Below are positions 1 to 50,312 of a DNA stretch of 50,312 nt, piece after piece. Where the stretch lies: NCBI GenBank assembly GCA_964367475.1, contig CAYIXQ010000001.1:1-50312 (forward strand), in the 5' to 3' direction. Both the position numbers and the translations under genes were made by a program. The DNA is from an uncultured Candidatus Saccharibacteria bacterium (GTDB lineage: Bacteria; Patescibacteriota; Minisyncoccia; 2-02-FULL-40-12; IGHO2-01-FULL-4-A). The first letter of the stretch is position 1, and each line of letters starts with the position of its first letter. The notes under the pieces were generated by a model, which saw only the letters and a list, made by a program, of their open reading frames with translations, was not told the origin of the DNA and searched no databases.

Positions 1-110
1 GACCCAGCGAAGCTGGGGCGCCAAAGAATTGGAATCGCTGTTGTGGCTTGAGCCACGATAAGCCCTAATAGCCTTGGGCTTCGTGGCTCAAGCGCGTAAG
101 TCTTAAATAT
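1..110 (-). repeat. Window-truncated inverted copy of the long structured repeat element (same family as 46262..46563; core shared with 28841..28952 and 29528..29639)
   Basis: The reverse complement of 1..110 aligns without gaps to 46262..46370. The last 56 nt are identical, and about 7 mismatches fall in or next to the hairpin at 47..92 (cttgagccacg...cgtggctcaag). The terminal motif gtaagtctta (96..105) matches the gtaagtccta terminus of the full copy. Confidence 0.85.
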
Positions 111-179
111 GATTTAATGAGTCGGCTGTGGATAAACCCATTTTACCTTTCATCAGGATGTTATAAAATAAATGTAAGT

Positions 180-437
180 ATGAGTAACAGACCAATTCTT
201 ATTTTGGTCAGCGTCGCTGTTTTGGTCGGAGCTTTCGTCGCCGGTTTAAGTTACGGAGACAAGCGAGGTTACAATCGAGCTCAAGCTGAAGTCAAAAAAC
301 TTCAGGCAGAAGCTGCCCAGAAGGCCACCGAAGAAGCGGCCAAAGTGGCTAACCCGTTTAAGGCTGTCAATCCTTTAGAAGGGGTGGAAGCCAATCCGTT
401 TGAAAAGGCGAAGAATCTTTTAAACCCCTTTAAATAG
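180..437 (+). CDS. Small membrane-anchored protein with C-terminal NPF/NPL repeats (hypothetical)
   Basis: The ORF is 117..437. The in-frame ATG at 180 gives MSNRPILILVSVAVLVGAFVAGL (one TM helix), then a coiled, Ala/Lys/Glu-rich segment and repeats ANPFKAVNPLEGVEANPFEKAKNLLNPFK. The 21 residues upstream look non-native. No family was recognised. Confidence 0.55.
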   Translation: MSNRPILILVSVAVLVGAFVAGLSYGDKRGYNRAQAEVKKLQAEAAQKATEEAAKVANPFKAVNPLEGVEANPFEKAKNLLNPFK

Positions 438-470
438 ATATGGTTTAAAACCATCTCGAGGGGTTTTTTC
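423..470 (+). terminator. Possible intrinsic terminator
   Basis: aacccct (423..429) pairs with aggggtt (459..465) around an inner hairpin atggt/accat, followed by a T-run at 464..469. It overlaps the stop codon at 435..437. Confidence 0.4.
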
Positions 471-517
471 CGATTAATTAGCCTATCAGCCGGATGCCTA
501 AATCGTATTTTAATTGT

Positions 518-3500
518 ATGAAAATATCTAGAGTCGTATTTTTAGCTGGTACCGTTTTGGTAGCGGCTTTTTTGGTGGCAGGTTTTGTAAGCGCGGCCGA
601 AGAAGATATTTCCGCCGCTTTACACGATTTAAGCTCCGCTTTAGGGCAGGATATAACCAATAAAGAACAAGCCGTTATAGCTTGTGATGCCGAAAAGAAT
701 TTTGAAACCTGCGCCGAAATTGGCAAAAAACACGATCTTTACCAGCCGGAAGAGATAGCCCAGGTAAATACGGTTTTGGACGAAATCAAGGGGGAAGTAG
801 CGACTAAATTACAGACCTGTCAAAGTATTGAATGTCTGGTAGGGGTAGCCAATGAACTTGCCCAAAAAGTGAATGCTAAAAATCCTACCGTGGCTACAAA
901 TCTTGACCTGACACCCAAAATCGTTGAGAAAAAACAGGCCATTGTTGCCGCCGCTAAAGAGGCAGGAATTTCGTATGAACAGTGTCGAAATATGGATCCA
1001 GACACGGCGCCAGTAGATCTTTTGCGTGCCTGCGCCCGTTTGGCTAAAGACTCACGGGTGAGGGATTTTGTGCCGGAGCAATCCAGACAAGCGGCGGATT
1101 TTGCTGATTCTTCAACTGATTTAAAAGAAGCTCTTCAGAAAGGAGAAGTTCAGTGTGGCGACAATACTCTTCAGGGTTGCGGTAACTTTTGTTTAAATCC
1201 CAGCGCGGAAACTCGCGCTCAAGGAATTCCGCCGGTTTGTAATCAAATCGCCACCAGGTTTTTTGGCACTGATGGTACCAAGGAACTTAAAAGAGCCTAT
1301 AAGCAGGTTGAAGATGCCGGGATATTTTATCGAAAAAAAGCTGATAATCTTGTGTTTACGACTTTGGATGGCCGAGTACTAACTGACCCTTCTGCGATTG
1401 GCAATTATATGGAGAATGAAGGCAGGAAAGGAAATGTAGAGGCCGTGGATAAAGGTATGGATTTCCTGATTGGGCAAGGTTTTGTAAAACCGGAAGAAAA
1501 AGAATATGCCCTAAAATTTGTGCGTAAGGTCAGAGAAAAAGGCGGCGAGGTTAATTTTGATACTTGTACTCGCGATCCGAAATCTTGTTCAGATTTTATT
1601 CCCGACGAACAGCGCGGGCAATTTGAGGCTTTTGATCAAATTCATGATATCATGCGCCAGGAAATTGGTTTTGATCCGGAAAGATGCAGGGATGCGAATT
1701 TTGAAACGGGGGAACAGTGTCTTCGGGGATCTGAAAGAGCTATTGCCAAGGTCAAATCCCTTGGTTTAGAAAGAAATAATCCCCAGGTTCGCAGTTTAAT
1801 TAGTGATATTGAGTCCAAAGTTAATGAAGGTAAAAGATATGTAGATAGTAAGGATCAGATAGATCGAGACATCAGTTCTCAAGGCGGACCGGGAGACTGT
1901 CGCTCGTCAAGCGACTGTTTGGCTTATTGTTCAGATGCAAATCATGGTCCAGAATGTCTCTCATTTGGCGCTAAACAGGGCGTGTTTCGGGGAGAAGAAG
2001 TGATCCAGAAATTCCAGCAGTTTAATCAAAATGTACAAGCCCCCCGGACGGCTACCTATGATCCCGCGCGTGGCTTTGAAGGTTTTTACTCCAGCTTTCC
2101 CGGCGGGCAAGGACCATATCCTGGATTTCAGCCGCCCGGTCAGTCCGGTTTTCAACCACCCGGACAAATACCAGGATTTACCCAACCCGGACCGGGTTAT
2201 TCACCGCCACCAGGACAGTCATCCATTCCTTATTATCCGGATTTTAGGCGGGGTGGTGATGTTATTGGTGCTCCGGTTGGTCCAAGTCCGGAGTGTTTTG
2301 CGGCGATCCAATCAGGTGATTATGCCAGAGCCAGAACGGCCTGTTATGTGCCGTCTGTCACTATCTATCCAACTTTTACGCCCATTGGCTCGCCAGTGGA
2401 AGGCTGTCAACCACCATCGTATTTTGATCCTGGTATTAGGGTTTGTCGTACACCATACACTACCTATTCTGTACCGCCCGGCGATCAAGGCCAATACTGC
2501 CCGCCGCCTTCCGCTTGGGATCCGGCTACACGATCTTGTCGACCTTACCCAACGCCCTATACATCTGGATCTCCCGGATTATGTCCTTCCGGTCAGTGGT
2601 GGGATGGTGCGGCTAACCGCTGTACTTCATCCAGTTCCTGCGGCTATGGTTTTTATTGGGATCCGGGAACGCAATCTTGCCGGGGCTCAGGAACGGCCAG
2701 TTCTTGTCCCTCCTTTGCTCACGACATGGGCGGATATTGCATGTTAAACGCCGATCCTAGCCGCTGCTCTGCTTATGGTAGAGCTAATAGTGAAGGGAAT
2801 TATACCACTGTGGAATGTAATTCGTCACCTCCCGGTGGTGGTAGTTGGGAAGGCAGTTTGCCGGGCCAATGTTCTGATGGTATTGATAATGATTATGATG
2901 GCGCTATTGATTCGGCGGATACTAGCTGTACCACACCGCCGCCAGGTCCAACTTATTCTCCCGGACCGGGCGGTTCTAGTTGCTCCCAGTCTTTGATCAA
3001 TCTTTTGGGCAATGGCTGTCACTGGATGTCCAATGACAGCTCTGGCCGGGCGGTATATTGTGATGGGCCCATGTCCAAATCGGCTAAGGAGGGCGATACT
3101 GCCGCCACCGTTGGCTGCTTGTCTGGTGGTCCATATCAACCGACTTATACTCCGGGTCCGGGTGGTACCTTTGCCTGTTCTGATGGTCTGGACAATGATG
3201 GCGATGGAGCGATCGATTACCCGGCTGATTCGGGTTGCTATGGAACTACCGATAATGACGAAATTATTCCACCTGGTGTGCCACCGGGCGGATCGTGTCC
3301 AGCCGGCGCACATAATATGGGTAGTTATTGCATGTCGGATGCCGACACTAGTAAATGCGGATCATTTGGTTCAACCAGCGTCAGTTCGTTTGGATCATGT
3401 TCCCAATACCAAGGTACTACGAGCTACACGCCCGCTCCCGCCTGTCCTTCCGGTCAGTGGTGGGATGGTGCGGCTAACCGCTGTACTTCATCCGGTTCCT

Positions 3501-4258
3501 GCGGCTATGGTTTTTATTGGGATCCGGGAACAAATTCTTGCCGTAGCTCGACCTCAACTAGTTACACGCCTTATCCATCTGGCAGTGTAACCTATTCTCC
3601 GGGCCCAAGTTCTTGTCCGACCGGTTCACATAGTATGGGTAGTTACTGTATGTCGGACAGCGATGGTTCAAAATGCGGTCCTATTAGTAGTTCAAGCGTT
3701 TCTAGTTTTGGTTCCTGCTCCACATATCAAGGAGGAACTACCACTTATACACCGGCGCCTTCCTGCCCATCCGGTCAATGGTGGGATTCAGCGACCAATG
3801 CTTGTAGGAGTACGACTGCTACCACCTATTCCCCACCGCCTTCCTGTCCTTCCGGTCAATGGTGGGACTATGGCACAAATTCATGCCGCAGCAGCACATC
3901 AACCTCAACTTATACACCACCACCAGCCTGTCCGGATGGTCAATACTGGGATTCGGGTGTAAGCGCTTGCAGGGTAAATCCAACACCATATCCAACCACG
4001 GCCTACACTCCGCCTCCCACGCAATATGTCCCGCCACCGACAAATGAAGCTACGCCACCACCATCTCCGCCACCAACTTCCTACAATCGCCACCAACACT
4101 ATGTAGCCCAATATATCAGCACCATCGCTCTGGCTAATACGATTATGGACTGCACAGCGGCCGGTGATCGCTGGAATGCAAAGGATGGAATCTGTCGTGA
4201 TGGCGACGCCTCATTCTTTGCTAACATCATCAGATTCATCGCCAATTTCTTAAAGTAA
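518..4258 (+). CDS. Giant secreted/cell-surface Cys-, Pro-, Ser/Thr-rich repeat protein
   Basis: One uninterrupted ORF runs 494..4258. The ATG at 518 gives MKISRVVFLAGTVLVAAFLVAGFVSAAEED (signal peptide or N-terminal anchor). It contains a P/G/Q-rich linker (PGFQPPGQSGFQPPGQIPGFTQPGPGYSPPPGQ). There are 9 copies of a 14-residue module C-x4-[AYW]-[FW]-D-x5-C (for example CPSGQWWDGAANRC) and 3 copies of SCPxxxHxMGxYCMxxxDxSxC. Two DGxDNDxDGAID acidic motifs resemble MopE/thrombospondin-type-3 sites, and the spacers are S/T/P-rich. Confidence 0.85.
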   Translation: MKISRVVFLAGTVLVAAFLVAGFVSAAEEDISAALHDLSSALGQDITNKEQAVIACDAEKNFETCAEIGKKHDLYQPEEIAQVNTVLDEIKGEVATKLQTCQSIECLVGVANELAQKVNAKNPTVATNLDLTPKIVEKKQAIVAAAKEAGISYEQCRNMDPDTAPVDLLRACARLAKDSRVRDFVPEQSRQAADFADSSTDLKEALQKGEVQCGDNTLQGCGNFCLNPSAETRAQGIPPVCNQIATRFFGTDGTKELKRAYKQVEDAGIFYRKKADNLVFTTLDGRVLTDPSAIGNYMENEGRKGNVEAVDKGMDFLIGQGFVKPEEKEYALKFVRKVREKGGEVNFDTCTRDPKSCSDFIPDEQRGQFEAFDQIHDIMRQEIGFDPERCRDANFETGEQCLRGSERAIAKVKSLGLERNNPQVRSLISDIESKVNEGKRYVDSKDQIDRDISSQGGPGDCRSSSDCLAYCSDANHGPECLSFGAKQGVFRGEEVIQKFQQFNQNVQAPRTATYDPARGFEGFYSSFPGGQGPYPGFQPPGQSGFQPPGQIPGFTQPGPGYSPPPGQSSIPYYPDFRRGGDVIGAPVGPSPECFAAIQSGDYARARTACYVPSVTIYPTFTPIGSPVEGCQPPSYFDPGIRVCRTPYTTYSVPPGDQGQYCPPPSAWDPATRSCRPYPTPYTSGSPGLCPSGQWWDGAANRCTSSSSCGYGFYWDPGTQSCRGSGTASSCPSFAHDMGGYCMLNADPSRCSAYGRANSEGNYTTVECNSSPPGGGSWEGSLPGQCSDGIDNDYDGAIDSADTSCTTPPPGPTYSPGPGGSSCSQSLINLLGNGCHWMSNDSSGRAVYCDGPMSKSAKEGDTAATVGCLSGGPYQPTYTPGPGGTFACSDGLDNDGDGAIDYPADSGCYGTTDNDEIIPPGVPPGGSCPAGAHNMGSYCMSDADTSKCGSFGSTSVSSFGSCSQYQGTTSYTPAPACPSGQWWDGAANRCTSSGSCGYGFYWDPGTNSCRSSTSTSYTPYPSGSVTYSPGPSSCPTGSHSMGSYCMSDSDGSKCGPISSSSVSSFGSCSTYQGGTTTYTPAPSCPSGQWWDSATNACRSTTATTYSPPPSCPSGQWWDYGTNSCRSSTSTSTYTPPPACPDGQYWDSGVSACRVNPTPYPTTAYTPPPTQYVPPPTNEATPPPSPPPTSYNRHQHYVAQYISTIALANTIMDCTAAGDRWNAKDGICRDGDASFFANIIRFIANFLK
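2582..3531 (+). repeat. Near-identical 89-nt intragenic direct repeats (2582..2670 and 3443..3531)
   Basis: tgtccttccggtcagtggtgggatggtgcggctaaccgctgtacttcatccRgttcctgcggctatggtttttattgggatccgggaac occurs twice with one mismatch. Both copies encode CPSGQWWDGAANRCTSS[SG]SCGYGFYWDPGT. Confidence 0.9.
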
Positions 4259-4278
4259 AGAAGGCTGAACTTAAAACT

Positions 4279-4319
4279 ATCCCCCCACTTTCTATGAAGT
4301 TCCAGAAAGTGGGGGGGAT
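4279..4319. terminator. Bidirectional intrinsic terminator between convergent genes
   Basis: atccccccactttct (4279..4293) pairs with agaaagtgggggggat (4304..4319) across a 10-nt loop. It is T-rich on the + side (tttg) and A-rich upstream, which gives a U-run for the minus-strand gene. It sits between the stops at 4258 and 4323. Confidence 0.7.
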
Positions 4320-4322
4320 TTG

Positions 4323-5825
4323 TTATCGAGTAAATCTCGAGATGACGGTCTGATTTGCCCCAGTCCGTTTCAGGAGAATCACGACCGATTCGTCAAGATA
4401 AACCATTGGCCACCGGGGATCTTTGGAAATTCTACCCAAAAAAGTCTGGGCCCAGGGAGTGATATCATGGTGATCAAAAAATACGTAATTGATATGGTAT
4501 AATTCCGAGTACTTTTCCCAATCGGCCGGATTTTCCTGCATAGGTTTGTAAACTTTTTCAAAAAAATCTACGCTGTAGGCCTCTGGTCTGCCATCAACGA
4601 ATATTTTTTGTTCGGGATAAAGTTTCCAGATTAGGAAACTGCCCACATCAAAATTATTAAACACCGGTCCCGCTATTTCATACTGTTTAACAAATTCAAC
4701 CCCTCGTCTTGCTCCTTCTGGTATTTGCAGGCCAAACTTTTTGCTGCCGGCCAAAGAGGTAACACTGGCAGAGACAAACCAGTAGCTAACCGAAGACAGC
4801 AAAAGAAGATAAATCACTCCACCTATAAGCTTTACCACTTTTGACTTAAACCAGTTTAAATTGAAATAACTTAGGTTAAGCGCCATAACCGGTAGCATGG
4901 TATAACCGTATAAACTAAAGTTTCGAATCATCCTCATGGCTAAAACCGAGAACACCAGTCCAGCCAATATCTCAAACGTCAGTTTACGCCCTCTCACCAT
5001 CCAGGCGGGAACAAAAGAGGCGATCAGCGCCACCAAAGATATTTCAAAAACATTGATTTTTTCTTCGAGGATGCCATAATCTTTCAGAAAGAAAATTGAC
5101 TGATTCTCAACGATGGAATAGCCGTATTCACGCAAAATATTAAGGGGCGCCAAGGCGCCGTGAATAAAATGTGGATTGACGAGGGTGGCAGCAAGTGTAA
5201 ATCCAAATATGGCCGCTAACCGACGCCAGGTTTTTTTGTCGGCCCCGTTGATAATTTTATCTGCGAGAAAAAAGAACAATAATATCGGTCCCAGGGCAAA
5301 ATAAATGTGGCTGTTGGTCCAGATTATCTGAAGCAACGGTAAAAAAAACAAATAGCGGGAATCGTTTTCATATTTTGACCTAAATATCGAAAAAATGAAA
5401 AAAGAAAGGAGTAAATAGCTAAAAATTTCTGGTCGAACATCGGTTCTTTCGATTAGAATGAAAAAAACAGCGGTAAAAGAGAGTAAAAATGACCAAAACG
5501 GTACTAGCCGGCGGACAGATAAAAAAACAAAAGTAAAGGCTGAAAGTAAAACAATTATTTTGAAAACAATGAGACCATTTAATCCAGCAACACTGTTTAT
5601 CCAGAAGAAAATTACTTCACTTAGCCAGTGATGGTTAATAAACCGATGATCTGGTTCCGTGAAAGAAAATAGATTGGTATCCGGAACGCTCCTTGTTTGC
5701 CAGATAATTTCTCCTAATTTCAGATGTCGGCCGATATCCTGATTTATGGAATCAAGACTGTGGGTAAAAAATATTCCCAGAGTGATATAGGTAGCAATAA
5801 CAGCGATGATTTTCAAGTATTTCAT
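4323..5825 (-). CDS. Polytopic membrane protein, GT-C-like putative polyprenyl-phosphate-sugar-dependent glycosyltransferase
   Basis: A 500-aa ORF with many hydrophobic helices, followed by a ~130-aa soluble C-terminal domain (FNNFDVGSFLIWKLYPEQKIFVDGRPEAY). The call rests on architecture and genomic context. Family membership is not verified. Confidence 0.5.
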   Translation of the reverse strand: MKYLKIIAVIATYITLGIFFTHSLDSINQDIGRHLKLGEIIWQTRSVPDTNLFSFTEPDHRFINHHWLSEVIFFWINSVAGLNGLIVFKIIVLLSAFTFVFLSVRRLVPFWSFLLSFTAVFFILIERTDVRPEIFSYLLLSFFIFSIFRSKYENDSRYLFFLPLLQIIWTNSHIYFALGPILLFFFLADKIINGADKKTWRRLAAIFGFTLAATLVNPHFIHGALAPLNILREYGYSIVENQSIFFLKDYGILEEKINVFEISLVALIASFVPAWMVRGRKLTFEILAGLVFSVLAMRMIRNFSLYGYTMLPVMALNLSYFNLNWFKSKVVKLIGGVIYLLLLSSVSYWFVSASVTSLAGSKKFGLQIPEGARRGVEFVKQYEIAGPVFNNFDVGSFLIWKLYPEQKIFVDGRPEAYSVDFFEKVYKPMQENPADWEKYSELYHINYVFFDHHDITPWAQTFLGRISKDPRWPMVYLDESVVILLKRTGANQTVISRFTR

Positions 5826-7024
5826 TTAGAAAGCAGCTCTTCAAAAGAATTTATCATTTTTTCAGAGCCAAACTTGTGTATCAGGGTTTGATGGCCCTGA
5901 ATCCCCATTTCTTTAGCCGACATTTCATTTTCCAATAGAGTCTTAATTGTTTCTGCTAAACCTTGCCAGTGGCCGGGAGTAACCAAAAATCCGCTTTTAT
6001 TGTGCTCAACAATTTCCGGCACGGCACCCACGGAACTTGCCACCACCGGGAGCTTAGCGGCCATAGCTTCTAGCAATGACCAGGGAAAGCCTTCTTTAAC
6101 AGACGGAAGGACAAATATGTCGAAAGCGGGCAAATATTGGTAAGCATCGGGTATCTGGCCCACTAAAAAAACTTTTTTTTCCAAACCGTTCAGGCTGATG
6201 GCTTCTTCTAGCCTTGGTCTCTCGGGACCGTCGCCGATCACCATATACGCCAAGTCATCCCTATCTTTCAAATGGGCGGCTGCACGGATAAGATTATCGA
6301 TTCCTTTGGTAGGGTAAAGATTAGCAATTGTACCAATAATATATTTAGCCTGAAAAATTTTGCCAAACCGCCATGATATTTTTTCAAACAATTTAACTCT
6401 CGCCTCATCACGCGAAAAAAATTCAAGCCGGAAAGGGTCAAGTCCGTTATGAATCAAAAGTAAATTCTGTCGAGGTTTAATGCCATAACGTTTAGCTAGT
6501 TCAAAATCGTATTGGCTGTTAACCACAATATCATCTTTCCAGGCAGCGCTAATTTTTTCGAGTAAAATAAAAAGAGTTTTTTTCCACCGCGGCCAGGGAT
6601 CATTGAAGGTCCAACCGCCGATTCGATAAATAACTTTCATATTACGGCTACTACTTAATCGAGCCGCCAGTGACCCGATAAAGCCCGCCTTGGAACTATT
6701 GAGAAAAAGAATATCGGGTCTAAGCAATTTGATCAGGTTGCGGATTTTTTTGGTGGCGATAATATCAAAAAAGGGATTAATGACGCGTTTAAAAGATTTC
6801 ACGCTTAAAACATTTATACCAGTCCTAGAAAAATAGTTAATCAGGAAATCTTGACCAGAAAAAATGCCCGTCAGAACCGTGATTTCGTATTTAGTCCGGT
6901 CGAGGCGGGATATCAGCTGGTGTAAAAAACGCTGAGCGCCGCCATATTCAGATCGGGTAATTATAAATAAAACCCTTATTTTTGGCTTTAAATCAGCCTT
7001 TTTAACGAGGTTGATATTTTCCAT
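5822..7024 (-). CDS. Glycosyltransferase, GT-B fold (GT4-like)
   Basis: It carries the E-x7-E motif EGFPWSLLEAMAAKLPVVASSVGAVPEIV and an N-terminal RVLFIITRSEYGGAQRF. It overlaps the downstream gene by 4 nt. Confidence 0.85.
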   Translation of the reverse strand: MENINLVKKADLKPKIRVLFIITRSEYGGAQRFLHQLISRLDRTKYEITVLTGIFSGQDFLINYFSRTGINVLSVKSFKRVINPFFDIIATKKIRNLIKLLRPDILFLNSSKAGFIGSLAARLSSSRNMKVIYRIGGWTFNDPWPRWKKTLFILLEKISAAWKDDIVVNSQYDFELAKRYGIKPRQNLLLIHNGLDPFRLEFFSRDEARVKLFEKISWRFGKIFQAKYIIGTIANLYPTKGIDNLIRAAAHLKDRDDLAYMVIGDGPERPRLEEAISLNGLEKKVFLVGQIPDAYQYLPAFDIFVLPSVKEGFPWSLLEAMAAKLPVVASSVGAVPEIVEHNKSGFLVTPGHWQGLAETIKTLLENEMSAKEMGIQGHQTLIHKFGSEKMINSFEELLSK

Positions 7025-7029
7025 GATCT

Positions 7030-8193
7030 ATGGCATTATTGTATGACAAGATGACCCAAAAATCAAAGAGAATCTTGCTTTTTACGACCGCCTTCCAGCC
7101 ATTGATTGGCGGCTCGGAAATCGCCATTGAGTCTGTGGCCCGGCGACTGGGAGATGTTTTTTTTGATATTATTACACCTAAAAACCGTAGATCTCTGAAA
7201 ACCGTTGATAGCAAGAATAACATCTGTATTCACCGAATTGGATTTGGCTACGAATTTATTGATAAATATCTATTTCCGATTTTAGGCGCGTTGCGCGCTT
7301 TGCACCTCATGCGAGCTAAAAGCTACGCGGCTATCCATGCCTATCAGGCATCGCAGGGGGCCGGTGCCGCCTGGATTATCAAATGTCTAAAACCGGAAAC
7401 TAAATTTATTTTATCATTACAAGAGGGAAAAAATCTTAATGCTCAAAGTTGGTGGATAAAGTTTTTCAGAAATCTTATTATAAAAAAAGCCGACATCGTC
7501 ACCGGCATAAGTAACTATCTGGTTAATTATGCCCGCTCGATTAATCACCGCGCTGAAACACGTTTAATTTCAAATGGAGTGGACTCTGAAAAATTTATGA
7601 TCGTTGAAAACGCCAATCTTGCCCTGAAGAAAAAACTCGGCATCAAAGAATCTGATCGGGTGGTGATCTCGGTATCCCGGCTGGTTCCCAAAAATGGCCT
7701 GGCTAATCTGATCGAAGCAATGAGTTTGGTAAAGGAGCAAATTCCCGACGTTAAATTATTAATTATCGGGAGCGGACAATTGGCGGCGGATTTAAGAAAA
7801 ATGGCCGATACGCTTAACTTGAGGAGTGAGATTATTTTTTTAGGAGAAATTGAAAATAATCAGATCCCGTTTTATTTAAAATTAGCTGATGTTTTTGTTC
7901 GTCCTTCGGTGTCGGAGGGGCTGGGTATCTCTTTTTTGGAGGCCATGGCTGCCGGGGTGCCAATCATTGGCACGCCCGTAGGCGGTATTCCAGATTTTCT
8001 CGAGGATCGAGTTACGGGACTGTTTTGCAAAGTAGCTGACCGTCAAAGTGTGGCGGAAAAAGTTATGGAGATCCTCCGCGATCATGACTTAAGAATTAAT
8101 CTCATCAATAACGCCCGGCAGATTATTCAGGCAAAATATGATTGGCAAACCATTGCCGAACAATTTAGAGATATATATTTCCATGAGAAATGA
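7030..8193 (+). CDS. Glycosyltransferase, GT-B fold (GT4-like)
   Basis: It carries the E-x7-E motif [32 protein letters not shown]. An alternative start is the ATG at 7051. Confidence 0.85.
7038..7066 (-). promoter_or_regulatory. Sigma70-like promoter for 5822..7024, embedded in the 5' coding region of the divergent gene
   Basis: The minus strand reads TTGATT (7066..7061), a 17-nt spacer, then TACAAT (7043..7038). The start codon at 7024 is 13 nt downstream of the -10. Confidence 0.4.
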
Positions 8194-8908
8194 AAAACTA
8201 AGCATTATTATTCCCGTTTATAACGAGGCCAAAACGCTTGGCCCGTTGGTAGATTTAATAAATTCCGTAACTTTTATCGAAAAAGAATTGATATTTATTG
8301 ACGATGGTTCGACTGACAGCAGTCGGCAGGTTTTGTCCGCGCTGACTGATAAACACAAAGTGATTTTTCTTGAAAAGAACCGTGGCAAAGGCGCGGCCAT
8401 CCGGCGGGGCTTTCAGGAGGCAACGGGAGACCTGGTTTTGATCCAGGATGCCGATTTAGAGTACGATCCTCGGGAGTATATACATTTACTTCGTCCCATT
8501 ATGGATGATAAGGCCGATGTAGTTTATGGGTCGCGTTTTGTGACTAGCCGGCCACGACGAGTGCTTTACTATGATCATTATCTGGCAAACATTTTTTTGA
8601 CGTTTTTTTCAAATATTTTTACTGGATTAAATCTTTCTGACATGGAAACCTGTTATAAAGTTTTCCGCCGACAAAGCTTGGCTAAATTTGCCCCGCATCT
8701 AGTTTCAAACCGATTTGGCATTGAGGTCGAATTAACGTCGGAAGTGGCCAAGCACAAATTGAGGGTTTTTGAAGTCGGTATTTCTTATAACGGTCGAACT
8801 TATGCCGAGGGCAAAAAAATTACCTGGAAAGACGGCTTAGCGGCCATTTTTCATATTATTAGATTTAACCTTTTTCGCTCGTGCGATGAACGACAACCTA
8901 AAACCTAG
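8183..8908 (+). CDS. GT2 glycosyltransferase, polyprenyl-phosphate sugar synthase-like (soluble form)
   Basis: It has [18 protein letters not shown] and QDADLEYDP (DxD), the classic GT-A/GT2 signatures. The start at 8183 overlaps the upstream stop; the ORF extension to 8138 was rejected. Confidence 0.8.
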
Positions 8909-10064
8909 CTTACTTATTGCTACTGGAATTTTTGCTCCCGAAATCGGTGGCCCAGCCTCTTATATTAATACGCTCGCTGCTGGCATCGGTGCTGAATTCT
9001 CGATAAGGATCATTACCTATTCCCCCGTTTTAACTTATGCCGGGGATAAAAATTATCCCTTTCCGGTGACTCGAATATGGAAGGGCTTTCCCAAGGGACT
9101 CCGCCACTTAATCTATTTTATCAGGCTATTGGTACTGGTGAGAGGGTGCGATGCCGTGCTTTCCCTTAACAATATAAGCGCTGGCTATTTGACATTTTTA
9201 GCCGCCCGTTTATTTGGAAAAAAGTTTATCTTGAAAGTGCCGGGTGATTCTGCCTGGGAAAGAGCGGCGCTGACTAGAAAAACAGGCCTGCTCCTAGACG
9301 ATTTTCAAAAATCCGAAAAGACCGGCTATATTAAATACCTATACCAGGTTCAAGCTAAGACAGCTAAAAAAGCGGATGCCATCATCGTACCTTCGGAATA
9401 TTTGGCTAAAATTGTCAGGGGCTGGGGAGCTGATCCAACTAAAGTCCATGTCATTTACAACAGTATCGATATTAATATGCCAGCAAACTCAAAGGAGGAG
9501 GCCAGGAAAAAGATTGGCGTGGCTGGCAATGTAATCTTAGCCTATGGTCGCTTGGTGCCATGGAAAGGTTATACCATGTTGATCAAGCTTATGCCCGAAC
9601 TGTTAAAGTTAAACCAGTTTTTTAGGCTGGTAATTGTAGGCGATGGGCCGGAAATGCCTAAGCTTCGTCTCGCCGTTAAAAACTTAAGTTTAGTCAATAA
9701 AGTATATCTAGCTGGCAGTAAATCTAAGAACGAATTGTTAAACTATTTGGCCGCCGCGGATATTTTTATTCAAAATACGGGCTATGAAGGTTTTTCTCAT
9801 CAAATCGTCGAGGCCTTGGCGGCTGGTATTCCGGTGATTACCACTAACGTGGGTGGCAATCGGGAAATCATTCATCAGGGCGAAAATGGTTTTATGGTCA
9901 AATATAATGATGAATTTAACCTAATCGAAGCCATCAAGACGATCTGGCAAACCCCCGAACTAAGAGACCGATTTATTGAAAACGGAAAAAAAACAGCCGA
10001 ATACTTCAATTCGGGAAAAATGATCAGTGAAACCAGAAAATTATTATTAAGTTTGAGAAATTAA
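8886..10064 (+). CDS. Glycosyltransferase, GT-B fold (GT4-like)
   Basis: [30 protein letters not shown] (E-x7-E) and an N-terminal [18 protein letters not shown]. Confidence 0.85.
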
Positions 10065-10069
10065 TTTTT

Positions 10070-11194
10070 ATGAAACTCCTTATGATTTCGGGCGATCGAG
10101 CTCTGGCTGAAGGCAAACGTGGCGCTTTTTATAATACTCTGGAAGAGTTTCACAAACATTGGGACCGGATTGACATTATCTGTCCATTCGCGTCCAGTTC
10201 CAGCCCGGTCTTTAACCCGTTTGATAATATTTTTATTCATCCTTCCCCCTGGCCGCTATTATTACAGCCGCTTTGGATCATTAAAAAAGGCAAAGCCCTT
10301 TACCGCGAAATTGGTTATGATTTAATAACGGTTCATGAATTTCCGCCGTTTTATAATGGCCTGGGCGCCACCTGGCTTTGGGAAAAAATTGGCGTGCCGT
10401 ACCTCCTGGAAATCCACCACGTGCCGGGTTATCCTCGCGCGGCCGGATTGAAGGAATGGATCTATGAAAAACTTTTCCGGCTGGGTATTAGATTTGATGT
10501 CGCCCGGGCTAAAGCCGTCCGAGTGGTAAATAATTATCAGATACCCGATTATTTAATCTCGGCTGGTGTACCAAAAGAAAAAATATTTTTGATCCCGTCA
10601 TTCTATATTGACCTCGAAACCTTTAAACCCTTAAACCTTAGAACTTTTGAACTTTTAAACTTCTCAAAGCGGTACGATTTAATTTTTGTCGGACGTTTAG
10701 TAAAAAATAAAGGGATTGAACTTTTCCTTAAAACTGTGGCCGAATTGGCTGGAAAAGCCCTGATTGTTGGCGATGGTCCTTTACGGGAGAGTTTAAAGTT
10801 AAAAGTTAAAAATTTGGGGCTGGAAGATAAAGTCACTTTTCATGGTTGGGCCAAGGATGCGTCAGAAATTGCGACCCTAATTAATCAAGCCAAGTTACTA
10901 GTGGTTACCTCATATAACGAAGGTGGCCCGAGAGTTTTACTTGAAGCCCTGGCCTGTGGGGTGCCGGTAGTGACAACTGATGTTGGGATCGCCCGGGACT
11001 TACAAGCGGCGGGAGTAATTGATGAACCATGCCAATGGGATGCCCATGATATTGCCGCTACTTCTCGGCAGTTGCTGGAGGATGCCCAAAAATACGAAAA
11101 GTTATCCAACCTCGGGCTGGAATACGTCAAGCAGTTTGAATACAAAGCGGCAATCAAGCAATATGCTGATAAGTTAAAATCTCTTCATGGTTAA
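10070..11194 (+). CDS. Glycosyltransferase, GT-B fold (GT4-like)
   Basis: NEGGPRVLLEALACGVPVVTTDVGIARDL (E-x7-E). Confidence 0.85.
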   Translation: MKLLMISGDRALAEGKRGAFYNTLEEFHKHWDRIDIICPFASSSSPVFNPFDNIFIHPSPWPLLLQPLWIIKKGKALYREIGYDLITVHEFPPFYNGLGATWLWEKIGVPYLLEIHHVPGYPRAAGLKEWIYEKLFRLGIRFDVARAKAVRVVNNYQIPDYLISAGVPKEKIFLIPSFYIDLETFKPLNLRTFELLNFSKRYDLIFVGRLVKNKGIELFLKTVAELAGKALIVGDGPLRESLKLKVKNLGLEDKVTFHGWAKDASEIATLINQAKLLVVTSYNEGGPRVLLEALACGVPVVTTDVGIARDLQAAGVIDEPCQWDAHDIAATSRQLLEDAQKYEKLSNLGLEYVKQFEYKAAIKQYADKLKSLHG

Positions 11195-12938
11195 AAAATT
11201 TAATAATCTATTTATACTTTTTATTTTAGTGGGACTAAGTTTTGTCGTTTTTGGCAATGGCCTAAATGGGGCCTTTGTCTACGACGACCAGCTTGTTCTC
11301 GCGCATTCGTTTTTTTCAGAACCGGTTAATTTTCTAAAATTTTTTGGCCAACCCTATTTTGAGACTTACCCCCAAGCGGGCCTTTACCGGCCTATGACCA
11401 TGATCAGCTATGCTTTTAATTTTATGATCGGGGGAACACCCACCGGTTTTCATGTGGTTAATATTATACTGCACGGTCTCAATTCATTTTTGGTTTATTG
11501 GTTAATTTTTACTTTTAGTCGTTCCGGAAGAATCGCGCTCTTGACCGCTCTGCTATTTTTGGTTTTGCCTATCCATGTGGAAGCCATTACTTCAATTATT
11601 GGTCGGGCGGAGCTGTTAATGTTTCTGTTCTCAATTCTTTCCCTTATCCTTTGGTATAAGCAGAAATATCTTTTCTCCGCGGTCTTTTTTGCCGCTGCTA
11701 TGTTTAGCAAAGAAACAACCCTTTTTCTACCCATTCTTTTGGCAATTTTGGCATTTTTTTATGGTCGTGATTTCAAATGGCTATGGCATTTGGGCGTATC
11801 TGGCGCTGTTTATTTAATTGCCCGTTATGCTGTTTTAAAGGAATATTTCCTTGATCCAAGTGTCGAATTTGTTTTTAATCCCTTAATATCTGCCAGTTTC
11901 GTTACCAGAGTTGCCACAACTTTCAAATTAATTTTTCTATACATCGAAAAGATTTTAGTACCTACCACTTTGACGGCTGATTATTCTTTTGATCAGATTC
12001 CTTTATTCAGTAATTTATTTAGCTCACCGGAAGCTATCGTGGGATTGATCAGTACAGTTGGGCTTTTATATCTAACCTATATTGGCTGGAAGAAAAAATC
12101 ATACTTAGTTTTAGGGACACTGCTTTTTCTACTTCCTTACTTAATAGTTTCGAATCTTTTGATTCAGACCGGCACGATCTTTGCCGAGAGATTAATGTAC
12201 CTGCCCTCCGTGGGTATAGTCCTATTGGTCGCCGCGGTCATTGACCAAGTAATAAATAAAAGTTATTTCCGCTGGGTGATTTATGCCATCTTTAGCCTAC
12301 TACTTTTTTCATATTCCTTTGTCACATACCTCCAAAATCGGGTCTGGGCAAGTGAATTTTCTCTATTTGAAAATATGTTTAAAAAATCGCCCCACAGTTT
12401 GGTGGCAAAAAACAATTGGGCGAAAATCCACTTTGACGGTGGCCGCCAAGACTTCGCGGCCCAACTTAGTCAGGAGGTTTATGACTCTTTTCATGATTTC
12501 ATTCCAAATCTGAATTTGCTGGCCAGAGTCAAATTTAAGGAATCAAAGTTATCCGAAGCCCAGGCCTTGCTTGAGCGGGCACGCGAATTACGCCCGCTCC
12601 ATCAAGAAACACTCGTCAATCTTAGCCGTGTATATTTCGCGCGAAATAACTATGAGAAAGCGGCCGAGACCGCGCAAGTTTTAGCTGATACCTATGATGG
12701 CAGAGGAAATGTATTGCTCCTGGCCGTGGCAAAAATTAATACTGGCAAATACCAGGAGGCGATTGATGTTATTATTAAATACATCGGAACGGAGAATACA
12801 GATGAGGCGGCCAAAGTGGTGCTGGCCTATTCATATTTAAAAATGGGAAATATTGAAATGATGAATAAATATCATCAGAATCAAGCGCAACTGTTACAGC
12901 AATTTAACGTGCTCAATGATATATTTAAAACCATTTAA
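11187..12938 (+). CDS. TMTC-like GT-C membrane glycosyltransferase with C-terminal TPR repeats
   Basis: An N-terminal FVYDDQLVL (the DD motif of PMT/TMTC-type GT-C enzymes) is followed by about 10 hydrophobic helices. A ~170-aa C-terminal region then has TPR-like repeats (LLARVKFKESKLSEAQALLERARELRPLHQETLVNLSRVYFARNNYEKAAE). Confidence 0.7.
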   Translation: MVKKFNNLFILFILVGLSFVVFGNGLNGAFVYDDQLVLAHSFFSEPVNFLKFFGQPYFETYPQAGLYRPMTMISYAFNFMIGGTPTGFHVVNIILHGLNSFLVYWLIFTFSRSGRIALLTALLFLVLPIHVEAITSIIGRAELLMFLFSILSLILWYKQKYLFSAVFFAAAMFSKETTLFLPILLAILAFFYGRDFKWLWHLGVSGAVYLIARYAVLKEYFLDPSVEFVFNPLISASFVTRVATTFKLIFLYIEKILVPTTLTADYSFDQIPLFSNLFSSPEAIVGLISTVGLLYLTYIGWKKKSYLVLGTLLFLLPYLIVSNLLIQTGTIFAERLMYLPSVGIVLLVAAVIDQVINKSYFRWVIYAIFSLLLFSYSFVTYLQNRVWASEFSLFENMFKKSPHSLVAKNNWAKIHFDGGRQDFAAQLSQEVYDSFHDFIPNLNLLARVKFKESKLSEAQALLERARELRPLHQETLVNLSRVYFARNNYEKAAETAQVLADTYDGRGNVLLLAVAKINTGKYQEAIDVIIKYIGTENTDEAAKVVLAYSYLKMGNIEMMNKYHQNQAQLLQQFNVLNDIFKTI

Positions 12939-12940
12939 CT

Positions 12941-14017
12941 ATGGCTAACCTCCTAATCATTACCCAGAAAGTCGATGAGAATGACGATTTACTTGGCTCA
13001 TTTATCTGCTGGATTGATGAGTTGGCGAAATATTTTAACCGGGTCCATGTGATCGCTCTGGCTAAAGGCGCTCATCACCTGCCCAAAAATGTTTTCGTTC
13101 ACTCGCTGGGAAAAGAATATAGCCGGTCGAAATTATTGCAGTTTTTTAAGCTTTATTATCTCCTGCTTCGTTTTGTGCCAAGTTCGGTAGGCGTTTTCGC
13201 CCATATGTCGCCAATTTTCGCTATTGCGGCCGCACCGATCACCAAACTTGCCGGTAAGAAACTGATCCTCTGGTATCTGCACCGCAGTCTGACGACTAAA
13301 CTCAAGCTGGCCAATTTCCTCTCTGATTATGTGGTCACGGCGGCCAAAGAAAGTTTAAATCTTAAAAGTGGCAAAATTATCGAGCTTGGACATGGAATAG
13401 ATCTTAATTTTTTCAAAGCGGAAAGAAATTGGGCCGTAAGCCCGAACGGAAAATTGAAGTTTTTAAGCGTCGGCCGGATTAGCCCAATTAAAAACTATGA
13501 GACTTTGCTAGCCGCGGCAAAAATATTAAAGGACCGGGAAATAGATTTTGAAATAAAAATCGTTGGTCGGCCGATAATGAAATATGACTTCCCTTATTTT
13601 GAATCCCTGCGGAGTTTGATTCAGAAATATGATCTGCGCAATTATATTCAGTTTCTCGGGATGGTGCCTTATAAAAAAATCCCGCCACTTTATCAGGGAA
13701 CTGATTTAATGATTAACCTAGCGCCCAAAGGCGGGCTAGATCGTACGGTTCTGGAGGCCATGGCCACAAGAATGCTTATTCTCACCTCCAATATGGCGTT
13801 TAAGCAGTCCCTTGGCCAATATGCTGACAATTTAATCTTTAAATATGGTGACAGTTCGAATCTAGCCGATAAGATTTTAAAACTGATGAATTTACCACCG
13901 GCTGAAAAGCAAAAACGGTCTGAATTTCTCTTCCATTCAGTTTCAGAAAATCATAATTTGGAGAAACTGATTGAACGGATTGTAGGTCTATATAAAATAA
14001 ATAAAAAACGACCTTGA
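12941..14017 (+). CDS. Glycosyltransferase, GT-B fold (GT1/GT4-like)
   Basis: GGLDRTVLEAMATRMLILTS in the C-terminal Rossmann half, and an N-terminal LLIITQKVDENDDLLGSF typical of this class. Confidence 0.75.
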   Translation: MANLLIITQKVDENDDLLGSFICWIDELAKYFNRVHVIALAKGAHHLPKNVFVHSLGKEYSRSKLLQFFKLYYLLLRFVPSSVGVFAHMSPIFAIAAAPITKLAGKKLILWYLHRSLTTKLKLANFLSDYVVTAAKESLNLKSGKIIELGHGIDLNFFKAERNWAVSPNGKLKFLSVGRISPIKNYETLLAAAKILKDREIDFEIKIVGRPIMKYDFPYFESLRSLIQKYDLRNYIQFLGMVPYKKIPPLYQGTDLMINLAPKGGLDRTVLEAMATRMLILTSNMAFKQSLGQYADNLIFKYGDSSNLADKILKLMNLPPAEKQKRSEFLFHSVSENHNLEKLIERIVGLYKINKKRP

Positions 14018-14095
14018 CACTTCTAAGTACATAATTTATTATGTTTGTATCAGGTCTTTTAGTTTTTACCTTTAACTGTGGAAATGAAATATGAC

Positions 14096-14122
14096 GCCGA
14101 TCCTGCAAAAGTCGGCTTTTTT
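14096..14122 (+). terminator. Intrinsic terminator
   Basis: gccgat (14096..14101) pairs with gtcggc (14111..14116) across a 9-nt loop, followed by T6 (14117..14122). Confidence 0.55.
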
Positions 14123-14123
14123 A

Positions 14124-14152
14124 TTGATATTTTAACAGTTTTTCGATATATT
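14124..14152 (+). promoter_or_regulatory. Sigma70-like promoter for the 14179.. operon
   Basis: TTGATA (14124..14129), a 17-nt spacer, then TATATT (14147..14152). Confidence 0.5.
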
Positions 14153-14167
14153 TAGGACTTAGTCCTA
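14153..14167. promoter_or_regulatory. Perfect 15-nt palindrome at the predicted transcription start (operator-like or 5' hairpin)
   Basis: taggact-t-agtccta lies immediately downstream of the -10 hexamer. The heptamer taggact/agtccta is also the terminal inverted repeat of the long element at 46266/46559. Confidence 0.35.
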
Positions 14168-14178
14168 TTATTGATTCA

Positions 14179-15423
14179 GTGTTAAATCTCATAAAACGAA
14201 ACAAAACCTGCCGGGTTTGCCATGGGAAAAACATGACCAAAGTTTTTTCCTTTGGGCCGACGCCTCTGGCCAATGCCTTTTTGAAGCCAGAACAAATTTA
14301 TCAGCCGGAATATCTTTTTCCTTTGGATGTGCATTTTTGTCACGACTGCACTATGCTCCAATTACGCGATATTATCTCGCCCGAATATATGTTTAAGGAC
14401 TATGTTTATGTTTCCTCAACCTCGCCCGTTTTTATAAAACACTTTGAAGACCTCGCCCTTGGCGTCTATCGCCGGTTTGGTTTAGATAAAAAATCAGTGG
14501 TGGTGGATATTGGCAGTAATGATGGTATACTTTTAAAACCTTTAAAAAAGCTTGGCGTGAAAGTCTTAGGTATTGATCCAGCCATTCCCGTGGCCAAAAT
14601 TGCCCGCCAAAACGGGGTCGCTACCCTGACTAGTTTTTTTAATCGTAACGTGGCCAAAGCAGTATTAAGTAAATATGGTCCAGTGGATATAGTTACCGGT
14701 ACCAATGTTTTTGCCCACGTCAATGATCTAGATGAACTAATTTCTGGGGTAAGGGAGATGACCAAATCAGACGGCGTGTTCATTATCGAGGTGCCTTATC
14801 TGGTTGATTTTATTGAGAAAAATCTTTTCGATACCGTGTATCATGAACATTTATCATATTTCGCGGTCAAACCCATGCGGGAGCTGTTTGATCGTCTGGG
14901 CATGGAGATCTTTGATGTGATTAAAGTGTCAACCCATGGCGGATCAATTAGAGTTTTTGCCCAGAAAAAAAAGGCCCACCACGAGGTAACGCCAGCGGTT
15001 AAGAAATTTTTGGTTATGGAAACTAGGGCCAAGCTGCACGATATTGCTACCTATAAAAATTACGCCACCCGTATCCAAACGAACAAAGCTAAATTAATTA
15101 GCCTGCTGACAAAGCTAAAAACGCAAGGTAAAAAAATCGCTGGCTACGGAGCGCCCGGAAAAGGCAATACGTTGCTTAATTTCTTCTCCATTGGCACCGA
15201 AGTGCTTGATTTTATTGCTGATGACAGCCCACAAAAACAAGGTTTGTTCACACCGGGTAAACATATTCCGGTCGTTCACCCGCAAGAAATTTATAAGCAA
15301 AAACCAGATTACCTCTTTATCATTGCCTGGAATTTTGCCGAACCCATTATGAAGAATCATGCCCGTTTCCGGGACATTGGCGGAAAATTTATCGTGCCGG
15401 TGCCCAAACCAATGATTGTTTAG
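14179..15423 (+). CDS. NDP-hexose C-methyltransferase-like SAM-dependent methyltransferase (TylCIII/Methyltransf_13-14 type)
   Basis: It has an N-terminal zinc ribbon (CRVCHGKNMTKVFSFGPTPLANAF), SAM motif I (VVDIGSNDG) and a C-terminal C-methyltransferase domain (GYGAPGKGNTLLNF...IPVVHP). The start is GTG. Confidence 0.75.
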   Translation: MLNLIKRNKTCRVCHGKNMTKVFSFGPTPLANAFLKPEQIYQPEYLFPLDVHFCHDCTMLQLRDIISPEYMFKDYVYVSSTSPVFIKHFEDLALGVYRRFGLDKKSVVVDIGSNDGILLKPLKKLGVKVLGIDPAIPVAKIARQNGVATLTSFFNRNVAKAVLSKYGPVDIVTGTNVFAHVNDLDELISGVREMTKSDGVFIIEVPYLVDFIEKNLFDTVYHEHLSYFAVKPMRELFDRLGMEIFDVIKVSTHGGSIRVFAQKKKAHHEVTPAVKKFLVMETRAKLHDIATYKNYATRIQTNKAKLISLLTKLKTQGKKIAGYGAPGKGNTLLNFFSIGTEVLDFIADDSPQKQGLFTPGKHIPVVHPQEIYKQKPDYLFIIAWNFAEPIMKNHARFRDIGGKFIVPVPKPMIV

Positions 15424-15436
15424 AAAATAGAAACTC

Positions 15437-16498
15437 GTGCGTCATCCACTAGTTCAACAAGACATTAATATTATCGTTGTTGCTTTGAAAAAAGAAGCTG
15501 CGGTATTTGAAGGCAAAACGATACTCATAACCGGGGGCTCCGGTTTTTTAGGCAGCTATTTTTTGGGAGTGTTTGAAAGATTGAATGAGCAGTCATTGAA
15601 AAAACCTTGTCGGGTTATTTCCATTGATAATCACATTACCAGTAGTGAGAATAATATTTTGGGCCAGTACAATGGTAAGTACTTTACTTTCAAAAAACAC
15701 AATATCTGCCAACCCATTAATATTCCGCAAAAGATCGACTACATTATCCATGCCGCTGGCATTGCTTCACCTTTTTACTACATGAAATACCCGCTGGAGA
15801 CGATCGAGGTGGCTACCACCGGCACGAAGCACCTACTGGAATTAGCCAATAAAAAAAAGGTAAAAAGCATGGTTTTTTTTAGTTCCAGCGAGATCTATGG
15901 TGATCCTGACCCAAAGTTTATTCCCACGCCAGAGACTTATCGGGGCAATGTTTCCTCGGTTGGCCCCCGCGCTTGTTATGATGAATCAAAAAGATTAGGC
16001 GAAACTTTATGCATGGTCTATCATCGGCTGTACAAAACACCAGTCAGAATTATCCGGCCGTTCAATGTCTTCGGGCCGGGCATGAAGCCAGATGATTATC
16101 GGGTAATGCCACGTTTCTTATCCAGTGCTTTAAAAGGCGAATCACTGCCGGTACATGGCACTGGTCGGCAGACCAGAACCTACTGCTATATCAGTGACGC
16201 CATTATCGGATTTTTAAAAGTACTAATCTCCAAAAATAACGGCGAAATTTACAACATCGGCAATGATAACAACGAGATCAATCTGTTGCAGTTAGCCAAT
16301 TTAGTGGAGGAACTTTTTCATCATAAGGTCAAAGTAAAAAAAATTCCCTACCCGCCCACTTACCCGGGGGATGAGCCGAATCGCCGTTGTCCGGATATCA
16401 GCAAAGCCAAGCGAAAACTTAAATACAGGCCGACGGTTGATGTCAAAACCGGTCTAACCAGATTATTGATTTGGTTTAGAGATACCTATACTTTTTAA
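15437..16498 (+). CDS. Extended SDR, UDP-glucuronate decarboxylase (UXS)-like
   Basis: ILITGGSGFLGSY, SSSEIYGDP, GPRACYDESKR (Y-x3-K), RPFNVFGP and GTGRQTRTYCYISD follow the UXS/ArnA-decarboxylase pattern. The start is GTG. Confidence 0.75.
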   Translation: MRHPLVQQDINIIVVALKKEAAVFEGKTILITGGSGFLGSYFLGVFERLNEQSLKKPCRVISIDNHITSSENNILGQYNGKYFTFKKHNICQPINIPQKIDYIIHAAGIASPFYYMKYPLETIEVATTGTKHLLELANKKKVKSMVFFSSSEIYGDPDPKFIPTPETYRGNVSSVGPRACYDESKRLGETLCMVYHRLYKTPVRIIRPFNVFGPGMKPDDYRVMPRFLSSALKGESLPVHGTGRQTRTYCYISDAIIGFLKVLISKNNGEIYNIGNDNNEINLLQLANLVEELFHHKVKVKKIPYPPTYPGDEPNRRCPDISKAKRKLKYRPTVDVKTGLTRLLIWFRDTYTF

Positions 16499-17508
16499 CT
16501 TGGCAAAATCTTATTCGCCGTATCGATGATGGTTTTAATTCTTTCTTTAAACGAATGTTTGGTGGCAAGCGAGTTATAACCGGCCCGGGCGATGGCGGCT
16601 TGATCGTTTTCATTGGCCAGATAATGTTTCACTTTTGCCATCAGTTCCGCGTCAGTCCGGAAAGGCACGTACTCCTTGTCCGGCACAAACGTCCGCGCCA
16701 TATCTTGGCGGACATCATAGACAAACAGACAGGCGCCACAGGACATCACTTCAAACGGTCTCATACCAATACCTTGTGAGCGACTGTCATTATAGGGGAT
16801 ATCAAAAGCAATTTTTGACTGACGGTAGATTTCCAGCATGGGCTCACCCCGGGCGGGACCGCGGTAAGACTCCTTCAAGCTGCTTTTTTTCCACGCCTCC
16901 GGTCCCCAGATGTTCAGACCATATTCTTTTACCGTGCTTAAAAATTTCTCGCGGTGTTTCCACATCTCCGGGTTATAGCTGCCAATAAAGGTTAAATCAT
17001 AAATATTTTTTCTATTTTCCAAGAACAATTGCGCGGGCAGCTCGCCGGCGGCTTCGGGCAAATAAAAACAATTATTAAATTTTAACTCGCGCAGTTTTTC
17101 GAGGATACCGCTATCGGACGAGAAAAAAAGAGTATAAGCCGGAGCAATAGCTTCGATGATATGCCAGTGGGTAAAAAGATCCGTGAACCAATTGGCCGTG
17201 ACCACCCCCCGGCTTCTGATTTTGAGAATTGTTTCCGGATAGATATTTTCGGCCACCGTGGCGATCAAATAATTCGGTTTGTATTTTTCCACAGTCTCAA
17301 TCAACTGTTTATTGATATTGGCTACGGTATTTCGCTTGATAAACTTAAGGCTGGGCATGGCCCGAATCAAACGCCTGATAAACTGACTCTTGTAAGCCAG
17401 GCCAGTACGGAATTCAAAAAAAAGAGCCTCAAAACCGAGGGCATCTAATGCTCGGAGGCAAGCCGGGGCTCTTTCAATGGTGGCTACCAGGATTACTTTT
17501 GGACGCAT
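16495..17508 (-). CDS. CgeB-family / Glyco_trans_1_2-like glycosyltransferase
   Basis: The C-terminal half (GIGMRPFEVMSCGACLFVYD...EYVPFRTDAELMAKVKHYLAN) resembles the CgeB/DUF3880 family. Its stop overlaps the convergent stop in TTAA at 16495..16498. Confidence 0.6.
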   Translation of the reverse strand: MRPKVILVATIERAPACLRALDALGFEALFFEFRTGLAYKSQFIRRLIRAMPSLKFIKRNTVANINKQLIETVEKYKPNYLIATVAENIYPETILKIRSRGVVTANWFTDLFTHWHIIEAIAPAYTLFFSSDSGILEKLRELKFNNCFYLPEAAGELPAQLFLENRKNIYDLTFIGSYNPEMWKHREKFLSTVKEYGLNIWGPEAWKKSSLKESYRGPARGEPMLEIYRQSKIAFDIPYNDSRSQGIGMRPFEVMSCGACLFVYDVRQDMARTFVPDKEYVPFRTDAELMAKVKHYLANENDQAAIARAGYNSLATKHSFKERIKTIIDTANKILPS

Positions 17509-17553
17509 GATTTTTCTTGTAGTATGTCATAAATATGTGCTACTGTAAAATCT

Positions 17554-18603
17554 ATGCGCGTAGTCTATTTTGGCTCTTACGACCCCGATTATTCACGTAA
17601 TCGGGTGCTTATAAAGGGTCTAAAGGAAAACGGGGTAGAGGTAACAGAATGTCAAGATAGCTCACCGGGCCTAAGAAAATATGTTAGGCTTTTTTTAAAA
17701 TTCAGAAAAATTAATGACGATTATGACATTATGCTAGTGGGATTTTTAGGTCATGCCGTTATGCCTTTGGCCCGCCTGCTTACCCGTAAGCCGATTGTAT
17801 TTGACGCCTTCATTTCCTTATATGATTCGAATGTTAATGATCGGCAAACAGTCGGTCAGCATCATCCACGCGCTTATTTCTATCGTTTTTTAGACTGGTT
17901 AGCGATGAAGTTAGCAGACGTGGTGTTATTCGATACCGACCAGCATATCCGTTATATTACCGGTTTTTACTCCCTGCCAACCGCCAAATTCAGGCGAGTT
18001 TGGGTGGGCACGGATGACCGAATTTTTTATCCGCGGTCAGCGCGGGCAAATGAAAAAATACAAGTTTTTTTTCACGGTTCGTTTATACCACTGCAAGGCG
18101 TGGAGGTAATCATCCGGGCGGCAAAGTTACTGGAAAAGGAAAACGTTGAATTTCAAATCTTGGGGCGGGGCCAGACCTTTGCCATGGTGATGAAACTAGC
18201 GCGCGAGCTGTCGCCCACAAACATCCAATTTATTGACCGGGTGGCCTATGAGGATTTGCCGGGTTATATCGCGGCTGCTGATATATGTCTTGGTATTTTT
18301 GGAAAAACGGACAAAACCAGTCGGGTCATTCCTAATAAAGTGTATGAATATGCCGCCTGCAGAAAACCGATTATCTCGGTCGATACCCCAGCGCTGCGCG
18401 AATTATTTGATGAAGCTGATATAAAAATGATTAAGCCTGACAAGGTTGAGCTAGCGGCGGCCATAATGGAACTTAAAAATAGTGAAACGCTGCGCGACCG
18501 TCTGGCGGAAAATGCTTATGATAAATTTATAAATAATGCCCGACCTTTATTAATTGGACGTGGCTTGATTAATATTTTTGAGAAAGAACTTAACCATGAG
18601 TGA
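17554..18603 (+). CDS. Glycosyltransferase, GT-B fold (GT1/GT4-like)
   Basis: The C-terminal Rossmann half carries VFFHGSFIPLQGVEVII, ICLGIFG and IPNKVYEYAACRKPIIS. Confidence 0.7.
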   Translation: MRVVYFGSYDPDYSRNRVLIKGLKENGVEVTECQDSSPGLRKYVRLFLKFRKINDDYDIMLVGFLGHAVMPLARLLTRKPIVFDAFISLYDSNVNDRQTVGQHHPRAYFYRFLDWLAMKLADVVLFDTDQHIRYITGFYSLPTAKFRRVWVGTDDRIFYPRSARANEKIQVFFHGSFIPLQGVEVIIRAAKLLEKENVEFQILGRGQTFAMVMKLARELSPTNIQFIDRVAYEDLPGYIAAADICLGIFGKTDKTSRVIPNKVYEYAACRKPIISVDTPALRELFDEADIKMIKPDKVELAAAIMELKNSETLRDRLAENAYDKFINNARPLLIGRGLINIFEKELNHE

Positions 18604-19213
18604 TTTTTATGAAAAATACTGGCAGGAGCGCCGTAAATCTGGGTCACGGCCGCGTTATCGGATTTTTTTCGGCTGGATTGTGCCGGAAACCAGTGTTTTG
18701 GATATTGGCTGTGGCGATGGCTACTTTGGCGAGATGCTAGTGCGGGACAAAAGAGTTAAATATCAAGGAGGCGATATTTCCGAAGAGGGTCTAAAAATCG
18801 CCCGCGCCCGCGGACTGAATGTAATAAAACTAAACGCCGAAATTGATTTGCCGAAATTCGAGAGCGGAAGTTTTGACTACGTCATCATGTCCGAATTCAT
18901 TGAACATGTGGTTAATTCGGAACAAATAATTTTAGAGGCCTTACGCATTGCCCGCCGAGGCGTGTTGCTATCCATCCCGAATGTGGCTTATTGGAAATAC
19001 CGATTACAGCTGCTGGGCGGACGTTTTCCAAAACAGTGGGAATTCGCCCCCCATGAACATTTACGGTTTTGGTCGATCAAAGATTTTCAGTATATGGCCG
19101 AAGCTTTGGGGGTTAACATAAAAGGTTTTAAAGCATCGAATGGTAAACCAATTTTGCGGGATATCTGGCCGAATTTGTTTGGCTTTCAAATATGTTTTTT
19201 TCTGCAAAAATAG
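18596..19213 (+). CDS. Class I SAM-dependent methyltransferase (MetW-like)
   Basis: VLDIGCGDGYFG (motif I), FDYVIMSEFIEHV and GVLLSIPN. The ATG at 18596 overlaps the upstream stop. Confidence 0.75.
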   Translation: MSDFYEKYWQERRKSGSRPRYRIFFGWIVPETSVLDIGCGDGYFGEMLVRDKRVKYQGGDISEEGLKIARARGLNVIKLNAEIDLPKFESGSFDYVIMSEFIEHVVNSEQIILEALRIARRGVLLSIPNVAYWKYRLQLLGGRFPKQWEFAPHEHLRFWSIKDFQYMAEALGVNIKGFKASNGKPILRDIWPNLFGFQICFFLQK

Positions 19214-19252
19214 GCAACCAGCTTGGGTTATCCACGCGGGACGCTTGATATT

Positions 19253-20437
19253 ATGAAAATATTTATTACCAGCTATACCTATATATACGATCATGCTTAT
19301 AAGGTATTTGATTTTTTTAAAGATAAATCAAATTTGGTCTTTGTGATTCCCAAAAAATGGAAATCGACTAAGGGTAAAAAGAAAATAGTTTACGCTCAAA
19401 CCCGACCCGGTTTTAATATTTTCACCGCTCGGACGTTTTTTTTCCATTCGAAGTATCCGGTTGTTAGAGGATTATTAAAAGGCTGGATGCCGGGACTCGG
19501 GAAGATTTTACGCGGCCAAAGCCAACCGGGCGATGTTTTCTTTAGCGCGTATGAGCCAAATTTATTGGTTACGTATCTTTACGCACGGTTAGCTTGTCGG
19601 TTGGGGCTCAAACACATTTTTTTCACATGGCAAAACGTGCCTTACCAAAATAGACTGAAGGGGCTGAAATTAAAGATCACGGAATGGCTACTGCGGGAAA
19701 ATTTTCGGCTAAGTTATGGTGGCTTATTCGGAATGAGGCGGGCTTATGAAATACACGAACCTTATTTTAAATTTAATCCCAACCTAAAAATGGCCGTTAT
19801 TCCGCAAACCGGTATTGATATAGCAGTATTTAATCCGAGCGCGAGAGAAACGACCGATTTTCGAAAACGACACGCCCTGGAAGATAAATTTGTGTTTCTT
19901 TTCGCGGCTACTTTTACAGAAAGGAAAGGTGTAATTCCTACCATTAAAGCATTTGCTGGTATCGCGCCGAAATTTACCAAGGCTCACCTAGTTTTAGTGG
20001 GCATGGGTAATCTGGAGACAGAAATAAAAAAAGCAATTTCTGAATTAAAATTGGAATATAAATGCACGGTTCTACCCTGGCAGCCGGTTGATCAACTGGC
20101 ACCCATGTATGCCGCCGCCGATGTATTTGTACATCCTTCCGAACCTTTTGCGGGCTGGGAAGAGCAATTTGGTCTTTTAATTTTGCAAGCGCAGGCTTGT
20201 GGCACGCCCGTGATTGCCACCAGAAGTGGATCGCTGGAGGAAAGTGTTTTAGACGGGAAAACCGGACTGTTAGCCGAACCTGGGCGGATTGAGGCCATTG
20301 GGGCGGCCATGGAAAAACTAATTAGTAATGAAAGTTATCGCAAAGAACTCGGTATCAATGCCAGCCAATATATAACAGAACATTTTAGTAATCAATCAGT
20401 GGCTCAAAGATTAGAGAATTATTTGATAAGTTTATGA
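19253..20437 (+). CDS. Glycosyltransferase, GT-B fold (GT4-like)
   Basis: FAGWEEQFGLLILQAQACGTPVIATRSGSLEE. The ATG at 19253 (MKIFITSY) is preferred over the TTG-extended ORF. Confidence 0.8.
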   Translation: MKIFITSYTYIYDHAYKVFDFFKDKSNLVFVIPKKWKSTKGKKKIVYAQTRPGFNIFTARTFFFHSKYPVVRGLLKGWMPGLGKILRGQSQPGDVFFSAYEPNLLVTYLYARLACRLGLKHIFFTWQNVPYQNRLKGLKLKITEWLLRENFRLSYGGLFGMRRAYEIHEPYFKFNPNLKMAVIPQTGIDIAVFNPSARETTDFRKRHALEDKFVFLFAATFTERKGVIPTIKAFAGIAPKFTKAHLVLVGMGNLETEIKKAISELKLEYKCTVLPWQPVDQLAPMYAAADVFVHPSEPFAGWEEQFGLLILQAQACGTPVIATRSGSLEESVLDGKTGLLAEPGRIEAIGAAMEKLISNESYRKELGINASQYITEHFSNQSVAQRLENYLISL

Positions 20438-21336
20438 TCGATCGTAAAAAAACAATTTTAATTACGGGGGCCAGTGGTATGTTGGGTTTGAAATTGATCA
20501 ATGTCTTAAAAAAAAGATACAAAGTAATCGCCCTCTATCACAGTAATGGCCAACATATAAACGATATTATGAAGCTCGCGACTGATATCGGCGATGCGAA
20601 AACAGTGACGGCGCTCAAAAAGCAAATTGAAAAAATTGATGTTGTTATTCATTGCGCTGCCGTGACTGAAGTCAATAAATGCGAGCTCAATCCGGCTCTT
20701 TGCAGAAAAGTGAATATTACTGGTGCAAAAAATATTAGAGATCTAGCCAGCTTTTATAAGGCAAAATTTATTTACATTTCGACGCCAATGATATTTTCCG
20801 GAGAGAGGGGAAACTATCGGGAGAATAGCGAAACAAAACCGCTAAACCTTTACGGCCAAACTAAATTAAAAGCCGAAAAGATGGTCGTCGGATATTCTAA
20901 TACGTTGATCATCAGGTCTAATCCCATTGGTATCAGACCGCCGGGCGCTCATCCCAGTTTTATTCAGTGGTTTGTGGAACGCGCCCGGAAAAATGAATCA
21001 TTTACCCTTTTCTCCGATGTGGTAATTAATCCAATTAGCACCCAAACTTTAGCCGCTATACTTGTAAAGATAATAGGGTATTTTAAGCCGGGCATTATTC
21101 ATCTGGGCAGTCACGATCGCGTAAATAAGGCAGATATTTGGAGATATATTGTTAAAAATTTTCCGAAATTTAGTGTGCCAGTAACCAGCTTATCGGTAAC
21201 CAAAACTGAAGCCGCGAAAATTGCCGACCGACCTAAAGAGATGTGGCTAAACGTGGCCAAGGCGGAAAAGCTTGGCTATCGGGTATCCTCATGGAAAAGA
21301 GAGGTGAGCCTAGTCTTAAGAGATCTGAAAATATGA
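20434..21336 (+). CDS. RmlD-like SDR (dTDP-4-dehydrorhamnose reductase family)
   Basis: ILITGASGMLG, VVIHCAAVTEVNKCE and YGQTKLKAE (Y-x3-K), with RmlD-like length and order. Confidence 0.7.
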   Translation: MIDRKKTILITGASGMLGLKLINVLKKRYKVIALYHSNGQHINDIMKLATDIGDAKTVTALKKQIEKIDVVIHCAAVTEVNKCELNPALCRKVNITGAKNIRDLASFYKAKFIYISTPMIFSGERGNYRENSETKPLNLYGQTKLKAEKMVVGYSNTLIIRSNPIGIRPPGAHPSFIQWFVERARKNESFTLFSDVVINPISTQTLAAILVKIIGYFKPGIIHLGSHDRVNKADIWRYIVKNFPKFSVPVTSLSVTKTEAAKIADRPKEMWLNVAKAEKLGYRVSSWKREVSLVLRDLKI

Positions 21337-22481
21337 GAATACTTTATATTGCTAATTTACGAATGCCAACAGAAAAAGCCTATGGCTACCAAATCGCCAA
21401 AATGTGCGAGGCATTTACCTTAGCCAGACATCAGGTGGAACTAGTCGTGCCAAAGCGAAAACGACTAGTGAAAGAAGATTTCTACACCTATTACGACATC
21501 CATAAAAATTTTGTTTTCAAAATTCTGCCTTCGCCTGATTTTTATTGGCCTGGAAAACTGGATCGAGTCGCGGTCATTTTAAAAAATCTTATTTCCGCGG
21601 TAAGTTTGTTTTTTTATATTTGGGACACCAATTCCGACGTAGTAATTTCCAGAGATGAGTTACCCATTTTTCTAGCCAGTTTTATTAAGTCAAAAGTGGT
21701 TTTTGAGGCGCATAAATTTTCCGCGTCAAGAAAAATATTCTATGCTCGACTTAAGCGGGCCAGAATTAAAGTGATAACGATTTCCCAAAGTTTAAAAAAT
21801 GTGTTCGTGGATCACGGCTTTAGGGAAAGTGATATTATGGTGGCGCATGATGGCGTTGACCCGGTTAAATTTGATATTGATATAAGTAGGGACGATGCCC
21901 GACAACGGACCGGCCTGCCATCAGACAAAATTTTACTTGGCTATGTTGGTCATTTGAAAACGATGGGCATGGATAAGGGATTGGATATTCTTTTTTGGGC
22001 GGTGGCCATTCTGCAAAAAGAGATTACTAATCTCGGGTTAGTAATTGTGGGAGGTTCAAATGCTGACATAGCTGATTATCAGAAATTGTCGATAAACATT
22101 GGGGTGGGGGACAAGGTTTGGTTTGTTGGCCATCAGCCCCGTTACTTAGTGCCGGTTTTTTTAAAAGCATTTGATATTCTGGTCATGCCCTTCCCTCGCA
22201 ATATCCACTATGATTTGTATATGTCACCGCTGAAACTTTTTGAGTATATGACTTCCCAGCGGCCCATCATAGCATCTAAACTGAAAACAATAGCCGAAGT
22301 TTTAGATGAAACTTGCGCAATACTTGTCACCCCCGATGACGAGCGTGCTCTGGCTGATGGTATTTCAAAATTAATTCAAAACCCCCAACTGGCCCAATCG
22401 GTTTCGGCCAGAGCATATGAAAGAGTCAAAAATTTTACTTGGCAAAAAAGAGCTGAAAAAATTATTGAATTTGTAAAATGA
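21333..22481 (+). CDS. Glycosyltransferase, GT-B fold (GT4-like)
   Basis: MRILYIANLRMPTEKAYGYQIAKMCEAF and PLKLFEYMTSQRPIIAS. There is an ATGA overlap with the upstream gene. Confidence 0.8.
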   Translation: MRILYIANLRMPTEKAYGYQIAKMCEAFTLARHQVELVVPKRKRLVKEDFYTYYDIHKNFVFKILPSPDFYWPGKLDRVAVILKNLISAVSLFFYIWDTNSDVVISRDELPIFLASFIKSKVVFEAHKFSASRKIFYARLKRARIKVITISQSLKNVFVDHGFRESDIMVAHDGVDPVKFDIDISRDDARQRTGLPSDKILLGYVGHLKTMGMDKGLDILFWAVAILQKEITNLGLVIVGGSNADIADYQKLSINIGVGDKVWFVGHQPRYLVPVFLKAFDILVMPFPRNIHYDLYMSPLKLFEYMTSQRPIIASKLKTIAEVLDETCAILVTPDDERALADGISKLIQNPQLAQSVSARAYERVKNFTWQKRAEKIIEFVK

Positions 22482-22482
22482 A

Positions 22483-24873
22483 ATGAAAACCTGTGTTATA
22501 ATCCCAACCTATAACGAAAAAGATAATGTGGTGAAACTGGCGCACTCGATTTTTGAAACGAATCTGCAAACGGCGGTGTTGGTGGTGGATGACAACTCAC
22601 CCGACGGTACAGCTAGCGTCGTTACTGCCTCCGTGGAAAATTATCCCCAGCTTGATCTCCTTCTGCGTTCCGACAATCGCGGATTTGGCCGATCTTATAT
22701 CGATGGATTTAAAAAAATATTAGCCAGAGACAGCTATGAACAAACGGTAATGATGGATGCGGACTTTTCCCATGACCCGGCTGTGATCCCGGCTATGGCG
22801 GCAAGACTGACTGAATATGATTTTGTGGTAGGCTCCCGCTATGTCCGTGGCGGTGATATCAAAAATTGGAACTGGAAACGGCGTCTGCTTAGTCGTTTCG
22901 CTAATTGCTATGCGAAAACGATTTTAGGCATACCCATTAGTGATATGACTACTGGTTTCATGTGTATCAAAACCAGTGTTTTAAAAAATATTGATTTGGA
23001 TGCCATTAAATCTGACGGCTATGCTTTTTTGGTGGAACTCAAGTATCGACTGATCAAGGCGGGCTATAAATTTTTTGAGGAACCGATTATATATAATGAA
23101 CGCCGCGAGGGGCAGTCTAAAATGTCGAGCAAAGTCATTTGGGAATCAATCTGGCTTCCATGGAGATTAAGATTTTCAAGAAAATATTTAAAAAATAAAA
23201 TAAAGAAACATTGGCTGGCTATAGTTTTTGCCATGATTATGGGTTGGATGATGGTCTGGCCTTTTTTAACTTTTCGAGCGGAACTGGGAGATAGGTATCA
23301 AGGGATTGATCGCCAAGTTGCCAACGACGAACTGTTTTATCTTGCCCGGATCAAAGATGTCATGGATGAACATCCCACGCTCGGTAACGCCTACCTGTGG
23401 GAACATAAAATGGGACTGCCGCAACAGTTATTTCTGGCAGAATTTTTACTGGCCCAGCGCCTTAAATATTTAAATATCAACATCCAAACCGGCCATTTAA
23501 TTTATAATTTTATTTTGCCGGCAATTTCTTTCATGCTGGGCTATCTCATTCTCTATTGGATTACGGCCTCGCGGTTATGGGCGATTATGTTTTCGGTTTT
23601 GTTATTTTTTGGAATTTTCCTGTTTGAATTTACCCGACCAATTAGCCCACAGTTTAACTTTATATTCTGGCTGACTCAATTTTTATTCCTCTGGATTTTG
23701 TTCACAAAAGGGACGAGTAGAAAGACTGTTTTTTTAAATGTCCTGAACCTTGGGCTGCTTTTCTACATTTATCCCTATTACTGGGCTTACTACCTGATTC
23801 TGCTCGGGATATTAATTGTTTACTTCTTTTTCAAAAATTTGGATTACTGCTCGGCCTTGCTGAAAATTGTAATTGGTGGGCTAATGCTTAGTTCCGGTTA
23901 TCTGTATTTCACTTTCAAAGCGTCACAGTTGCAATTTTACGAGGATTCACTAACGCGGCTCCAAATGATCTATACTCATTTTCCATCTGGCATTAACATA
24001 CTTAAATGGGCCGTGCCAACGCTTTTACTGTTTTTTACTCTGTACCGGCTAAAGCTATTAAATTATTCCAAAACCTCTGTTTTCCTCACTGCCGCCATTT
24101 TTTCGGTAATAGTGGCAGTAAATCAGCACATTATTACCGGGCGCAATTTTGAATTCTCCTCCCATTATTACATGGTTGGAGTGTTTGTTTCGGTATTTGC
24201 TTTGGCCTATCTCTGGGCGCAAACTAGAAAGCAGGAATACAAGCTAAAAACCTTTGATTCCCTTTGGCTGGGAACGCTTATTATCCTTTTAAGTATGGCC
24301 GGTATTATCAAGTATGCCGAGATGGCTTTTAGTTATAGCAGGGAAATGGTCACTGCTCAGGAATTTGCGCCAATATTTAGTTGGCTGAATGAAAACACGT
24401 CTAGGGACTCGGTGATAATGGCCAACGAAAGTATTTCTCAACTAGCAGCGGTTTACACTCATAACAATGTGTTTTTTGCCCGGAATGCTAATCTTTTTTT
24501 GCTGCCCGACGTGGAAGTAATTGACCGCTTTATTTTAAATAATATCGATAAAAAATTTGACCGTGATTTTGTGATCACCAATGTCAGATCTATTTATGGG
24601 GTAAGGTACATTGATGAATACGGTCATACAGTCCAGTCAAACAAAGTCAGAAAATTATTAAGGTTACCAACTAAAGCTGAAATTTATTTGCCGGAAATTG
24701 CGATCGATGTCTTTCTGACAAGGGCTGAATATATGAAAAATAATCTTGCTAAGGAAATCGCTAAGTACAGATTGGATTATATTATTCTTGAAAATGGCCA
24801 ACCTGCTTTTGCTAAAAATATTTTCCAGAAAACCCTCTTTTCCGCGGGTAACTTTATTATCCTGGGAAGATAA
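22483..24873 (+). CDS. Fusion protein: Dpm1/Ppm1-type polyprenol-phosphate mannose synthase (GT2) plus a ~560-aa polytopic membrane domain
   Basis: Residues 1..~235 carry CVIIPTYNEKDN, VVDDNSPDGT, DADFSHDP and GSRYVRGG. The remainder is a run of hydrophobic helices (for example LAIVFAMIMGWMMVWPFL and IYNFILPAISFMLGYLILYWI) plus a soluble tail. Confidence 0.75.
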   Translation: MKTCVIIPTYNEKDNVVKLAHSIFETNLQTAVLVVDDNSPDGTASVVTASVENYPQLDLLLRSDNRGFGRSYIDGFKKILARDSYEQTVMMDADFSHDPAVIPAMAARLTEYDFVVGSRYVRGGDIKNWNWKRRLLSRFANCYAKTILGIPISDMTTGFMCIKTSVLKNIDLDAIKSDGYAFLVELKYRLIKAGYKFFEEPIIYNERREGQSKMSSKVIWESIWLPWRLRFSRKYLKNKIKKHWLAIVFAMIMGWMMVWPFLTFRAELGDRYQGIDRQVANDELFYLARIKDVMDEHPTLGNAYLWEHKMGLPQQLFLAEFLLAQRLKYLNINIQTGHLIYNFILPAISFMLGYLILYWITASRLWAIMFSVLLFFGIFLFEFTRPISPQFNFIFWLTQFLFLWILFTKGTSRKTVFLNVLNLGLLFYIYPYYWAYYLILLGILIVYFFFKNLDYCSALLKIVIGGLMLSSGYLYFTFKASQLQFYEDSLTRLQMIYTHFPSGINILKWAVPTLLLFFTLYRLKLLNYSKTSVFLTAAIFSVIVAVNQHIITGRNFEFSSHYYMVGVFVSVFALAYLWAQTRKQEYKLKTFDSLWLGTLIILLSMAGIIKYAEMAFSYSREMVTAQEFAPIFSWLNENTSRDSVIMANESISQLAAVYTHNNVFFARNANLFLLPDVEVIDRFILNNIDKKFDRDFVITNVRSIYGVRYIDEYGHTVQSNKVRKLLRLPTKAEIYLPEIAIDVFLTRAEYMKNNLAKEIAKYRLDYIILENGQPAFAKNIFQKTLFSAGNFIILGR

Positions 24874-24904
24874 CTAGCTTAAAAAGTTATCAACATAACT
24901 CTCT

Positions 24905-24933
24905 TTGCAAGGTTTGGGCAGGTGAACTAAAAT
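24905..24933 (+). promoter_or_regulatory. Strong sigma70-like promoter for the secreted-protein operon
   Basis: TTGCAA (24905..24910), a 17-nt spacer, then TAAAAT (24928..24933). The ~64-nt leader contains a C(UUCG)G hairpin (24966..24977) and a GAGGG Shine-Dalgarno. Confidence 0.55.
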
Positions 24934-24997
24934 GTATGTATAACTTGGTAATCGTCGCCGTCCAATCCCTTCGGGGAGGTTGAGGGCGTAACTAATA

Positions 24998-26176
24998 ATG
25001 AAGAAAATTTTTACGCGTATTATTGTCGGGTCGATGATAATTTCGACAGCTTTTGTGCTTTCCGGATGGGCGCAAGCCGATTCCACCATCGGTACGAATA
25101 TTTCAACAACGGGCACCCTGACGGTTAAAAGCAACAGCACCTCGGCAGTAAGTTTTCAAAATGCCGCCGGCACTTCAACCCTGGTGCTATTTGATTCTGG
25201 AGCCTTAAGGTTGGGAGTTAATTATGGCTCATCGTTAGATGCTTCGTTTGAAGTGGGTGGGACGGCATCGGCCAACTATTTAGTTACTCGTAACGCAGTC
25301 CAAATTGGCAATAGTGGGGCCACCGTGGCTTATTCTAGATTTGGCACCAGTGCCGCCGGTCATTCTAATTATATAACCGCGGCAGATGATATTCTTATCT
25401 CTGGCGATCTAGAAATTGATGGTTCGGTCTCATTTGCCGGACCGGCCTCTATTTCCGGGATTCTTTTCTTAGCCAATGGCCAAGTCAGACCCCGCACCGA
25501 TGCGACGACTGCCTTCCGATTCCAAAACGCAGTGGGTGATACCTCCGCTCTAACAATTGATACTTCAAATTCCAGGGTAGGAATTGCCGCCGGAACAATT
25601 GACGTTTTCTTTGAAGTTGGCGGCACAGCTTCAGCTAATTACTTGGTTACCGAGAATTCTATTCAAATCGGTAATAGTGGGGCCACGGTGGCTTATTCTA
25701 GATTTGGCACCAATGCTACCGGCCATTCAAATTATATTACTGCTTCTAACGACTTGTTGATTACTGGCGACCTGGAAGTTGATGCTTCCGTGGCTTTTGC
25801 CGGACCGGCCTCTATTTCTGGGATTCTTTTCTTAGCCAATGGTCAAGTTAGGCCCGAAGCCAATTCGACGACCGCCTTTAGATTTCAAAACGCAGCTGGC
25901 GGCACCACGGTTTTGACTGTTGATTCAACCAATACCAGAGTTGGTGTCGGTGCGGTCAATACTCTGGATGTGGCTTTTGAGGTGGCTGGAGTGGCCTCGG
26001 CGTCCGGTGGATTATTTGTGGGTGCCGCGAATAATGCGACTACTAGTATCACTTTTGATAGCATTCATGCTTCGAGGGGCGCTTGCTTAGAAATTAAGGA
26101 TCGGGACGGGGCTGGCTTTACTTATTTGAGGGTTAACGATGGGACTGGTACTTTTAGCACTACGAGCTGTAAATAG
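24998..26176 (+). CDS. Secreted repeat protein (hypothetical surface/fibre-like)
   Basis: It has a signal peptide (MKKIFTRIIVGSMIISTAFVLSGWAQA). Two full ~121-aa tandem repeats plus partial ones follow (FEVGGTASANYLVT.N..QIGNSGATVAYSRFGT...GHSNYITA..D.LI.GDLE.D.SV.FAGPASISGILFLANGQVRP). Confidence 0.8.
   Translation: MKKIFTRIIVGSMIISTAFVLSGWAQADSTIGTNISTTGTLTVKSNSTSAVSFQNAAGTSTLVLFDSGALRLGVNYGSSLDASFEVGGTASANYLVTRNAVQIGNSGATVAYSRFGTSAAGHSNYITAADDILISGDLEIDGSVSFAGPASISGILFLANGQVRPRTDATTAFRFQNAVGDTSALTIDTSNSRVGIAAGTIDVFFEVGGTASANYLVTENSIQIGNSGATVAYSRFGTNATGHSNYITASNDLLITGDLEVDASVAFAGPASISGILFLANGQVRPEANSTTAFRFQNAAGGTTVLTVDSTNTRVGVGAVNTLDVAFEVAGVASASGGLFVGAANNATTSITFDSIHASRGACLEIKDRDGAGFTYLRVNDGTGTFSTTSCK
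25247..25975 (+). repeat. In-frame tandem repeat, unit 363-366 nt, two full units
   Basis: The units start at 25247 and 25610, and the next partial unit starts at 25976. There are long identical stretches such as ggccaccgtggcttattctagatttggcacc and gccggaccggcctctatttc.gggattcttttcttagccaatgg. Confidence 0.85.
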
Positions 26177-26202
26177 TTGTCAAAGAATGTTAATCTGGGC
26201 TG

Positions 26203-26667
26203 ATGGCTATCAAAAAGGCATTTATCAAAACCTTATTTTCAGTCCAGCGGTTGGTAATTATATTGGCAGTCATTGGTGTTGTCTTTGTTCTTCTGTGGGT
26301 TTTCTTGCTTAGTTATCAGGTATATTTACTCTGGAAACCTGGCGCCGAAATGGCATTAGTCGCGGCTGATACTTACCAAGCGGTTTTTTTGACAAATGAT
26401 CAGATATACTTCGGGCACTTACTTAATATAAAGGATGACTTCATGTTTTTGGATGACGTCTATTACGTAAAGATTGAAGAGCAAATCACCGATACGGGTA
26501 CTAGAACTACAAGAGGCAGACTGATAAGATTAGGAGAAACCGAACCACATGGACCGAGGAATCAGATGATAATTAATAGAGAACAGGTGCTGTTTTGGGA
26601 AAACTTAAGCTTTGAGTCGCAAATTTATCAGTCAATTCAGAGCTATAATAATTTGCAAAAAAAATAA
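26203..26667 (+). CDS. Small N-terminally anchored membrane protein (hypothetical)
   Basis: A 154-aa ORF with one TM helix (LVIILAVIGVVFVLLWVFLLSY). It is co-oriented and tightly spaced within the operon. Confidence 0.6.
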   Translation: MAIKKAFIKTLFSVQRLVIILAVIGVVFVLLWVFLLSYQVYLLWKPGAEMALVAADTYQAVFLTNDQIYFGHLLNIKDDFMFLDDVYYVKIEEQITDTGTRTTRGRLIRLGETEPHGPRNQMIINREQVLFWENLSFESQIYQSIQSYNNLQKK

Positions 26668-26672
26668 AAATA

Positions 26673-27869
26673 ATGAAAATCGTTCCGCCTCCTTCTTCCA
26701 AGTTTATTCCTCATTTGATTAAAATCCTGCTTGCTTCTCTCATTTTTGTGTTGGCTGGCTTACTGGGTATTCAGCCGGCTTTGGCCGTCGGCGCCGCCTA
26801 TTTTCAGGAGGAGACAACTATTGAATTAACTCTGGCCGGAACAACCACAAATTTTCAAGTTCTTGCCGGTTCAGATGGAGATTCGGTTGAGGTTACATCT
26901 GATAGAATAACCTTGACAATTTCTGGCGGTCAGAAATTCACATTGAGATCTTCTGATCGAAAAAAACTAACCAACGATGGCAGTTACAGTTACTCGTGTC
27001 CATCTGCCTATTCAGAACTAGTGATTGATTTGGCATCCGGTGCTGCCCAAAAGACAGTAATTATCTCCCCTGAATCAGCCAACTGTAGTACATTGGTTGG
27101 CGGCGGCGGCGGTGTCACTGGCGGCGGCGGAGGCGGCGGTGGTGGAGCATCTGCCCAGACGACAACACCAACACCGGCGGCATCAACTCCTTCTTCTGGC
27201 GGATCGGTTGATTTGGCCAAATATAATTTGAAAGACGGGGACGTGGTCAGTGCTTCTGGCACTGATGATCCAGATGTATATATTGTTAATCAGTTTGGTT
27301 TCAAGAGGTTATTCTTAAATCCAATCATCTTCAGCTTCTATGGCCATCTGGGAGGATTCGGTAAGGTCAAGACCGTTGCTTCGATTACGCGTGATGTTTT
27401 TGGAACTTCCAGCTATTTTAGAAATTGCGAATCAAATGATCCTAAAGTATATGCGGTTGAAGTAACTGGTGAGGACAAAGGTACCCTGCGCTGGATCAAC
27501 ACGTCTGGTGACCAAGCCGTTAAGGACGATCCGGACTTCTTTAAAAAAGTATTCTGTATTAACAACAAAGAATTTAGCTGGTACCCGAAAGGAACAGCTT
27601 ATACGTCTGTAAAACAAGTGCCGGCCTACGTCAGAAGCGCAACGATAGTGGCTGGCGTATCAACCGAAGCTAGTCAAAGTCTGACAATTGGTGGTGGGAT
27701 CAAATGGTTAAATGTTCGCAATAAAACTTCAATCAAGGGCAATATTGTTGCTAAAGCTTACCCAGGAGAAGAGTATACCTATACCAAAAAATCTAATGGT
27801 TGGTACTTGATTCAGAAAGATGGTACTGATCTAGGGTGGGTGATTGGTACATACGTAAAGGTAAAATAA
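26673..27869 (+). CDS. Secreted protein with poly-Gly linker and C-terminal SH3b-like domain
   Basis: It has an N-terminal anchor/signal (LIKILLASLIFVLAGLLGIQPALA) and a linker (GGGGGVTGGGGGGGGGASAQTTTPTPAASTPSSGG). The C-terminus (KWLNVRNKTSIKGNIVAKAYPGEEYTYTKKSNGWYLIQKDGTDLGWVIGTYVKV) follows the bacterial SH3 pattern. Confidence 0.7.
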   Translation: MKIVPPPSSKFIPHLIKILLASLIFVLAGLLGIQPALAVGAAYFQEETTIELTLAGTTTNFQVLAGSDGDSVEVTSDRITLTISGGQKFTLRSSDRKKLTNDGSYSYSCPSAYSELVIDLASGAAQKTVIISPESANCSTLVGGGGGVTGGGGGGGGGASAQTTTPTPAASTPSSGGSVDLAKYNLKDGDVVSASGTDDPDVYIVNQFGFKRLFLNPIIFSFYGHLGGFGKVKTVASITRDVFGTSSYFRNCESNDPKVYAVEVTGEDKGTLRWINTSGDQAVKDDPDFFKKVFCINNKEFSWYPKGTAYTSVKQVPAYVRSATIVAGVSTEASQSLTIGGGIKWLNVRNKTSIKGNIVAKAYPGEEYTYTKKSNGWYLIQKDGTDLGWVIGTYVKVK

Positions 27870-27888
27870 GCCTCGATTCTTATAAAAA

Positions 27889-27918
27889 CTAAAATCCCGT
27901 TCGGCGGGATTTTAGTTT
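27889..27918 (+). terminator. Intrinsic terminator of the secreted-protein operon
   Basis: ctaaaatcccg (27889..27899) pairs perfectly with cgggattttag (27905..27915) across a 5-nt loop, followed by ttt. Confidence 0.7.
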
Positions 27919-27952
27919 GATGCCAGGCGGCTTTTATTATATGGTAGGTTTA

Positions 27953-28819
27953 ATGACTGAACCCTATTTGTCAGTGGTGGTGCCGGTACATAATGAAGAA
28001 AAGCATATTGAAGCTTTTTTGGATCAATTACGTTCTGCCCTGCTCAATTGTCCCTTTGCTTTTGAAGTAATTGTGGTTAACGATGGGTCAACCGATAAAA
28101 CCCATGAACTTATTTTGAAACTTGAGCAGATTAAACTGATCAACCACGACACAAACCGTGGTTATGGCAGCGCTATTAAGAGTGGCATTCTAGCCGCGTC
28201 GGCTGATAAGATTTTAATCACTGATGCTGATGGCACGTATCCTACAGAAAAAATTGCCGATCTTTTGAAATACAGTCAAGACTATGACATGGTGGTCGGC
28301 GCCAGAATTGTAAATAAAACCCACCACTCCAAAGTAAAACGTCTGGCTAAATGGCCCATTCACCTGTTGGCTAATTATCTGGTTGGTTTCAAAATTCCCG
28401 ATTTGAATTCCGGATTAAGAATTTTCCGCAAAGATTTAGCGCTAAAATATTTTCGGCTTTTACCCAATGGTTTTTCTTTAACCACCAATATTACTCTAGC
28501 CTTTTTGGCAGATGGTTATAGAGTAAAATACATCCCCATTGATTATCATAAACGAGTGGGTAAATCCAAAGTTCATCCAATCCGCGACGCGGTAAATTAT
28601 TTGGTGCTGGTAATGAGAATGATCCTTTTTTACAATCCTCTGAAGTTTTTCGTACCCGTGGCCGGAGTATTTTTTGCTCTGTCAGCCTGGTCTTTTCTAT
28701 ATGATATTATTAAACTCGACGATCTTACTGAAAAAACTCTAATCCTTTTTGTGGCGTTTGTGCAGATAACCATTCTCGGATTTCTAGCAGATTTGATAAA
28801 TAAGAGGGGGATGGATTAG
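27953..28819 (+). CDS. GT2 polyprenyl-phosphate glycosyltransferase (GtrB/ArnC/DPG-synthase-like) with C-terminal TM helices
   Basis: LSVVVPVHNEE, VVNDGSTD and TDADGTYP, plus two C-terminal hydrophobic helices (FFVPVAGVFFALSAWSFLY and LILFVAFVQITILGFLADLI). In-frame starts also exist at 27920 and 27941. Confidence 0.8.
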   Translation: MTEPYLSVVVPVHNEEKHIEAFLDQLRSALLNCPFAFEVIVVNDGSTDKTHELILKLEQIKLINHDTNRGYGSAIKSGILAASADKILITDADGTYPTEKIADLLKYSQDYDMVVGARIVNKTHHSKVKRLAKWPIHLLANYLVGFKIPDLNSGLRIFRKDLALKYFRLLPNGFSLTTNITLAFLADGYRVKYIPIDYHKRVGKSKVHPIRDAVNYLVLVMRMILFYNPLKFFVPVAGVFFALSAWSFLYDIIKLDDLTEKTLILFVAFVQITILGFLADLINKRGMD

Positions 28820-28840
28820 ATTCTGCCCGTGGCTACGCAC

Positions 28841-28952
28841 CACTATCATTTTGCCACGACAGCGATTCCAATCCTTTGGCGCCCCTTTATGCAGAATGGG
28901 TCCCCCGCCAAGGATTGAAACCTTCGACGGGAATCGTGGTAAAATGATAGTG
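28841..28952 (+). repeat. Short (112-nt) structured repeat element, copy A; carries an outward promoter-like motif
   Basis: It is 109/112 identical to 29528..29639. The terminal stem is cactatcattttgccacga/tcgtggtaaaatgatagtg and the inner hairpin is ccaatcctttggcg...cgccaaggattg. TTGAAA (28915..28920), a 19-nt spacer and TGgTAAAAT (28937..28945) face the rmlC-like gene. Confidence 0.85.
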
Positions 28953-29012
28953 TGACTAAAAATATGTTTATATACCATTCATAATTTACCAGCTATGATT
29001 GACGGAGTTAAA

Positions 29013-29450
29013 ATGAAAAAAATTATATCTTTTTATGATGACCGTGGTTTTTTTGCGGAAGTTTGCAAGTTTGGCGAGGAGACTTTTCACGAGATAAAAC
29101 AAACCAGTTATAGCGAGACATTGCCGGGCGTCATCAAAGCGTTCCATTGGCACAAACGACAATGGGATGTCTGGTTTTTGGTCAAAGGTTCGGCCCAGGT
29201 TGTTTTATACGATCTCCGAGATAATTCTCCAACCAAGGGTCAAACCGATATTCTCTATCCCAACGCCCGCAATATGCTTCTTATTGCCATCCCGCCAGGC
29301 GTGGCTCACGGCTATCGGGTCCTGGGAACACAGCCGATTGGCATGCTTTATCACACTACTGAACCTTACGATCCTTCTAACCCCGATGAGTATCGAATTT
29401 CTTTTGATGATCAGACTATTGGTTTCGACTGGAGAACAAAAAATAAATAA
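29013..29450 (+). CDS. rmlC: dTDP-4-dehydrorhamnose 3,5-epimerase-like cupin (short RmlC family)
   Basis: DDRGFF, IKAFHWHKRQWDVWFLVKG, YDLRDNSPTKGQ, IPPGVAHGY and YDPSNPDEYRISFDD follow the RmlC motif order. GGAG lies 7 nt upstream of the ATG at 29013; the ORF extends to 28995. Confidence 0.75.
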   Translation: MKKIISFYDDRGFFAEVCKFGEETFHEIKQTSYSETLPGVIKAFHWHKRQWDVWFLVKGSAQVVLYDLRDNSPTKGQTDILYPNARNMLLIAIPPGVAHGYRVLGTQPIGMLYHTTEPYDPSNPDEYRISFDDQTIGFDWRTKNK

Positions 29451-29527
29451 AAAAGGTGGCCGTATAACCACCGTTGGTGCCATCGCAAGTTACCCGTTAA
29501 CATTAGCGGGTATGTAGGATATTAAAT

Positions 29528-29639
29528 CACTATCATTTTACCACGACAGCGATTCCAATCCTTTGGCGCCCCTTTATGCAGAATGGGTCCCCCGCCAAGG
29601 ATTGAAACCTTCGACGAGAATCGTGGGAAAATGATAGTG
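29528..29639 (+). repeat. Short (112-nt) structured repeat element, copy B; terminator-like context
   Basis: It is in the same orientation as copy A, with 3 substitutions. It is followed directly by T7-CATG-T7 (29641..29658), so the 19-bp terminal stem plus U-run has intrinsic-terminator geometry on the + strand. Confidence 0.85.
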
Positions 29640-29722
29640 ATTTTTTTCATGTTTTTTTCCGCTCCCTTTCCCTAGCCGACCGGATCGGCGATCGGATTGC
29701 TCCTTTGTTTAGTACTTTAATA

Positions 29723-29751
29723 TTGCCAATGACCGAAAAAACTGGTAATAT
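29723..29751 (+). promoter_or_regulatory. Sigma70-like promoter with extended -10; predicts a leaderless or near-leaderless mRNA
   Basis: TTGCCA (29723..29728), a 17-nt spacer ending in TGg, then TAATAT (29746..29751). The ATG at 29761 is only 9 nt downstream and has no Shine-Dalgarno. Confidence 0.5.
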
Positions 29752-29760
29752 TTAGTCATC

Positions 29761-30531
29761 ATGGCTAGACAGGCCAACGTTGCGATTTGCGCTGCTTATG
29801 AAATGGGCGTAAAGTTAATCTCAAAAGTTTTAGCCGAATCTTATCCGGTAAAGTTTGTGGCTACTTGTATTCGTGACACTACCGGCGACGAAAAAAAAAT
29901 CGCCAACTTGTGCGCCCAAAACGGCGTTCAGTGTTATCGTCAGATCAGTGCCAATGATCCCGAGTTTATCAAAAAATTAAAAGAAAACGATATTGACCTT
30001 GTTTTCATGCTCTGGTGGCCAGAGATTGTCAAAAAGGATGCCATTCAGGCAGCCAAAATCGGGTGGGTGAATTTACATACTAGCCTTTTACCCTATAATC
30101 GCGGTATGCATCCATATTATTGGGCGATTGTAGATGGCACGCCTTTTGGGGCAACGCTCCATCTAATCAATGAAGGTATTGATTCGGGCCCAATCTTATT
30201 TCAAAAAGAATTAACTATAGATATCACTGATACCGGAGATTCATTGTATAAAAAACTAATACAGACTTGTTTAGACCTTTTTTCCGAATCTTACCCCAAA
30301 ATATTGCGTTTTGATTTTAAACCTAAACCGCAAGCCAATGACCGCGCCACCTTTCACTGGGCCAAGGATATAAATCCACATTCAACCATAGACTTGGAAA
30401 AAACTTACAAAGCGAGGGATTTAATAAATATAATAAGAGCCAGAACTTTTTGGGGTCGGCCATCAGGTTTTTTCTTCCATGAGGGGAAAAAATACTGGGT
30501 GCGACTCCAAATTGAAGAGGCGAGAGAATAA
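29761..30531 (+). CDS. Formyltransferase (Fmt/ArnA N-domain family; probable sugar N-formyltransferase)
   Basis: VNLHTSLLPYNRGMHPYYWAIVDGTPFGATLHLINEGIDSGPILFQ matches the formyl_trans_N catalytic core (N, H, D). Confidence 0.8.
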   Translation: MARQANVAICAAYEMGVKLISKVLAESYPVKFVATCIRDTTGDEKKIANLCAQNGVQCYRQISANDPEFIKKLKENDIDLVFMLWWPEIVKKDAIQAAKIGWVNLHTSLLPYNRGMHPYYWAIVDGTPFGATLHLINEGIDSGPILFQKELTIDITDTGDSLYKKLIQTCLDLFSESYPKILRFDFKPKPQANDRATFHWAKDINPHSTIDLEKTYKARDLINIIRARTFWGRPSGFFFHEGKKYWVRLQIEEARE

Positions 30532-31679
30532 TGTCTAACTCATCAGATAAAATTTTCATGGCTGGTCCCTGGATCACCGAGGTTGAAATTAAAGCCGTCG
30601 AGGACGCTATGCGTCATTGGTATGAGGGTTGCTATGATTATGTAGAAAAATTTGAAAAAGAATTTGCCGCCTTTCATGATCGGAAATACGCTTTAATGAC
30701 ACCCAATTGCACCACGGCTATTCACCTGCTTTTAACCGCCCTGGGTATCAAGTCAGGGGATGAGGTGATTGTTCCGGATTGCACCTGGATTGCCACCATT
30801 TCTTCAGCAGTGCTTCTGGGGGCGACGCCGGTTTTTACTGACATTGACCCAGTGAATTGGTGTCTCGATCCAGCATCGGTCAGAAAAAATATTACTCCTA
30901 AAACCAAAGCCATTATTGTGGTTGATTTATATGGCAACATGCCGCATATGGATGAACTTTTAGCCATCTCAAAAGAACACGGCATACCCTTGGTAGAGGA
31001 TTCGGCTGAAGCCCTCGGTTCCAAGTATAAAGGAATCAGAGCGGGTAAATTTGGGGTAGGATCAGTTTTTAGCTTTCATCGAACTAAAACCTTAACTACT
31101 GGCGAAGGAGGAATGCTGCTTTTAGATGATGACGATCTATTTAAATTTTGCCGGGTGTGGCGTGACCATGGCCGAGGACCTGATACGCCGATGTATCAAA
31201 ATGATGCCGTGACTTATAAATTTATGCCCTTTAACGTTCAGGCGGCCATTGGCTATGCTCAATTTACCAGATTTGATGAATTGGTTGATAAGAAGCGGGA
31301 GCTGTTAAAAAAATACAAAGAAAGACTAGCCGATATTCCAGACCTTTATTTCAACGATGAGCCTGAATATGTTTACAACAGCGTTTGGGCAACCACGGTG
31401 GTTTTTGGCAAAAGTCATGGTGTGACCAAACAGCAAGTGATTGAACGAGCGGCTAAAATGGATATACCCGTTCGTCCATTCTTTTTTCCACTCTCATCTT
31501 TAAAGCCGTTTGCCGATAAGTGGCAAGCAGTTTGCTCACAAAGAAATCCGGTCGCTTATAATGTTTCTGATCGCGGCGTCAACCTTTCCTGTGCCATGAA
31601 TTTAACCGATACCCAGATTGATAAAATCGCCAATGCAGTTAGAGCTGCGATCGGATACTCTTCAAAGGCAGTTTGGTAA
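30531..31679 (+). CDS. DegT/DnrJ/EryC1/StrS-family PLP-dependent sugar aminotransferase
   Basis: ALMTPNCTTAIHLLL, LVEDSAEALGS and FSFHRTKTLTTGEGGML (PLP lysine). Confidence 0.85.
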   Translation: MSNSSDKIFMAGPWITEVEIKAVEDAMRHWYEGCYDYVEKFEKEFAAFHDRKYALMTPNCTTAIHLLLTALGIKSGDEVIVPDCTWIATISSAVLLGATPVFTDIDPVNWCLDPASVRKNITPKTKAIIVVDLYGNMPHMDELLAISKEHGIPLVEDSAEALGSKYKGIRAGKFGVGSVFSFHRTKTLTTGEGGMLLLDDDDLFKFCRVWRDHGRGPDTPMYQNDAVTYKFMPFNVQAAIGYAQFTRFDELVDKKRELLKKYKERLADIPDLYFNDEPEYVYNSVWATTVVFGKSHGVTKQQVIERAAKMDIPVRPFFFPLSSLKPFADKWQAVCSQRNPVAYNVSDRGVNLSCAMNLTDTQIDKIANAVRAAIGYSSKAVW

Positions 31680-31689
31680 TACACAGTAG

Positions 31690-32796
31690 ATGAGAGTTTT
31701 GTTTTTGACTCAATTTTCAGAAATCGGCGGCACTAGCCGGATCCACGTTTTACAGTTTCTTCCTCTTTTAAGAAAACGCGGCATAGTCTGCGACAGTCGT
31801 CATTTTTATTCTGATAGATTTTATCGGATTATGTTTGATTTGGTTAAAATAGGTCGTTTCGACAAGTCAATTAATTTTGTTTTCTATGTTTCATTGGGCA
31901 TGCTCAAAAAACTTTGGTATATCTGGCTGGCCAGAAATTATGACGCGGTTTTTCTGCAAAGAGAAGTTTTTCCCCTCCTCTGGAGATGGCTTTTGAAAAT
32001 CAGCAACCCAAGAATTATTTACGAAATTGAGGATGCCGTTTTCGAAATTAATCCTATTTACCGAAAACGAGGTCTAATTTATTTTACGGCTGTTAATTAC
32101 CAAGCTAAATTAATTTCAAAAATGATTCAACAAGCTGTATGGGTGATTGCCGAGAACGAGCATTTGGCGGAATATTCCAGAAAATTTAATCAAAACGTAA
32201 CTATCATTTCCTGCCCCATTGATACAAATTATTTTGTACCCGGCTTATCTAAATCAGGCGATGTCGTAACTATTGGCTGGGTGGGCAGTCCTTTGACTAC
32301 CTATTTATTGAAAGAACTTAATCCGGTTTTTACTCGTCTGGGCAAAAGGTATGGCGACAAGATTAGGCTAATGGTGATTGGCGCAGCTTCTGATTATGTT
32401 GTCAAAGGTGTTAGTTTGATTAAAAAGAATTGGAGTTTAGCCACTCAAATTGCCGATCTTCAACAATTTGACATTGGCCTTATGCCTTTGGACGACACGC
32501 CTTTTAATAAGGGGCGATTGGGGGGAAAAATGATGCAGTATATGAGTCTTGGTCTGCCCGTTGTAGCTTCAAATGTTGGCCTAAATTCAATGGTGGTCAA
32601 AGATGACTTCAATGGTTATTTGGCGGGGGATATTGATGAATGGGTGGCAAAACTTTCGTTACTGATTGAAAATCGGGAGTTAAGAGAACAGCTCGGAAAA
32701 AATGGTAGAATTGAGGTCGTAAAAAAATATGATATTGATAAGCAAGCATATGTCATTTATGAAATTATAAATAAAGTCTGTCACCTGGATTTCTGA
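31690..32796 (+). CDS. Glycosyltransferase, GT-B fold (GT1/GT4-like)
   Basis: VTIGWVGSPLTTYLL and GGKMMQYMSLGLPVVASNVGLNSMVV. Confidence 0.7.
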   Translation: MRVLFLTQFSEIGGTSRIHVLQFLPLLRKRGIVCDSRHFYSDRFYRIMFDLVKIGRFDKSINFVFYVSLGMLKKLWYIWLARNYDAVFLQREVFPLLWRWLLKISNPRIIYEIEDAVFEINPIYRKRGLIYFTAVNYQAKLISKMIQQAVWVIAENEHLAEYSRKFNQNVTIISCPIDTNYFVPGLSKSGDVVTIGWVGSPLTTYLLKELNPVFTRLGKRYGDKIRLMVIGAASDYVVKGVSLIKKNWSLATQIADLQQFDIGLMPLDDTPFNKGRLGGKMMQYMSLGLPVVASNVGLNSMVVKDDFNGYLAGDIDEWVAKLSLLIENRELREQLGKNGRIEVVKKYDIDKQAYVIYEIINKVCHLDF

Positions 32797-33701
32797 TGAA
32801 TAATTTTGAAACAATCAATTGCGACCTTTGCGGAAGTAATGATTCAGAAATAATTTATAAAAACCTCGTTGACAATTACCTATTTAAACCGGGTTTATTT
32901 AACTATGTTCGCTGTCAGAATTGCGGCCAAATTTATTTAAATCCAAGACCGTTGAAAACTGCCATACCTGGATATTACAAAGGCGAATATATTCCCTACG
33001 GGGCGAGGAATTTTTTTATAATGTTCTTAAAAAAAATTCTTTGGCTGCCAGATAAGTTATTCATAGACAGTACTTTAACTAAGGGTGGGAAAATATTGGA
33101 AATCGGATGCGCGCGGGGAGATTTTTTAGCCTATTTAGGTAAACGTTATCAGACTTACGGATTGGAAATGGATCAAGCCAGCGTTGACTGGGCGGTAAAT
33201 AAGCACGGGCTTGATGTGTCTAAGGATATCCTTGAAGATCATGATTTTGGCGGCTTAAAATTTGATTTCGTGATTATGTTTTTTGTGCTTGAGCATATGT
33301 TATCTCCCAAGCGAGCTTTGGGAAAACTTTACTCGATTATGAATCCGGGAGGGGTCGCCTTAATTAGCCTACCAAACTTTAATTCCTGGGAAAGACGATT
33401 TTTTGGACGGTATTGGGCTGGTTTTGATGTGCCTCGCCACCTATATATTTTCGGTGAGCCGCAATTTAAACGTTTGGCGGAAGAAGCGGGCTTCGAAATT
33501 CTTAAAGTTAAATATAGCTTAGTCCCGAATGACTGGCTAGCCAGCATAAAGCGATTACTTACCGAAAAAGGTTTTCTACGGCTGGCAAAAATTTTCAGTA
33601 TATATAATCTTTTTCTGGCTGCCTTGTTTTTACCGATAAGTTTTATAGCCAAATTTTCCGGCCAGACTACTCGCTTTTCATTTGTTATAAGGCGCATTTG
33701 A
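32796..33701 (+). CDS. Class I SAM methyltransferase with N-terminal zinc ribbon
   Basis: CDLCGSNDSE...VRCQNCGQIYLNPRP, ILEIGCARGDF and FDFVIMFFVLEHM. It is a paralogue of 36900..37802. Confidence 0.75.
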   Translation: MNNFETINCDLCGSNDSEIIYKNLVDNYLFKPGLFNYVRCQNCGQIYLNPRPLKTAIPGYYKGEYIPYGARNFFIMFLKKILWLPDKLFIDSTLTKGGKILEIGCARGDFLAYLGKRYQTYGLEMDQASVDWAVNKHGLDVSKDILEDHDFGGLKFDFVIMFFVLEHMLSPKRALGKLYSIMNPGGVALISLPNFNSWERRFFGRYWAGFDVPRHLYIFGEPQFKRLAEEAGFEILKVKYSLVPNDWLASIKRLLTEKGFLRLAKIFSIYNLFLAALFLPISFIAKFSGQTTRFSFVIRRI

Positions 33702-33748
33702 CAACGGTTTCCAGGATGGACAATATGTGATATATTGTCGAAACTACC

Positions 33749-34720
33749 ATGCGAAAGAAAGCGAAAATCAAAAAGATACTTATACTGGGTGGGGCAGGTT
33801 TTTTGGGCGCGAATCTTGTCCGCTATTGCTTAAAACAGCCCCATACCTTAGTTACGGTAATCGACTTTTTGGATCCTCGGCTAAGGAGCACGAAAGATAA
33901 TTTGAAGGACGTTTTAAAGAAAATTATTTTCATTAAGGGCGATATGCGTAATGAAAAGTTGTTAAAAAAAGTTATATCGGACCAGGATCTTATATTTAAT
34001 TGCGCTGCCCAGACTTCTCATTCTCATTCAGCTGGTAACCCCTTATTTGATGCCGATATTAACTGTTTAGGCAATTTAAAACTACTTTTGGCTATTAAAA
34101 ACTACAATCCAAAAGCAGCGGTGGTGTTTACTTCTTCCAGCACAGTAATTGGCCGGGCGCTCGATGAAGTAGTGGATGAACGCCACAGTGAGCGACCCTT
34201 AGATATTTACTCAGCCAACATGGGTGTAGCCGAAAAATATTACCGGATTTTTCACAATCTCTTTGGATTAAAAACCGTAAGTTTAAGATTTGCCAGTCTC
34301 TATGGTCCCTACGGTAAAGCTAGTCATGATTATGGTTTTGTAAATTATTTTATCCATCTGACCATTAACAATAAACCCCTGACCATCTATGGTGATGGCA
34401 GTCAAATGAGAAACTTTATGTTTGTGGATGATGCTTGTGAAATTATGTGGCTGGCAGCGCATGAGCCGAAGCTCTATGGCGAGACATTTTTTGCCACTCA
34501 TCACGAACATCACAGTGTCAAAAACGTGGCCGAGGCCATCATCGATATTTTTGGCAGAGGTAAAATTGAATATATTTCCTGGCCGGATTTCAAAAAAAAT
34601 ATCGAGCTGGGAAAAACTTTAATTTCATCCGCGCGCTTGCATTATCTAACCGGCTGGAAACCCAAATTTACTCTTAAAGATGGTCTTCGCTTAACTAGGC
34701 TAAGAATGTTAAAATCATAA
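33749..34720 (+). CDS. Extended SDR NAD-dependent epimerase/dehydratase-like (catalytic Lys replaced)
   Basis: ILILGGAGFLGANL and FTSSSTV. The expected Y-x3-K reads YSANM (Met in place of Lys). Confidence 0.7.
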   Translation: MRKKAKIKKILILGGAGFLGANLVRYCLKQPHTLVTVIDFLDPRLRSTKDNLKDVLKKIIFIKGDMRNEKLLKKVISDQDLIFNCAAQTSHSHSAGNPLFDADINCLGNLKLLLAIKNYNPKAAVVFTSSSTVIGRALDEVVDERHSERPLDIYSANMGVAEKYYRIFHNLFGLKTVSLRFASLYGPYGKASHDYGFVNYFIHLTINNKPLTIYGDGSQMRNFMFVDDACEIMWLAAHEPKLYGETFFATHHEHHSVKNVAEAIIDIFGRGKIEYISWPDFKKNIELGKTLISSARLHYLTGWKPKFTLKDGLRLTRLRMLKS

Positions 34721-34737
34721 CGAGGCTGTCTCTAAAC

Positions 34738-35709
34738 ATGGCAAAAAAGAAAATTTCAGTATTAATTACCGGGGCCCTAGGCCATATTGGATCCCGTTTG
34801 ATGAGGGAGATGTCCCCGGAGTTAATTTCCAAAATTTTCTTGCTGGATAACCTTGAGAGCCAGAAACATCATTCTCTGTTCAATTTGCCGCATTTTTTTG
34901 ATTATCGTTTTATTGAAGATGATATCAGAACGGTAAATTTTAATACTTATCTTAGAAACACTGATATGGTCATTCATCTGGCGGCCTTAACCAATGCCGA
35001 AACTAGTCACGAACGTTCCGAAGAAGTTGATTCGGTTAATGCCCGCGGTCTTAAAAGGCTTGCCGACTACTGTTTAAAACACAAGGTTAAATTACTTTTC
35101 CCTTCCACGACAAGCGTTTATGGTAGCCAAGCCTCACGCGTAGATGAGGACTGTCAGGAATTACGCCCCCAAAGCCCCTATGCCCAGTCAAAGCTTGAAG
35201 CCGAGCAATACCTGAAAAAATTGGGAAAAAGGGGATTAAAATTTGTTGTTTGCCGATTTGGAACTATTTTTGGTTATTCCGTAGGCATGCGTTTTCATAC
35301 GGCAGTTAATAAATTCATCTGGCAAGCTATAAATGATGTGCCGCTAAGTGTTTGGAAAACAGCGTGGAAACAAAAAAGACCCTATCTTGATCTGGGAGAT
35401 TGTATCAGGGCGGTTAATTTGATAATTCAGAAAGATATTTTTAACGGCCAAACTTATAACATTCTGACCACGAATTTTACCGTTGAAGATGTGGTCAATG
35501 TGATTAAGATTTATCGGCCGGATCTACGCGTTGATTTTGTTGACTCGAGAATTATGAACCAGCTTTCTTATGAAGTTGATGATTCAAAGTTTAGAAAACT
35601 CGGATTTAAACCCAAAGGTGATCTTCGCCGTGGCATACAAGAAACATTCAAAGAATTGCAGGGCAACCATGCTGATTTAATCGGCTTTTATTACACTTAT
35701 GGAAATTAA
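34738..35709 (+). CDS. Extended SDR NAD-dependent epimerase/dehydratase
   Basis: VLITGALGHIGSRL, FPSTTSVYG and YAQSKLEAE (Y-x3-K). Confidence 0.75.
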   Translation: MAKKKISVLITGALGHIGSRLMREMSPELISKIFLLDNLESQKHHSLFNLPHFFDYRFIEDDIRTVNFNTYLRNTDMVIHLAALTNAETSHERSEEVDSVNARGLKRLADYCLKHKVKLLFPSTTSVYGSQASRVDEDCQELRPQSPYAQSKLEAEQYLKKLGKRGLKFVVCRFGTIFGYSVGMRFHTAVNKFIWQAINDVPLSVWKTAWKQKRPYLDLGDCIRAVNLIIQKDIFNGQTYNILTTNFTVEDVVNVIKIYRPDLRVDFVDSRIMNQLSYEVDDSKFRKLGFKPKGDLRRGIQETFKELQGNHADLIGFYYTYGN

Positions 35710-36868
35710 TCTAAAACCCTATATTGATTTTGGCAGGATGCCAATTGCCAACGCTTTTCTGACCCCGGATCAATTTGGCCAGGAATTTTTTTATCACATG
35801 TTTTTAGGCTATGATCCGGTAACTAAGGCTATTGGTCTAGTAAACAAAATCCCGCCTGAAAAAATGTTCCATGACAACTATGCCTTTTTTTCTTCGACCT
35901 CTCGTGGTATGCAAGGTCATTTTCGACAGACGGCAGAGAAACTTTTGCCTTATGCCAAGGATGGGATAGTCGTGGAAATCGGCAGTAATGACGGTATTAT
36001 GCTTGAGGCCTGGAAGGAATTGGGCGTCTCGGCAATTGGCATCGAACCTTCTGGGAATGTGGCCGGAGTTTCAAAAGCCAAGGGTCATCAGGTAATTGTG
36101 GATTTTGTAAACGATGAAGCGGTCGAGCAAATTTTGGCGCAAGGCCAGGTCATGTTAGTATTTGGCGCCAACGTCTCATGCCATATCGAAGATTTTGAGA
36201 ATTACTTAAAATGCGTTGCTAAATTGATTGGAATTAACGGCGTTTTCGTGTTCGAAGATCCATACTTTTTGGATATATACGAAAAGACTTCCTATGATCA
36301 GATCTATGATGAGCATGTCTGGTATTTCACCATTTCCTTTATTAATAACATGCTGGACCCGCTTGGTTACCATGTCTTTGATTGCGAACATATCGATGTG
36401 CACGGAGGTGAATTACGCATGTATGTGGGCAAGAAAGAAAAATTTCCGGTCTCGGCTAATGTAGCCCACTGGCTGGTTAAGGAAACCGATTTGGAAAAAA
36501 AGCTTTATGAGCTTAATCTTAATATTAAAAGATCTCGCCTCGCTTTAGTGGATTTGTTGCATGATTTAAAGAAAAACGGGAAAAAGGTCTGTGGTTTTGG
36601 TGCTACCTCCAAAGGCGTGATCGTAACGAACTATTGTCAGATCGGTCCGGACTTAATCCCGTTCATCACTGACAATACACCGGTAAAACAAGGAAAATTT
36701 TATCCGGGGACTCATATTCCCATTGTGCCCCAGGAAGAATTTAAAGATGTGGATTGCGCGTTTTTGTTTGCCTGGAATCATTTAAAGGAAATTGATCAGA
36801 GCCAATCCTGGTTTAGACAAGGTGGTGGCCGCTGGATTACCCATGTACCCCAACCTCGAATCTTTTGA
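35699..36868 (+). CDS. NDP-hexose C-methyltransferase-like SAM methyltransferase (second copy, no zinc ribbon)
   Basis: FGRMPIANAFL, VVEIGSNDG and CGFGATSKGVIVTNY...IPIVPQ. It is a paralogue of 14179..15423. Confidence 0.7.
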   Translation: MEINLKPYIDFGRMPIANAFLTPDQFGQEFFYHMFLGYDPVTKAIGLVNKIPPEKMFHDNYAFFSSTSRGMQGHFRQTAEKLLPYAKDGIVVEIGSNDGIMLEAWKELGVSAIGIEPSGNVAGVSKAKGHQVIVDFVNDEAVEQILAQGQVMLVFGANVSCHIEDFENYLKCVAKLIGINGVFVFEDPYFLDIYEKTSYDQIYDEHVWYFTISFINNMLDPLGYHVFDCEHIDVHGGELRMYVGKKEKFPVSANVAHWLVKETDLEKKLYELNLNIKRSRLALVDLLHDLKKNGKKVCGFGATSKGVIVTNYCQIGPDLIPFITDNTPVKQGKFYPGTHIPIVPQEEFKDVDCAFLFAWNHLKEIDQSQSWFRQGGGRWITHVPQPRIF

Positions 36869-36899
36869 CTGCGGGGCGACATTGCTATAGTTGATCATT

Positions 36900-37802
36900 A
36901 TGGAAAACATTGCCTGTGATTATTGCGGAAGTCGGGAATCGGAAACTCAATGGATTGCTCCAGATCGTCTGACAAATACAGGCGAATTTTTTTCGGTCGT
37001 TAAATGTTCGAATTGCGGACTGGCTTTCGTCAATCCACGGCCGGAGATTGGCGAAATTAACCAATATTATCAATCTGATTATTGGGCGTATGTTCGCTTA
37101 ACCAGAATCAGATGGTGGCTTAAAAAAATCATTCTCTATCGGGAACTGAAAATCCTGAAAAAAATATTGCCACCCAGCGCTAAAATCCTGGAAGTTGGCA
37201 CCGGCAGCGGGGAAGATATGGCCTTTCTGCGGGATAGAGGGAAATTTACCGTTCAGGGCCTAGACATTAGTCATAACGCCGTGAGTACTGGTCGTCGAGA
37301 ATTCGGGCTGAATATTGAGCAAGGAGAGCTGGAGTCTAAAAATTATCCTGAATCCTTTTTCGATCTGGTTAGACTGAAGTTTATCATTAGCCATGTTCAT
37401 CAGCCAAAAAGATTTTTGATTGAAGTCAATCGAATCCTAAAACCCGGCGGCCATATCCTGATGTGGGTTCCTAATTTTAGTTCATGGAGTCAAAAAATCT
37501 TTAGAGATTTTTGGCTTGGTGGCGAACCACCAAGACATCTTTACGATTTTAGCGAAATTACATTGACTAATTACTTAAAGGCCACAAATTTCAAAATTTT
37601 GAAATTGAGGCACAGTATCGCCCCTAATGTTTTCGTCCATTGTTTTCGATATTGGCTAGCCGCGCACGGGGTTCCTAAACTTTTTGTCATCTTTTTTTCA
37701 ATAAATATTTTCAGCTTAATTGTTTTTATGCCGTTTTCACTTTTAGCTTCGCTATTCAGAGCCAGTGACCGCCTTTTCATTATTGCCCAGAAGATAAAAT
37801 GA
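36900..37802 (+). CDS. Class I SAM methyltransferase with N-terminal zinc ribbon
   Basis: CDYCGSRESE...VKCSNCGLAFVNPRP, ILEVGTGSGED and FDLVRLKFIISHV. The ATG at 36900 is preferred over the TTG at 36891. Confidence 0.75.
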   Translation: MENIACDYCGSRESETQWIAPDRLTNTGEFFSVVKCSNCGLAFVNPRPEIGEINQYYQSDYWAYVRLTRIRWWLKKIILYRELKILKKILPPSAKILEVGTGSGEDMAFLRDRGKFTVQGLDISHNAVSTGRREFGLNIEQGELESKNYPESFFDLVRLKFIISHVHQPKRFLIEVNRILKPGGHILMWVPNFSSWSQKIFRDFWLGGEPPRHLYDFSEITLTNYLKATNFKILKLRHSIAPNVFVHCFRYWLAAHGVPKLFVIFFSINIFSLIVFMPFSLLASLFRASDRLFIIAQKIK

Positions 37803-38746
37803 ACATCTCAAGAATAATTTTTTCTGTATTTTTAGCCGGTCTTTTTATTTTTTTGCTTTTCCGGCAGGTTGATTTTGCCAATGTCCGAGAATTGGGGCGA
37901 AACTTAAACTGGACCTACAGTGTACTGGCTTTTTTGGCCTATTTTGGCCTGAATGTTTTACGAGCCATTAGGTTTGAGCTGCTTTTGAACCGAGCGGTTA
38001 AGCTCCGGGCTATGCTGAATATCATTTTTGTCCAAAATTTTTTTAATGTCATACTACCTTTTAGACTGGGCGAACTGTCATATATTCACTTTATCAGGTC
38101 ATATAATATTAGCTTTGGTAAAAATATGGCCTCGCTGATTGGCGCCCGCTTTTTAGATCTTTTAAGCATTGTCATAATTTTTCTTTTCTCCCTTTTCTCT
38201 CTGATCCAAACGGTTAGTTATTCCATAACCTTAATAATAGTAAGCCTCGTTTTGATATTAATCCTGTTTATCGTATTACCCCTATTTTTTTGGCTTTTTG
38301 GAATTATCGAACACCGATTAACTGTAAAAAACTCCGATGGAGCTCTGGGCTTTATTTTAAGAAAGGTTATTGAAGTCAGGACATCTTTAATTAGTTTAAA
38401 CCATCAGCGTCTTTTAATAAATGCCGGTGTTCTATCGTTAGCTATTTGGCTGATGACATTTTTAGTTGGCATGTTTTTGTTTCGAAGTGTGCTAATAAAT
38501 TTTGGTTTTTGGGAAGCGGTTTTCGCGTACGCTTTTCCCGTTGTTGCTAGTTTTACTCCATTTCATTTTTTTGCCGGTTTTGGCAGCTATGAAAGCGTAA
38601 CCAGCCTCGGTTTGATTATTTTAGGATTAAACAATAACGTCGCCATCAGCTCAAGTCTGATGCTCCATTTACAGGAATTAGTTTTTGTCGTTATTCTAGC
38701 GATGGTGGGTTTCTGGCAGATGACGCGTTCCCGACATGAAAAATAA
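37799..38746 (+). CDS. UPF0104 / LPG_synthase_TM-like (flippase-like) polytopic membrane protein
   Basis: The N-terminus FLAGLFIFLLFRQVDFANVRELGRNLNWTYSVLAFLAYFGLNVLRAIRFELLL is the typical family signature. About 8 hydrophobic helices follow. Confidence 0.65.
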   Translation: MNISRIIFSVFLAGLFIFLLFRQVDFANVRELGRNLNWTYSVLAFLAYFGLNVLRAIRFELLLNRAVKLRAMLNIIFVQNFFNVILPFRLGELSYIHFIRSYNISFGKNMASLIGARFLDLLSIVIIFLFSLFSLIQTVSYSITLIIVSLVLILILFIVLPLFFWLFGIIEHRLTVKNSDGALGFILRKVIEVRTSLISLNHQRLLINAGVLSLAIWLMTFLVGMFLFRSVLINFGFWEAVFAYAFPVVASFTPFHFFAGFGSYESVTSLGLIILGLNNNVAISSSLMLHLQELVFVVILAMVGFWQMTRSRHEK

Positions 38747-41195
38747 CTTCAAGATAATCTTATTTCTTTTTAGCTTGGCCGTCATTTCCGGTTTTTTTTG
38801 GAACCAGCGCATTTTGGGGGAACCGATTTCTAACGATCAAATAGTTTATGATGGTGTGGCCAAAGATATCATCGAAAGGGGAACATTTACTTTCAAAAGC
38901 AAGAGCACTTATATAGAGCCGGTCTATCCTTATTTTCTGGCTGGAGTATACAGAGTTTTTGGATATAATTTTGATGCCGTGCGAGTTGTCCAAATATTTA
39001 TCTTTGGACTAACGGTGATCTTCTCTTACTTAATCACAAAAGATTTTTTGGGTCAGCGGAAGGCCGTTATTGTCGGGATCGTATCGGCAATATTTTATGG
39101 TTTGGCTACTCAAGCCGGAGTTATTCAAACTGATGTGATATTTACTTTTCTGGTAGTGGTTACCGCCTGGTTTTTGGGTAAGACCATTAGTTCAACAAAG
39201 TTTTTTTGGCCATTATTTTTAGGTTTAATTTTAGGTCTGACCACCCTGACGCGGGGGATTGCCCAGTACCTGATTGTTTTTATTATCGTCTATTTTTTTC
39301 TTTATTTTAGGAAGATTAATCTTAAAAGAGGTATTTATAAAACTGTATTTACCGTCATCGGCTTTACGGCAGTTATATTACCTTGGTTGTTAAGAGCGGA
39401 TTTCGAATCGGCCAATGCCACCGTGACGCCGCGAGGCGGGGAACTGCTAATTACCCGGGCCGAGCTGATGGAAAATACCTATCCCCACTATGGTAGTCAT
39501 TTAATCGGTCATCTTTTCGGATATTATTTTGCCCAATTTTTTGATCCGGCAGTTTCCGCCAGCGCCTTTCGGGAAGCGGCGGCCAGTGAGGAGAAAATTT
39601 ATAGTCTGCTCGCTCGGGGCGTAAGTCACGCAGAGCTTGATAGGATTTTAACAGCCGAAGGGCGTCAAAGAATATTAAACCAGCCCTTTAAGTATTTATT
39701 ATTTTCTTTTCTCGACTTTATTAGTTTTAATAGTCCGATTATTCCTGAAAGTCCATATTGGCAAAATTCGGTGGCTATCCACCCAATGTTTGCAGACGGT
39801 CGCCATCCGGAAATTCCGCCTTATCAAAAAGTATTGTTCGTTTTGAGTTTACGAGTAGTTTGGTTTGTACTAATTTTTTGGGTGATTTACGGATTTGTTA
39901 AGAAAAGACAGCAATGGCCAAAATTTTGCGTATTGCTGGTGTTTATAATTTATTTCAACCTTATTTATAGCTTGATTCATGCCATACCCCGCTATGCCTT
40001 GCCAATCTACCCGTTTTACTTTATTTTAGCGACAGTTGGAATTTCCGCCCAGCCCATGATTTACTCAAAATTTCGCAATATTCTTATATTTTTATTATGT
40101 CTTTGGCGATATTTGCAATCCGGTAAGGCCAATAAGATTCCCAGCCAGCCCAGCCGAATTTTAATTGTCCAATTGGCCGGTGTGGGCGATATGGTTTGCA
40201 CCACGCCCATGTTTAGGGCCATAAAGCTTAAATATCCCGAAGCACGGTTAATTGTTCTGGGCAGCGGGAGCAATAAGGATTTATTGGAGAATAATTCTGA
40301 TGTTGATCAGTATATAATTCATCAAGACAGTTTTTGGAAACAGCTTGACCAATTTAAAAAACTGGACATCAATTTTGCCGCCATTACCGCTCCCAGATTT
40401 TCAGTGCTTGCCCAACTATATCTAGCGGGTGTAACGGCCATTGTCACGCCCTACATTACCAACGGTCACAGCCCGTACGAAACCAAACTTTATCGGTTGA
40501 TAAGGAAGGTGGCTGTTCAAAAAGAGCATAAAATGGAGCATTATGCCGGCCGGGAGTACCTTAAATTGCTTGAACCACTGAACATTAAAACTGAAGATAC
40601 TGCTAAACATCTGGCATTTTCGCGAACTTCCGAATCGAAGGTTCTCGATTTCTTTAATAATTCGGGAATTTATCCGGCCGGCGATTTTATTGTTGGAATA
40701 TCGCCTTCATCCGGAAATAAAATAAAAAACTGGTCGGCAAAAAAGTTTGCCAGGCTAGCAGACCACCTGATAGAAAAATACCACGCCAAGATAATTGTCA
40801 TTGGAGTGGCCGATGATAGCCAGGAAGTCCAGGATTTGATAAAATCAGCATTATTCGGGACAAAAATTTTCGACACTCTCAGCCTTTTTAATTTAGAGGA
40901 ACTGAAAGCGTTAATTTCAAAAATGAACCTATTCGTTAGTGTTGATACTGGGCCGATTTATATTGCTGAAGCATTTCACGTGCCGACAGTAGATATTATC
41001 GGCCCGATTGACGAACGAGAACAGCCACCGATCGGAGAATTTCACAAAATTGTAGTGGCGCAAAGAAAGAAACCTGAATTATACGTTATGAATGCGCGCC
41101 GTTATAATCGCCGGGAGGCAATCAGACAATCAGAGGCCATCAGCACAGAAATGGTCATCGAAAAAGTAGACGAATTGATTCAAAAAGCCAATTGA
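38736..41195 (+). CDS. Fusion protein: GT-C (ArnT/PMT_2, GT39/83-like) membrane domain plus C-terminal GT9 heptosyltransferase-like domain
   Basis: Residues 1..~450 are polytopic with an ArnT-like start (DQIVYDGVAKDIIERGTF...EPVYPYFLAGVY). From ~460 on it carries ILIVQLAGVGDMVCTTPMFRAIKLKYPEARLIVL, GISPSSGNKIKNWSAKKF and LFVSVDTGPIYIAEAFHVPTVDIIGP, the RfaF/WaaC (GT9) signatures. Confidence 0.75.
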   Translation: MKNNFKIILFLFSLAVISGFFWNQRILGEPISNDQIVYDGVAKDIIERGTFTFKSKSTYIEPVYPYFLAGVYRVFGYNFDAVRVVQIFIFGLTVIFSYLITKDFLGQRKAVIVGIVSAIFYGLATQAGVIQTDVIFTFLVVVTAWFLGKTISSTKFFWPLFLGLILGLTTLTRGIAQYLIVFIIVYFFLYFRKINLKRGIYKTVFTVIGFTAVILPWLLRADFESANATVTPRGGELLITRAELMENTYPHYGSHLIGHLFGYYFAQFFDPAVSASAFREAAASEEKIYSLLARGVSHAELDRILTAEGRQRILNQPFKYLLFSFLDFISFNSPIIPESPYWQNSVAIHPMFADGRHPEIPPYQKVLFVLSLRVVWFVLIFWVIYGFVKKRQQWPKFCVLLVFIIYFNLIYSLIHAIPRYALPIYPFYFILATVGISAQPMIYSKFRNILIFLLCLWRYLQSGKANKIPSQPSRILIVQLAGVGDMVCTTPMFRAIKLKYPEARLIVLGSGSNKDLLENNSDVDQYIIHQDSFWKQLDQFKKLDINFAAITAPRFSVLAQLYLAGVTAIVTPYITNGHSPYETKLYRLIRKVAVQKEHKMEHYAGREYLKLLEPLNIKTEDTAKHLAFSRTSESKVLDFFNNSGIYPAGDFIVGISPSSGNKIKNWSAKKFARLADHLIEKYHAKIIVIGVADDSQEVQDLIKSALFGTKIFDTLSLFNLEELKALISKMNLFVSVDTGPIYIAEAFHVPTVDIIGPIDEREQPPIGEFHKIVVAQRKKPELYVMNARRYNRREAIRQSEAISTEMVIEKVDELIQKAN

Positions 41196-42928
41196 TAATT
41201 TTAGGGATACATATTGATACCCACGATACCGGAGCGGTCATCTTAAAAGATGGCCGTATTGTTGCCGCTATTAACAAAGAAAGATTATCCCGTAAAAAAA
41301 TGGATGGCAGCGCGCCCTATCGCTCGATTAAGGAAGTTATGAAAATCAGTGACATTAAGGAAAACGATATTAACGTCATTGCTTTTTCTGGGTTTAAGCC
41401 CGGTTTTAAAAAACTTTTCTATTTTTTCTGGCAGCAGCACCAGCGAGTTTGGTTTACAAAGTTTAGTTACCTCAAATCTTTTATTAATCCGAAAACTTTT
41501 GCGGCGGGCAGATTTTTACGCCAAACGGGACTAGCCGGTATTAAGGAATTTTTCAGAGTCAGCTGGCACACTTATGCGATTATCCGCCATTTCCGCGCCG
41601 AGGGTTTTAAAGGCAAGGTCGAATTTATCAATCATGACTTATGTCATGCCGCCGGCGCCTACTTTACTTCCGGCTTTGAGAGAGGCCTGGTAGCTATTAT
41701 TGAAGGTTCCAGCTTTGCCAATACCGGTTCTTTTTGGTGGGCCGAAAACGGTCAACTCAAAAAGGTTTACGAAATTCCACTGCCTCATAGCATTGGGCGA
41801 TATTATGAAACCGTTACTGCCATCTTGGGCTTTAATGCTCATCGGCATGGCGGAAAAATTACCGGCCTGGCAGCGCTGGGTGATTCCAATAGGCTTTATG
41901 AAAAAGTGGCTGTCTTGCTAAGGATAAATGATCTTAAAGTTACCGTTCACCCCAAACTTTATAGTCTTTACGACGAGTATTTTGCCAGAGGAAAGAAGTT
42001 ACCAGAATATTTTGGCGACAACAGACGTGAGGATGTAGCCGCAGCTTTCCAAAAAAGATTGGAAGATGTGACCCTTGAATTCCTAAAAAATCTGTTGCAA
42101 CGTTATCCCGCCAATTCAATAATGCTCTCGGGCGGTGTGGCCGCCAATGTTAAACTTAACATGGAAATAATGCAGTTGCCCAGCATTCAAAAAGTTTTTG
42201 TCCATCCGGGAATGTCTGATGTCGGTCAAGCCATGGGGGCGGCACTAGCTACTGCCAAAAAATACGAACCTGGCTTCGGGCCATTTGAATTGAAAGACGT
42301 ATATTTTGGGAATTCCTATAGCGATAAGGAAATCGAGAATTATTTGGTACAGAACAAAATTGATTTTTCTGTTCCGGAAAATTTGGCCGAAGCGGCCGGG
42401 CGGTTGTTAAGCCAAAACAAAGTAGTGGGGATTTATCATAGTCGAATGGAATATGGTCCCAGAGCTTTGGGTAACCGGTCGATTCTTTATCCGGCTACTG
42501 ATCCAGCCGTCAATGACTGGCTTAATAAACGACTTAACCGCACCGAATTTATGCCCTTTGCCCCTGTAACTTTGGAGGAAAGGGCCTATGACTGTTATAA
42601 TAAATCTGATATTGACAAATCCAGATTGGCTACCCGTTTTATGACAATAGCTGTTAAAGTTACGGATTATATGAAAAAAAATATGCCGGCGGCAGTGCAT
42701 GTGGACGGTACCGCCGGGCCGCAGTTGATCAGCCGCGATTTAAATCCTTTCTATTATGATGTTATAAAATACAACGAAAATATCACCGGTCTACCCAGTC
42801 TGGTTAATACCAGTTTCAACATGCACGAGGAACCGATTGTTTGTAGTCCGGGGGACGCTGTCAAAGCCTATGAACAAAGCCGACTTGAGGCGCTCGTGAT
42901 TGGCAAATATTTAATCACGCATAAATAA
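41192..42928 (+). CDS. NodU/CmcH-family carbamoyltransferase
   Basis: IILGIHIDTHDTGAVILKDGRIVAAINKERLSRKK, HDLCHAAGAYF and the C-terminal EYGPRALGNRSIL...NTSFNMHEEPIV. The start is TTG and overlaps the upstream stop. Confidence 0.8.
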   Translation: MIILGIHIDTHDTGAVILKDGRIVAAINKERLSRKKMDGSAPYRSIKEVMKISDIKENDINVIAFSGFKPGFKKLFYFFWQQHQRVWFTKFSYLKSFINPKTFAAGRFLRQTGLAGIKEFFRVSWHTYAIIRHFRAEGFKGKVEFINHDLCHAAGAYFTSGFERGLVAIIEGSSFANTGSFWWAENGQLKKVYEIPLPHSIGRYYETVTAILGFNAHRHGGKITGLAALGDSNRLYEKVAVLLRINDLKVTVHPKLYSLYDEYFARGKKLPEYFGDNRREDVAAAFQKRLEDVTLEFLKNLLQRYPANSIMLSGGVAANVKLNMEIMQLPSIQKVFVHPGMSDVGQAMGAALATAKKYEPGFGPFELKDVYFGNSYSDKEIENYLVQNKIDFSVPENLAEAAGRLLSQNKVVGIYHSRMEYGPRALGNRSILYPATDPAVNDWLNKRLNRTEFMPFAPVTLEERAYDCYNKSDIDKSRLATRFMTIAVKVTDYMKKNMPAAVHVDGTAGPQLISRDLNPFYYDVIKYNENITGLPSLVNTSFNMHEEPIVCSPGDAVKAYEQSRLEALVIGKYLITHK

Positions 42929-44313
42929 TGAAAACTATTTTTATTTCCAGCTTTCACCCCTTTATTTCCCGGAACGTTCTTAATACAGATATTTTTAAGA
43001 TTTTAAGAAGCAACACCGATTTAAAAATAATTATTCTTGTACCTGAAGAGAAGAAACAGTTTTTTGTTCAGTATTATAGCGCTGGCAACGTGATTATCGA
43101 GGGGTTCAATCAAAAACCGATCCGGACCTCGCGTTTTAACAAATTTTTTCATAATGCTGCATTTCTTCTCATTAAAACACATTATACTTACTATACTAAG
43201 TGGGATCGCCTAAAGGTTAATCCGACATTAGTGGGCAGGATAAAATTTTTAATTGAAAATATTCTAACTAATATTCTGGCTGGTCATAAGTGGGCCAATA
43301 AACTTTTCAGATTATTTGATAATTTACTTACGGCGGCTAACTTCTACCAACTCTACTTTGACAAATATAAACCGGCAGCCGTTTTTGCCACCGACATTTA
43401 TAATGATTATGACCAGTTGTTAATAAAAGAAAGCAAAACTCGGCTTGTTCCGGTAGTTGGCATGATCCGATCGTGGGATAACAATTATAGTAAGGGCCTC
43501 TGCCGTTTTTTGCCGGATAAACTCATAGTTAATAATGAGACTATCAAAAAAGAAGCCGTGATGATGCACAACTTTAGGCCAGAAAATATATTTATTGGCG
43601 GCATACCCCAATTTGATGATTATCTGAAAGCCCCGTTTTTAAGCCGGGAAGAATTTTTCCAAAAAATTGACGGTGATCCGGCTAAAAAAATGGTTCTGGT
43701 TTCACCGGCTGGCTTTCCACTGGTGTCCCTAGAGGAAGATATCAATATGTGCCAGATTCTTAAAGAGGCCCAGGATCGGGGCGATATCAGTCAGGCTGTT
43801 CAATTCCTGATCCGTAGTCATCCCCATCGACCGGTACTCATTCAGGGATTTGAAGGCGTTAAAAACTTTATTATTGAATCACACAGCACCACTTCTAAAA
43901 CCCAGGGCAAGGGCGCCGAATTCACACTTCAGGACAAGCTCCACTTGGTTGATTCGATATACTATGCCGATGTTGTAATCTGGGCGGCAACATCACTGGG
44001 CATTGATTCCTTGGCCATGAATAAACCCCAAATCCTAATAAATTTTGATGGCTTAAAAAAGAAAGACTATTGGGATAGTGTCAGGCGTTTTCATGACGAA
44101 GAACATATGAAAAAGTTTCTTAATACCGGTGCCGTGCTGGTGGCAAATGATGGAGAAGAACTTGTAGGGCATATTAATCGGTATTTGGAAAACTCAAGAC
44201 TGCTTACTGACGAAAAAAAAACCGCCGCAGCGCAACAGCTGTGGAAAAATGATGGCCAATCCGGTCAAAGAATAGGAAATTTTATCCTTGAGTTTATTCA
44301 GTCACACACCTAA
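42928..44313 (+). CDS. Hypothetical protein, possibly GT-B-like transferase
   Basis: A 461-aa ORF translationally coupled to its neighbours. The alternating beta-alpha pattern (KTIFISSFHPFISRN, AAVFATDIYNDYD, VVIWAATSLGIDS) suggests two Rossmann-like halves. No family was recognised with confidence. Confidence 0.4.
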   Translation: MKTIFISSFHPFISRNVLNTDIFKILRSNTDLKIIILVPEEKKQFFVQYYSAGNVIIEGFNQKPIRTSRFNKFFHNAAFLLIKTHYTYYTKWDRLKVNPTLVGRIKFLIENILTNILAGHKWANKLFRLFDNLLTAANFYQLYFDKYKPAAVFATDIYNDYDQLLIKESKTRLVPVVGMIRSWDNNYSKGLCRFLPDKLIVNNETIKKEAVMMHNFRPENIFIGGIPQFDDYLKAPFLSREEFFQKIDGDPAKKMVLVSPAGFPLVSLEEDINMCQILKEAQDRGDISQAVQFLIRSHPHRPVLIQGFEGVKNFIIESHSTTSKTQGKGAEFTLQDKLHLVDSIYYADVVIWAATSLGIDSLAMNKPQILINFDGLKKKDYWDSVRRFHDEEHMKKFLNTGAVLVANDGEELVGHINRYLENSRLLTDEKKTAAAQQLWKNDGQSGQRIGNFILEFIQSHT

Positions 44314-44316
44314 AAA

Positions 44317-45510
44317 ATGAAAAACAATATTATCTTTGAGGATTTTTTACTATCAACCAAGGTTGGGAAATTGGATATTGATGAGAATATTCCGTTTGAA
44401 GAGCTAAAAAATTGTCCCGCCTGTCGCACGGAAAGACAAGTGGTAGCGGAGTTGCAATCCAGGCGAACGTCAAAAAAAATTAGATATGGTATTTGTGCTA
44501 CCTGTGGGTATATGGGTTACATTGATCGTCCCAGTCAGGATTGGCTGGCGAATTATTATTCGCGGGATTGGGATAAATTAATCACTCGCTCAATTGAGGA
44601 AATCCGATCTGAAACCGGCCTAGAGGCTAAAAGCGGACCAAAAACCAGCCGGTTTATCGCTTTTAGTTTGGCACAGCAGTTACCGATAGATAAGAATAAA
44701 TCAATCTTGGAGATTGGCAGCGGTTACGGCGAGGTTCTCAAAAATTTTAAAGATATCGGTTTTAATTCAGTTGTTGGCGTGGAAAATTCGGAACATCGGG
44801 CAAAAATTGTAACCGAAGCCTTTGACATACCGGTTTTTTCGGGAGAATTTGAAAATCATCAGGTCCAAAAAAACCTCGCGAATTTTAAGCCATTTGGACT
44901 CATCTTTAGTCATCACGTTTTGGAACATACTTTTAATCCAGACGAAATTATTAATAAGATAAGCGACCTCCAGGACGATGGGGGATATTTGGTACTAGCT
45001 CTGCCCAATGCTATGGGGGAACATATCAATTACGCTTTATTCTATTTAGTCCATTTACATTCTTTCACCAAAGAATCGCTGGAAATAATCTTGAACCGGA
45101 ATGGTTATCAAATTATCAAGGATAATTCACCCGATCCAACCAATATTATTCTAGCGGCCCAAAAAAGCACCAATCCAAAATCAATTTTTCCTAGACGCAA
45201 TGATTATTTCGATTGTGCCCGCAACAGAATAATAAGGGCATTGGGCATGGATAAAATCCAGCAAGGATCGGCGTATGAGATAAAATGGGAACAAAAACTC
45301 GATAACTCTGACCCGTCACAGGTGTTAAAACTTAATTTTGGAAAAGTCAACTGGTGGTTGAAAAAAGCCATGTCTTTCATTAAACGAAAACTCGGGCGTT
45401 ACTCTACGGTTTACACTTTTTTGATCAGTGTGGTGGATAGCAGCGATTCTGCCACCACCGGACCTATCAGAATATTTTTTAAAGATAAAATTAAACTCCT
45501 TGCCAAATGA
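44317..45510 (+). CDS. Class I SAM methyltransferase with zinc ribbon
   Basis: CPACRTERQ...GICATCGYMGYIDRP, ILEIGSGYGE and FGLIFSHHVLEHT. Confidence 0.7.
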   Translation: MKNNIIFEDFLLSTKVGKLDIDENIPFEELKNCPACRTERQVVAELQSRRTSKKIRYGICATCGYMGYIDRPSQDWLANYYSRDWDKLITRSIEEIRSETGLEAKSGPKTSRFIAFSLAQQLPIDKNKSILEIGSGYGEVLKNFKDIGFNSVVGVENSEHRAKIVTEAFDIPVFSGEFENHQVQKNLANFKPFGLIFSHHVLEHTFNPDEIINKISDLQDDGGYLVLALPNAMGEHINYALFYLVHLHSFTKESLEIILNRNGYQIIKDNSPDPTNIILAAQKSTNPKSIFPRRNDYFDCARNRIIRALGMDKIQQGSAYEIKWEQKLDNSDPSQVLKLNFGKVNWWLKKAMSFIKRKLGRYSTVYTFLISVVDSSDSATTGPIRIFFKDKIKLLAK

Positions 45511-46247
45511 AATTCTTTAATCCCGACAATATAAAAAAAGTTCAACTCTTCACCGCCCCGTCCGGTTTTCGTTATGGTCTGATTGAGAATATTTTTTATG
45601 AAAATGTGTTTGATCAATTGGTCAAAACATTTCCGGATGTTAAAAAATTTAAGTTTGTGGACAAGCCATCGGGTGGTGGCCGCAAAAGATTTTATGTTGG
45701 CCCGGTTTATGATGCCAATAAACACCAGGGTTGCATTTGTCACTTTGATGATCTTGATCCGATCTGGCTTAATGTAGTTCACGAATCGGCCTCGGCTGAA
45801 TTGATAAATTTATTTCAGGAAGTCAGCGGAATTAAATGTAACAATGTGGCTGTTTTCGGTTTTACTTATGGAAAAGAAGGTTGCGTTCAAGAACCGCATG
45901 TTGACGGGGCAGTTCGTGAAGACCGAAGCAATGCTTTTTCAACCATTGCCACCCTAATCTATTTTAATAAAGATTTAAACGGTAAAAGCGGCACCTGCGT
46001 TTACGCACCTGATCGCCAGACAAAACTTTATCAAGTCCAGAATATGCGCAACACCCTTTTCTTTTTCGAACAACATCCCGACGCCTGGCATGGCTTTCCA
46101 TTAATGCCGGCCGGTGAAGAAAGACGATTAGTCAGTTTAGCGTACGGTCAAGAAAGTCAACCATCAATTCTAAAAAACTCTCTCACACATAAACTAACTT
46201 GCAAACTGCGATATAAATCACTTGCTAAAAAACTCTTGTCTATCTAG
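45507..46247 (+). CDS. Putative 2OG-Fe(II) oxygenase-like protein
   Basis: A candidate HxD...H triad: QEPHVDGA (H-x-D) and a distal PDAWHGFP. The size and beta-rich pattern fit a double-stranded beta-helix. Not verified. Confidence 0.45.
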   Translation: MKFFNPDNIKKVQLFTAPSGFRYGLIENIFYENVFDQLVKTFPDVKKFKFVDKPSGGGRKRFYVGPVYDANKHQGCICHFDDLDPIWLNVVHESASAELINLFQEVSGIKCNNVAVFGFTYGKEGCVQEPHVDGAVREDRSNAFSTIATLIYFNKDLNGKSGTCVYAPDRQTKLYQVQNMRNTLFFFEQHPDAWHGFPLMPAGEERRLVSLAYGQESQPSILKNSLTHKLTCKLRYKSLAKKLLSI

Positions 46248-46261
46248 AACCTTATGAATAT

Positions 46262-46563
46262 ATGATAGGACTTACACACTTGAGCCACGAAGCCCAATAG
46301 TATTAGGGCTTACCATGGCTCAAGCCACAACAGCGATTCCAATTCTTTGGCGCCCCAGCTTCGCTGGGTCCCCCGCCAAGAATTGGAACCTTCGACGAGC
46401 AGGGTTTGGCCAATTTCTTTGTTAAAATCTACGTTTGAGACTCGCCGTACCTGCTAGTACGTCTCGTCTCAAGCCTCGATTTTGCCTGCTGGGCGAAGGT
46501 TCACGCCGAGGAACTTCGGCGGGAATCGCCCTCGAAATTGGCCAAACGCGTAAGTCCTAATAT
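46262..46563 (+). repeat. Long (~300-nt) structured repeat element, full copy; candidate ncRNA or hairpin-type non-autonomous mobile element
   Basis: No ORF; about 52% G+C by hand count. It has perfect terminal inverted repeats taggacttac (46266..46275) and gtaagtccta (46550..46559). Further complementarities are 46404..46417/46534..46547 (14 bp), 46333..46340/46522..46529 (8 bp) and 46389..46403/46485..46499. Local hairpins lie at 46279..46324, 46339..46386 and 46433..46474. The ~75-nt core is shared with the 112-nt copies. Confidence 0.8.
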
Positions 46564-46566
46564 GAA

Positions 46567-47097
46567 GTGACTCTCTACGGGCTTCCGCCCGTAGCATCAT
46601 TCCAGAGCAAGCGTAGCTTGGCCACTGTCTTCTTTGCCTTGCATGGTAATGTATTTTTTGATGATGGCTTCGTTAATACCGACGGTTGAGACGAAATAGC
46701 CGATCGACCAAATTGTCTCAGAATCAAAGTATCCATGCACGAGAAACGGGAATTTCTTCTTCAGCATACGCGCGGTATTGGCCTTGATGATGCTGACGGC
46801 CTGAGCGATGGAAAGCTTAGGTGCAATGGAACAGAGGATATGAATATGGTCTTCGTCGGTGTTGACTTCGATGATGTATATCTCGGGATGCTGACGTTGA
46901 AGACTTTTCACCAAGAAGCAGAGGTAACGGCCAATACCGCGCTTTAAGAGCTTCCGACGGAATTTGGTCGTGAACACGATGTGATAGCGGGTGTGGTAGA
47001 CCGCATGCGTCTGGCGCTGATAGATAATCACCCTTTTACTCTAGCAGAAGACAGTGGCACCTATCCATCTGCGGGCTGCCGCCCGCAGTTTTAACCG
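46567..47097 (-). mobile_element. Minimal IS200-type (IS200/IS605 family, tnpA-only) insertion sequence
   Basis: tnpA is flanked by two similar, same-orientation subterminal hairpins: ctacgggcTTCCgcccgtag (46575..46594) and ctgcgggcTGCCgcccgcag (47069..47088). On the element's top (minus) strand a TTAC lies just 5' of the left end (47098..47101). The exact ends are estimated. Confidence 0.75.
46597..47031 (-). CDS. tnpA: IS200/IS605-family Y1 (HUH) transposase TnpA
   Basis: YHTRYHIVFTTKFRRKLL, the HUH motif DHIHILCSI and the catalytic Tyr region WSIGYFVSTVG. It is 144 aa with a GTG start. Confidence 0.9.
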   Translation of the reverse strand: MIIYQRQTHAVYHTRYHIVFTTKFRRKLLKRGIGRYLCFLVKSLQRQHPEIYIIEVNTDEDHIHILCSIAPKLSIAQAVSIIKANTARMLKKKFPFLVHGYFDSETIWSIGYFVSTVGINEAIIKKYITMQGKEDSGQATLALE

Positions 47098-47100
47098 GTA

Positions 47101-47124
47101 ATAAAAAACCCCGTTGGACGGGGT
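47101..47124 (-). terminator. Intrinsic terminator of the radical SAM gene
   Basis: The minus strand reads accccgTCCAAcggggTTTTTTAT immediately after the stop at 47132..47134. Confidence 0.7.
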
Positions 47125-47131
47125 GTGGCCG

Positions 47132-48652
47132 CTAACCACGCGGCCGCATATCAAGGATCTTAAATGTCTGGTCTGAATCAACGTAGTTTCTTGCTTCAAG
47201 GAACTCGTCATCAGTCATCTCGCTGAAATGAAGCGGCTGGCCGGTCCTCGGGTCATGGAGAACCTTGACCGCATCATCCAGCTCAAGACAGTATTGTTCG
47301 AAATTTTCATTAAAGATCGGTTCGTATTCTTCTCTGGCCGGGTGGGTTTTGACAAGGGTCAGCCCAAAGACCTCGGAGAGCCGTTGCCTGACCTTCAGGT
47401 GACGAATCATCTTGGTCCCCGGGTACCAGGTCAGAGTGAACATTCTCTGGTTGACGGCGCTAGGTGGGATACCGTGAAGGCCATAGTACTCAATCTGCCA
47501 GAGAATGAATCGGACAGTCTTTTTCAGTTTATCAATGGTTTCGGTCGGCGAGCCCATAATCCAGGTGCAGTTGGAGTGGATACCAAAGAGCACCGTGTGC
47601 ATGATACCAAGGACCATGGCTTTGATTCTTTCCACCCGAACAGCGAAGTTGTCATCTGGGAAGCTCTTGAACACAATTCCGTATTTCTCGATATGTTCGC
47701 GAACTTCAGCAGCTAGATGCCTGGCTGAACGAATACCCCATTTCTGTTCTCCTTGAGCGCCCCGATAGCAGTAAGTGCAGCTATAAGGGCAACCACGGGA
47801 AGAGACAGAGGAGGTTTTGGGTGCCATCGGAAAGTAGGCGGCCGAACTATTTTGAGTTCGCGGATCGCCCCAGGAAGCAGTGTTGATTAATTTTTCGAGG
47901 ATTCTGATGCCATCCACATCTTCTTCAAGCAGAGAGATGTCGGCCCAAGGGAAGATATCAAGGTCTCGCGGGCGGTCGCCTCCATAGACCAGCCGCGGCT
48001 TGCTGCCGATGTCGGTGTAGTAATAGGGCTTAAGCACTCCGCTTGCCAAAGCGTTTCGTCGTCCCCTTTCCCGGATTACCTTGGCATCGTAAGCAATCTT
48101 GATAATAACATCATCTCCTTCGCTGTGGGCGATAGCGTCGAGTTCAGGGATGTAGCCAAAGAGCCCCTTGGGATTGAGTTGAGTTGGTCGTAACTCAGTT
48201 GCCAATCCACCTCCAGAAACAAGCAGTGATTCCGGAAACATTTCTTTCACCATCTTGGCGACTTTCTTCTGCCATCCAAGAGTGGTAATCATGCCCGAAA
48301 GCGCCACTAGATCTGGTTTCCCATGAACTTGGCAGTGTCTTTCGATCTTTCTTTGAACCTCAGCTTCAGAAAGATGCCGTCCATTCTCAAGCTCTTCCGA
48401 TTTTGCCTCTTCGTCCTGAATACGGTAAGCATTCAGGTCGATGGATGTGGCATTCACGCCGTAGTTCTGACGAAGGTTTGTCGTCATCAAAAGTATGCCT
48501 TCAGGGGGAGAAGAAGGTACCGCCTTTTCCCGAAGCGGCATGTTGACGAATGTCACATTCAAACCCTCAAGATCAGGAGCCGAAATATCCTTAACCACCT
48601 CTGAAGGGTGGGTATGGACTTTCGGCTGGAGTACATTCAACGAAACGGCCAT
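47132..48652 (-). CDS. B12-binding-domain radical SAM protein (class B-like), possibly with a shortened core
   Basis: The CxxxCxxC motif lies in SSRGCPYSCTYCY. The N-terminal Rossmann-like region (DLVALSGMITTLGWQKKVAKMV...LLVSGGGLAT) resembles a cobalamin-binding domain. FPDDNF and IMGSPTET motifs are present. The ATG at 48652 has GGGGAGA 8 nt upstream; the ORF extension to 48718 was rejected. Confidence 0.75.
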   Translation of the reverse strand: MAVSLNVLQPKVHTHPSEVVKDISAPDLEGLNVTFVNMPLREKAVPSSPPEGILLMTTNLRQNYGVNATSIDLNAYRIQDEEAKSEELENGRHLSEAEVQRKIERHCQVHGKPDLVALSGMITTLGWQKKVAKMVKEMFPESLLVSGGGLATELRPTQLNPKGLFGYIPELDAIAHSEGDDVIIKIAYDAKVIRERGRRNALASGVLKPYYYTDIGSKPRLVYGGDRPRDLDIFPWADISLLEEDVDGIRILEKLINTASWGDPRTQNSSAAYFPMAPKTSSVSSRGCPYSCTYCYRGAQGEQKWGIRSARHLAAEVREHIEKYGIVFKSFPDDNFAVRVERIKAMVLGIMHTVLFGIHSNCTWIMGSPTETIDKLKKTVRFILWQIEYYGLHGIPPSAVNQRMFTLTWYPGTKMIRHLKVRQRLSEVFGLTLVKTHPAREEYEPIFNENFEQYCLELDDAVKVLHDPRTGQPLHFSEMTDDEFLEARNYVDSDQTFKILDMRPRG

Positions 48653-48700
48653 TTTTTTATTCTCCCCAAAGAGGTCACTATTTGTATAAGAGCTATGTAA

Positions 48701-48729
48701 ATAGTACAGGAAAAACACTCATTTGGCAA
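48701..48729 (-). promoter_or_regulatory. Sigma70-like promoter for the radical SAM gene
   Basis: The minus strand reads TTGCCA (48729..48724), a 17-nt spacer, then TACTAT (48706..48701). Confidence 0.45.
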
Positions 48730-48737
48730 CATTAAAT

Positions 48738-48766
48738 TTGACGATTGTTATTTAGCGTGTTACTTT
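48738..48766 (+). promoter_or_regulatory. Sigma70-like promoter with extended -10; near-leaderless start of the KdsC-like gene
   Basis: TTGACG (48738..48743), a 17-nt spacer ending in TGt, then TACTTT (48761..48766). The ATG at 48774 is 7 nt downstream. Confidence 0.4.
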
Positions 48767-48773
48767 TTAACTT

Positions 48774-49322
48774 ATGCCTAGTAAATCCCTTTTCAAAAAC
48801 GTCGAAATTTTAGCCCTAGATTGCGATGGTGTACTGACCCCGTTGTATATTGACACCGGAATTATTATGACCAAAAAAGCCGCCAGCCAGCATACTGGCC
48901 GCGATTTTGTTTATGTCTTTGAGTCGGCAAGATTTTCTCATAAAGATGGCCAAGGTGTTGATCTTGTTAGAAAAGAAGGAGTCTCGGTATTTATTTTAAC
49001 CACTCAAAGAAGTGGCTATGTTCAAGCTCGTGCTTGGAAGTTGGGCGTCCCGTTAGTGCAGAATAAAGACAAAGTTGCCGGATTGAAAGAGTGGTTGAAG
49101 GAAAATCATCCCAAGACGAGCTTGAAAGATGTGTGTTTTGTCGGTGACAGCACTGGCGATATTGAAATCATGAAAATTGTCGGTCTCTCGGTTTGCGTGG
49201 GGGACGGAGCCAGGGAAGCAAAAAAAGTTGCTAATTATGTTACTAAAGCAAAAGGTGGCGACGGTGCAGTCCGGGAAGTTTGTGATTTGATTATTAAGGC
49301 GAAGAAAGTTTGGAAGAAGTAA
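48774..49322 (+). CDS. HAD-IIIA YrbI/KdsC-family sugar-acid phosphate phosphatase
   Basis: ILALDCDGVLT (DxD nucleophile), FILTTQRS, VGDSTGDIEIM and KAKGGDGAVREVCDLII. Confidence 0.8.
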   Translation: MPSKSLFKNVEILALDCDGVLTPLYIDTGIIMTKKAASQHTGRDFVYVFESARFSHKDGQGVDLVRKEGVSVFILTTQRSGYVQARAWKLGVPLVQNKDKVAGLKEWLKENHPKTSLKDVCFVGDSTGDIEIMKIVGLSVCVGDGAREAKKVANYVTKAKGGDGAVREVCDLIIKAKKVWKK

Positions 49323-49487
49323 ACAAAAACAATTATCTCCAAATATTTGTTGATAATCAGGAAAGCGGCCGACTTATAGCTGAAGAGGTTGGTTGTAAGT
49401 TCGTTGGCATTCACACAGCTAGAAATCAGGCCTGGCACAATAGTCCACGGCCGTTTCCAATCATTCGTTCAATTGAGGAACTTTCTG

Positions 49488-50234
49488 CTATTTGAGAATT
49501 CCTTTTCTTCTTAAGTTCTGGAATTTCATTTCCGCGTCCCGCCACTCGTCAGGAGTATTAATATCGGCCTCGTAGTTGGATGGGTCGGGGATGATATAGA
49601 GCTCAACTTTATTTCCGTACAGATTTGGTTTTTTCTCAAATAGGTTTTTGGGTTTTAGAACATAAATTAGATCATTTCGACCATAGCATTTTTGAGGGAA
49701 ATCCTGGCTTCGGACAATCATGTTTTTTAAGCTCGTTCCGTCAAAAAGGGTGATTTTTCTGGTCTTTGAACGAATTAAAGTCCAGTAGGGCGTATGGTTA
49801 GCCGGAGTTTCGTTAACCGCTATCACCGAATCGACTTTTTTATTTTGGAAGATTTCAATAGCTTCATCAATATGGCGGGTTTGACGAAGAGGTGCTGTCG
49901 GCATTAAAAGCACCACAGCATCGGCTTTATAATTTTCATTTTCCAAAAGCCATTGATAGGCGTGTTTAAGAGTTGGCTCAATGCCGATAGTAGGGATAGC
50001 CAGTTCTGACGGCCTTAAAAATGGGACTTCGGCTCCATGCTTTTTAGCAACCTTGGCGATTTCTTTGTCGTCTGTTGAAACGATAACTCGGTCAAGGTAT
50101 TTGCTTTTTAGCGCGCCCAAAATCGTCCAGACAATCATCGGCTTGCCACAAAAGTCTTTTATGTTTTTTCGGGGTATTCTTTTTGACCCGCCCCGAGCTG
50201 GGATAATAGCCACAATTTTCATCGAAATAATCAT
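49488..50234 (-). CDS. Acylneuraminate cytidylyltransferase-like (NeuA / CTP_transf_3 family) CMP-sugar-acid synthetase
   Basis: KIVAIIPARGGSKRIPRKNI, VIVSTDD and LLMPTAPLR. The start is either 50234 or the ATG at 50222 (MKIVAII). Confidence 0.8.
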   Translation of the reverse strand: MIISMKIVAIIPARGGSKRIPRKNIKDFCGKPMIVWTILGALKSKYLDRVIVSTDDKEIAKVAKKHGAEVPFLRPSELAIPTIGIEPTLKHAYQWLLENENYKADAVVLLMPTAPLRQTRHIDEAIEIFQNKKVDSVIAVNETPANHTPYWTLIRSKTRKITLFDGTSLKNMIVRSQDFPQKCYGRNDLIYVLKPKNLFEKKPNLYGNKVELYIIPDPSNYEADINTPDEWRDAEMKFQNLRRKGILK

Positions 50235-50312
50235 AACAAAAAAACTGAACTTGTCAAATATTTCATTGCCAACCTATGCCCAATGTGGTACTATTTTTTA
50301 GGCTGAAAAAGC

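Follow-up and report, generated by a model that had tools for sequence, protein, structure and literature searches.

Gene content of the island

The window, an entire 50-kb contig of one MAG, carries a 46-kb gene island from an uncultured groundwater ultra-small bacterium (Patescibacteria/CPR), a Yanofskybacteria-like Patescibacterium (Table 1). Searches against Pfam, NCBIfam and PDB, together with AlphaFold2 (AF2)/Foldseek, identified three lipid-phosphate-sugar synthases, four membrane GT-C transferases and about 12 cytoplasmic glycosyltransferases, and gaps between genes do not exceed 493 nt across the window. Every ORF named in a first-pass annotation of this DNA is present in the ORF list at or within ~45 nt of its coordinates; ORFs 8138..8908 and 27917..28819 begin further upstream than the starts given there (8183 and 27953), which are alternative starts inside them. 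The inventory proposed in that annotation, three GT2s, four GT-Cs, a UPF0104 protein and about ten GT-Bs, was right according to Pfam, NCBIfam and PDB, and to AF2/Foldseek for two of the GT-Cs.

Table 1. Genes and gene blocks of the window (TM, transmembrane)
Feature	Coordinates	Strand	Evidence
Secreted Cys-, Pro-, S/T-rich protein, 1254 aa	494..4258	+	N-terminal TM/signal segment; CBM_14 match
GT-C #1 (A1 family)	4323..5825	-	~11 TM helices and C-terminal outside domain; AF2/Foldseek
GT4a, conserved core, cytoplasmic GT-B	5822-7024	-	Pfam Glycos_transf_1/Glyco_transf_4
GT4b, conserved core, cytoplasmic GT-B	7030-8193	+	Pfam Glycos_transf_1/Glyco_transf_4
GT2 #1, soluble, Pol-P-sugar-synthase-like, conserved core	8138..8908	+	AglJ model 110 bits, residues 21-243; PpgS, ArnC and Dol-P-hexose transferase also match
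GT4c and GT4d, conserved core	8886..11194	+	Pfam; synteny
GT-C #2, TMTC-like polytopic protein, EL1 "DD" motif, C-terminal TPR domain	11187..12938	+	Pfam TPR and TMTC_DUF1736
GT4e, sugar C-methyltransferase, 4,6-dehydratase-like SDR, GT-B (minus strand), GT4g, MetW-like methyltransferase, GT4h, RmlD-like reductase, GT4i	12941..22481	mixed	Pfam, NCBIfam
Fusion of GT2 #2 (DPMS-like, residues 1-235) and GT-C #3 (A2 family, residues about 236-796)	22483..24873	+	PDB, AF2/Foldseek
Trio of exported proteins: REP, p154, SH3_3 protein	24998..27869	+	Pfam, TM prediction; trio kept in relatives
Arn-like block: GT2 #3 (GtrB/ArnC-like), RmlC/FdtA-like cupin, ArnA-N-like formyltransferase, DegT aminotransferase	27917..31679	+	Pfam, NCBIfam, PDB
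GT4-like enzyme, methyltransferase, two SDR epimerase/dehydratases, second sugar C-methyltransferase, methyltransferase	31690..37802	+	Pfam, NCBIfam
LPG_synthase_TM (UPF0104) protein, at least 6 TM helices	37799..38746	+	PF03706 110 bits; both neighbour genes overlapped
Fusion of GT-C #4 (PMT_2, residues about 1-460) and GT9 heptosyltransferase-like GT-B (residues 472-815)	38736..41195	+	Pfam; PDB 3tov 5e-16
Carbamoyltransferase (NodU-like), TagB/F-like GT-B, methyltransferase, weak 2OG-Fe(II)-like protein	41192..46247	+	Pfam, NCBIfam; block kept in L092
B12-radical-SAM-like protein, HAD phosphatase, CMP-sugar cytidylyltransferase	47132..50234		Pfam

All three GT2s match PF00535, and their best NCBIfam matches are to synthases of polyprenyl-phosphate sugars (AglJ, Dol-P-hexose transferase, PgfS, PpgS and ArnC), with the AglJ model on top in each case. 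Among PDB entries, GT2 #1 (8183..8908) matches DPMS (5mlz, 1e-16) and ArnC (1.6e-14) in its N-terminal half only, GT2 #2 matches P. furiosus DPMS (5mlz, E=2.4e-29), and GT2 #3 (27917..28819), which ends in two TM helices, matches GtrB (5ekp, 2e-15) and ArnC (5e-14) over residues 17-259. By homology, the three can be assigned to the DPM1/GtrB/ArnC/AglJ type; the matches indicate class, not specificity, because the scores lie far under equivalog cut-offs (e.g. 110 bits against 325 for AglJ). GT2 #1, which was found in 18 related loci, is a candidate initiator or donor synthase.

Homology or fold shows that the four membrane transferases are GT-C enzymes, with active sites facing outward by family precedent. 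Neither A1 nor the A2 domain gave a Pfam or PDB sequence match, and for A1 there was no Pfam match even at E<=10. Structure-based classification nevertheless placed both in the GT-C fold: with AF2 models of pLDDT 91.8 (A1) and 93.5 (A2), all Foldseek matches at E<=1e-3 were GT-C structures (STT3, DPY19, AglB, PglB, AftA, ArnT, ALG9/12). The A1 model is closest to STT3 (2e-7, TMq 0.63) and DPY19 (5e-7), with AglB, PglB and ArnT also matched; A2 matched DPY19 (3e-6) and AftA (4e-6) as well as STT3, PglB, ALG12 and ArnT. The first-pass statement that no PglB-type oligosaccharyltransferase is present calls for a qualification: the A1 model most resembles STT3, AglB and PglB, although the protein carries no family sequence signature. 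A1 belongs to a Patescibacteria-wide family (803 homologues, at least 375 GTDB species) that has no Pfam model; in the 40 more distant species, its gene lies among housekeeping genes, so that A1 may serve a function broader than the island's. GT-C #2, with at least nine TM helices, scores just under the TMTC_DUF1736 threshold (25.8 bits against 27). Of 50 aligned family sequences, 18, including the window protein, match this model at E<=0.01 (best 9e-11), and D33/D34 are almost invariant in the family alignment; a conserved acidic residue of A1 is D30. The N-domain of GT-C #4 exceeds the PMT_2 cut-off (51 bits against 26).

The GT-B set, Leloir enzymes, comprises ten genes of the GT4 type, one GT9 domain and a protein with weak TagB/F similarity (Pfam, NCBIfam), with all GT4 NCBIfam matches generic and far under cut-offs. 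The LPG_synthase_TM protein, assigned by PF03706 to the MprF lipid-flippase family, reaches 37 bits with the "flippase-like" model TIGR00374 (cut-off 43) and, as a family-level guess, is a candidate flippase of lipid-linked sugars. Homology or fold also shows tailoring enzymes for nucleotide sugars that lead to unusual 6-deoxy, amino/formamido, C-methyl, O-methyl and carbamoyl sugars. The genes at 47132..50234 are the start of a nonulosonate/Kdo-type module running past the contig end; in sibling contig L002, NeuB, an SDR and AP_endonuc_2 follow downstream.

Conserved gene order, fusions and secreted proteins

The order GT-C(A1)/GT4a/GT4b/GT2/GT4c/GT4d(/trio or TMTC)/GT4e is kept in about 20 other Patescibacteria species. 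Given this profile across related genomes, the co-occurrence of the island genes is not due to chance. Locus L009 keeps both this order and that of GT4e-g-MetW-h-i. L092 keeps the island's second half from the SDR pair (33749) onward, with the LPG_synthase_TM gene in the same place; the GT4-like gene and the first methyltransferase of the block at 31690..37802 were not seen there. The GT2-GT-C fusion is kept in orthologues P0122 and P0123, while the C-domain is a stand-alone protein in most A2 relatives. Elsewhere in Patescibacteria, relatives of the fused GT2 occur in GT2+PMT_2(+TPR) and GT2+GtrA fusions, and relatives of the PMT_2 N-domain of GT-C #4 are often fused to a GT2 (GT2+PMT_2). The complete GT-C #4+GT9 architecture is rare, with two full-length homologue clusters (P0242 and P0243) among 44 matches, the window's own protein aside. 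Together with the Arn-like block and the synteny, the GT2-GT-C fusions support a predicted functional link between the lipid-phosphate-sugar synthases and the GT-C enzymes. The first-pass proposal that Pol-P-monosaccharide donors feed extracytoplasmic GT-Cs accordingly gains from these fusions, in the window and in relatives, and from the ArnC/ArnA/ArnB-like block.

Several secreted proteins are encoded inside or beside the cluster. The 1254-aa protein contains seven C-x-x-G-x-[WY]-W-D-x5-C modules and is a candidate surface glycoprotein, although weakly linked to the cluster, since just one of the 80 related loci has a homologue. The trio lies inside the GT cluster also in L009, L010, L019 and L052. 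REP (392 aa, 23% S+T) carries a ~120-aa repeat in about 2.5 copies, the unit of which is also found in giant proteins; p154 is membrane-anchored; and the third member (398 aa) combines a surface-protein N-domain with SH3_3 and shares its middle domain with ~1200-aa S/T-rich proteins adjoining A1 in 28 of the 80 loci. The secreted proteins show no enrichment of N-X-S/T sequons. The trio is a candidate for acceptors or scaffold, which fits the first-pass suggestion that co-encoded secreted repeat proteins are glycosylated. The conservation of S/T-rich secreted proteins inside or beside the cluster favours proteins as acceptors; further hints are the TPR domains of GT-C #2 and the protein-modifying enzymes STT3 and DPY19 as top structural matches.

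A possible glycosylation route and its alternatives

Most likely, the island serves to glycosylate proteins or lipids of the cell surface on the outer side of the membrane. We read it, with a probability of roughly 0.6, as a composite cell-envelope glycosylation system, the donor, carrier and acceptor of which we infer. The GT2s would charge polyprenyl monophosphate with sugars at the membrane's inner face; once flipped, these lipid-linked sugars would be moved by each GT-C to an acceptor outside. In the cytoplasm, the GT4 series would lengthen a lipid-linked glycan, possibly begun directly on the Pol-P-sugar product of the core GT2 #1, AglJ-like as in Haloferax, in which case a phosphoglycosyltransferase (PGT) in cis would not be needed. 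After flipping, the STT3/DPY19-like A1 or the TPR-bearing TMTC-like GT-C would deliver this glycan to exported S/T-rich surface proteins, the candidate targets being the trio and the ~1200-aa S-layer-like proteins of relatives; the remaining GT2/GT-C pairs would add single decorating sugars, an Arn-like formamido sugar among them. There is precedent for both elements: the AglJ-type GT2 of Haloferax volcanii itself begins the oligosaccharide on dolichyl monophosphate (PMC3871713), and three-component systems pair a GT2 with a GT-C (PMC11127046). By analogy, an archaeal Agl-type route, with a GT2 start on polyprenyl monophosphate and GT4 extension, would explain the "orphan" GT-Bs, which the first-pass annotation had left unexplained for want of an initiator.

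A conventional diphosphate-carrier route is a less probable, if still serious, alternative. A PGT encoded elsewhere would start a repeat unit on Und-PP, for extension by the GT4, GT9 and TagB-like enzymes and export by Wzx/MOP or ABC proteins likewise encoded elsewhere. Attachment to protein or wall would fall to a ligase of the Wzy_C type or an O-OTase, with the GT2s and GT-Cs adding later side-chain sugars, Gtr-like. In Gram-positive bacteria, PGT genes often lie apart from the clusters they serve. A 748-aa protein combining Wzy_C (O-antigen-ligase family) with TPR adjoins the A1 orthologue in the three closest relatives (L010, L018 and L019), which points to probable Und-PP-linked glycans at least in these, and L048 also encodes a Wzy_C protein. 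Consistent with such a route, GT4c has its best NCBIfam match, far under the cut-off, in PglJ, an enzyme with an Und-PP substrate; WecB/TagA-family domains occur in fusion with distant GT9 relatives; and the GT2 relative P0192 is fused to a Polysacc_synt flippase domain. However, Pfam detected no PGT (Bac_transf, Glycos_transf_4), Polysacc_synt, Wzy_C, Wzz, STT3 or ABC_tran domain in window ORFs of at least 150 aa, and tblastn found no Wzy_C remnant in the window. The contig and ~7 kb of flanks from sibling assemblies encode no PGT, Wzx, Wzy, ligase or ABC exporter, and no PGT, MOP flippase or ABC exporter was found among the ORFs scanned in the ~20 syntenic loci (the commonest neighbour-cluster representatives plus unassigned or polytopic ORFs). 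Moreover, four GT-Cs and three GT2s far exceed the usual needs of side-chain modification, and GT2 #1 belongs to the conserved GT4 core as an integral part. The first-pass exclusion of Wzx/Wzy and ABC pathways is therefore borne out for the contig and its flanks but not established for the organism, given that the contig is only one of the MAG and that Wzy_C+TPR adjoins the GT-C in close relatives.

Somewhat more doubtful is a lipoglycan or glycolipid system like mycobacterial PIM/LM/LAM or corynebacterial LM-B, in which a membrane lipid anchor, glycosylated in the cytoplasm by GT4 and GT9 enzymes, would be flipped by the LPG_synthase_TM protein and extended outside by the GT-Cs with Pol-P-sugars, leaving the secreted proteins as bystanders. 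Such a system requires no PGT, glycolipid is the classical GT9 acceptor, and the MprF-family assignment of the flippase-like protein would fit, as would EmbB and AftD among the structural matches along with AftA, AftB and PimE; GT4b also weakly matches MGlcDAG synthase and the LTA-anchor enzymes IagA/BgsA. Against it stand the generic nature of all GT4 matches, the top structural matches to protein-modifying GT-Cs, the TMTC-like TPR repeats of one GT-C and the retention of exported S/T-rich proteins inside the cluster across species. It is highly improbable that the GT-Bs glycosylate proteins directly before export, SdgA/GtfA- or BAHT heptosyltransferase-like and functionally unrelated to the GT2/GT-C pairs: GT4b weakly matches the adhesin O-glycosyltransferase SdgA, and autotransporter heptosyltransferases belong to the GT9-like enzymes, but the GT4 matches are generic, an accessory Sec system and serine-rich repeat substrate are absent, and the tight, overlapping operon and kept order tie the GT4s to GT2 #1 and the GT-Cs.

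Comparison with known systems

The composite glycosylation system would vary a known strategy in a new way, in a lineage of unstudied surface chemistry. Its central pairing is that of three-component extracytoplasmic glycosylation (GtrA/GtrB/Gtr*, CsbB/GtcA/YfhO, Pgf of Streptococcus mutans and ArnC/ArnEF/ArnT, reviewed within PMC11127046): a Pol-P-sugar-synthase GT2 and a GT-C transferase, here repeated three to four times, with PgfS and ArnC among the best NCBIfam/PDB matches of the GT2s. As in Arn, one block includes an ArnA-like formyltransferase and an ArnB-like aminotransferase, but no ArnD-type deformylase was found in the island. The island also differs in having LPG_synthase_TM in place of a GtrA, SMR or MATE flippase, two GT-Cs from families without a Pfam model, one synthase-GT-C and one GT-C-GT9 fusion, and ~12 GT-Bs alongside, with no visible backbone pathway.

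With the Agl N-glycosylation of H. volcanii (AglJ/G/I/E, AglB, AglD/R/S; PMC3871713), the island shares an AglJ-type GT2 that could start the oligosaccharide on polyprenyl monophosphate, making a PGT unnecessary, a second GT2 and GT-C that would add a final sugar outside, a presumed surface-layer-type target and a GT-C structurally closest to STT3 and AglB. Unlike Agl, it resides in a bacterium, uses GT4 rather than GT2 extenders, has an STT3-like protein without the STT3 Pfam signature and WWDYG motif, shows no sequon enrichment and encodes no AglR-type MOP flippase.

Actinobacterial PMT/Ppm1 and metazoan TMTC/PMT O-mannosylation and DPY19 C-mannosylation resemble the island in the DPMS-like GT2 for a Pol-P-Man-type donor, the PMT_2- and TMTC-like (TPR-bearing) GT-Cs and the S/T-rich secreted proteins nearby; in the island, the components are far more numerous, the sugars are probably not simple mannose, and the TMTC_DUF1736 match stays below threshold. 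In comparison with mycobacterial PIM/LM/LAM and arabinan synthesis (PimA/B GT4, PimE/Mpt/Aft/Emb GT-C, Ppm1), the island shows no sign of a phosphatidylinositol anchor and no sequence-level GT85, GT87 or GT89 membership of its proteins, whereas the two would share PGT-free cytoplasmic GT4 steps with subsequent extracytoplasmic GT-C steps that use Pol-P-sugars.

GT2 enzymes of the synthase class and four membrane-embedded GT-C proteins

The system encoded in this island is most likely a new form of the known extracytoplasmic glycosylation driven by lipid-phosphate sugars. Of the first-pass annotation, which had read the locus in this manner rather than as a Wzx/Wzy or ABC polysaccharide pathway, the inventory is confirmed and the coupling of GT2 enzymes to GT-C proteins is supported, whereas the preference over those pathways is not established. 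The window is a complete contig (50,312 bp) from Hainich groundwater 0.1-µm-filter metagenomes, and the close homologues of its proteins all come from Patescibacteria/CPR (Yanofskybacteria, Azambacteria, Paceibacterota and related groups). In the ORF listing, the island is dense and mostly co-directional, with many start/stop codon overlaps and a longest unassigned gap of 493 nt.

The assignment of the three GT2 genes to the Pol-P-sugar synthase clade (DPM1/GtrB/ArnC/AglJ) is supported by sequence matches. The best NCBIfam models are AglJ, haloarchaeal Dol-P-hexose transferase, PgfS, PpgS and ArnC, all with scores far under the equivalog cut-offs, so that the class is supported and the sugar specificity is not. 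In PDB searches, GT2 #2 matched Pyrococcus DPMS (2.4e-29), and the GtrB and ArnC matches of GT2 #3 span nearly the whole protein, which carries two C-terminal TM helices, as is typical of GtrB and ArnC. In GT2 #1, read from the alternative start, DPMS and ArnC match the N-terminal half and the AglJ and PpgS models the full length. This protein lacks TM helices, as do human DPM1 and Ppm1-D2, and its membrane association would require a partner; GT2 #2 is linked to the membrane by its fused polytopic domain.

The four polytopic GT-C proteins or domains proposed earlier were recovered by a Pfam match (PMT_2), a near-threshold one (TMTC_DUF1736) and, for A1 and A2, by Foldseek. Sequence searches were empty for both A1 and A2, and their fold was found by structure prediction only. 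A1 (~500 aa), as a single sequence or a profile, had no match in Pfam, NCBIfam or PDB, and none of 60 family members matched Pfam at E<=10, placing it outside Pfam STT3/GT66 by sequence. The AF2 model from the 60-sequence alignment (pLDDT 91.8) matched STT3 in the PDB (2e-7, TMq 0.63), then DPY19, AglB, PglB and ArnT, with ALG9 and AftB at weaker E-values (>1e-3). Matches at E<=1e-3 were exclusively GT-C structures, most of the 21 being STT3, AglB or PglB. In this model, the closest structural neighbours of A1 are thus OST catalytic subunits, with DPY19 scoring equally and the C-terminal globular domain of AglB matching weakly.

For A2, sequence searches of Pfam, NCBIfam and PDB were likewise empty, profiles included. 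Its AF2 model (54 sequences, pLDDT 93.5) matched DPY19 (3e-6), AftA (TMq 0.55), STT3, PglB and ALG12, and ArnT at weaker E-values, again with only GT-C structures at E<=1e-3; D47, D57 and D60, placed in its first outside loop, are each at least 90% conserved. Comparison of A1 with A2 by hhalign found no relationship (probability 7%), so these are separate families. In the TMTC-like protein, at least nine TM helices precede a clear C-terminal TPR array. It scores 25.8 bits against TMTC_DUF1736 (cut-off 27), and the domain is found at E<=0.01 in 18 of the 50 aligned sequences (49 relatives and the window protein; best 9e-11). A "DD" pair in its first outside loop (D33/D34) is nearly invariant (at least 90%); in the search of the family profile against PDB, TPR matches swamped the result. 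The PMT_2 domain of GT-C #4 is clear in Pfam, and its fusion to GT9 is rare, with two full-length homologue clusters besides the window's own. The possibility that one of the four is a Wzy, a ligase (WaaL), a PGT or a MOP flippase is rejected, because none of these appeared among the Foldseek matches of A1 and A2 or in Pfam.

Coordinates of the features discussed in the text
Feature	Locus	Coordinates	Strand
Cys-rich secreted protein	window	494-4258	+
A1 (GT-C #1)	window	4323..5825	-
GT4b	window	7030-8193	
GT2 #1	window	8138..8908 (alternative start 8183)	
TMTC-like protein (GT-C #2)	window	11187..12938	
GT2–GT-C fusion (GT2 #2, residues 1-235; A2 = GT-C #3, C-domain)	window	22483..24873	
Trio (REP, p154, SH3_3 protein)	window	24998..27869	
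REP	window	24998-26176	
GT2 #3	window	27917..28819	
SDR pair	window	from 33749	
UPF0104 protein	window	37799..38746	
PMT_2–GT9 fusion (GT-C #4)	window	38736..41195	
144-aa ORF	window	46597-47031	-
HAD phosphatase and cytidylyltransferase	window	48774-50234	
Downstream flank	L002	1-6102	
Broken GT4b	L005	7633-8796	
Wzy_C + TPR protein	L010	11515-13761	
Polysaccharide deacetylase	L042	17860-18639	
Polysaccharide deacetylase	L054	17107-17895	
Region of PMT_2–GT9 fusion	L090/L091	13615-17135	

Probable coupling of synthases to GT-C proteins and the diphosphate-carrier alternative

Fusions and gene order together provide evidence that the GT2 enzymes feed the GT-C proteins. The GT2–GT-C fusion is kept in two other MAGs at ~51% identity, the A2 domain being stand-alone in most relatives. 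In relatives of GT2 #2, the fusion partner is a PMT_2/PMT domain with TPR, GtrA or, in a single case, a Polysacc_synt flippase domain, and relatives of the PMT_2 domain of GT-C #4 in turn carry a fused GT2 domain. GT2 #3 heads a block, resembling the Arn genes, of an RmlC/FdtA-like cupin, a formyltransferase (best model, the ArnA N-domain, 114 bits) and a DegT aminotransferase, downstream of which lie a flippase-like gene and a PMT_2 (ArnT-superfamily) GT-C. The general scheme of Pol-P-sugar, flippase and GT-C is well established (PMC11127046). The UPF0104 flippase-like protein reported before was confirmed (LPG_synthase_TM, PF03706, 110 bits). Dedicated small flippases (GtrA, SMR, MATE) were not found in the window, where the LPG_synthase_TM protein is the sole flippase candidate. 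Three GT2 #2-like homologue clusters (P0192, P0233, P0240) are natural synthase–flippase fusions, to Polysacc_synt (MOP flippase) or to GtrA and FHA.

The alternative is a PGT-dependent route, in which glycans are built on a diphosphate carrier and exported by Wzx/Wzy or ABC systems. In a Pfam scan of each window ORF of at least 150 aa, there was no match to PGT, Wzx, Wzy, Wzz, ligase or STT3-family signatures, and neither the window nor the flanks contain an ABC_tran ATPase or an ABC2 permease. The flanks recovered from sibling assemblies, ~6 kb downstream (AP_endonuc_2, SDR, NeuB, two methyltransferases and a partial gene) and ~1.5 kb upstream (two small or partial genes), hold no initiator or exporter, so the concern that one might lie immediately outside the window found no support there. 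The HAD phosphatase and cytidylyltransferase genes at the contig end are followed by these downstream-flank genes, with which they look like a CMP-nonulosonic-acid-type module.

The earlier reading of a pathway that is neither Wzx/Wzy nor ABC fits the gene content of the window and flanks. In L010, L018 and L019, the three closest relatives, the direct neighbour of the A1 orthologue is a Wzy_C + TPR protein of 748 aa (O-antigen ligase family), and such a protein is also present in L048. Wzy_C-type ligases use diphosphate-linked glycans; therefore, a PGT-dependent route is indicated at least in those three species, and one may exist elsewhere in the window genome. By tblastn, neither Wzy_C nor a remnant of the Wzy_C + TPR protein was found in the window, where a 1254-aa Cys-rich protein occupies that position.

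Conservation of the island and candidate acceptors

For comparison, ORFs were predicted in 80 loci and assigned to their counterparts among the window proteins. About 20 species keep the order A1/GT4a/GT4b/GT2 #1/GT4c/GT4d/(trio or TMTC-like)/GT4e onward. In L009, the backbone of GT4d, trio, GT4e, GT4g, MetW, GT4h, GT4i and GT2–GT-C is retained at 36-56% identity (28% for the MetW-like methyltransferase). L092, from the same MAG as contig 1 with the A1 core, keeps the second half of the island from the SDR pair on as one block (SDRs, C-methyltransferase, methyltransferase, LPG_synthase_TM, PMT_2–GT9, carbamoyltransferase, TagB-like, methyltransferase, a 245-aa protein and an rSAM protein). In the 40 more distant species, the neighbours of A1 are housekeeping genes, RuvABC and a P-type ATPase among them.

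Several local features were also recorded. GT4b, intact in the window and in L006/L007, is broken in the replicate assembly L005 into ORFs of 243 and 137 aa; either a frameshift variant in the population or a faulty assembly could explain the break. A 144-aa ORF (MIIYQRQTHAVYHTRYHIVFTTKFRRKLL...) that separates the glycan genes from the rSAM/nonulosonate genes lies in a GC-richer patch (0.49 vs ~0.41) and looks, by eye, like an IS200/IS605 Y1 transposase. In Azambacteria (L090/L091), the PMT_2–GT9 fusion is near CTP-transferase/PEP-mutase and TPP-enzyme/Fe-ADH fusions, a neighbourhood that hints at phosphonate-decorated glycans.

Protein substrates would fit both the TPR arrays and the STT3/DPY19-type fold, as well as the exported proteins encoded nearby. 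The trio is predicted to be exported. REP (23% Ser+Thr) contains ~2.5 copies of a ~120-aa unit, which giant proteins as long as 6,605 aa (P0287-P0294) repeat as many as 12 times and which is found in 320 representative clusters at E<=1e-3; the PDB search with REP returned only noise. The domain in the middle of the SH3_3 protein also forms the N-terminus of ~1,200-aa proteins (21% S/T) that adjoin A1 in 28 of the 80 loci, usually with one to three TMTC-like genes. N-X-S/T sequons are not enriched in the secreted proteins. The Cys-rich secreted protein contains 61 Cys, Pro-rich linkers, seven C-x-x-G-x-[WY]-W-D-x5-C modules and a CBM_14 (peritrophin-A) match, with a local GC of 0.53; it is 1246 aa long in L005 and fragmented in L006, which suggests a variable or hard-to-assemble repeat region.

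A possible OST-like pathway and comparison with known systems

Patescibacteria/CPR account for a large share of bacterial diversity and live attached to hosts. To our knowledge, almost nothing is known of their surface chemistry, and our literature searches combining Patescibacteria with GT-C or OST yielded nothing directly relevant. Notable here, for a phylum that is unstudied, are two unannotated GT-C families (one nearly lineage-wide), fusions of unusual architecture and candidate substrates that are conserved. The island and its conserved core offer a testable parts list for Patescibacteria surface glycans, in which natural synthase–GT-C fusions show the pairing of donor and enzyme and candidate glycoprotein substrates are included.

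Members of the A1 family occur in at least 375 GTDB species, virtually all of them Patescibacteria. With a probability of only about 0.2, A1 founds a compact Patescibacteria-wide family of STT3/DPY19-like protein glycosyltransferases which, acting with the AglJ-like GT2 and the GT4 enzymes, would form in bacteria an archaeal-style, polyprenyl-monophosphate-based pathway of en-bloc protein glycosylation targeting S-layer-like surface proteins. The sequence leads to this reading are D30 of the first outside loop, conserved to at least 90% within "INQDIGRH"; the outside-loop "RxDxRPE" (127-133); "[S]-I-V-E" (237-240), which is reminiscent of TIXE/SVSE; and "NFDxG" (391-395), possibly at the place equivalent to WWDYG, a motif not found in A1 itself. 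The last is part of an invariant "FNNFDxG" (389-395) ~35 residues past the last TM helix; outside-loop placement of the GT-C acidic residues was derived from AF2 secondary structure and TM prediction. If true, this monophosphate-carrier route would blur the boundary between archaeal and bacterial protein glycosylation and could supply small OST-like enzymes for glycoengineering.

Two known systems invite comparison. The GT2 #3 block appears to follow ArnA/B/C logic, and the window holds formyltransferase-like, aminotransferase-like, ArnC-like and PMT_2 counterparts of the lipid A Ara4N pathway, but neither ArnD nor ArnE/F was found in it, and the sugar implied by the RmlC/FdtA-like cupin isomerase is a dTDP-3-amino-6-deoxyhexose, not Ara4N. 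The resemblance would thus be analogy rather than membership. Polysaccharide deacetylase genes within the syntenic GT4 cluster of L042 and L054 could encode an ArnD- or HpnK-like step acting on a lipid-linked amino sugar.

The second system bears on the GT-B enzymes. Their number, given earlier as about ten, comes to ten genes of GT4 type, one GT9 domain and a weakly matching TagB/F-like protein. In NCBIfam, the ten GT4s could not be typed: they matched only generic models below threshold, from which no acceptor can be inferred. The puzzle raised in the first-pass annotation, GT-Bs without an initiator, now has a possible, precedented solution in an AglJ-type GT2. In Haloferax volcanii, dolichyl monophosphate receives its first sugar from AglJ, and other transferases lengthen the dolichyl-linked glycan; AglB passes this on to the S-layer protein, and outside the membrane AglD/AglR/AglS attach a final mannose taken from Dol-P-Man (PMC3871713). 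By analogy, such a start on a monophosphate carrier would make a PGT needless, and the conserved core described here, an AglJ-like GT2, four to five GT4s and an STT3-like GT-C, resembles this Agl system.

Follow-up and report, generated by a model that had tools for sequence, protein, structure and literature searches.

Two 112-nt repeat copies around an RmlC-like gene of a groundwater Patescibacteria genome are probably sister insertions of a nested palindromic repeat family

Two direct 112-nt repeats bracket an RmlC/FdtA-like gene in the window studied here (the whole 50,312-nt stretch of DNA). They are probably sister insertions of one selfish element, a nested palindromic, non-coding hairpin repeat, F1, dispersed in the same genome as about 10 long copies and about 20 short, perfectly palindromic copies of 36–38 nt. 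The host genome (G000; 630,527 bp in 38 contigs, 99% complete) belongs to Patescibacteria, and its source population lives in groundwater of the Hainich well H51. The nearest genome in the reference set, G004, represents a different genus of the same family, and its population co-occurs in the same H51 well sample at lower coverage. The features of the locus are the following.

27917–28819, plus strand: GT2 glycosyltransferase gene, the upstream neighbour, with the stop codon 21 nt before copy A
28841–28952, plus strand: copy A, F1 long form, arms at 28841–28859 and 28934–28952; the matching site in G004 is element-free
28860–28933, plus strand: inner core hairpin of copy A, 74 nt, CAGCGATTCCAAT...ATTGAAACCTTCGACGGGAA, holding TTGAAA
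28995–29450, plus strand: RmlC/FdtA-like cupin gene of the dTDP-sugar isomerase family, 151 aa (Pfam PF00908, E = 9e-21)
29455–29472, no strand assigned: small GC-rich hairpin GGTGGCCGTATAACCACC just past the stop codon, 5' of copy B and not part of the element
29528–29639, plus strand: copy B, F1 long form, arms at 29528–29546 and 29621–29639; the matching site in G004 is element-free
29547–29620, plus strand: inner core hairpin of copy B
29641–29658, plus strand: T7-CATG-T7 run just 3' of copy B
29761–30531, plus strand: sugar N-formyltransferase gene, the downstream neighbour

The two copies are direct, identical at 109 of 112 positions and bounded exactly by CACTATCATTTT and AAAATGATAGTG; their flanks are unrelated, and a target-site duplication is absent, all in agreement with the first-pass annotation. 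In full, the left arm reads CACTATCATTTT[G/A]CCACGA and the right arm, TCGTGG[T/G]AAAATGATAGTG. The 19-nt arms are inverted and 95% complementary in each copy, and the arm pattern is observed four times in the window, compared to 0.01 expected from shuffles. Copies A and B differ at element positions 13, 90 and 100, and positions 13 and 100 indeed oppose each other in the terminal stem, as G.T in A and A/G in B. The predicted folding energies are –48.1 kcal/mol for copy A (z = –6.6 versus shuffles) and –45.1 kcal/mol for copy B (z = –5.4). Scanning of positions 28000–30500 against Rfam 15 yielded no match at E up to 1. The apex variant CCCCTTTATGCAGAATGGG is private to A and B, the remaining long copies having CCCCATTCCTGCGGAATGGG or a close form; as this private variant is common to both, A and B must be each other's closest relatives, one having templated the other.

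In the host genome the 112-nt query has 36 matches, and the arm scan yields 54 arm matches, which resolve into six complete long copies (112/113 nt) and about 17 short palindromes. At least seven contig ends break inside long copies, and a longer metagenome contig from this population contributes two further short copies. The basic unit of the family is a 36–38-bp perfect palindrome, (C)ACTATCATTTTACCACGA|TCGTGGTAAAATGATAGT(G), that is, the two ends abutted with nothing between them. The outermost base pair is variable (C-G, T-A, C-A or T-G) and the copy in ychF adds exactly 12 codons, hence we consider the 36-nt ACTATCATTTTACCACGATCGTGGTAAAATGATAGT to be the constant unit. The long form is this palindrome with a separate, unrelated 74-nt hairpin placed at its exact centre (CCACGA|...|TCGTGG). 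No direct repeat is found at the flanks of 23 copies, indicating the absence of target-site duplication, and no conserved flank motif is seen at F1 copies. Changes in the arms are often symmetric, with the pairing kept, and a T7-A32 subfamily is present in both genomes.

The distribution of F1 is narrow. Among 105 genomes of the order the palindrome is found only in G000 and G004, which have the same F1 consensus, and a search of 185,579 species genomes produced G004 as the sole match. Searches of phages, plasmids and viral contigs recovered no F1. A metagenome scan for an autonomous copy recovered F1 only in H51-assembly contigs matching G000 or G004, the remaining matches being single 18-mers that look like chance. 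At least eight sites occupied in G000 lack the element in G004, which in turn has sites of its own, e.g., in miaA.

The core hairpin of the long form is a module in its own right. With 75–83% identity it is also found at the hairpin apex of another family, F2 (about 175 nt long and associated with target duplications of 5 bp), at window positions 46327–46404, at the contig start and on contig 10. The F2 copies in the window are the following.

46262–46563, plus strand: F2 copy with ends TAGGACTTACGCG, the core hairpin being nested at 46327–46404
1–118, minus strand: partial F2-plus-core copy at the contig start, the assembly being interrupted within the repeat

A covariance model of the core identifies one to four copies in each of seven other genomes of the order, in unique spacers. 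Its neighbours there, assigned by eye with tRNA-Thr alone confirmed by a tool, include the rpmI/rplT spacer, a position after tRNA-Thr and before rpmG, a position before tsf, and one before a tRNA-like sequence. The conserved ends of the core, ACAGCGATTCC and GAACCTTCGA[C/T]GA, enclose a stem that varies. Both partners have changed in 11 of the 17 pairs, and pairing is kept in 91% of cells, compared to 31–58% with the partner slid. The long forms of G004 enclose a different hairpin, of 72 nt, and at one site common to the two genomes the long form in G000 (C6:20175) corresponds to the short form in G004 (D20:2426).

The gene between copies A and B is, on the evidence of synteny and divergence, an ancestral resident of its operon. 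By Pfam, an isomerase-type cupin is followed by a sugar N-formyltransferase and then by a DegT aminotransferase, which we take to be the layout of a 3-formamido-dideoxyhexose pathway, and thus the RmlC-like gene would belong with its neighbours. The gene order in G004 is identical (GT2, RmlC-like, formyltransferase, DegT, GT1), with amino acid identity of 80–87%, and the RmlC-like orthologue, at 83%, has diverged to the same degree as its neighbours. The spacers around it in G004, 39 nt and 123 nt, are both element-free, with the caveat that they are too diverged from those of G000 for a base-for-base alignment. Because G004 retains the five-gene synteny without the elements, we take the gene to be ancestral and the elements to be later arrivals. 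The N-terminal peptide MIDGVKMKK is matched by MIEGVKVKK in G004, making the start at 28995, 42 nt past copy A and yielding 151 aa, likelier than the start at 29013 (145 aa) that had been proposed initially.

The bracketing of the RmlC-like gene is thus the outcome of two insertions of a repeat and not a cassette. The first-pass annotation had suggested, as one of two possibilities, a single-gene cassette that recombination between the direct copies could excise or exchange, which would make it integron- or composite-like; exactly one gene lies between A and B, and direct repeats 687 bp apart could indeed recombine, removing it. We regard this as very improbable. The gene is functionally tied to the formyltransferase and the aminotransferase downstream, and its presence without the elements in a relative, which the same annotation had named as evidence against a cassette, is what G004 shows, the gene order being unchanged and the divergence that of the neighbours. 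Moreover, all assembled contigs with the flanking genes either keep the gene or break at the repeats, and neither circular nor deleted forms are found among them; the element ends, CACTATC/GATAGTG, do not contain attC core sites of the integron type. What has survived of the initial description is a portable element whose 3' arm carries an extended –10-like motif.

Bracketing of one gene by F1 is also observed at the PaaX-like gene, rplJ, a small membrane-protein gene and mltG, none of them of a cassette type. Overall, there are five pairs of copies in adjacent spacers, compared to 0.8–1.0 expected if the 24 intergenic copies were placed at random (P about 0.001–0.002; three of the five pairs belong to one run), and this excess suggests that the spread of F1 is local. 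It could proceed via short-range transposition, or via conversion between neighbouring copies with the arms serving as homology. Genes between paired copies (PaaX-like, mltG, gap, rplJ, RmlC-like) were considered as a source of transposase; none encodes one.

The other possibility raised initially was that the element has been exapted as a portable promoter and terminator, with copy A driving the RmlC-like gene from TTGAAA...TGGTAAAAT and copy B, together with the T-run, ending its transcript. The two promoter motifs are present, TTGAAA at 28915–28920 and TAAAAT at 28940–28945, while the notation TTGAAA-N19-TGgTAAAAT had counted TGG twice: the 19-nt spacer already includes it, and the site reads TTGAAA-N16-TGGTAAAAT. 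In favour of a promoter, TGGTAAAAT fits the extended –10 form; TGGTATAAT is the form seen in apparent promoters of the host genome, one of which has TTGACA at a distance of 17 nt upstream; the predicted transcription start would fall at the element edge, 42 nt before the ATG at 28995; and an F1 copy in G004 abuts the ATG of the PaaX-like gene. On the terminator side, the –45 kcal/mol hairpin of copy B is followed one base on by seven T, the T7-CATG-T7 run at 29641–29658 being confirmed. Furthermore, repeats of a similar kind, the Correia elements, can serve as promoters and RNase III sites (PMC10969869).

Still, exaptation at this locus seems unlikely to us. The –10-like motif is found in every arm of about 45 copies; being intrinsic to the arm, TGGTAAAAT faces outward on both strands and is present even within secA, ychF and tgt, and in other core copies TTGAAA is replaced by TTGGAA. 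The 19-nt spacer is outside the 16–18 nt of the standard promoter scan, which does not list the site. Copy B, with TGGGAAAAT as its right arm, has lost the initial T of the –10-like hexamer, as noted earlier. Long copies point toward the start of the next gene in six of nine cases, which is not a significant orientation bias, and in G004 the operon has no elements. The formyltransferase gene has a promoter-like site of its own outside copy B (TTGCCA-17-TG-TAATAT, 29723–29751). The T-run at copy B is flank sequence outside the element, and, by eye, T-runs in the flanks follow only a minority of copies. Intrinsic termination is not a property of the family; A and B are absent from the terminator scan, and the stem base beside the T-run is AU-rich. 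The hairpin at 29455–29472 is terminator-like on the minus strand only. Hence the promoter and terminator motifs look, from the sequence, like by-products of the element. As Correia elements act as promoters and RNase III substrates, it is plausible that the outward-facing TGGTAAAAT and the strong hairpin of F1 could have side effects on how adjacent genes are transcribed.

Six of about 24 complete copies in the host genome are short copies within genes, namely secA, ychF, tgt, rnhB, mnmA and mpg; these housekeeping genes are intact. In G004 such copies are also present in miaA and in a gene for a membrane protein. Of the three phases of the palindrome, a single one is stop-free. In secA, ychF, tgt and rnhB the palindrome is translated to [S/T]L[S/L]F[Y/S]HDRGK[M/I]IV, and by inspection the perfect palindrome yields the same peptide, LSFYHDRGKMIV, from either orientation. 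The copy in mpg uses another frame, with the stop codon TAA mutated away, and the copy in mnmA is decayed. The mode of entry also differs: ychF has cleanly gained 12 codons; tgt has about 39 extra residues, in which an intact copy is found next to a decayed one; and secA has gained no length, the palindrome standing in place of an equally long native stretch. In 20 other genera the native secA stretch is xxDxAYxQREKQxG, with DNA neither palindromic nor F1-like, and thus secA was rejected as the birthplace of the family.

Six sites are common to both genera. At three of them, secA, the upstream spacer of the PaaX-like gene and C6/D20, the palindrome is identical across genera, while the 90-nt flanks are 38–65% identical; the shared-site copies at C5/D6, mnmA and mpg are decayed. 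Identity within such flanks calls for gene conversion, constraint by a binding protein or a host function; candidate sources are copy conversion, exchange between co-resident populations and constraint by a recognising protein. We tentatively suggest, as a possibility that we still consider doubtful, that the 36-bp palindrome is a minimal 12-codon repeat which, giving one stop-free peptide in both orientations, can be written into essential genes, and that its identity across genera is actively maintained, whether through templated conversion or by a dedicated protein that binds or processes it. If so, the palindrome would be more than a decaying selfish insertion.

Another reading, which we find improbable, is that the palindrome is chiefly a host cis-element under selection, for example one recognised by a dimeric DNA-binding protein or a nucleoid protein, or a hairpin for RNA processing, and that its mobility would be secondary. 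The identity at three shared sites despite the diverged flanks, the consensus common to both genera, the pairing preserved by symmetric double changes and the placement directly upstream of the PaaX-like regulator gene, conserved in both genomes, are consistent with selection, but the decay of the copies in mnmA, mpg and C5/D6 and the lineage specificity of many sites argue against it. Moreover, with both populations in the same well sample, recent exchange and conversion could keep copies identical. PaaX-like genes are present in 57 of 105 genomes of the order, compared to two of 105 for F1, and on this co-distribution the PaaX-like regulator was rejected as an F1-specific partner.

Under the preferred reading, sister insertions of a selfish repeat, one long copy would have entered the spacer beside the RmlC-like gene in the host lineage and then duplicated into the next spacer, via local spread or conversion of a resident short copy, and the bracketing of the gene would be an accident of proximity. 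F1 would move as a folded single strand, leaving the target unduplicated, and would be mobilised in trans. The likeliest class of enzyme would be an HUH/Y1 tyrosine transposase of the IS200/RAYT type, as encoded by both F1-bearing genomes; one such gene lies in the window.

46597–47031, minus strand: IS200-type Y1 (HUH) transposase gene bordered by hairpins of its own, a candidate trans-acting enzyme (94 bits; PF01797, E = 8e-27)

There are two Y1 genes in G000, this IS200-type gene and one RAYT on contig 14, and six RAYT-like genes in G004. None is flanked by F1 arms and each RAYT has its own, different REP, hence RAYT/IS200 was rejected as a proven mobiliser; in the host genome the REP flanking a RAYT gene is the classical TTACAGGGGCGCCCTGTAA. 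Two further observations run against the preferred explanation: plain insertion does not account for the equal-length replacement in secA, and simple selfish decay does not predict the identity at the three shared sites.

Beyond F1 and F2, two more terminal-inverted-repeat families are present in the host genome; overall, at least five small hairpin-repeat families, mutually nested, coexist with REP-RAYT pairs in one 630-kb genome. One quarter of the contig ends examined break within these repeats, which would explain the fragmentation of such genomes into many contigs. The F1 family may provide a tractable case for the question of how tiny symbiont-like genomes tolerate and maintain selfish DNA.

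Compared to known systems, F1 resembles MITEs in its terminal inverted repeats (19-nt arms, 95–100% complementary), small size (36–113 nt), copy number (about 30 copies per 630 kb) and absence of an ORF of its own. It departs from them in the missing target-site duplication, while F2 in the same genome does have duplications, and no parent insertion sequence with F1 ends was found, F1 arms flanking housekeeping genes only.

Correia elements (CREE/NEMIS) of Neisseria are non-coding repeats of about 100–150 bp with terminal inverted repeats, mostly intergenic and near gene starts; they fold as long hairpins, and sigma-70-like promoter motifs are present in their ends (PMC10969869). F1 has all these features in common with them; unlike them, it causes no duplication, exists also as a bare 36–38-bp palindrome and consists of two nested modules. 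Correia elements duplicate the TA target and have 26-bp ends, and their promoter and RNase III roles have been demonstrated by experiment, those of F1 being putative.

The REPIN-RAYT systems combine inverted arms, a variable spacer, a size of about 100 bp, hairpin-preserving changes and vertical persistence, REPINs being almost exclusively extragenic (bioRxiv 10.1101/2021.07.10.451892). F1 is similar in its size, inverted arms, variable spacer (absent, of 74 nt in G000, or of 72 nt and another sequence in G004), hairpin-preserving changes, vertical persistence at shared sites and co-resident Y1/HUH genes, and differs in having no cognate RAYT, in its arms, where no internal palindrome is evident by eye, and in its intragenic copies. 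Elements derived from IS200/IS605 depend on hairpins and leave the target unduplicated, the same as F1; their two subterminal hairpins differ from each other, and insertion takes place 3' of a fixed sequence of four or five nucleotides, while F1 has one symmetric hairpin and no such flank motif is seen.

In Streptococcus pneumoniae the small repeat families BOX, RUP and SPRITE are bunched and mutually inserted (PMC10969869). F1, F2 and the core are similarly nested, with unrelated sequences, in another phylum and with base-precise nesting at the apex. Finally, the Rickettsia palindromic elements (RPE), of about 150 bp, are located in frame in unrelated housekeeping genes and are translated (PMC10969869). 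In-gene F1 copies likewise lie in frame and leave the reading frame open. F1 is a perfect palindrome of 36 bp (12 codons), that is, four times smaller, unrelated in sequence and found in Patescibacteria, and, unlike RPE, some of its shared-site copies are identical across genera. F1 thus combines MITE- and REP-like behaviour with, in genes, RPE-like behaviour, and falls outside the definition of each of these classes.

Six intact housekeeping genes of the source genome (G000) hold in-frame palindromes of 36–38 nt, the short form of the hairpin-forming repeat family F1:
C15:4958-4995, in secA
C4:6180-6217, in ychF
C8:6129-6166, in tgt
C20:5266-5303, in rnhB
C14:5286-5323, in mnmA (decayed copy)
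C6:3059-3096, in mpg (read in another frame)

The translated palindrome is a peptide of 12–13 residues with the pattern [S/T]L[S/L]F[Y/S]HDRGK[M/I]IV. In secA, a native stretch is replaced by a palindrome segment of the same length, and this segment shows no difference between G000 and G004, the genome of a sister genus, with flanks 46–63% identical.

F1 copies are also observed in clusters and as doubled units. Four of them, the rplJ pair and a long and a short copy around mltG, are found within 2.4 kb on L196, the metagenome contig that links G000 contigs C25 and C31, and the reference assembly is broken at this cluster (the C25/C31 junction). The tgt copy of G000 is adjoined by a second, decayed one. 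Coordinates are:
L196 4224-4261 and 4803-4840, two additional short F1 copies, either side of rplJ
G004 D2:34430-34503 and D8:20648-20719, short palindrome present twice, either in tandem or with partial nesting

The core hairpin (ACAGCGATTCC ... GAACCTTCGAYGA), nested at the centre of the long form, is present in one to four copies in each of seven other genomes of the order, with strong covariation in the stem, for example:
L242 1501-1605; L233 1501-1560; L230 1501-1576; L244 1501-1614, core hairpin copies
In these genomes it often occupies the spacer directly upstream of translation-related genes, the downstream neighbours, named by eye from the flanks, being rplT, tsf, rpmG and a tRNA-like sequence. 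The core hairpin may be mobile at the DNA level or, alternatively, may represent a small RNA element.

Transposase-related genes are represented by:
window 46597-47031, minus strand, gene for an IS200-type Y1 transposase, with end hairpins specific to it
G000 C14:12862-13581, minus strand, RAYT-like gene
The latter has a dinB-like gene on one side and a lexA-like gene on the other (both names assigned by eye, using the translations), and it is bordered at both ends by the REP TTACAGGGGCGCCCTGTAA, with 11 copies of this REP in the genome. Six RAYT-like genes are found in G004, each with a different REP.

At three places in G000, a REP-like palindrome is followed by GGGAAAA(G/A)TG-TGGTATAAT, a repeat unit being fused with an extended –10 promoter-like motif:
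C8:2707-2745; C8:18612 region; C25:2592 region, palindrome plus motif

A direct repeat of 335 nt (window 25247-25581 and 25610-25944) is internal to the gene at window 24998-26176, encoding a 392-aa secreted-looking protein, and corresponds to repeated GTSAAGHSNYITA...DLEIDGSV segments of the translation.

Both F1-bearing populations, G000 and G004, are present in one 0.1-μm sample from Hainich well H51 (ENA ERZ1292623, contigs L181–L225), at coverage 5–6 and 2–3, respectively; therefore, exchange of the F1 repeat or its enzyme between them is physically possible.

Follow-up and report, generated by a model that had tools for sequence, protein, structure and literature searches.

Structured repeats in a groundwater Saccharibacteria population are probably a nested mosaic of small palindromic mobile DNA elements

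Introduction

Saccharibacteria/Patescibacteria genomes are small, about 1 Mb, and we found no description of REP- or MITE-like repeats in these bacteria in the open-access literature. In a contig of an uncultured Candidatus Saccharibacteria bacterium (CAYIXQ010000001.1; positions 1 to 50,312, the whole stretch of DNA analyzed here, are called the window), a strongly folding element recurs between genes in two size classes. An earlier note on this DNA offered two readings of it, a novel non-coding RNA and a hairpin-type mobile element, and we wanted to determine which of these the family represents.

Results

Copies of the element in the window

Four copies had been described, with a ~75-nt core common to all of them. 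Both points were confirmed by pattern matches to the two core halves, for which shuffles gave 0 matches:

15-36 (-), 28864, 29551 and 46335 (+): core half GATTCCAATYCTTTGGCGCCCC, pattern match
28898, 29585 and 46366: core half GGGTCCCCCGCCAAGRATTGRAACCTTCGACG, pattern match

A repeat search of the window gave 97% identity between 28841-28952 and 29528-29639, and showed that 1-105 is the reverse complement of 46266-46370 at 92% identity. All copies are intergenic, as had been reported, and mostly occupy the whole spacer between co-directional genes. No ORF of more than 43 aa overlaps the element, which agrees with the earlier view that it holds none, and its raised G+C was also borne out (0.50–0.59 within 46300-46600 vs 0.31–0.47 upstream). 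The swap of the apical tip between the size classes is genuine, and other copies add two tip variants, ATTCCTGCGGAAT and ATTCCTTCGGAAT. A neighboring ORF that had been overlooked, 33 nt to the right of the long form, encodes an IS200 transposase (see below).

The long form and its MITE-like host element

The long form, L (302 nt), reads as a MITE-like element, X, that holds two further modules, B and D, in the following order:

46260..46264: left target-site duplication ATATG of L, the same pentamer lying directly outside both terminal inverted repeats (TIRs)
46266..46279 (+): left TIR of X, TAGGACTTACACAC (TAGGACTTACGCGC in other copies), pairing with 46548-46559
46280..46323 (+): hairpin A of X, TTGAGCCACGAAGCCC...GGGCTTACCATGGCTCAA, present in B-less X copies and paired in MFE folds
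46324..46330 (+): junction linker GCCACAA of X, unpaired in the X fold, with B inserted directly 3'
46331..46401 (+): B, long variant (71 nt), CAGCGATTCC - bulged hairpin - GAACCTTCGACGAGCA, the 'core' common to the short form
46402..46486 (+): arm C of X, 5' strand and distal hairpin, GGGTTTGGCCAATTT ... GATTTTGCC
46487..46531 (-): D, a 45-nt mini B-family member, GGGCGATTCC-CGCCGAAGTTCCTCGGCG-TGAACCTTCGCCCAGCA on the minus strand
46532..46547 (+): arm C of X, 3' strand, TCGAAATTGGCCAAAC
46548..46559 (+): right TIR of X, GCGTAAGTCCTA
46560..46564: right target-site duplication ATATG of L
1..105 (-): second long-form copy (TIR, hairpin A and start of B), cut by the window edge

X itself is ~182 nt and is made up of the TIRs, hairpin A and arm C. 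X-type ends were also found at L025 4350, at L025 8433 and on the window copy at 105 (-), and X/L copies number four in ~108 kb of the population's contigs. The TIRs (TAGGACTTACGC and GCGTAAGTCCTA) pair over 12–13 bp in X and over a perfect 10 bp in the window copy. Two long-range pairs had been reported for L and both were exact, the 10-bp pair 46266-46275/46550-59 (TAGGACTTAC/GTAAGTCCTA) and the 14-bp pair 46404-17/46534-47 (GTTTGGCCAATTTC/GAAATTGGCCAAAC), the latter being the stem of arm C, which pairs with 46534-46547.

Target-site duplications had been named beforehand as the sign of an ordinary MITE as opposed to a non-coding RNA, and the long form has them. The flanking direct repeats are ATATG/ATATG for L in the window, ATAAA/ATAAA for the copy at L025 4349 and ATATT/ATGTT for that at L025 8433, the duplication thus being imperfect (4/5) in one of three complete X/L copies. 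For the window, flanking 5-mers would match perfectly by chance with a probability of ~0.0013 per site, a figure to be read against an AT-rich target that raises chance matches. The second long-form copy at 1..105 (-) has the 5' flank ATATT and is 100% identical to X over 62 nt. X/L shows several of the features by which MITEs are recognized: it is small, non-coding, multi-copy and dispersed, with TIRs and with target duplications directly outside them.

X occurs twice without B or D, and along the 87 nt next to the B site both copies match L at 100%, so the difference in B occupancy is recent. In the B-less copies the uninterrupted sequence at the linker reads GCCACAA/GGGTTTGG (a slash after the flank marks the junction here and below), and arm C (46402..46486) is 100% identical to L025 4414-4500 and 8497-8583. 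No transposase with X-matching ends was found in ~200 kb of these genomes, nor was any TIR match found beside a transposase gene. Contigs with the neighboring 246-aa gene all stop inside L, as is expected of a repeat, and an empty site for L was therefore not recovered. No promoter-like site was found next to L.

A solo palindrome, TAGGACTTACACGTAAGTCCCA, at L024 1590-1611 is made of the two X TIRs joined directly, the interior being absent, and has no evident target duplication. Either it is X reduced to a minimum by deletion, or it is an 'empty host' for X.

The short form and its host palindrome

The short form, S (112 nt), can be read in the same manner, as a palindrome, H, with a 74-nt version of module B exactly in its apex loop. 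The two complete window copies are:

28841..28952 (+): S copy, with H arms at 28841-28859 and 28934-28952 and B at 28860-28933
29528..29639 (+): S copy, with H arms and B (29547-29620) at the apex

H is a dispersed, intergenic, REP-like 38-nt perfect palindrome with the arms CACTATCATTTTRCCACGA/TCGTGGYAAAATGATAGTG; its junction with B, CCACGA/, is the equivalent of the linker junction in X. In 108 kb we counted four empty H copies (L024 9673-9710; L023 4224, 4802, and 6602) and seven filled with B. These seven S copies lie at different loci and are 94–98% identical, with three tip variants, and the H copies examined in this population were all intergenic. H is thus a short (20–40 bp) intergenic palindrome in many copies, as is required of a REP. 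The tetranucleotides GTAG and CGTC are absent from H and from any fixed position in its flanks, and no target duplication or flank consensus was found for H/S among the copies compared. The only Y1 transposase seen, in the part of the genome examined, scores as an IS200 equivalog with its own hairpins and is not flanked by H.

B of the short form also carries GGATTGAAAC, a common CRISPR-repeat 3' handle, at 28912-28921 and 29599-29608, where it follows a G+C-rich hairpin; in that place the long form reads GAATTGGAAC. A CRISPR repeat was considered and the match was taken as chance, as Rfam CRISPR-DR scored only E ~1 and the long form differs.

Modules B and D

The long variant of B is 83–87% identical to B of the S copies and is missing from the X copies. 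D is likewise missing from both X copies; it occupies an internal loop in arm C, and a 3-nt repeat, CCT, leaves its exact limits ambiguous. The reverse complement of D can be aligned with both ends of B (GGGCGATTCC ... GAACCTTCGCCCAGCA vs CAGCGATTCC ... GAACCTTCGACGAGCA), and D folds with B's basal stem and 3-nt CCT bulge. From these alignments and folds, D reads as a mini B-type hairpin in inverted orientation.

Such a relationship accounts for several features of the long form. The cgattc/gaatcg pair is kept across a ~130-nt 'insertion', and GAACCTTCG has a partner in the long form only, because D is an inverted relative of B. Pairs cross the 14-bp stem of arm C, giving an apparent pseudoknot, because B and D as inverted relatives can pair with each other. 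The pseudoknot and the hexamer pair had been counted toward conserved structure; with D a reverse-oriented mini B, neither they nor the interrupted pair below speak for a conserved RNA tertiary fold. An interrupted pair reported at 46389-403/46485-99 was correctly located, but its size is 9+6 bp (GAACCTTCG..AGCAGG / CCTGCT..CGAAGGTTC) and not 6+5 bp.

Across the B family the base, GCGATTCC / GGAACCTTCG plus the CCT bulge, is invariant and the apex varies. The basal motif GCGATTCC...GAACCTTCG with its bulge is exact in four otherwise different variants, including one from a sister genome (see below), which would also fit a functional RNA or a protein-binding motif. B-type insertion junctions number three, one in H and two in X, with the 5' flanks CCACGA/, CCACAA/ and TTTCGA/. 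None shows a target duplication, and the position is ambiguous by at most 1 nt (B) or 3 nt (D). In the folds of the hosts, each of the three sites (the H apex loop GATC, the X junction linker and the arm C internal loop) is unpaired; selection sparing host stems could alone explain insertion into loops among n = 3 events. By analogy, B insertion resembles the recognition and insertion of single-strand (HUH-type) elements. B has no similarity to the resident IS200 ends, and no enzyme is linked to it.

We regard it as distinctly unlikely that the B-type hairpin is an undescribed miniature insertion unit, or that its base is a cellular protein- or RNA-recognition motif in Saccharibacteria. Such a unit would be 37–74 nt long, with the invariant base GCGATTCC...GGAACCTTCG, the 3-nt CCT bulge, a variable apex and asymmetric tails. 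Its entry points would be single-stranded loops of other hairpin repeats, on the 3' side of C-R-A, with no duplication of the target, and it might travel either by way of an RNA intermediate or as single-stranded DNA handled by an HUH-like enzyme. Were B indeed self-targeting, few known insertion units would be as small.

Folding, covariation and searches for known RNAs

Compared with shuffles, the long form folded with z = -9.2 (+) and -10.8 (-) and the short forms with z = -5.4 to -7.8, the two strands folding equally well. The T:A to C:G compensatory pair that had been reported is genuine, and it is the sole one among 22 predicted pairs; the other 21/22 are invariant, and the covariation term is +0.39, about 0. 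The claim that structure is being conserved rested on this one pair, which is possible in any palindromic DNA repeat. Two mismatches on the plus strand become G-U on the minus strand. At G-T wobble positions two cases favor the minus strand and one the plus strand, and relative to the flanking genes B points in the same direction three times and in the opposite direction three times.

Rfam 15 at the gathering threshold gave 0 matches over the entire window, in agreement with the first impression that the element is no recognized RNA. At E ≤ 10, searches of L, S and X returned noise only (E ≥ 0.16, bits far below cut-offs), including microRNA-like hairpins and CRISPR-DR at E ~1, the latter due to GGATTGAAAC. 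No tRNA or tmRNA was found. Significant covariation, a consistent strand and a promoter-like site next to L, the generic marks of a novel non-coding RNA, were all lacking. A dedicated or novel non-coding RNA with a pseudoknot is not supported. Of the two readings offered at the outset, the hairpin-type mobile element gains support, and the novel RNA does not, given the modularity of the family, its target duplications and covariation at 1/22 pairs.

Distribution in other genomes

A search of related metagenomes with the core had been suggested. Scanning with a loosened core pattern yielded further copies on five further contigs, all from the same population, that of Hainich groundwater, well H51, 0.1-μm fraction. 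The B core pattern gave 0 matches in a genome-contig collection, and two B patterns and the H pattern gave 0 matches in viral contigs. With a looser B pattern there were 71 viral matches, none with the B fold, which were judged to be chance for so short a pattern. Two protein-database searches with repeat translations, run to detect spurious ORFs annotated over further copies, found nothing, nor did exact look-ups of six such ORFs.

An H-arm scan of GTDB species representatives led to one MAG, uncultured Candidatus Saccharibacteria bacterium ERP119705_co24_158 (CAYILQ01). This sister MAG holds at least 13 H copies in 78 kb (at least 11 loci), some in tandem and all empty, and B, X and D were not found alongside them. 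It is syntenic with window positions 24434-33677 (~9 kb; L117) at 71–77% DNA identity, and H is 95–100% identical between it (L031-L045) and the window population (window and L022-L026). That H is more alike between the two genomes than their genes points to recent activity, to transfer between populations that co-occur, or to strong constraint. S is missing from both orthologous sister spacers, which measure 38 nt vs 175 nt in the window and 142 nt vs 310 nt, the 38-nt spacer corresponding to the S copy at 28841..28952; the sister spacers are too diverged to place the S insertion boundaries to the base.

The sister genome also has a mini B-type hairpin, GGCGATTCCAACTTCGTTGGAACCTTCGCC, within a 282-nt multi-hairpin composite. 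This composite is present in two copies that are 97% identical (L038 6544-6825 and L045 3303-3583) and consists of 22-bp inverted ends, a 45-nt perfect palindrome, the mini B-type hairpin and a 100-nt hairpin arm. Pieces of it also stand alone: L043 5006-5052 is the palindrome, and L038 4461-4565 is the arm together with the right end.

The adjacent IS200

Between L and the terminator of a radical-SAM gene lies an IS200, 5 nt from L's end:

46565..47100 (-): IS200 insertion sequence abutting L, with LE hairpin, tnpA, RE hairpin and 10 nt
within 46565..47100: IS200 LE hairpin CTGCGGGCGGCAGCCCGCAG and RE hairpin CTACGGGCGGAAGCCCGTAG
46597-47031 (-): IS200 tnpA (Pfam Y1_Tnp 7.9e-27; NCBIfam transpos_IS200 equivalog 2e-31)

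Homology to 20 related IS200 copies in other contexts (76–87% DNA identity) stops at 46565/66 and at ~47100-47112, and none of these relatives carries the structured element, so the IS200 is a separate ~540-bp insertion. Within the window and loci L022-L026, its hairpin motif CGGGCNNNNGCCCG was found only inside the IS200 unit. A reading of L as an IS200 accessory, a PATE or an omega-RNA-like element was set aside, as the two share no hairpins and L does not travel with tnpA.

The leader of the IS200, just 3' of the left-end hairpin, has a 12-nt stretch GCCACTGTCTTC (47047-47058, -) whose perfect complement, GAAGACAGTGGC, lies close to the tnpA 3' end (46621-46632, +). In the L012-L021 relatives both sides are changed together (GCCGCTATCTTC / GAAGATAGCGGC, synonymous in the CDS), making two compensatory pairs, which suggests a possible long-range pairing under selection, in RNA or in single-stranded DNA. 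At L002 2275-3348 there is a head-to-tail pair of IS200 elements in which one right end is joined directly to the following left end (...AATCAC/TACCGG...), an arrangement to be expected if the right-end cleavage site is similar to the target.

Discussion

A probable nested mosaic and its alternatives

Our analysis makes it probable that the structured family is a mosaic in which small, non-coding palindromic repeats of mobile DNA lie nested in each other within a repeat-rich CPR genome, and not one conserved RNA gene. We infer every mobilization step of H, S, X, L and B from the sequences. X/L would have been moved in trans by a DDE-type transposase making 5-bp staggered cuts, and H/S would have spread as whole units by some enzyme. 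B-type hairpins would have entered three hosts without target duplication, favoring single-stranded loops 3' of C-R-A in a manner that may resemble single-strand (HUH-type) insertion, and once inserted B would be carried along by its host element. The likely effect would be that of REP/MITE-like hairpins co-transcribed at gene ends, where they would provide transcript-end structure independent of orientation.

It is possible, if not likely, that B and D were never mobile themselves and that only the outer H-type and X-type elements ever transposed, the mosaics having arisen through recombination, replication template-switching between palindromes, or internal deletion from longer ancestors. 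In MITE families the ends are commonly kept while the interiors vary, and fragments or minimal versions do exist here, as the L024 1590-1611 palindrome and the stand-alone pieces of the sister composite show; furthermore the GCCACRA 5' junction of H and X could be microhomology, and no enzyme for B is known. What speaks for insertion is that three junction pairs share a C-R-A/ 5' flank in both orientations, with precise ends (CAGCGATTCC / GGGCGATTCC ... AGCA/) and with 3' junctions that lack microhomology. In addition, empty H is the sole state in the sister genome, so S would be derived by gain and not H by loss.

Two further explanations give the structure a function. The invariance of 21/22 pairs and the missing Rfam match make it very unlikely that B, or possibly the entire long form, is a functional structured RNA, a multi-copy sRNA-like core hairpin with optional domains for which the host palindromes would serve as closing stems or terminators. 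Such an RNA would fit the one true compensatory pair, the very strong folding z-scores, the two plus-strand mismatches that turn G-U on the minus strand, and tips that differ in sequence while all forming hairpins. It would also fit the basal motif GCGAUUCC...GGAACCUUCG with its 3-nt bulge, which is identical in B-short, B-long, D and the sister mini version while the apical parts differ completely. However, X and H share the terminal stems yet occur without any core, the long-range pairs are accounted for by D being an inverted B copy, orientation to the flanking genes is 3:3, no promoter-like sites lie beside L, and in the searches made B is restricted to one groundwater population. That L is a functional part of the adjacent IS200/IS605 element, whether as an extended right end, a guide-RNA-like scaffold or a TnpA-mobilized PATE, is hardly credible. 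L lies only 5 nt from the IS200 right end, and IS200/IS605 elements work through DNA hairpins and, as B seems to, insert with no duplication of the target; yet the 20 related copies end exactly at 46565/66 with no such element, CGGGCNNNNGCCCG is confined to the IS200 unit, X and S copies on other contigs have no nearby tnpA, and there is neither a tnpB or iscB nor an Rfam match to HEARO or another omega-RNA.

Likeness to known elements

Size variants through internal insertions are a feature of ERIC. Like bacterial MITEs in general, X/L elements are small, non-coding, intergenic and multi-copy, with TIRs, short target duplications, a stable fold-back and positions near gene ends. They differ from MITEs in that X has a three-way structure and not a simple fold-back, in that L has a second kind of hairpin module nested in it twice, in opposite orientations, and in that no parent IS with the same ends was found (bacterial MITEs include Correia/NEMIS, ERIC, Nezha and Chunjie; reviewed in PMC3184786 and PMC2229807).

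REP, BIME and REPIN repeats and their RAYT transposases (PMC2817692, PMC3116915, PMC3733652) offer the closest comparison for H, a short perfect palindrome that is intergenic, present in many copies and at times tandem. As with REPs, H is better conserved between genomes (95–100%) than the surrounding genes (71–77%), and the outline of S, two inverted arms with a spacer, is like that of a REPIN within an overall BIME-like mosaic. REPs have a conserved GTAG or CGTC tetranucleotide at one end (PMC3733652), whereas H has no such head and its arms are not palindromes themselves. Unlike in REP/RAYT systems, no RAYT gene flanked by H was seen, the sole Y1 transposase being a standard IS200 with unrelated hairpins.

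B-type hairpins recall IS200/IS605 ends and PATEs in their asymmetric ends and in having a hairpin with an extrahelical bulge. They also share with these 'peel and paste' elements the lack of target duplication, a short 5' flank C-R-A/ and sites in regions expected to be single-stranded. B differs from them in being one hairpin, where IS200/IS605 has a separate left end and right end, and in having no linked enzyme and three insertion events. As in pneumococcal BOX elements and ISPpu9/Ssr9, an IS-associated sRNA module (PMC12288879), the sub-modules are interchangeable and a structured non-coding module lies beside an IS or alone; unlike Ssr9, the module is never carried by relatives of the neighboring IS and is known here from sequence alone. 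The H, S, X, L and B families are new in sequence, and their kinds, the MITE and the REP/BIME-like mosaic, are well known (PMC3184786, PMC2817692, PMC3116915).

Nested palindromic mobile DNA can produce very strong folding scores, a compensatory pair and seeming pseudoknots alike, and scans of CPR genomes for non-coding RNAs need repeat and occupancy controls. Repeat density here is ~15 elements in 108 kb, and together with the conservation of the palindromes it suggests that the repeats form an ecosystem that is active, or was until recently, and at which assemblies also break. The window holds further direct repeats, unrelated to the hairpin family, at 2582-3549 (2582-2688 / 3443-3549, 107 nt at 94%), at 3417-3983 (four 81-nt units) and at 25238-25900 (300 nt at 77%).
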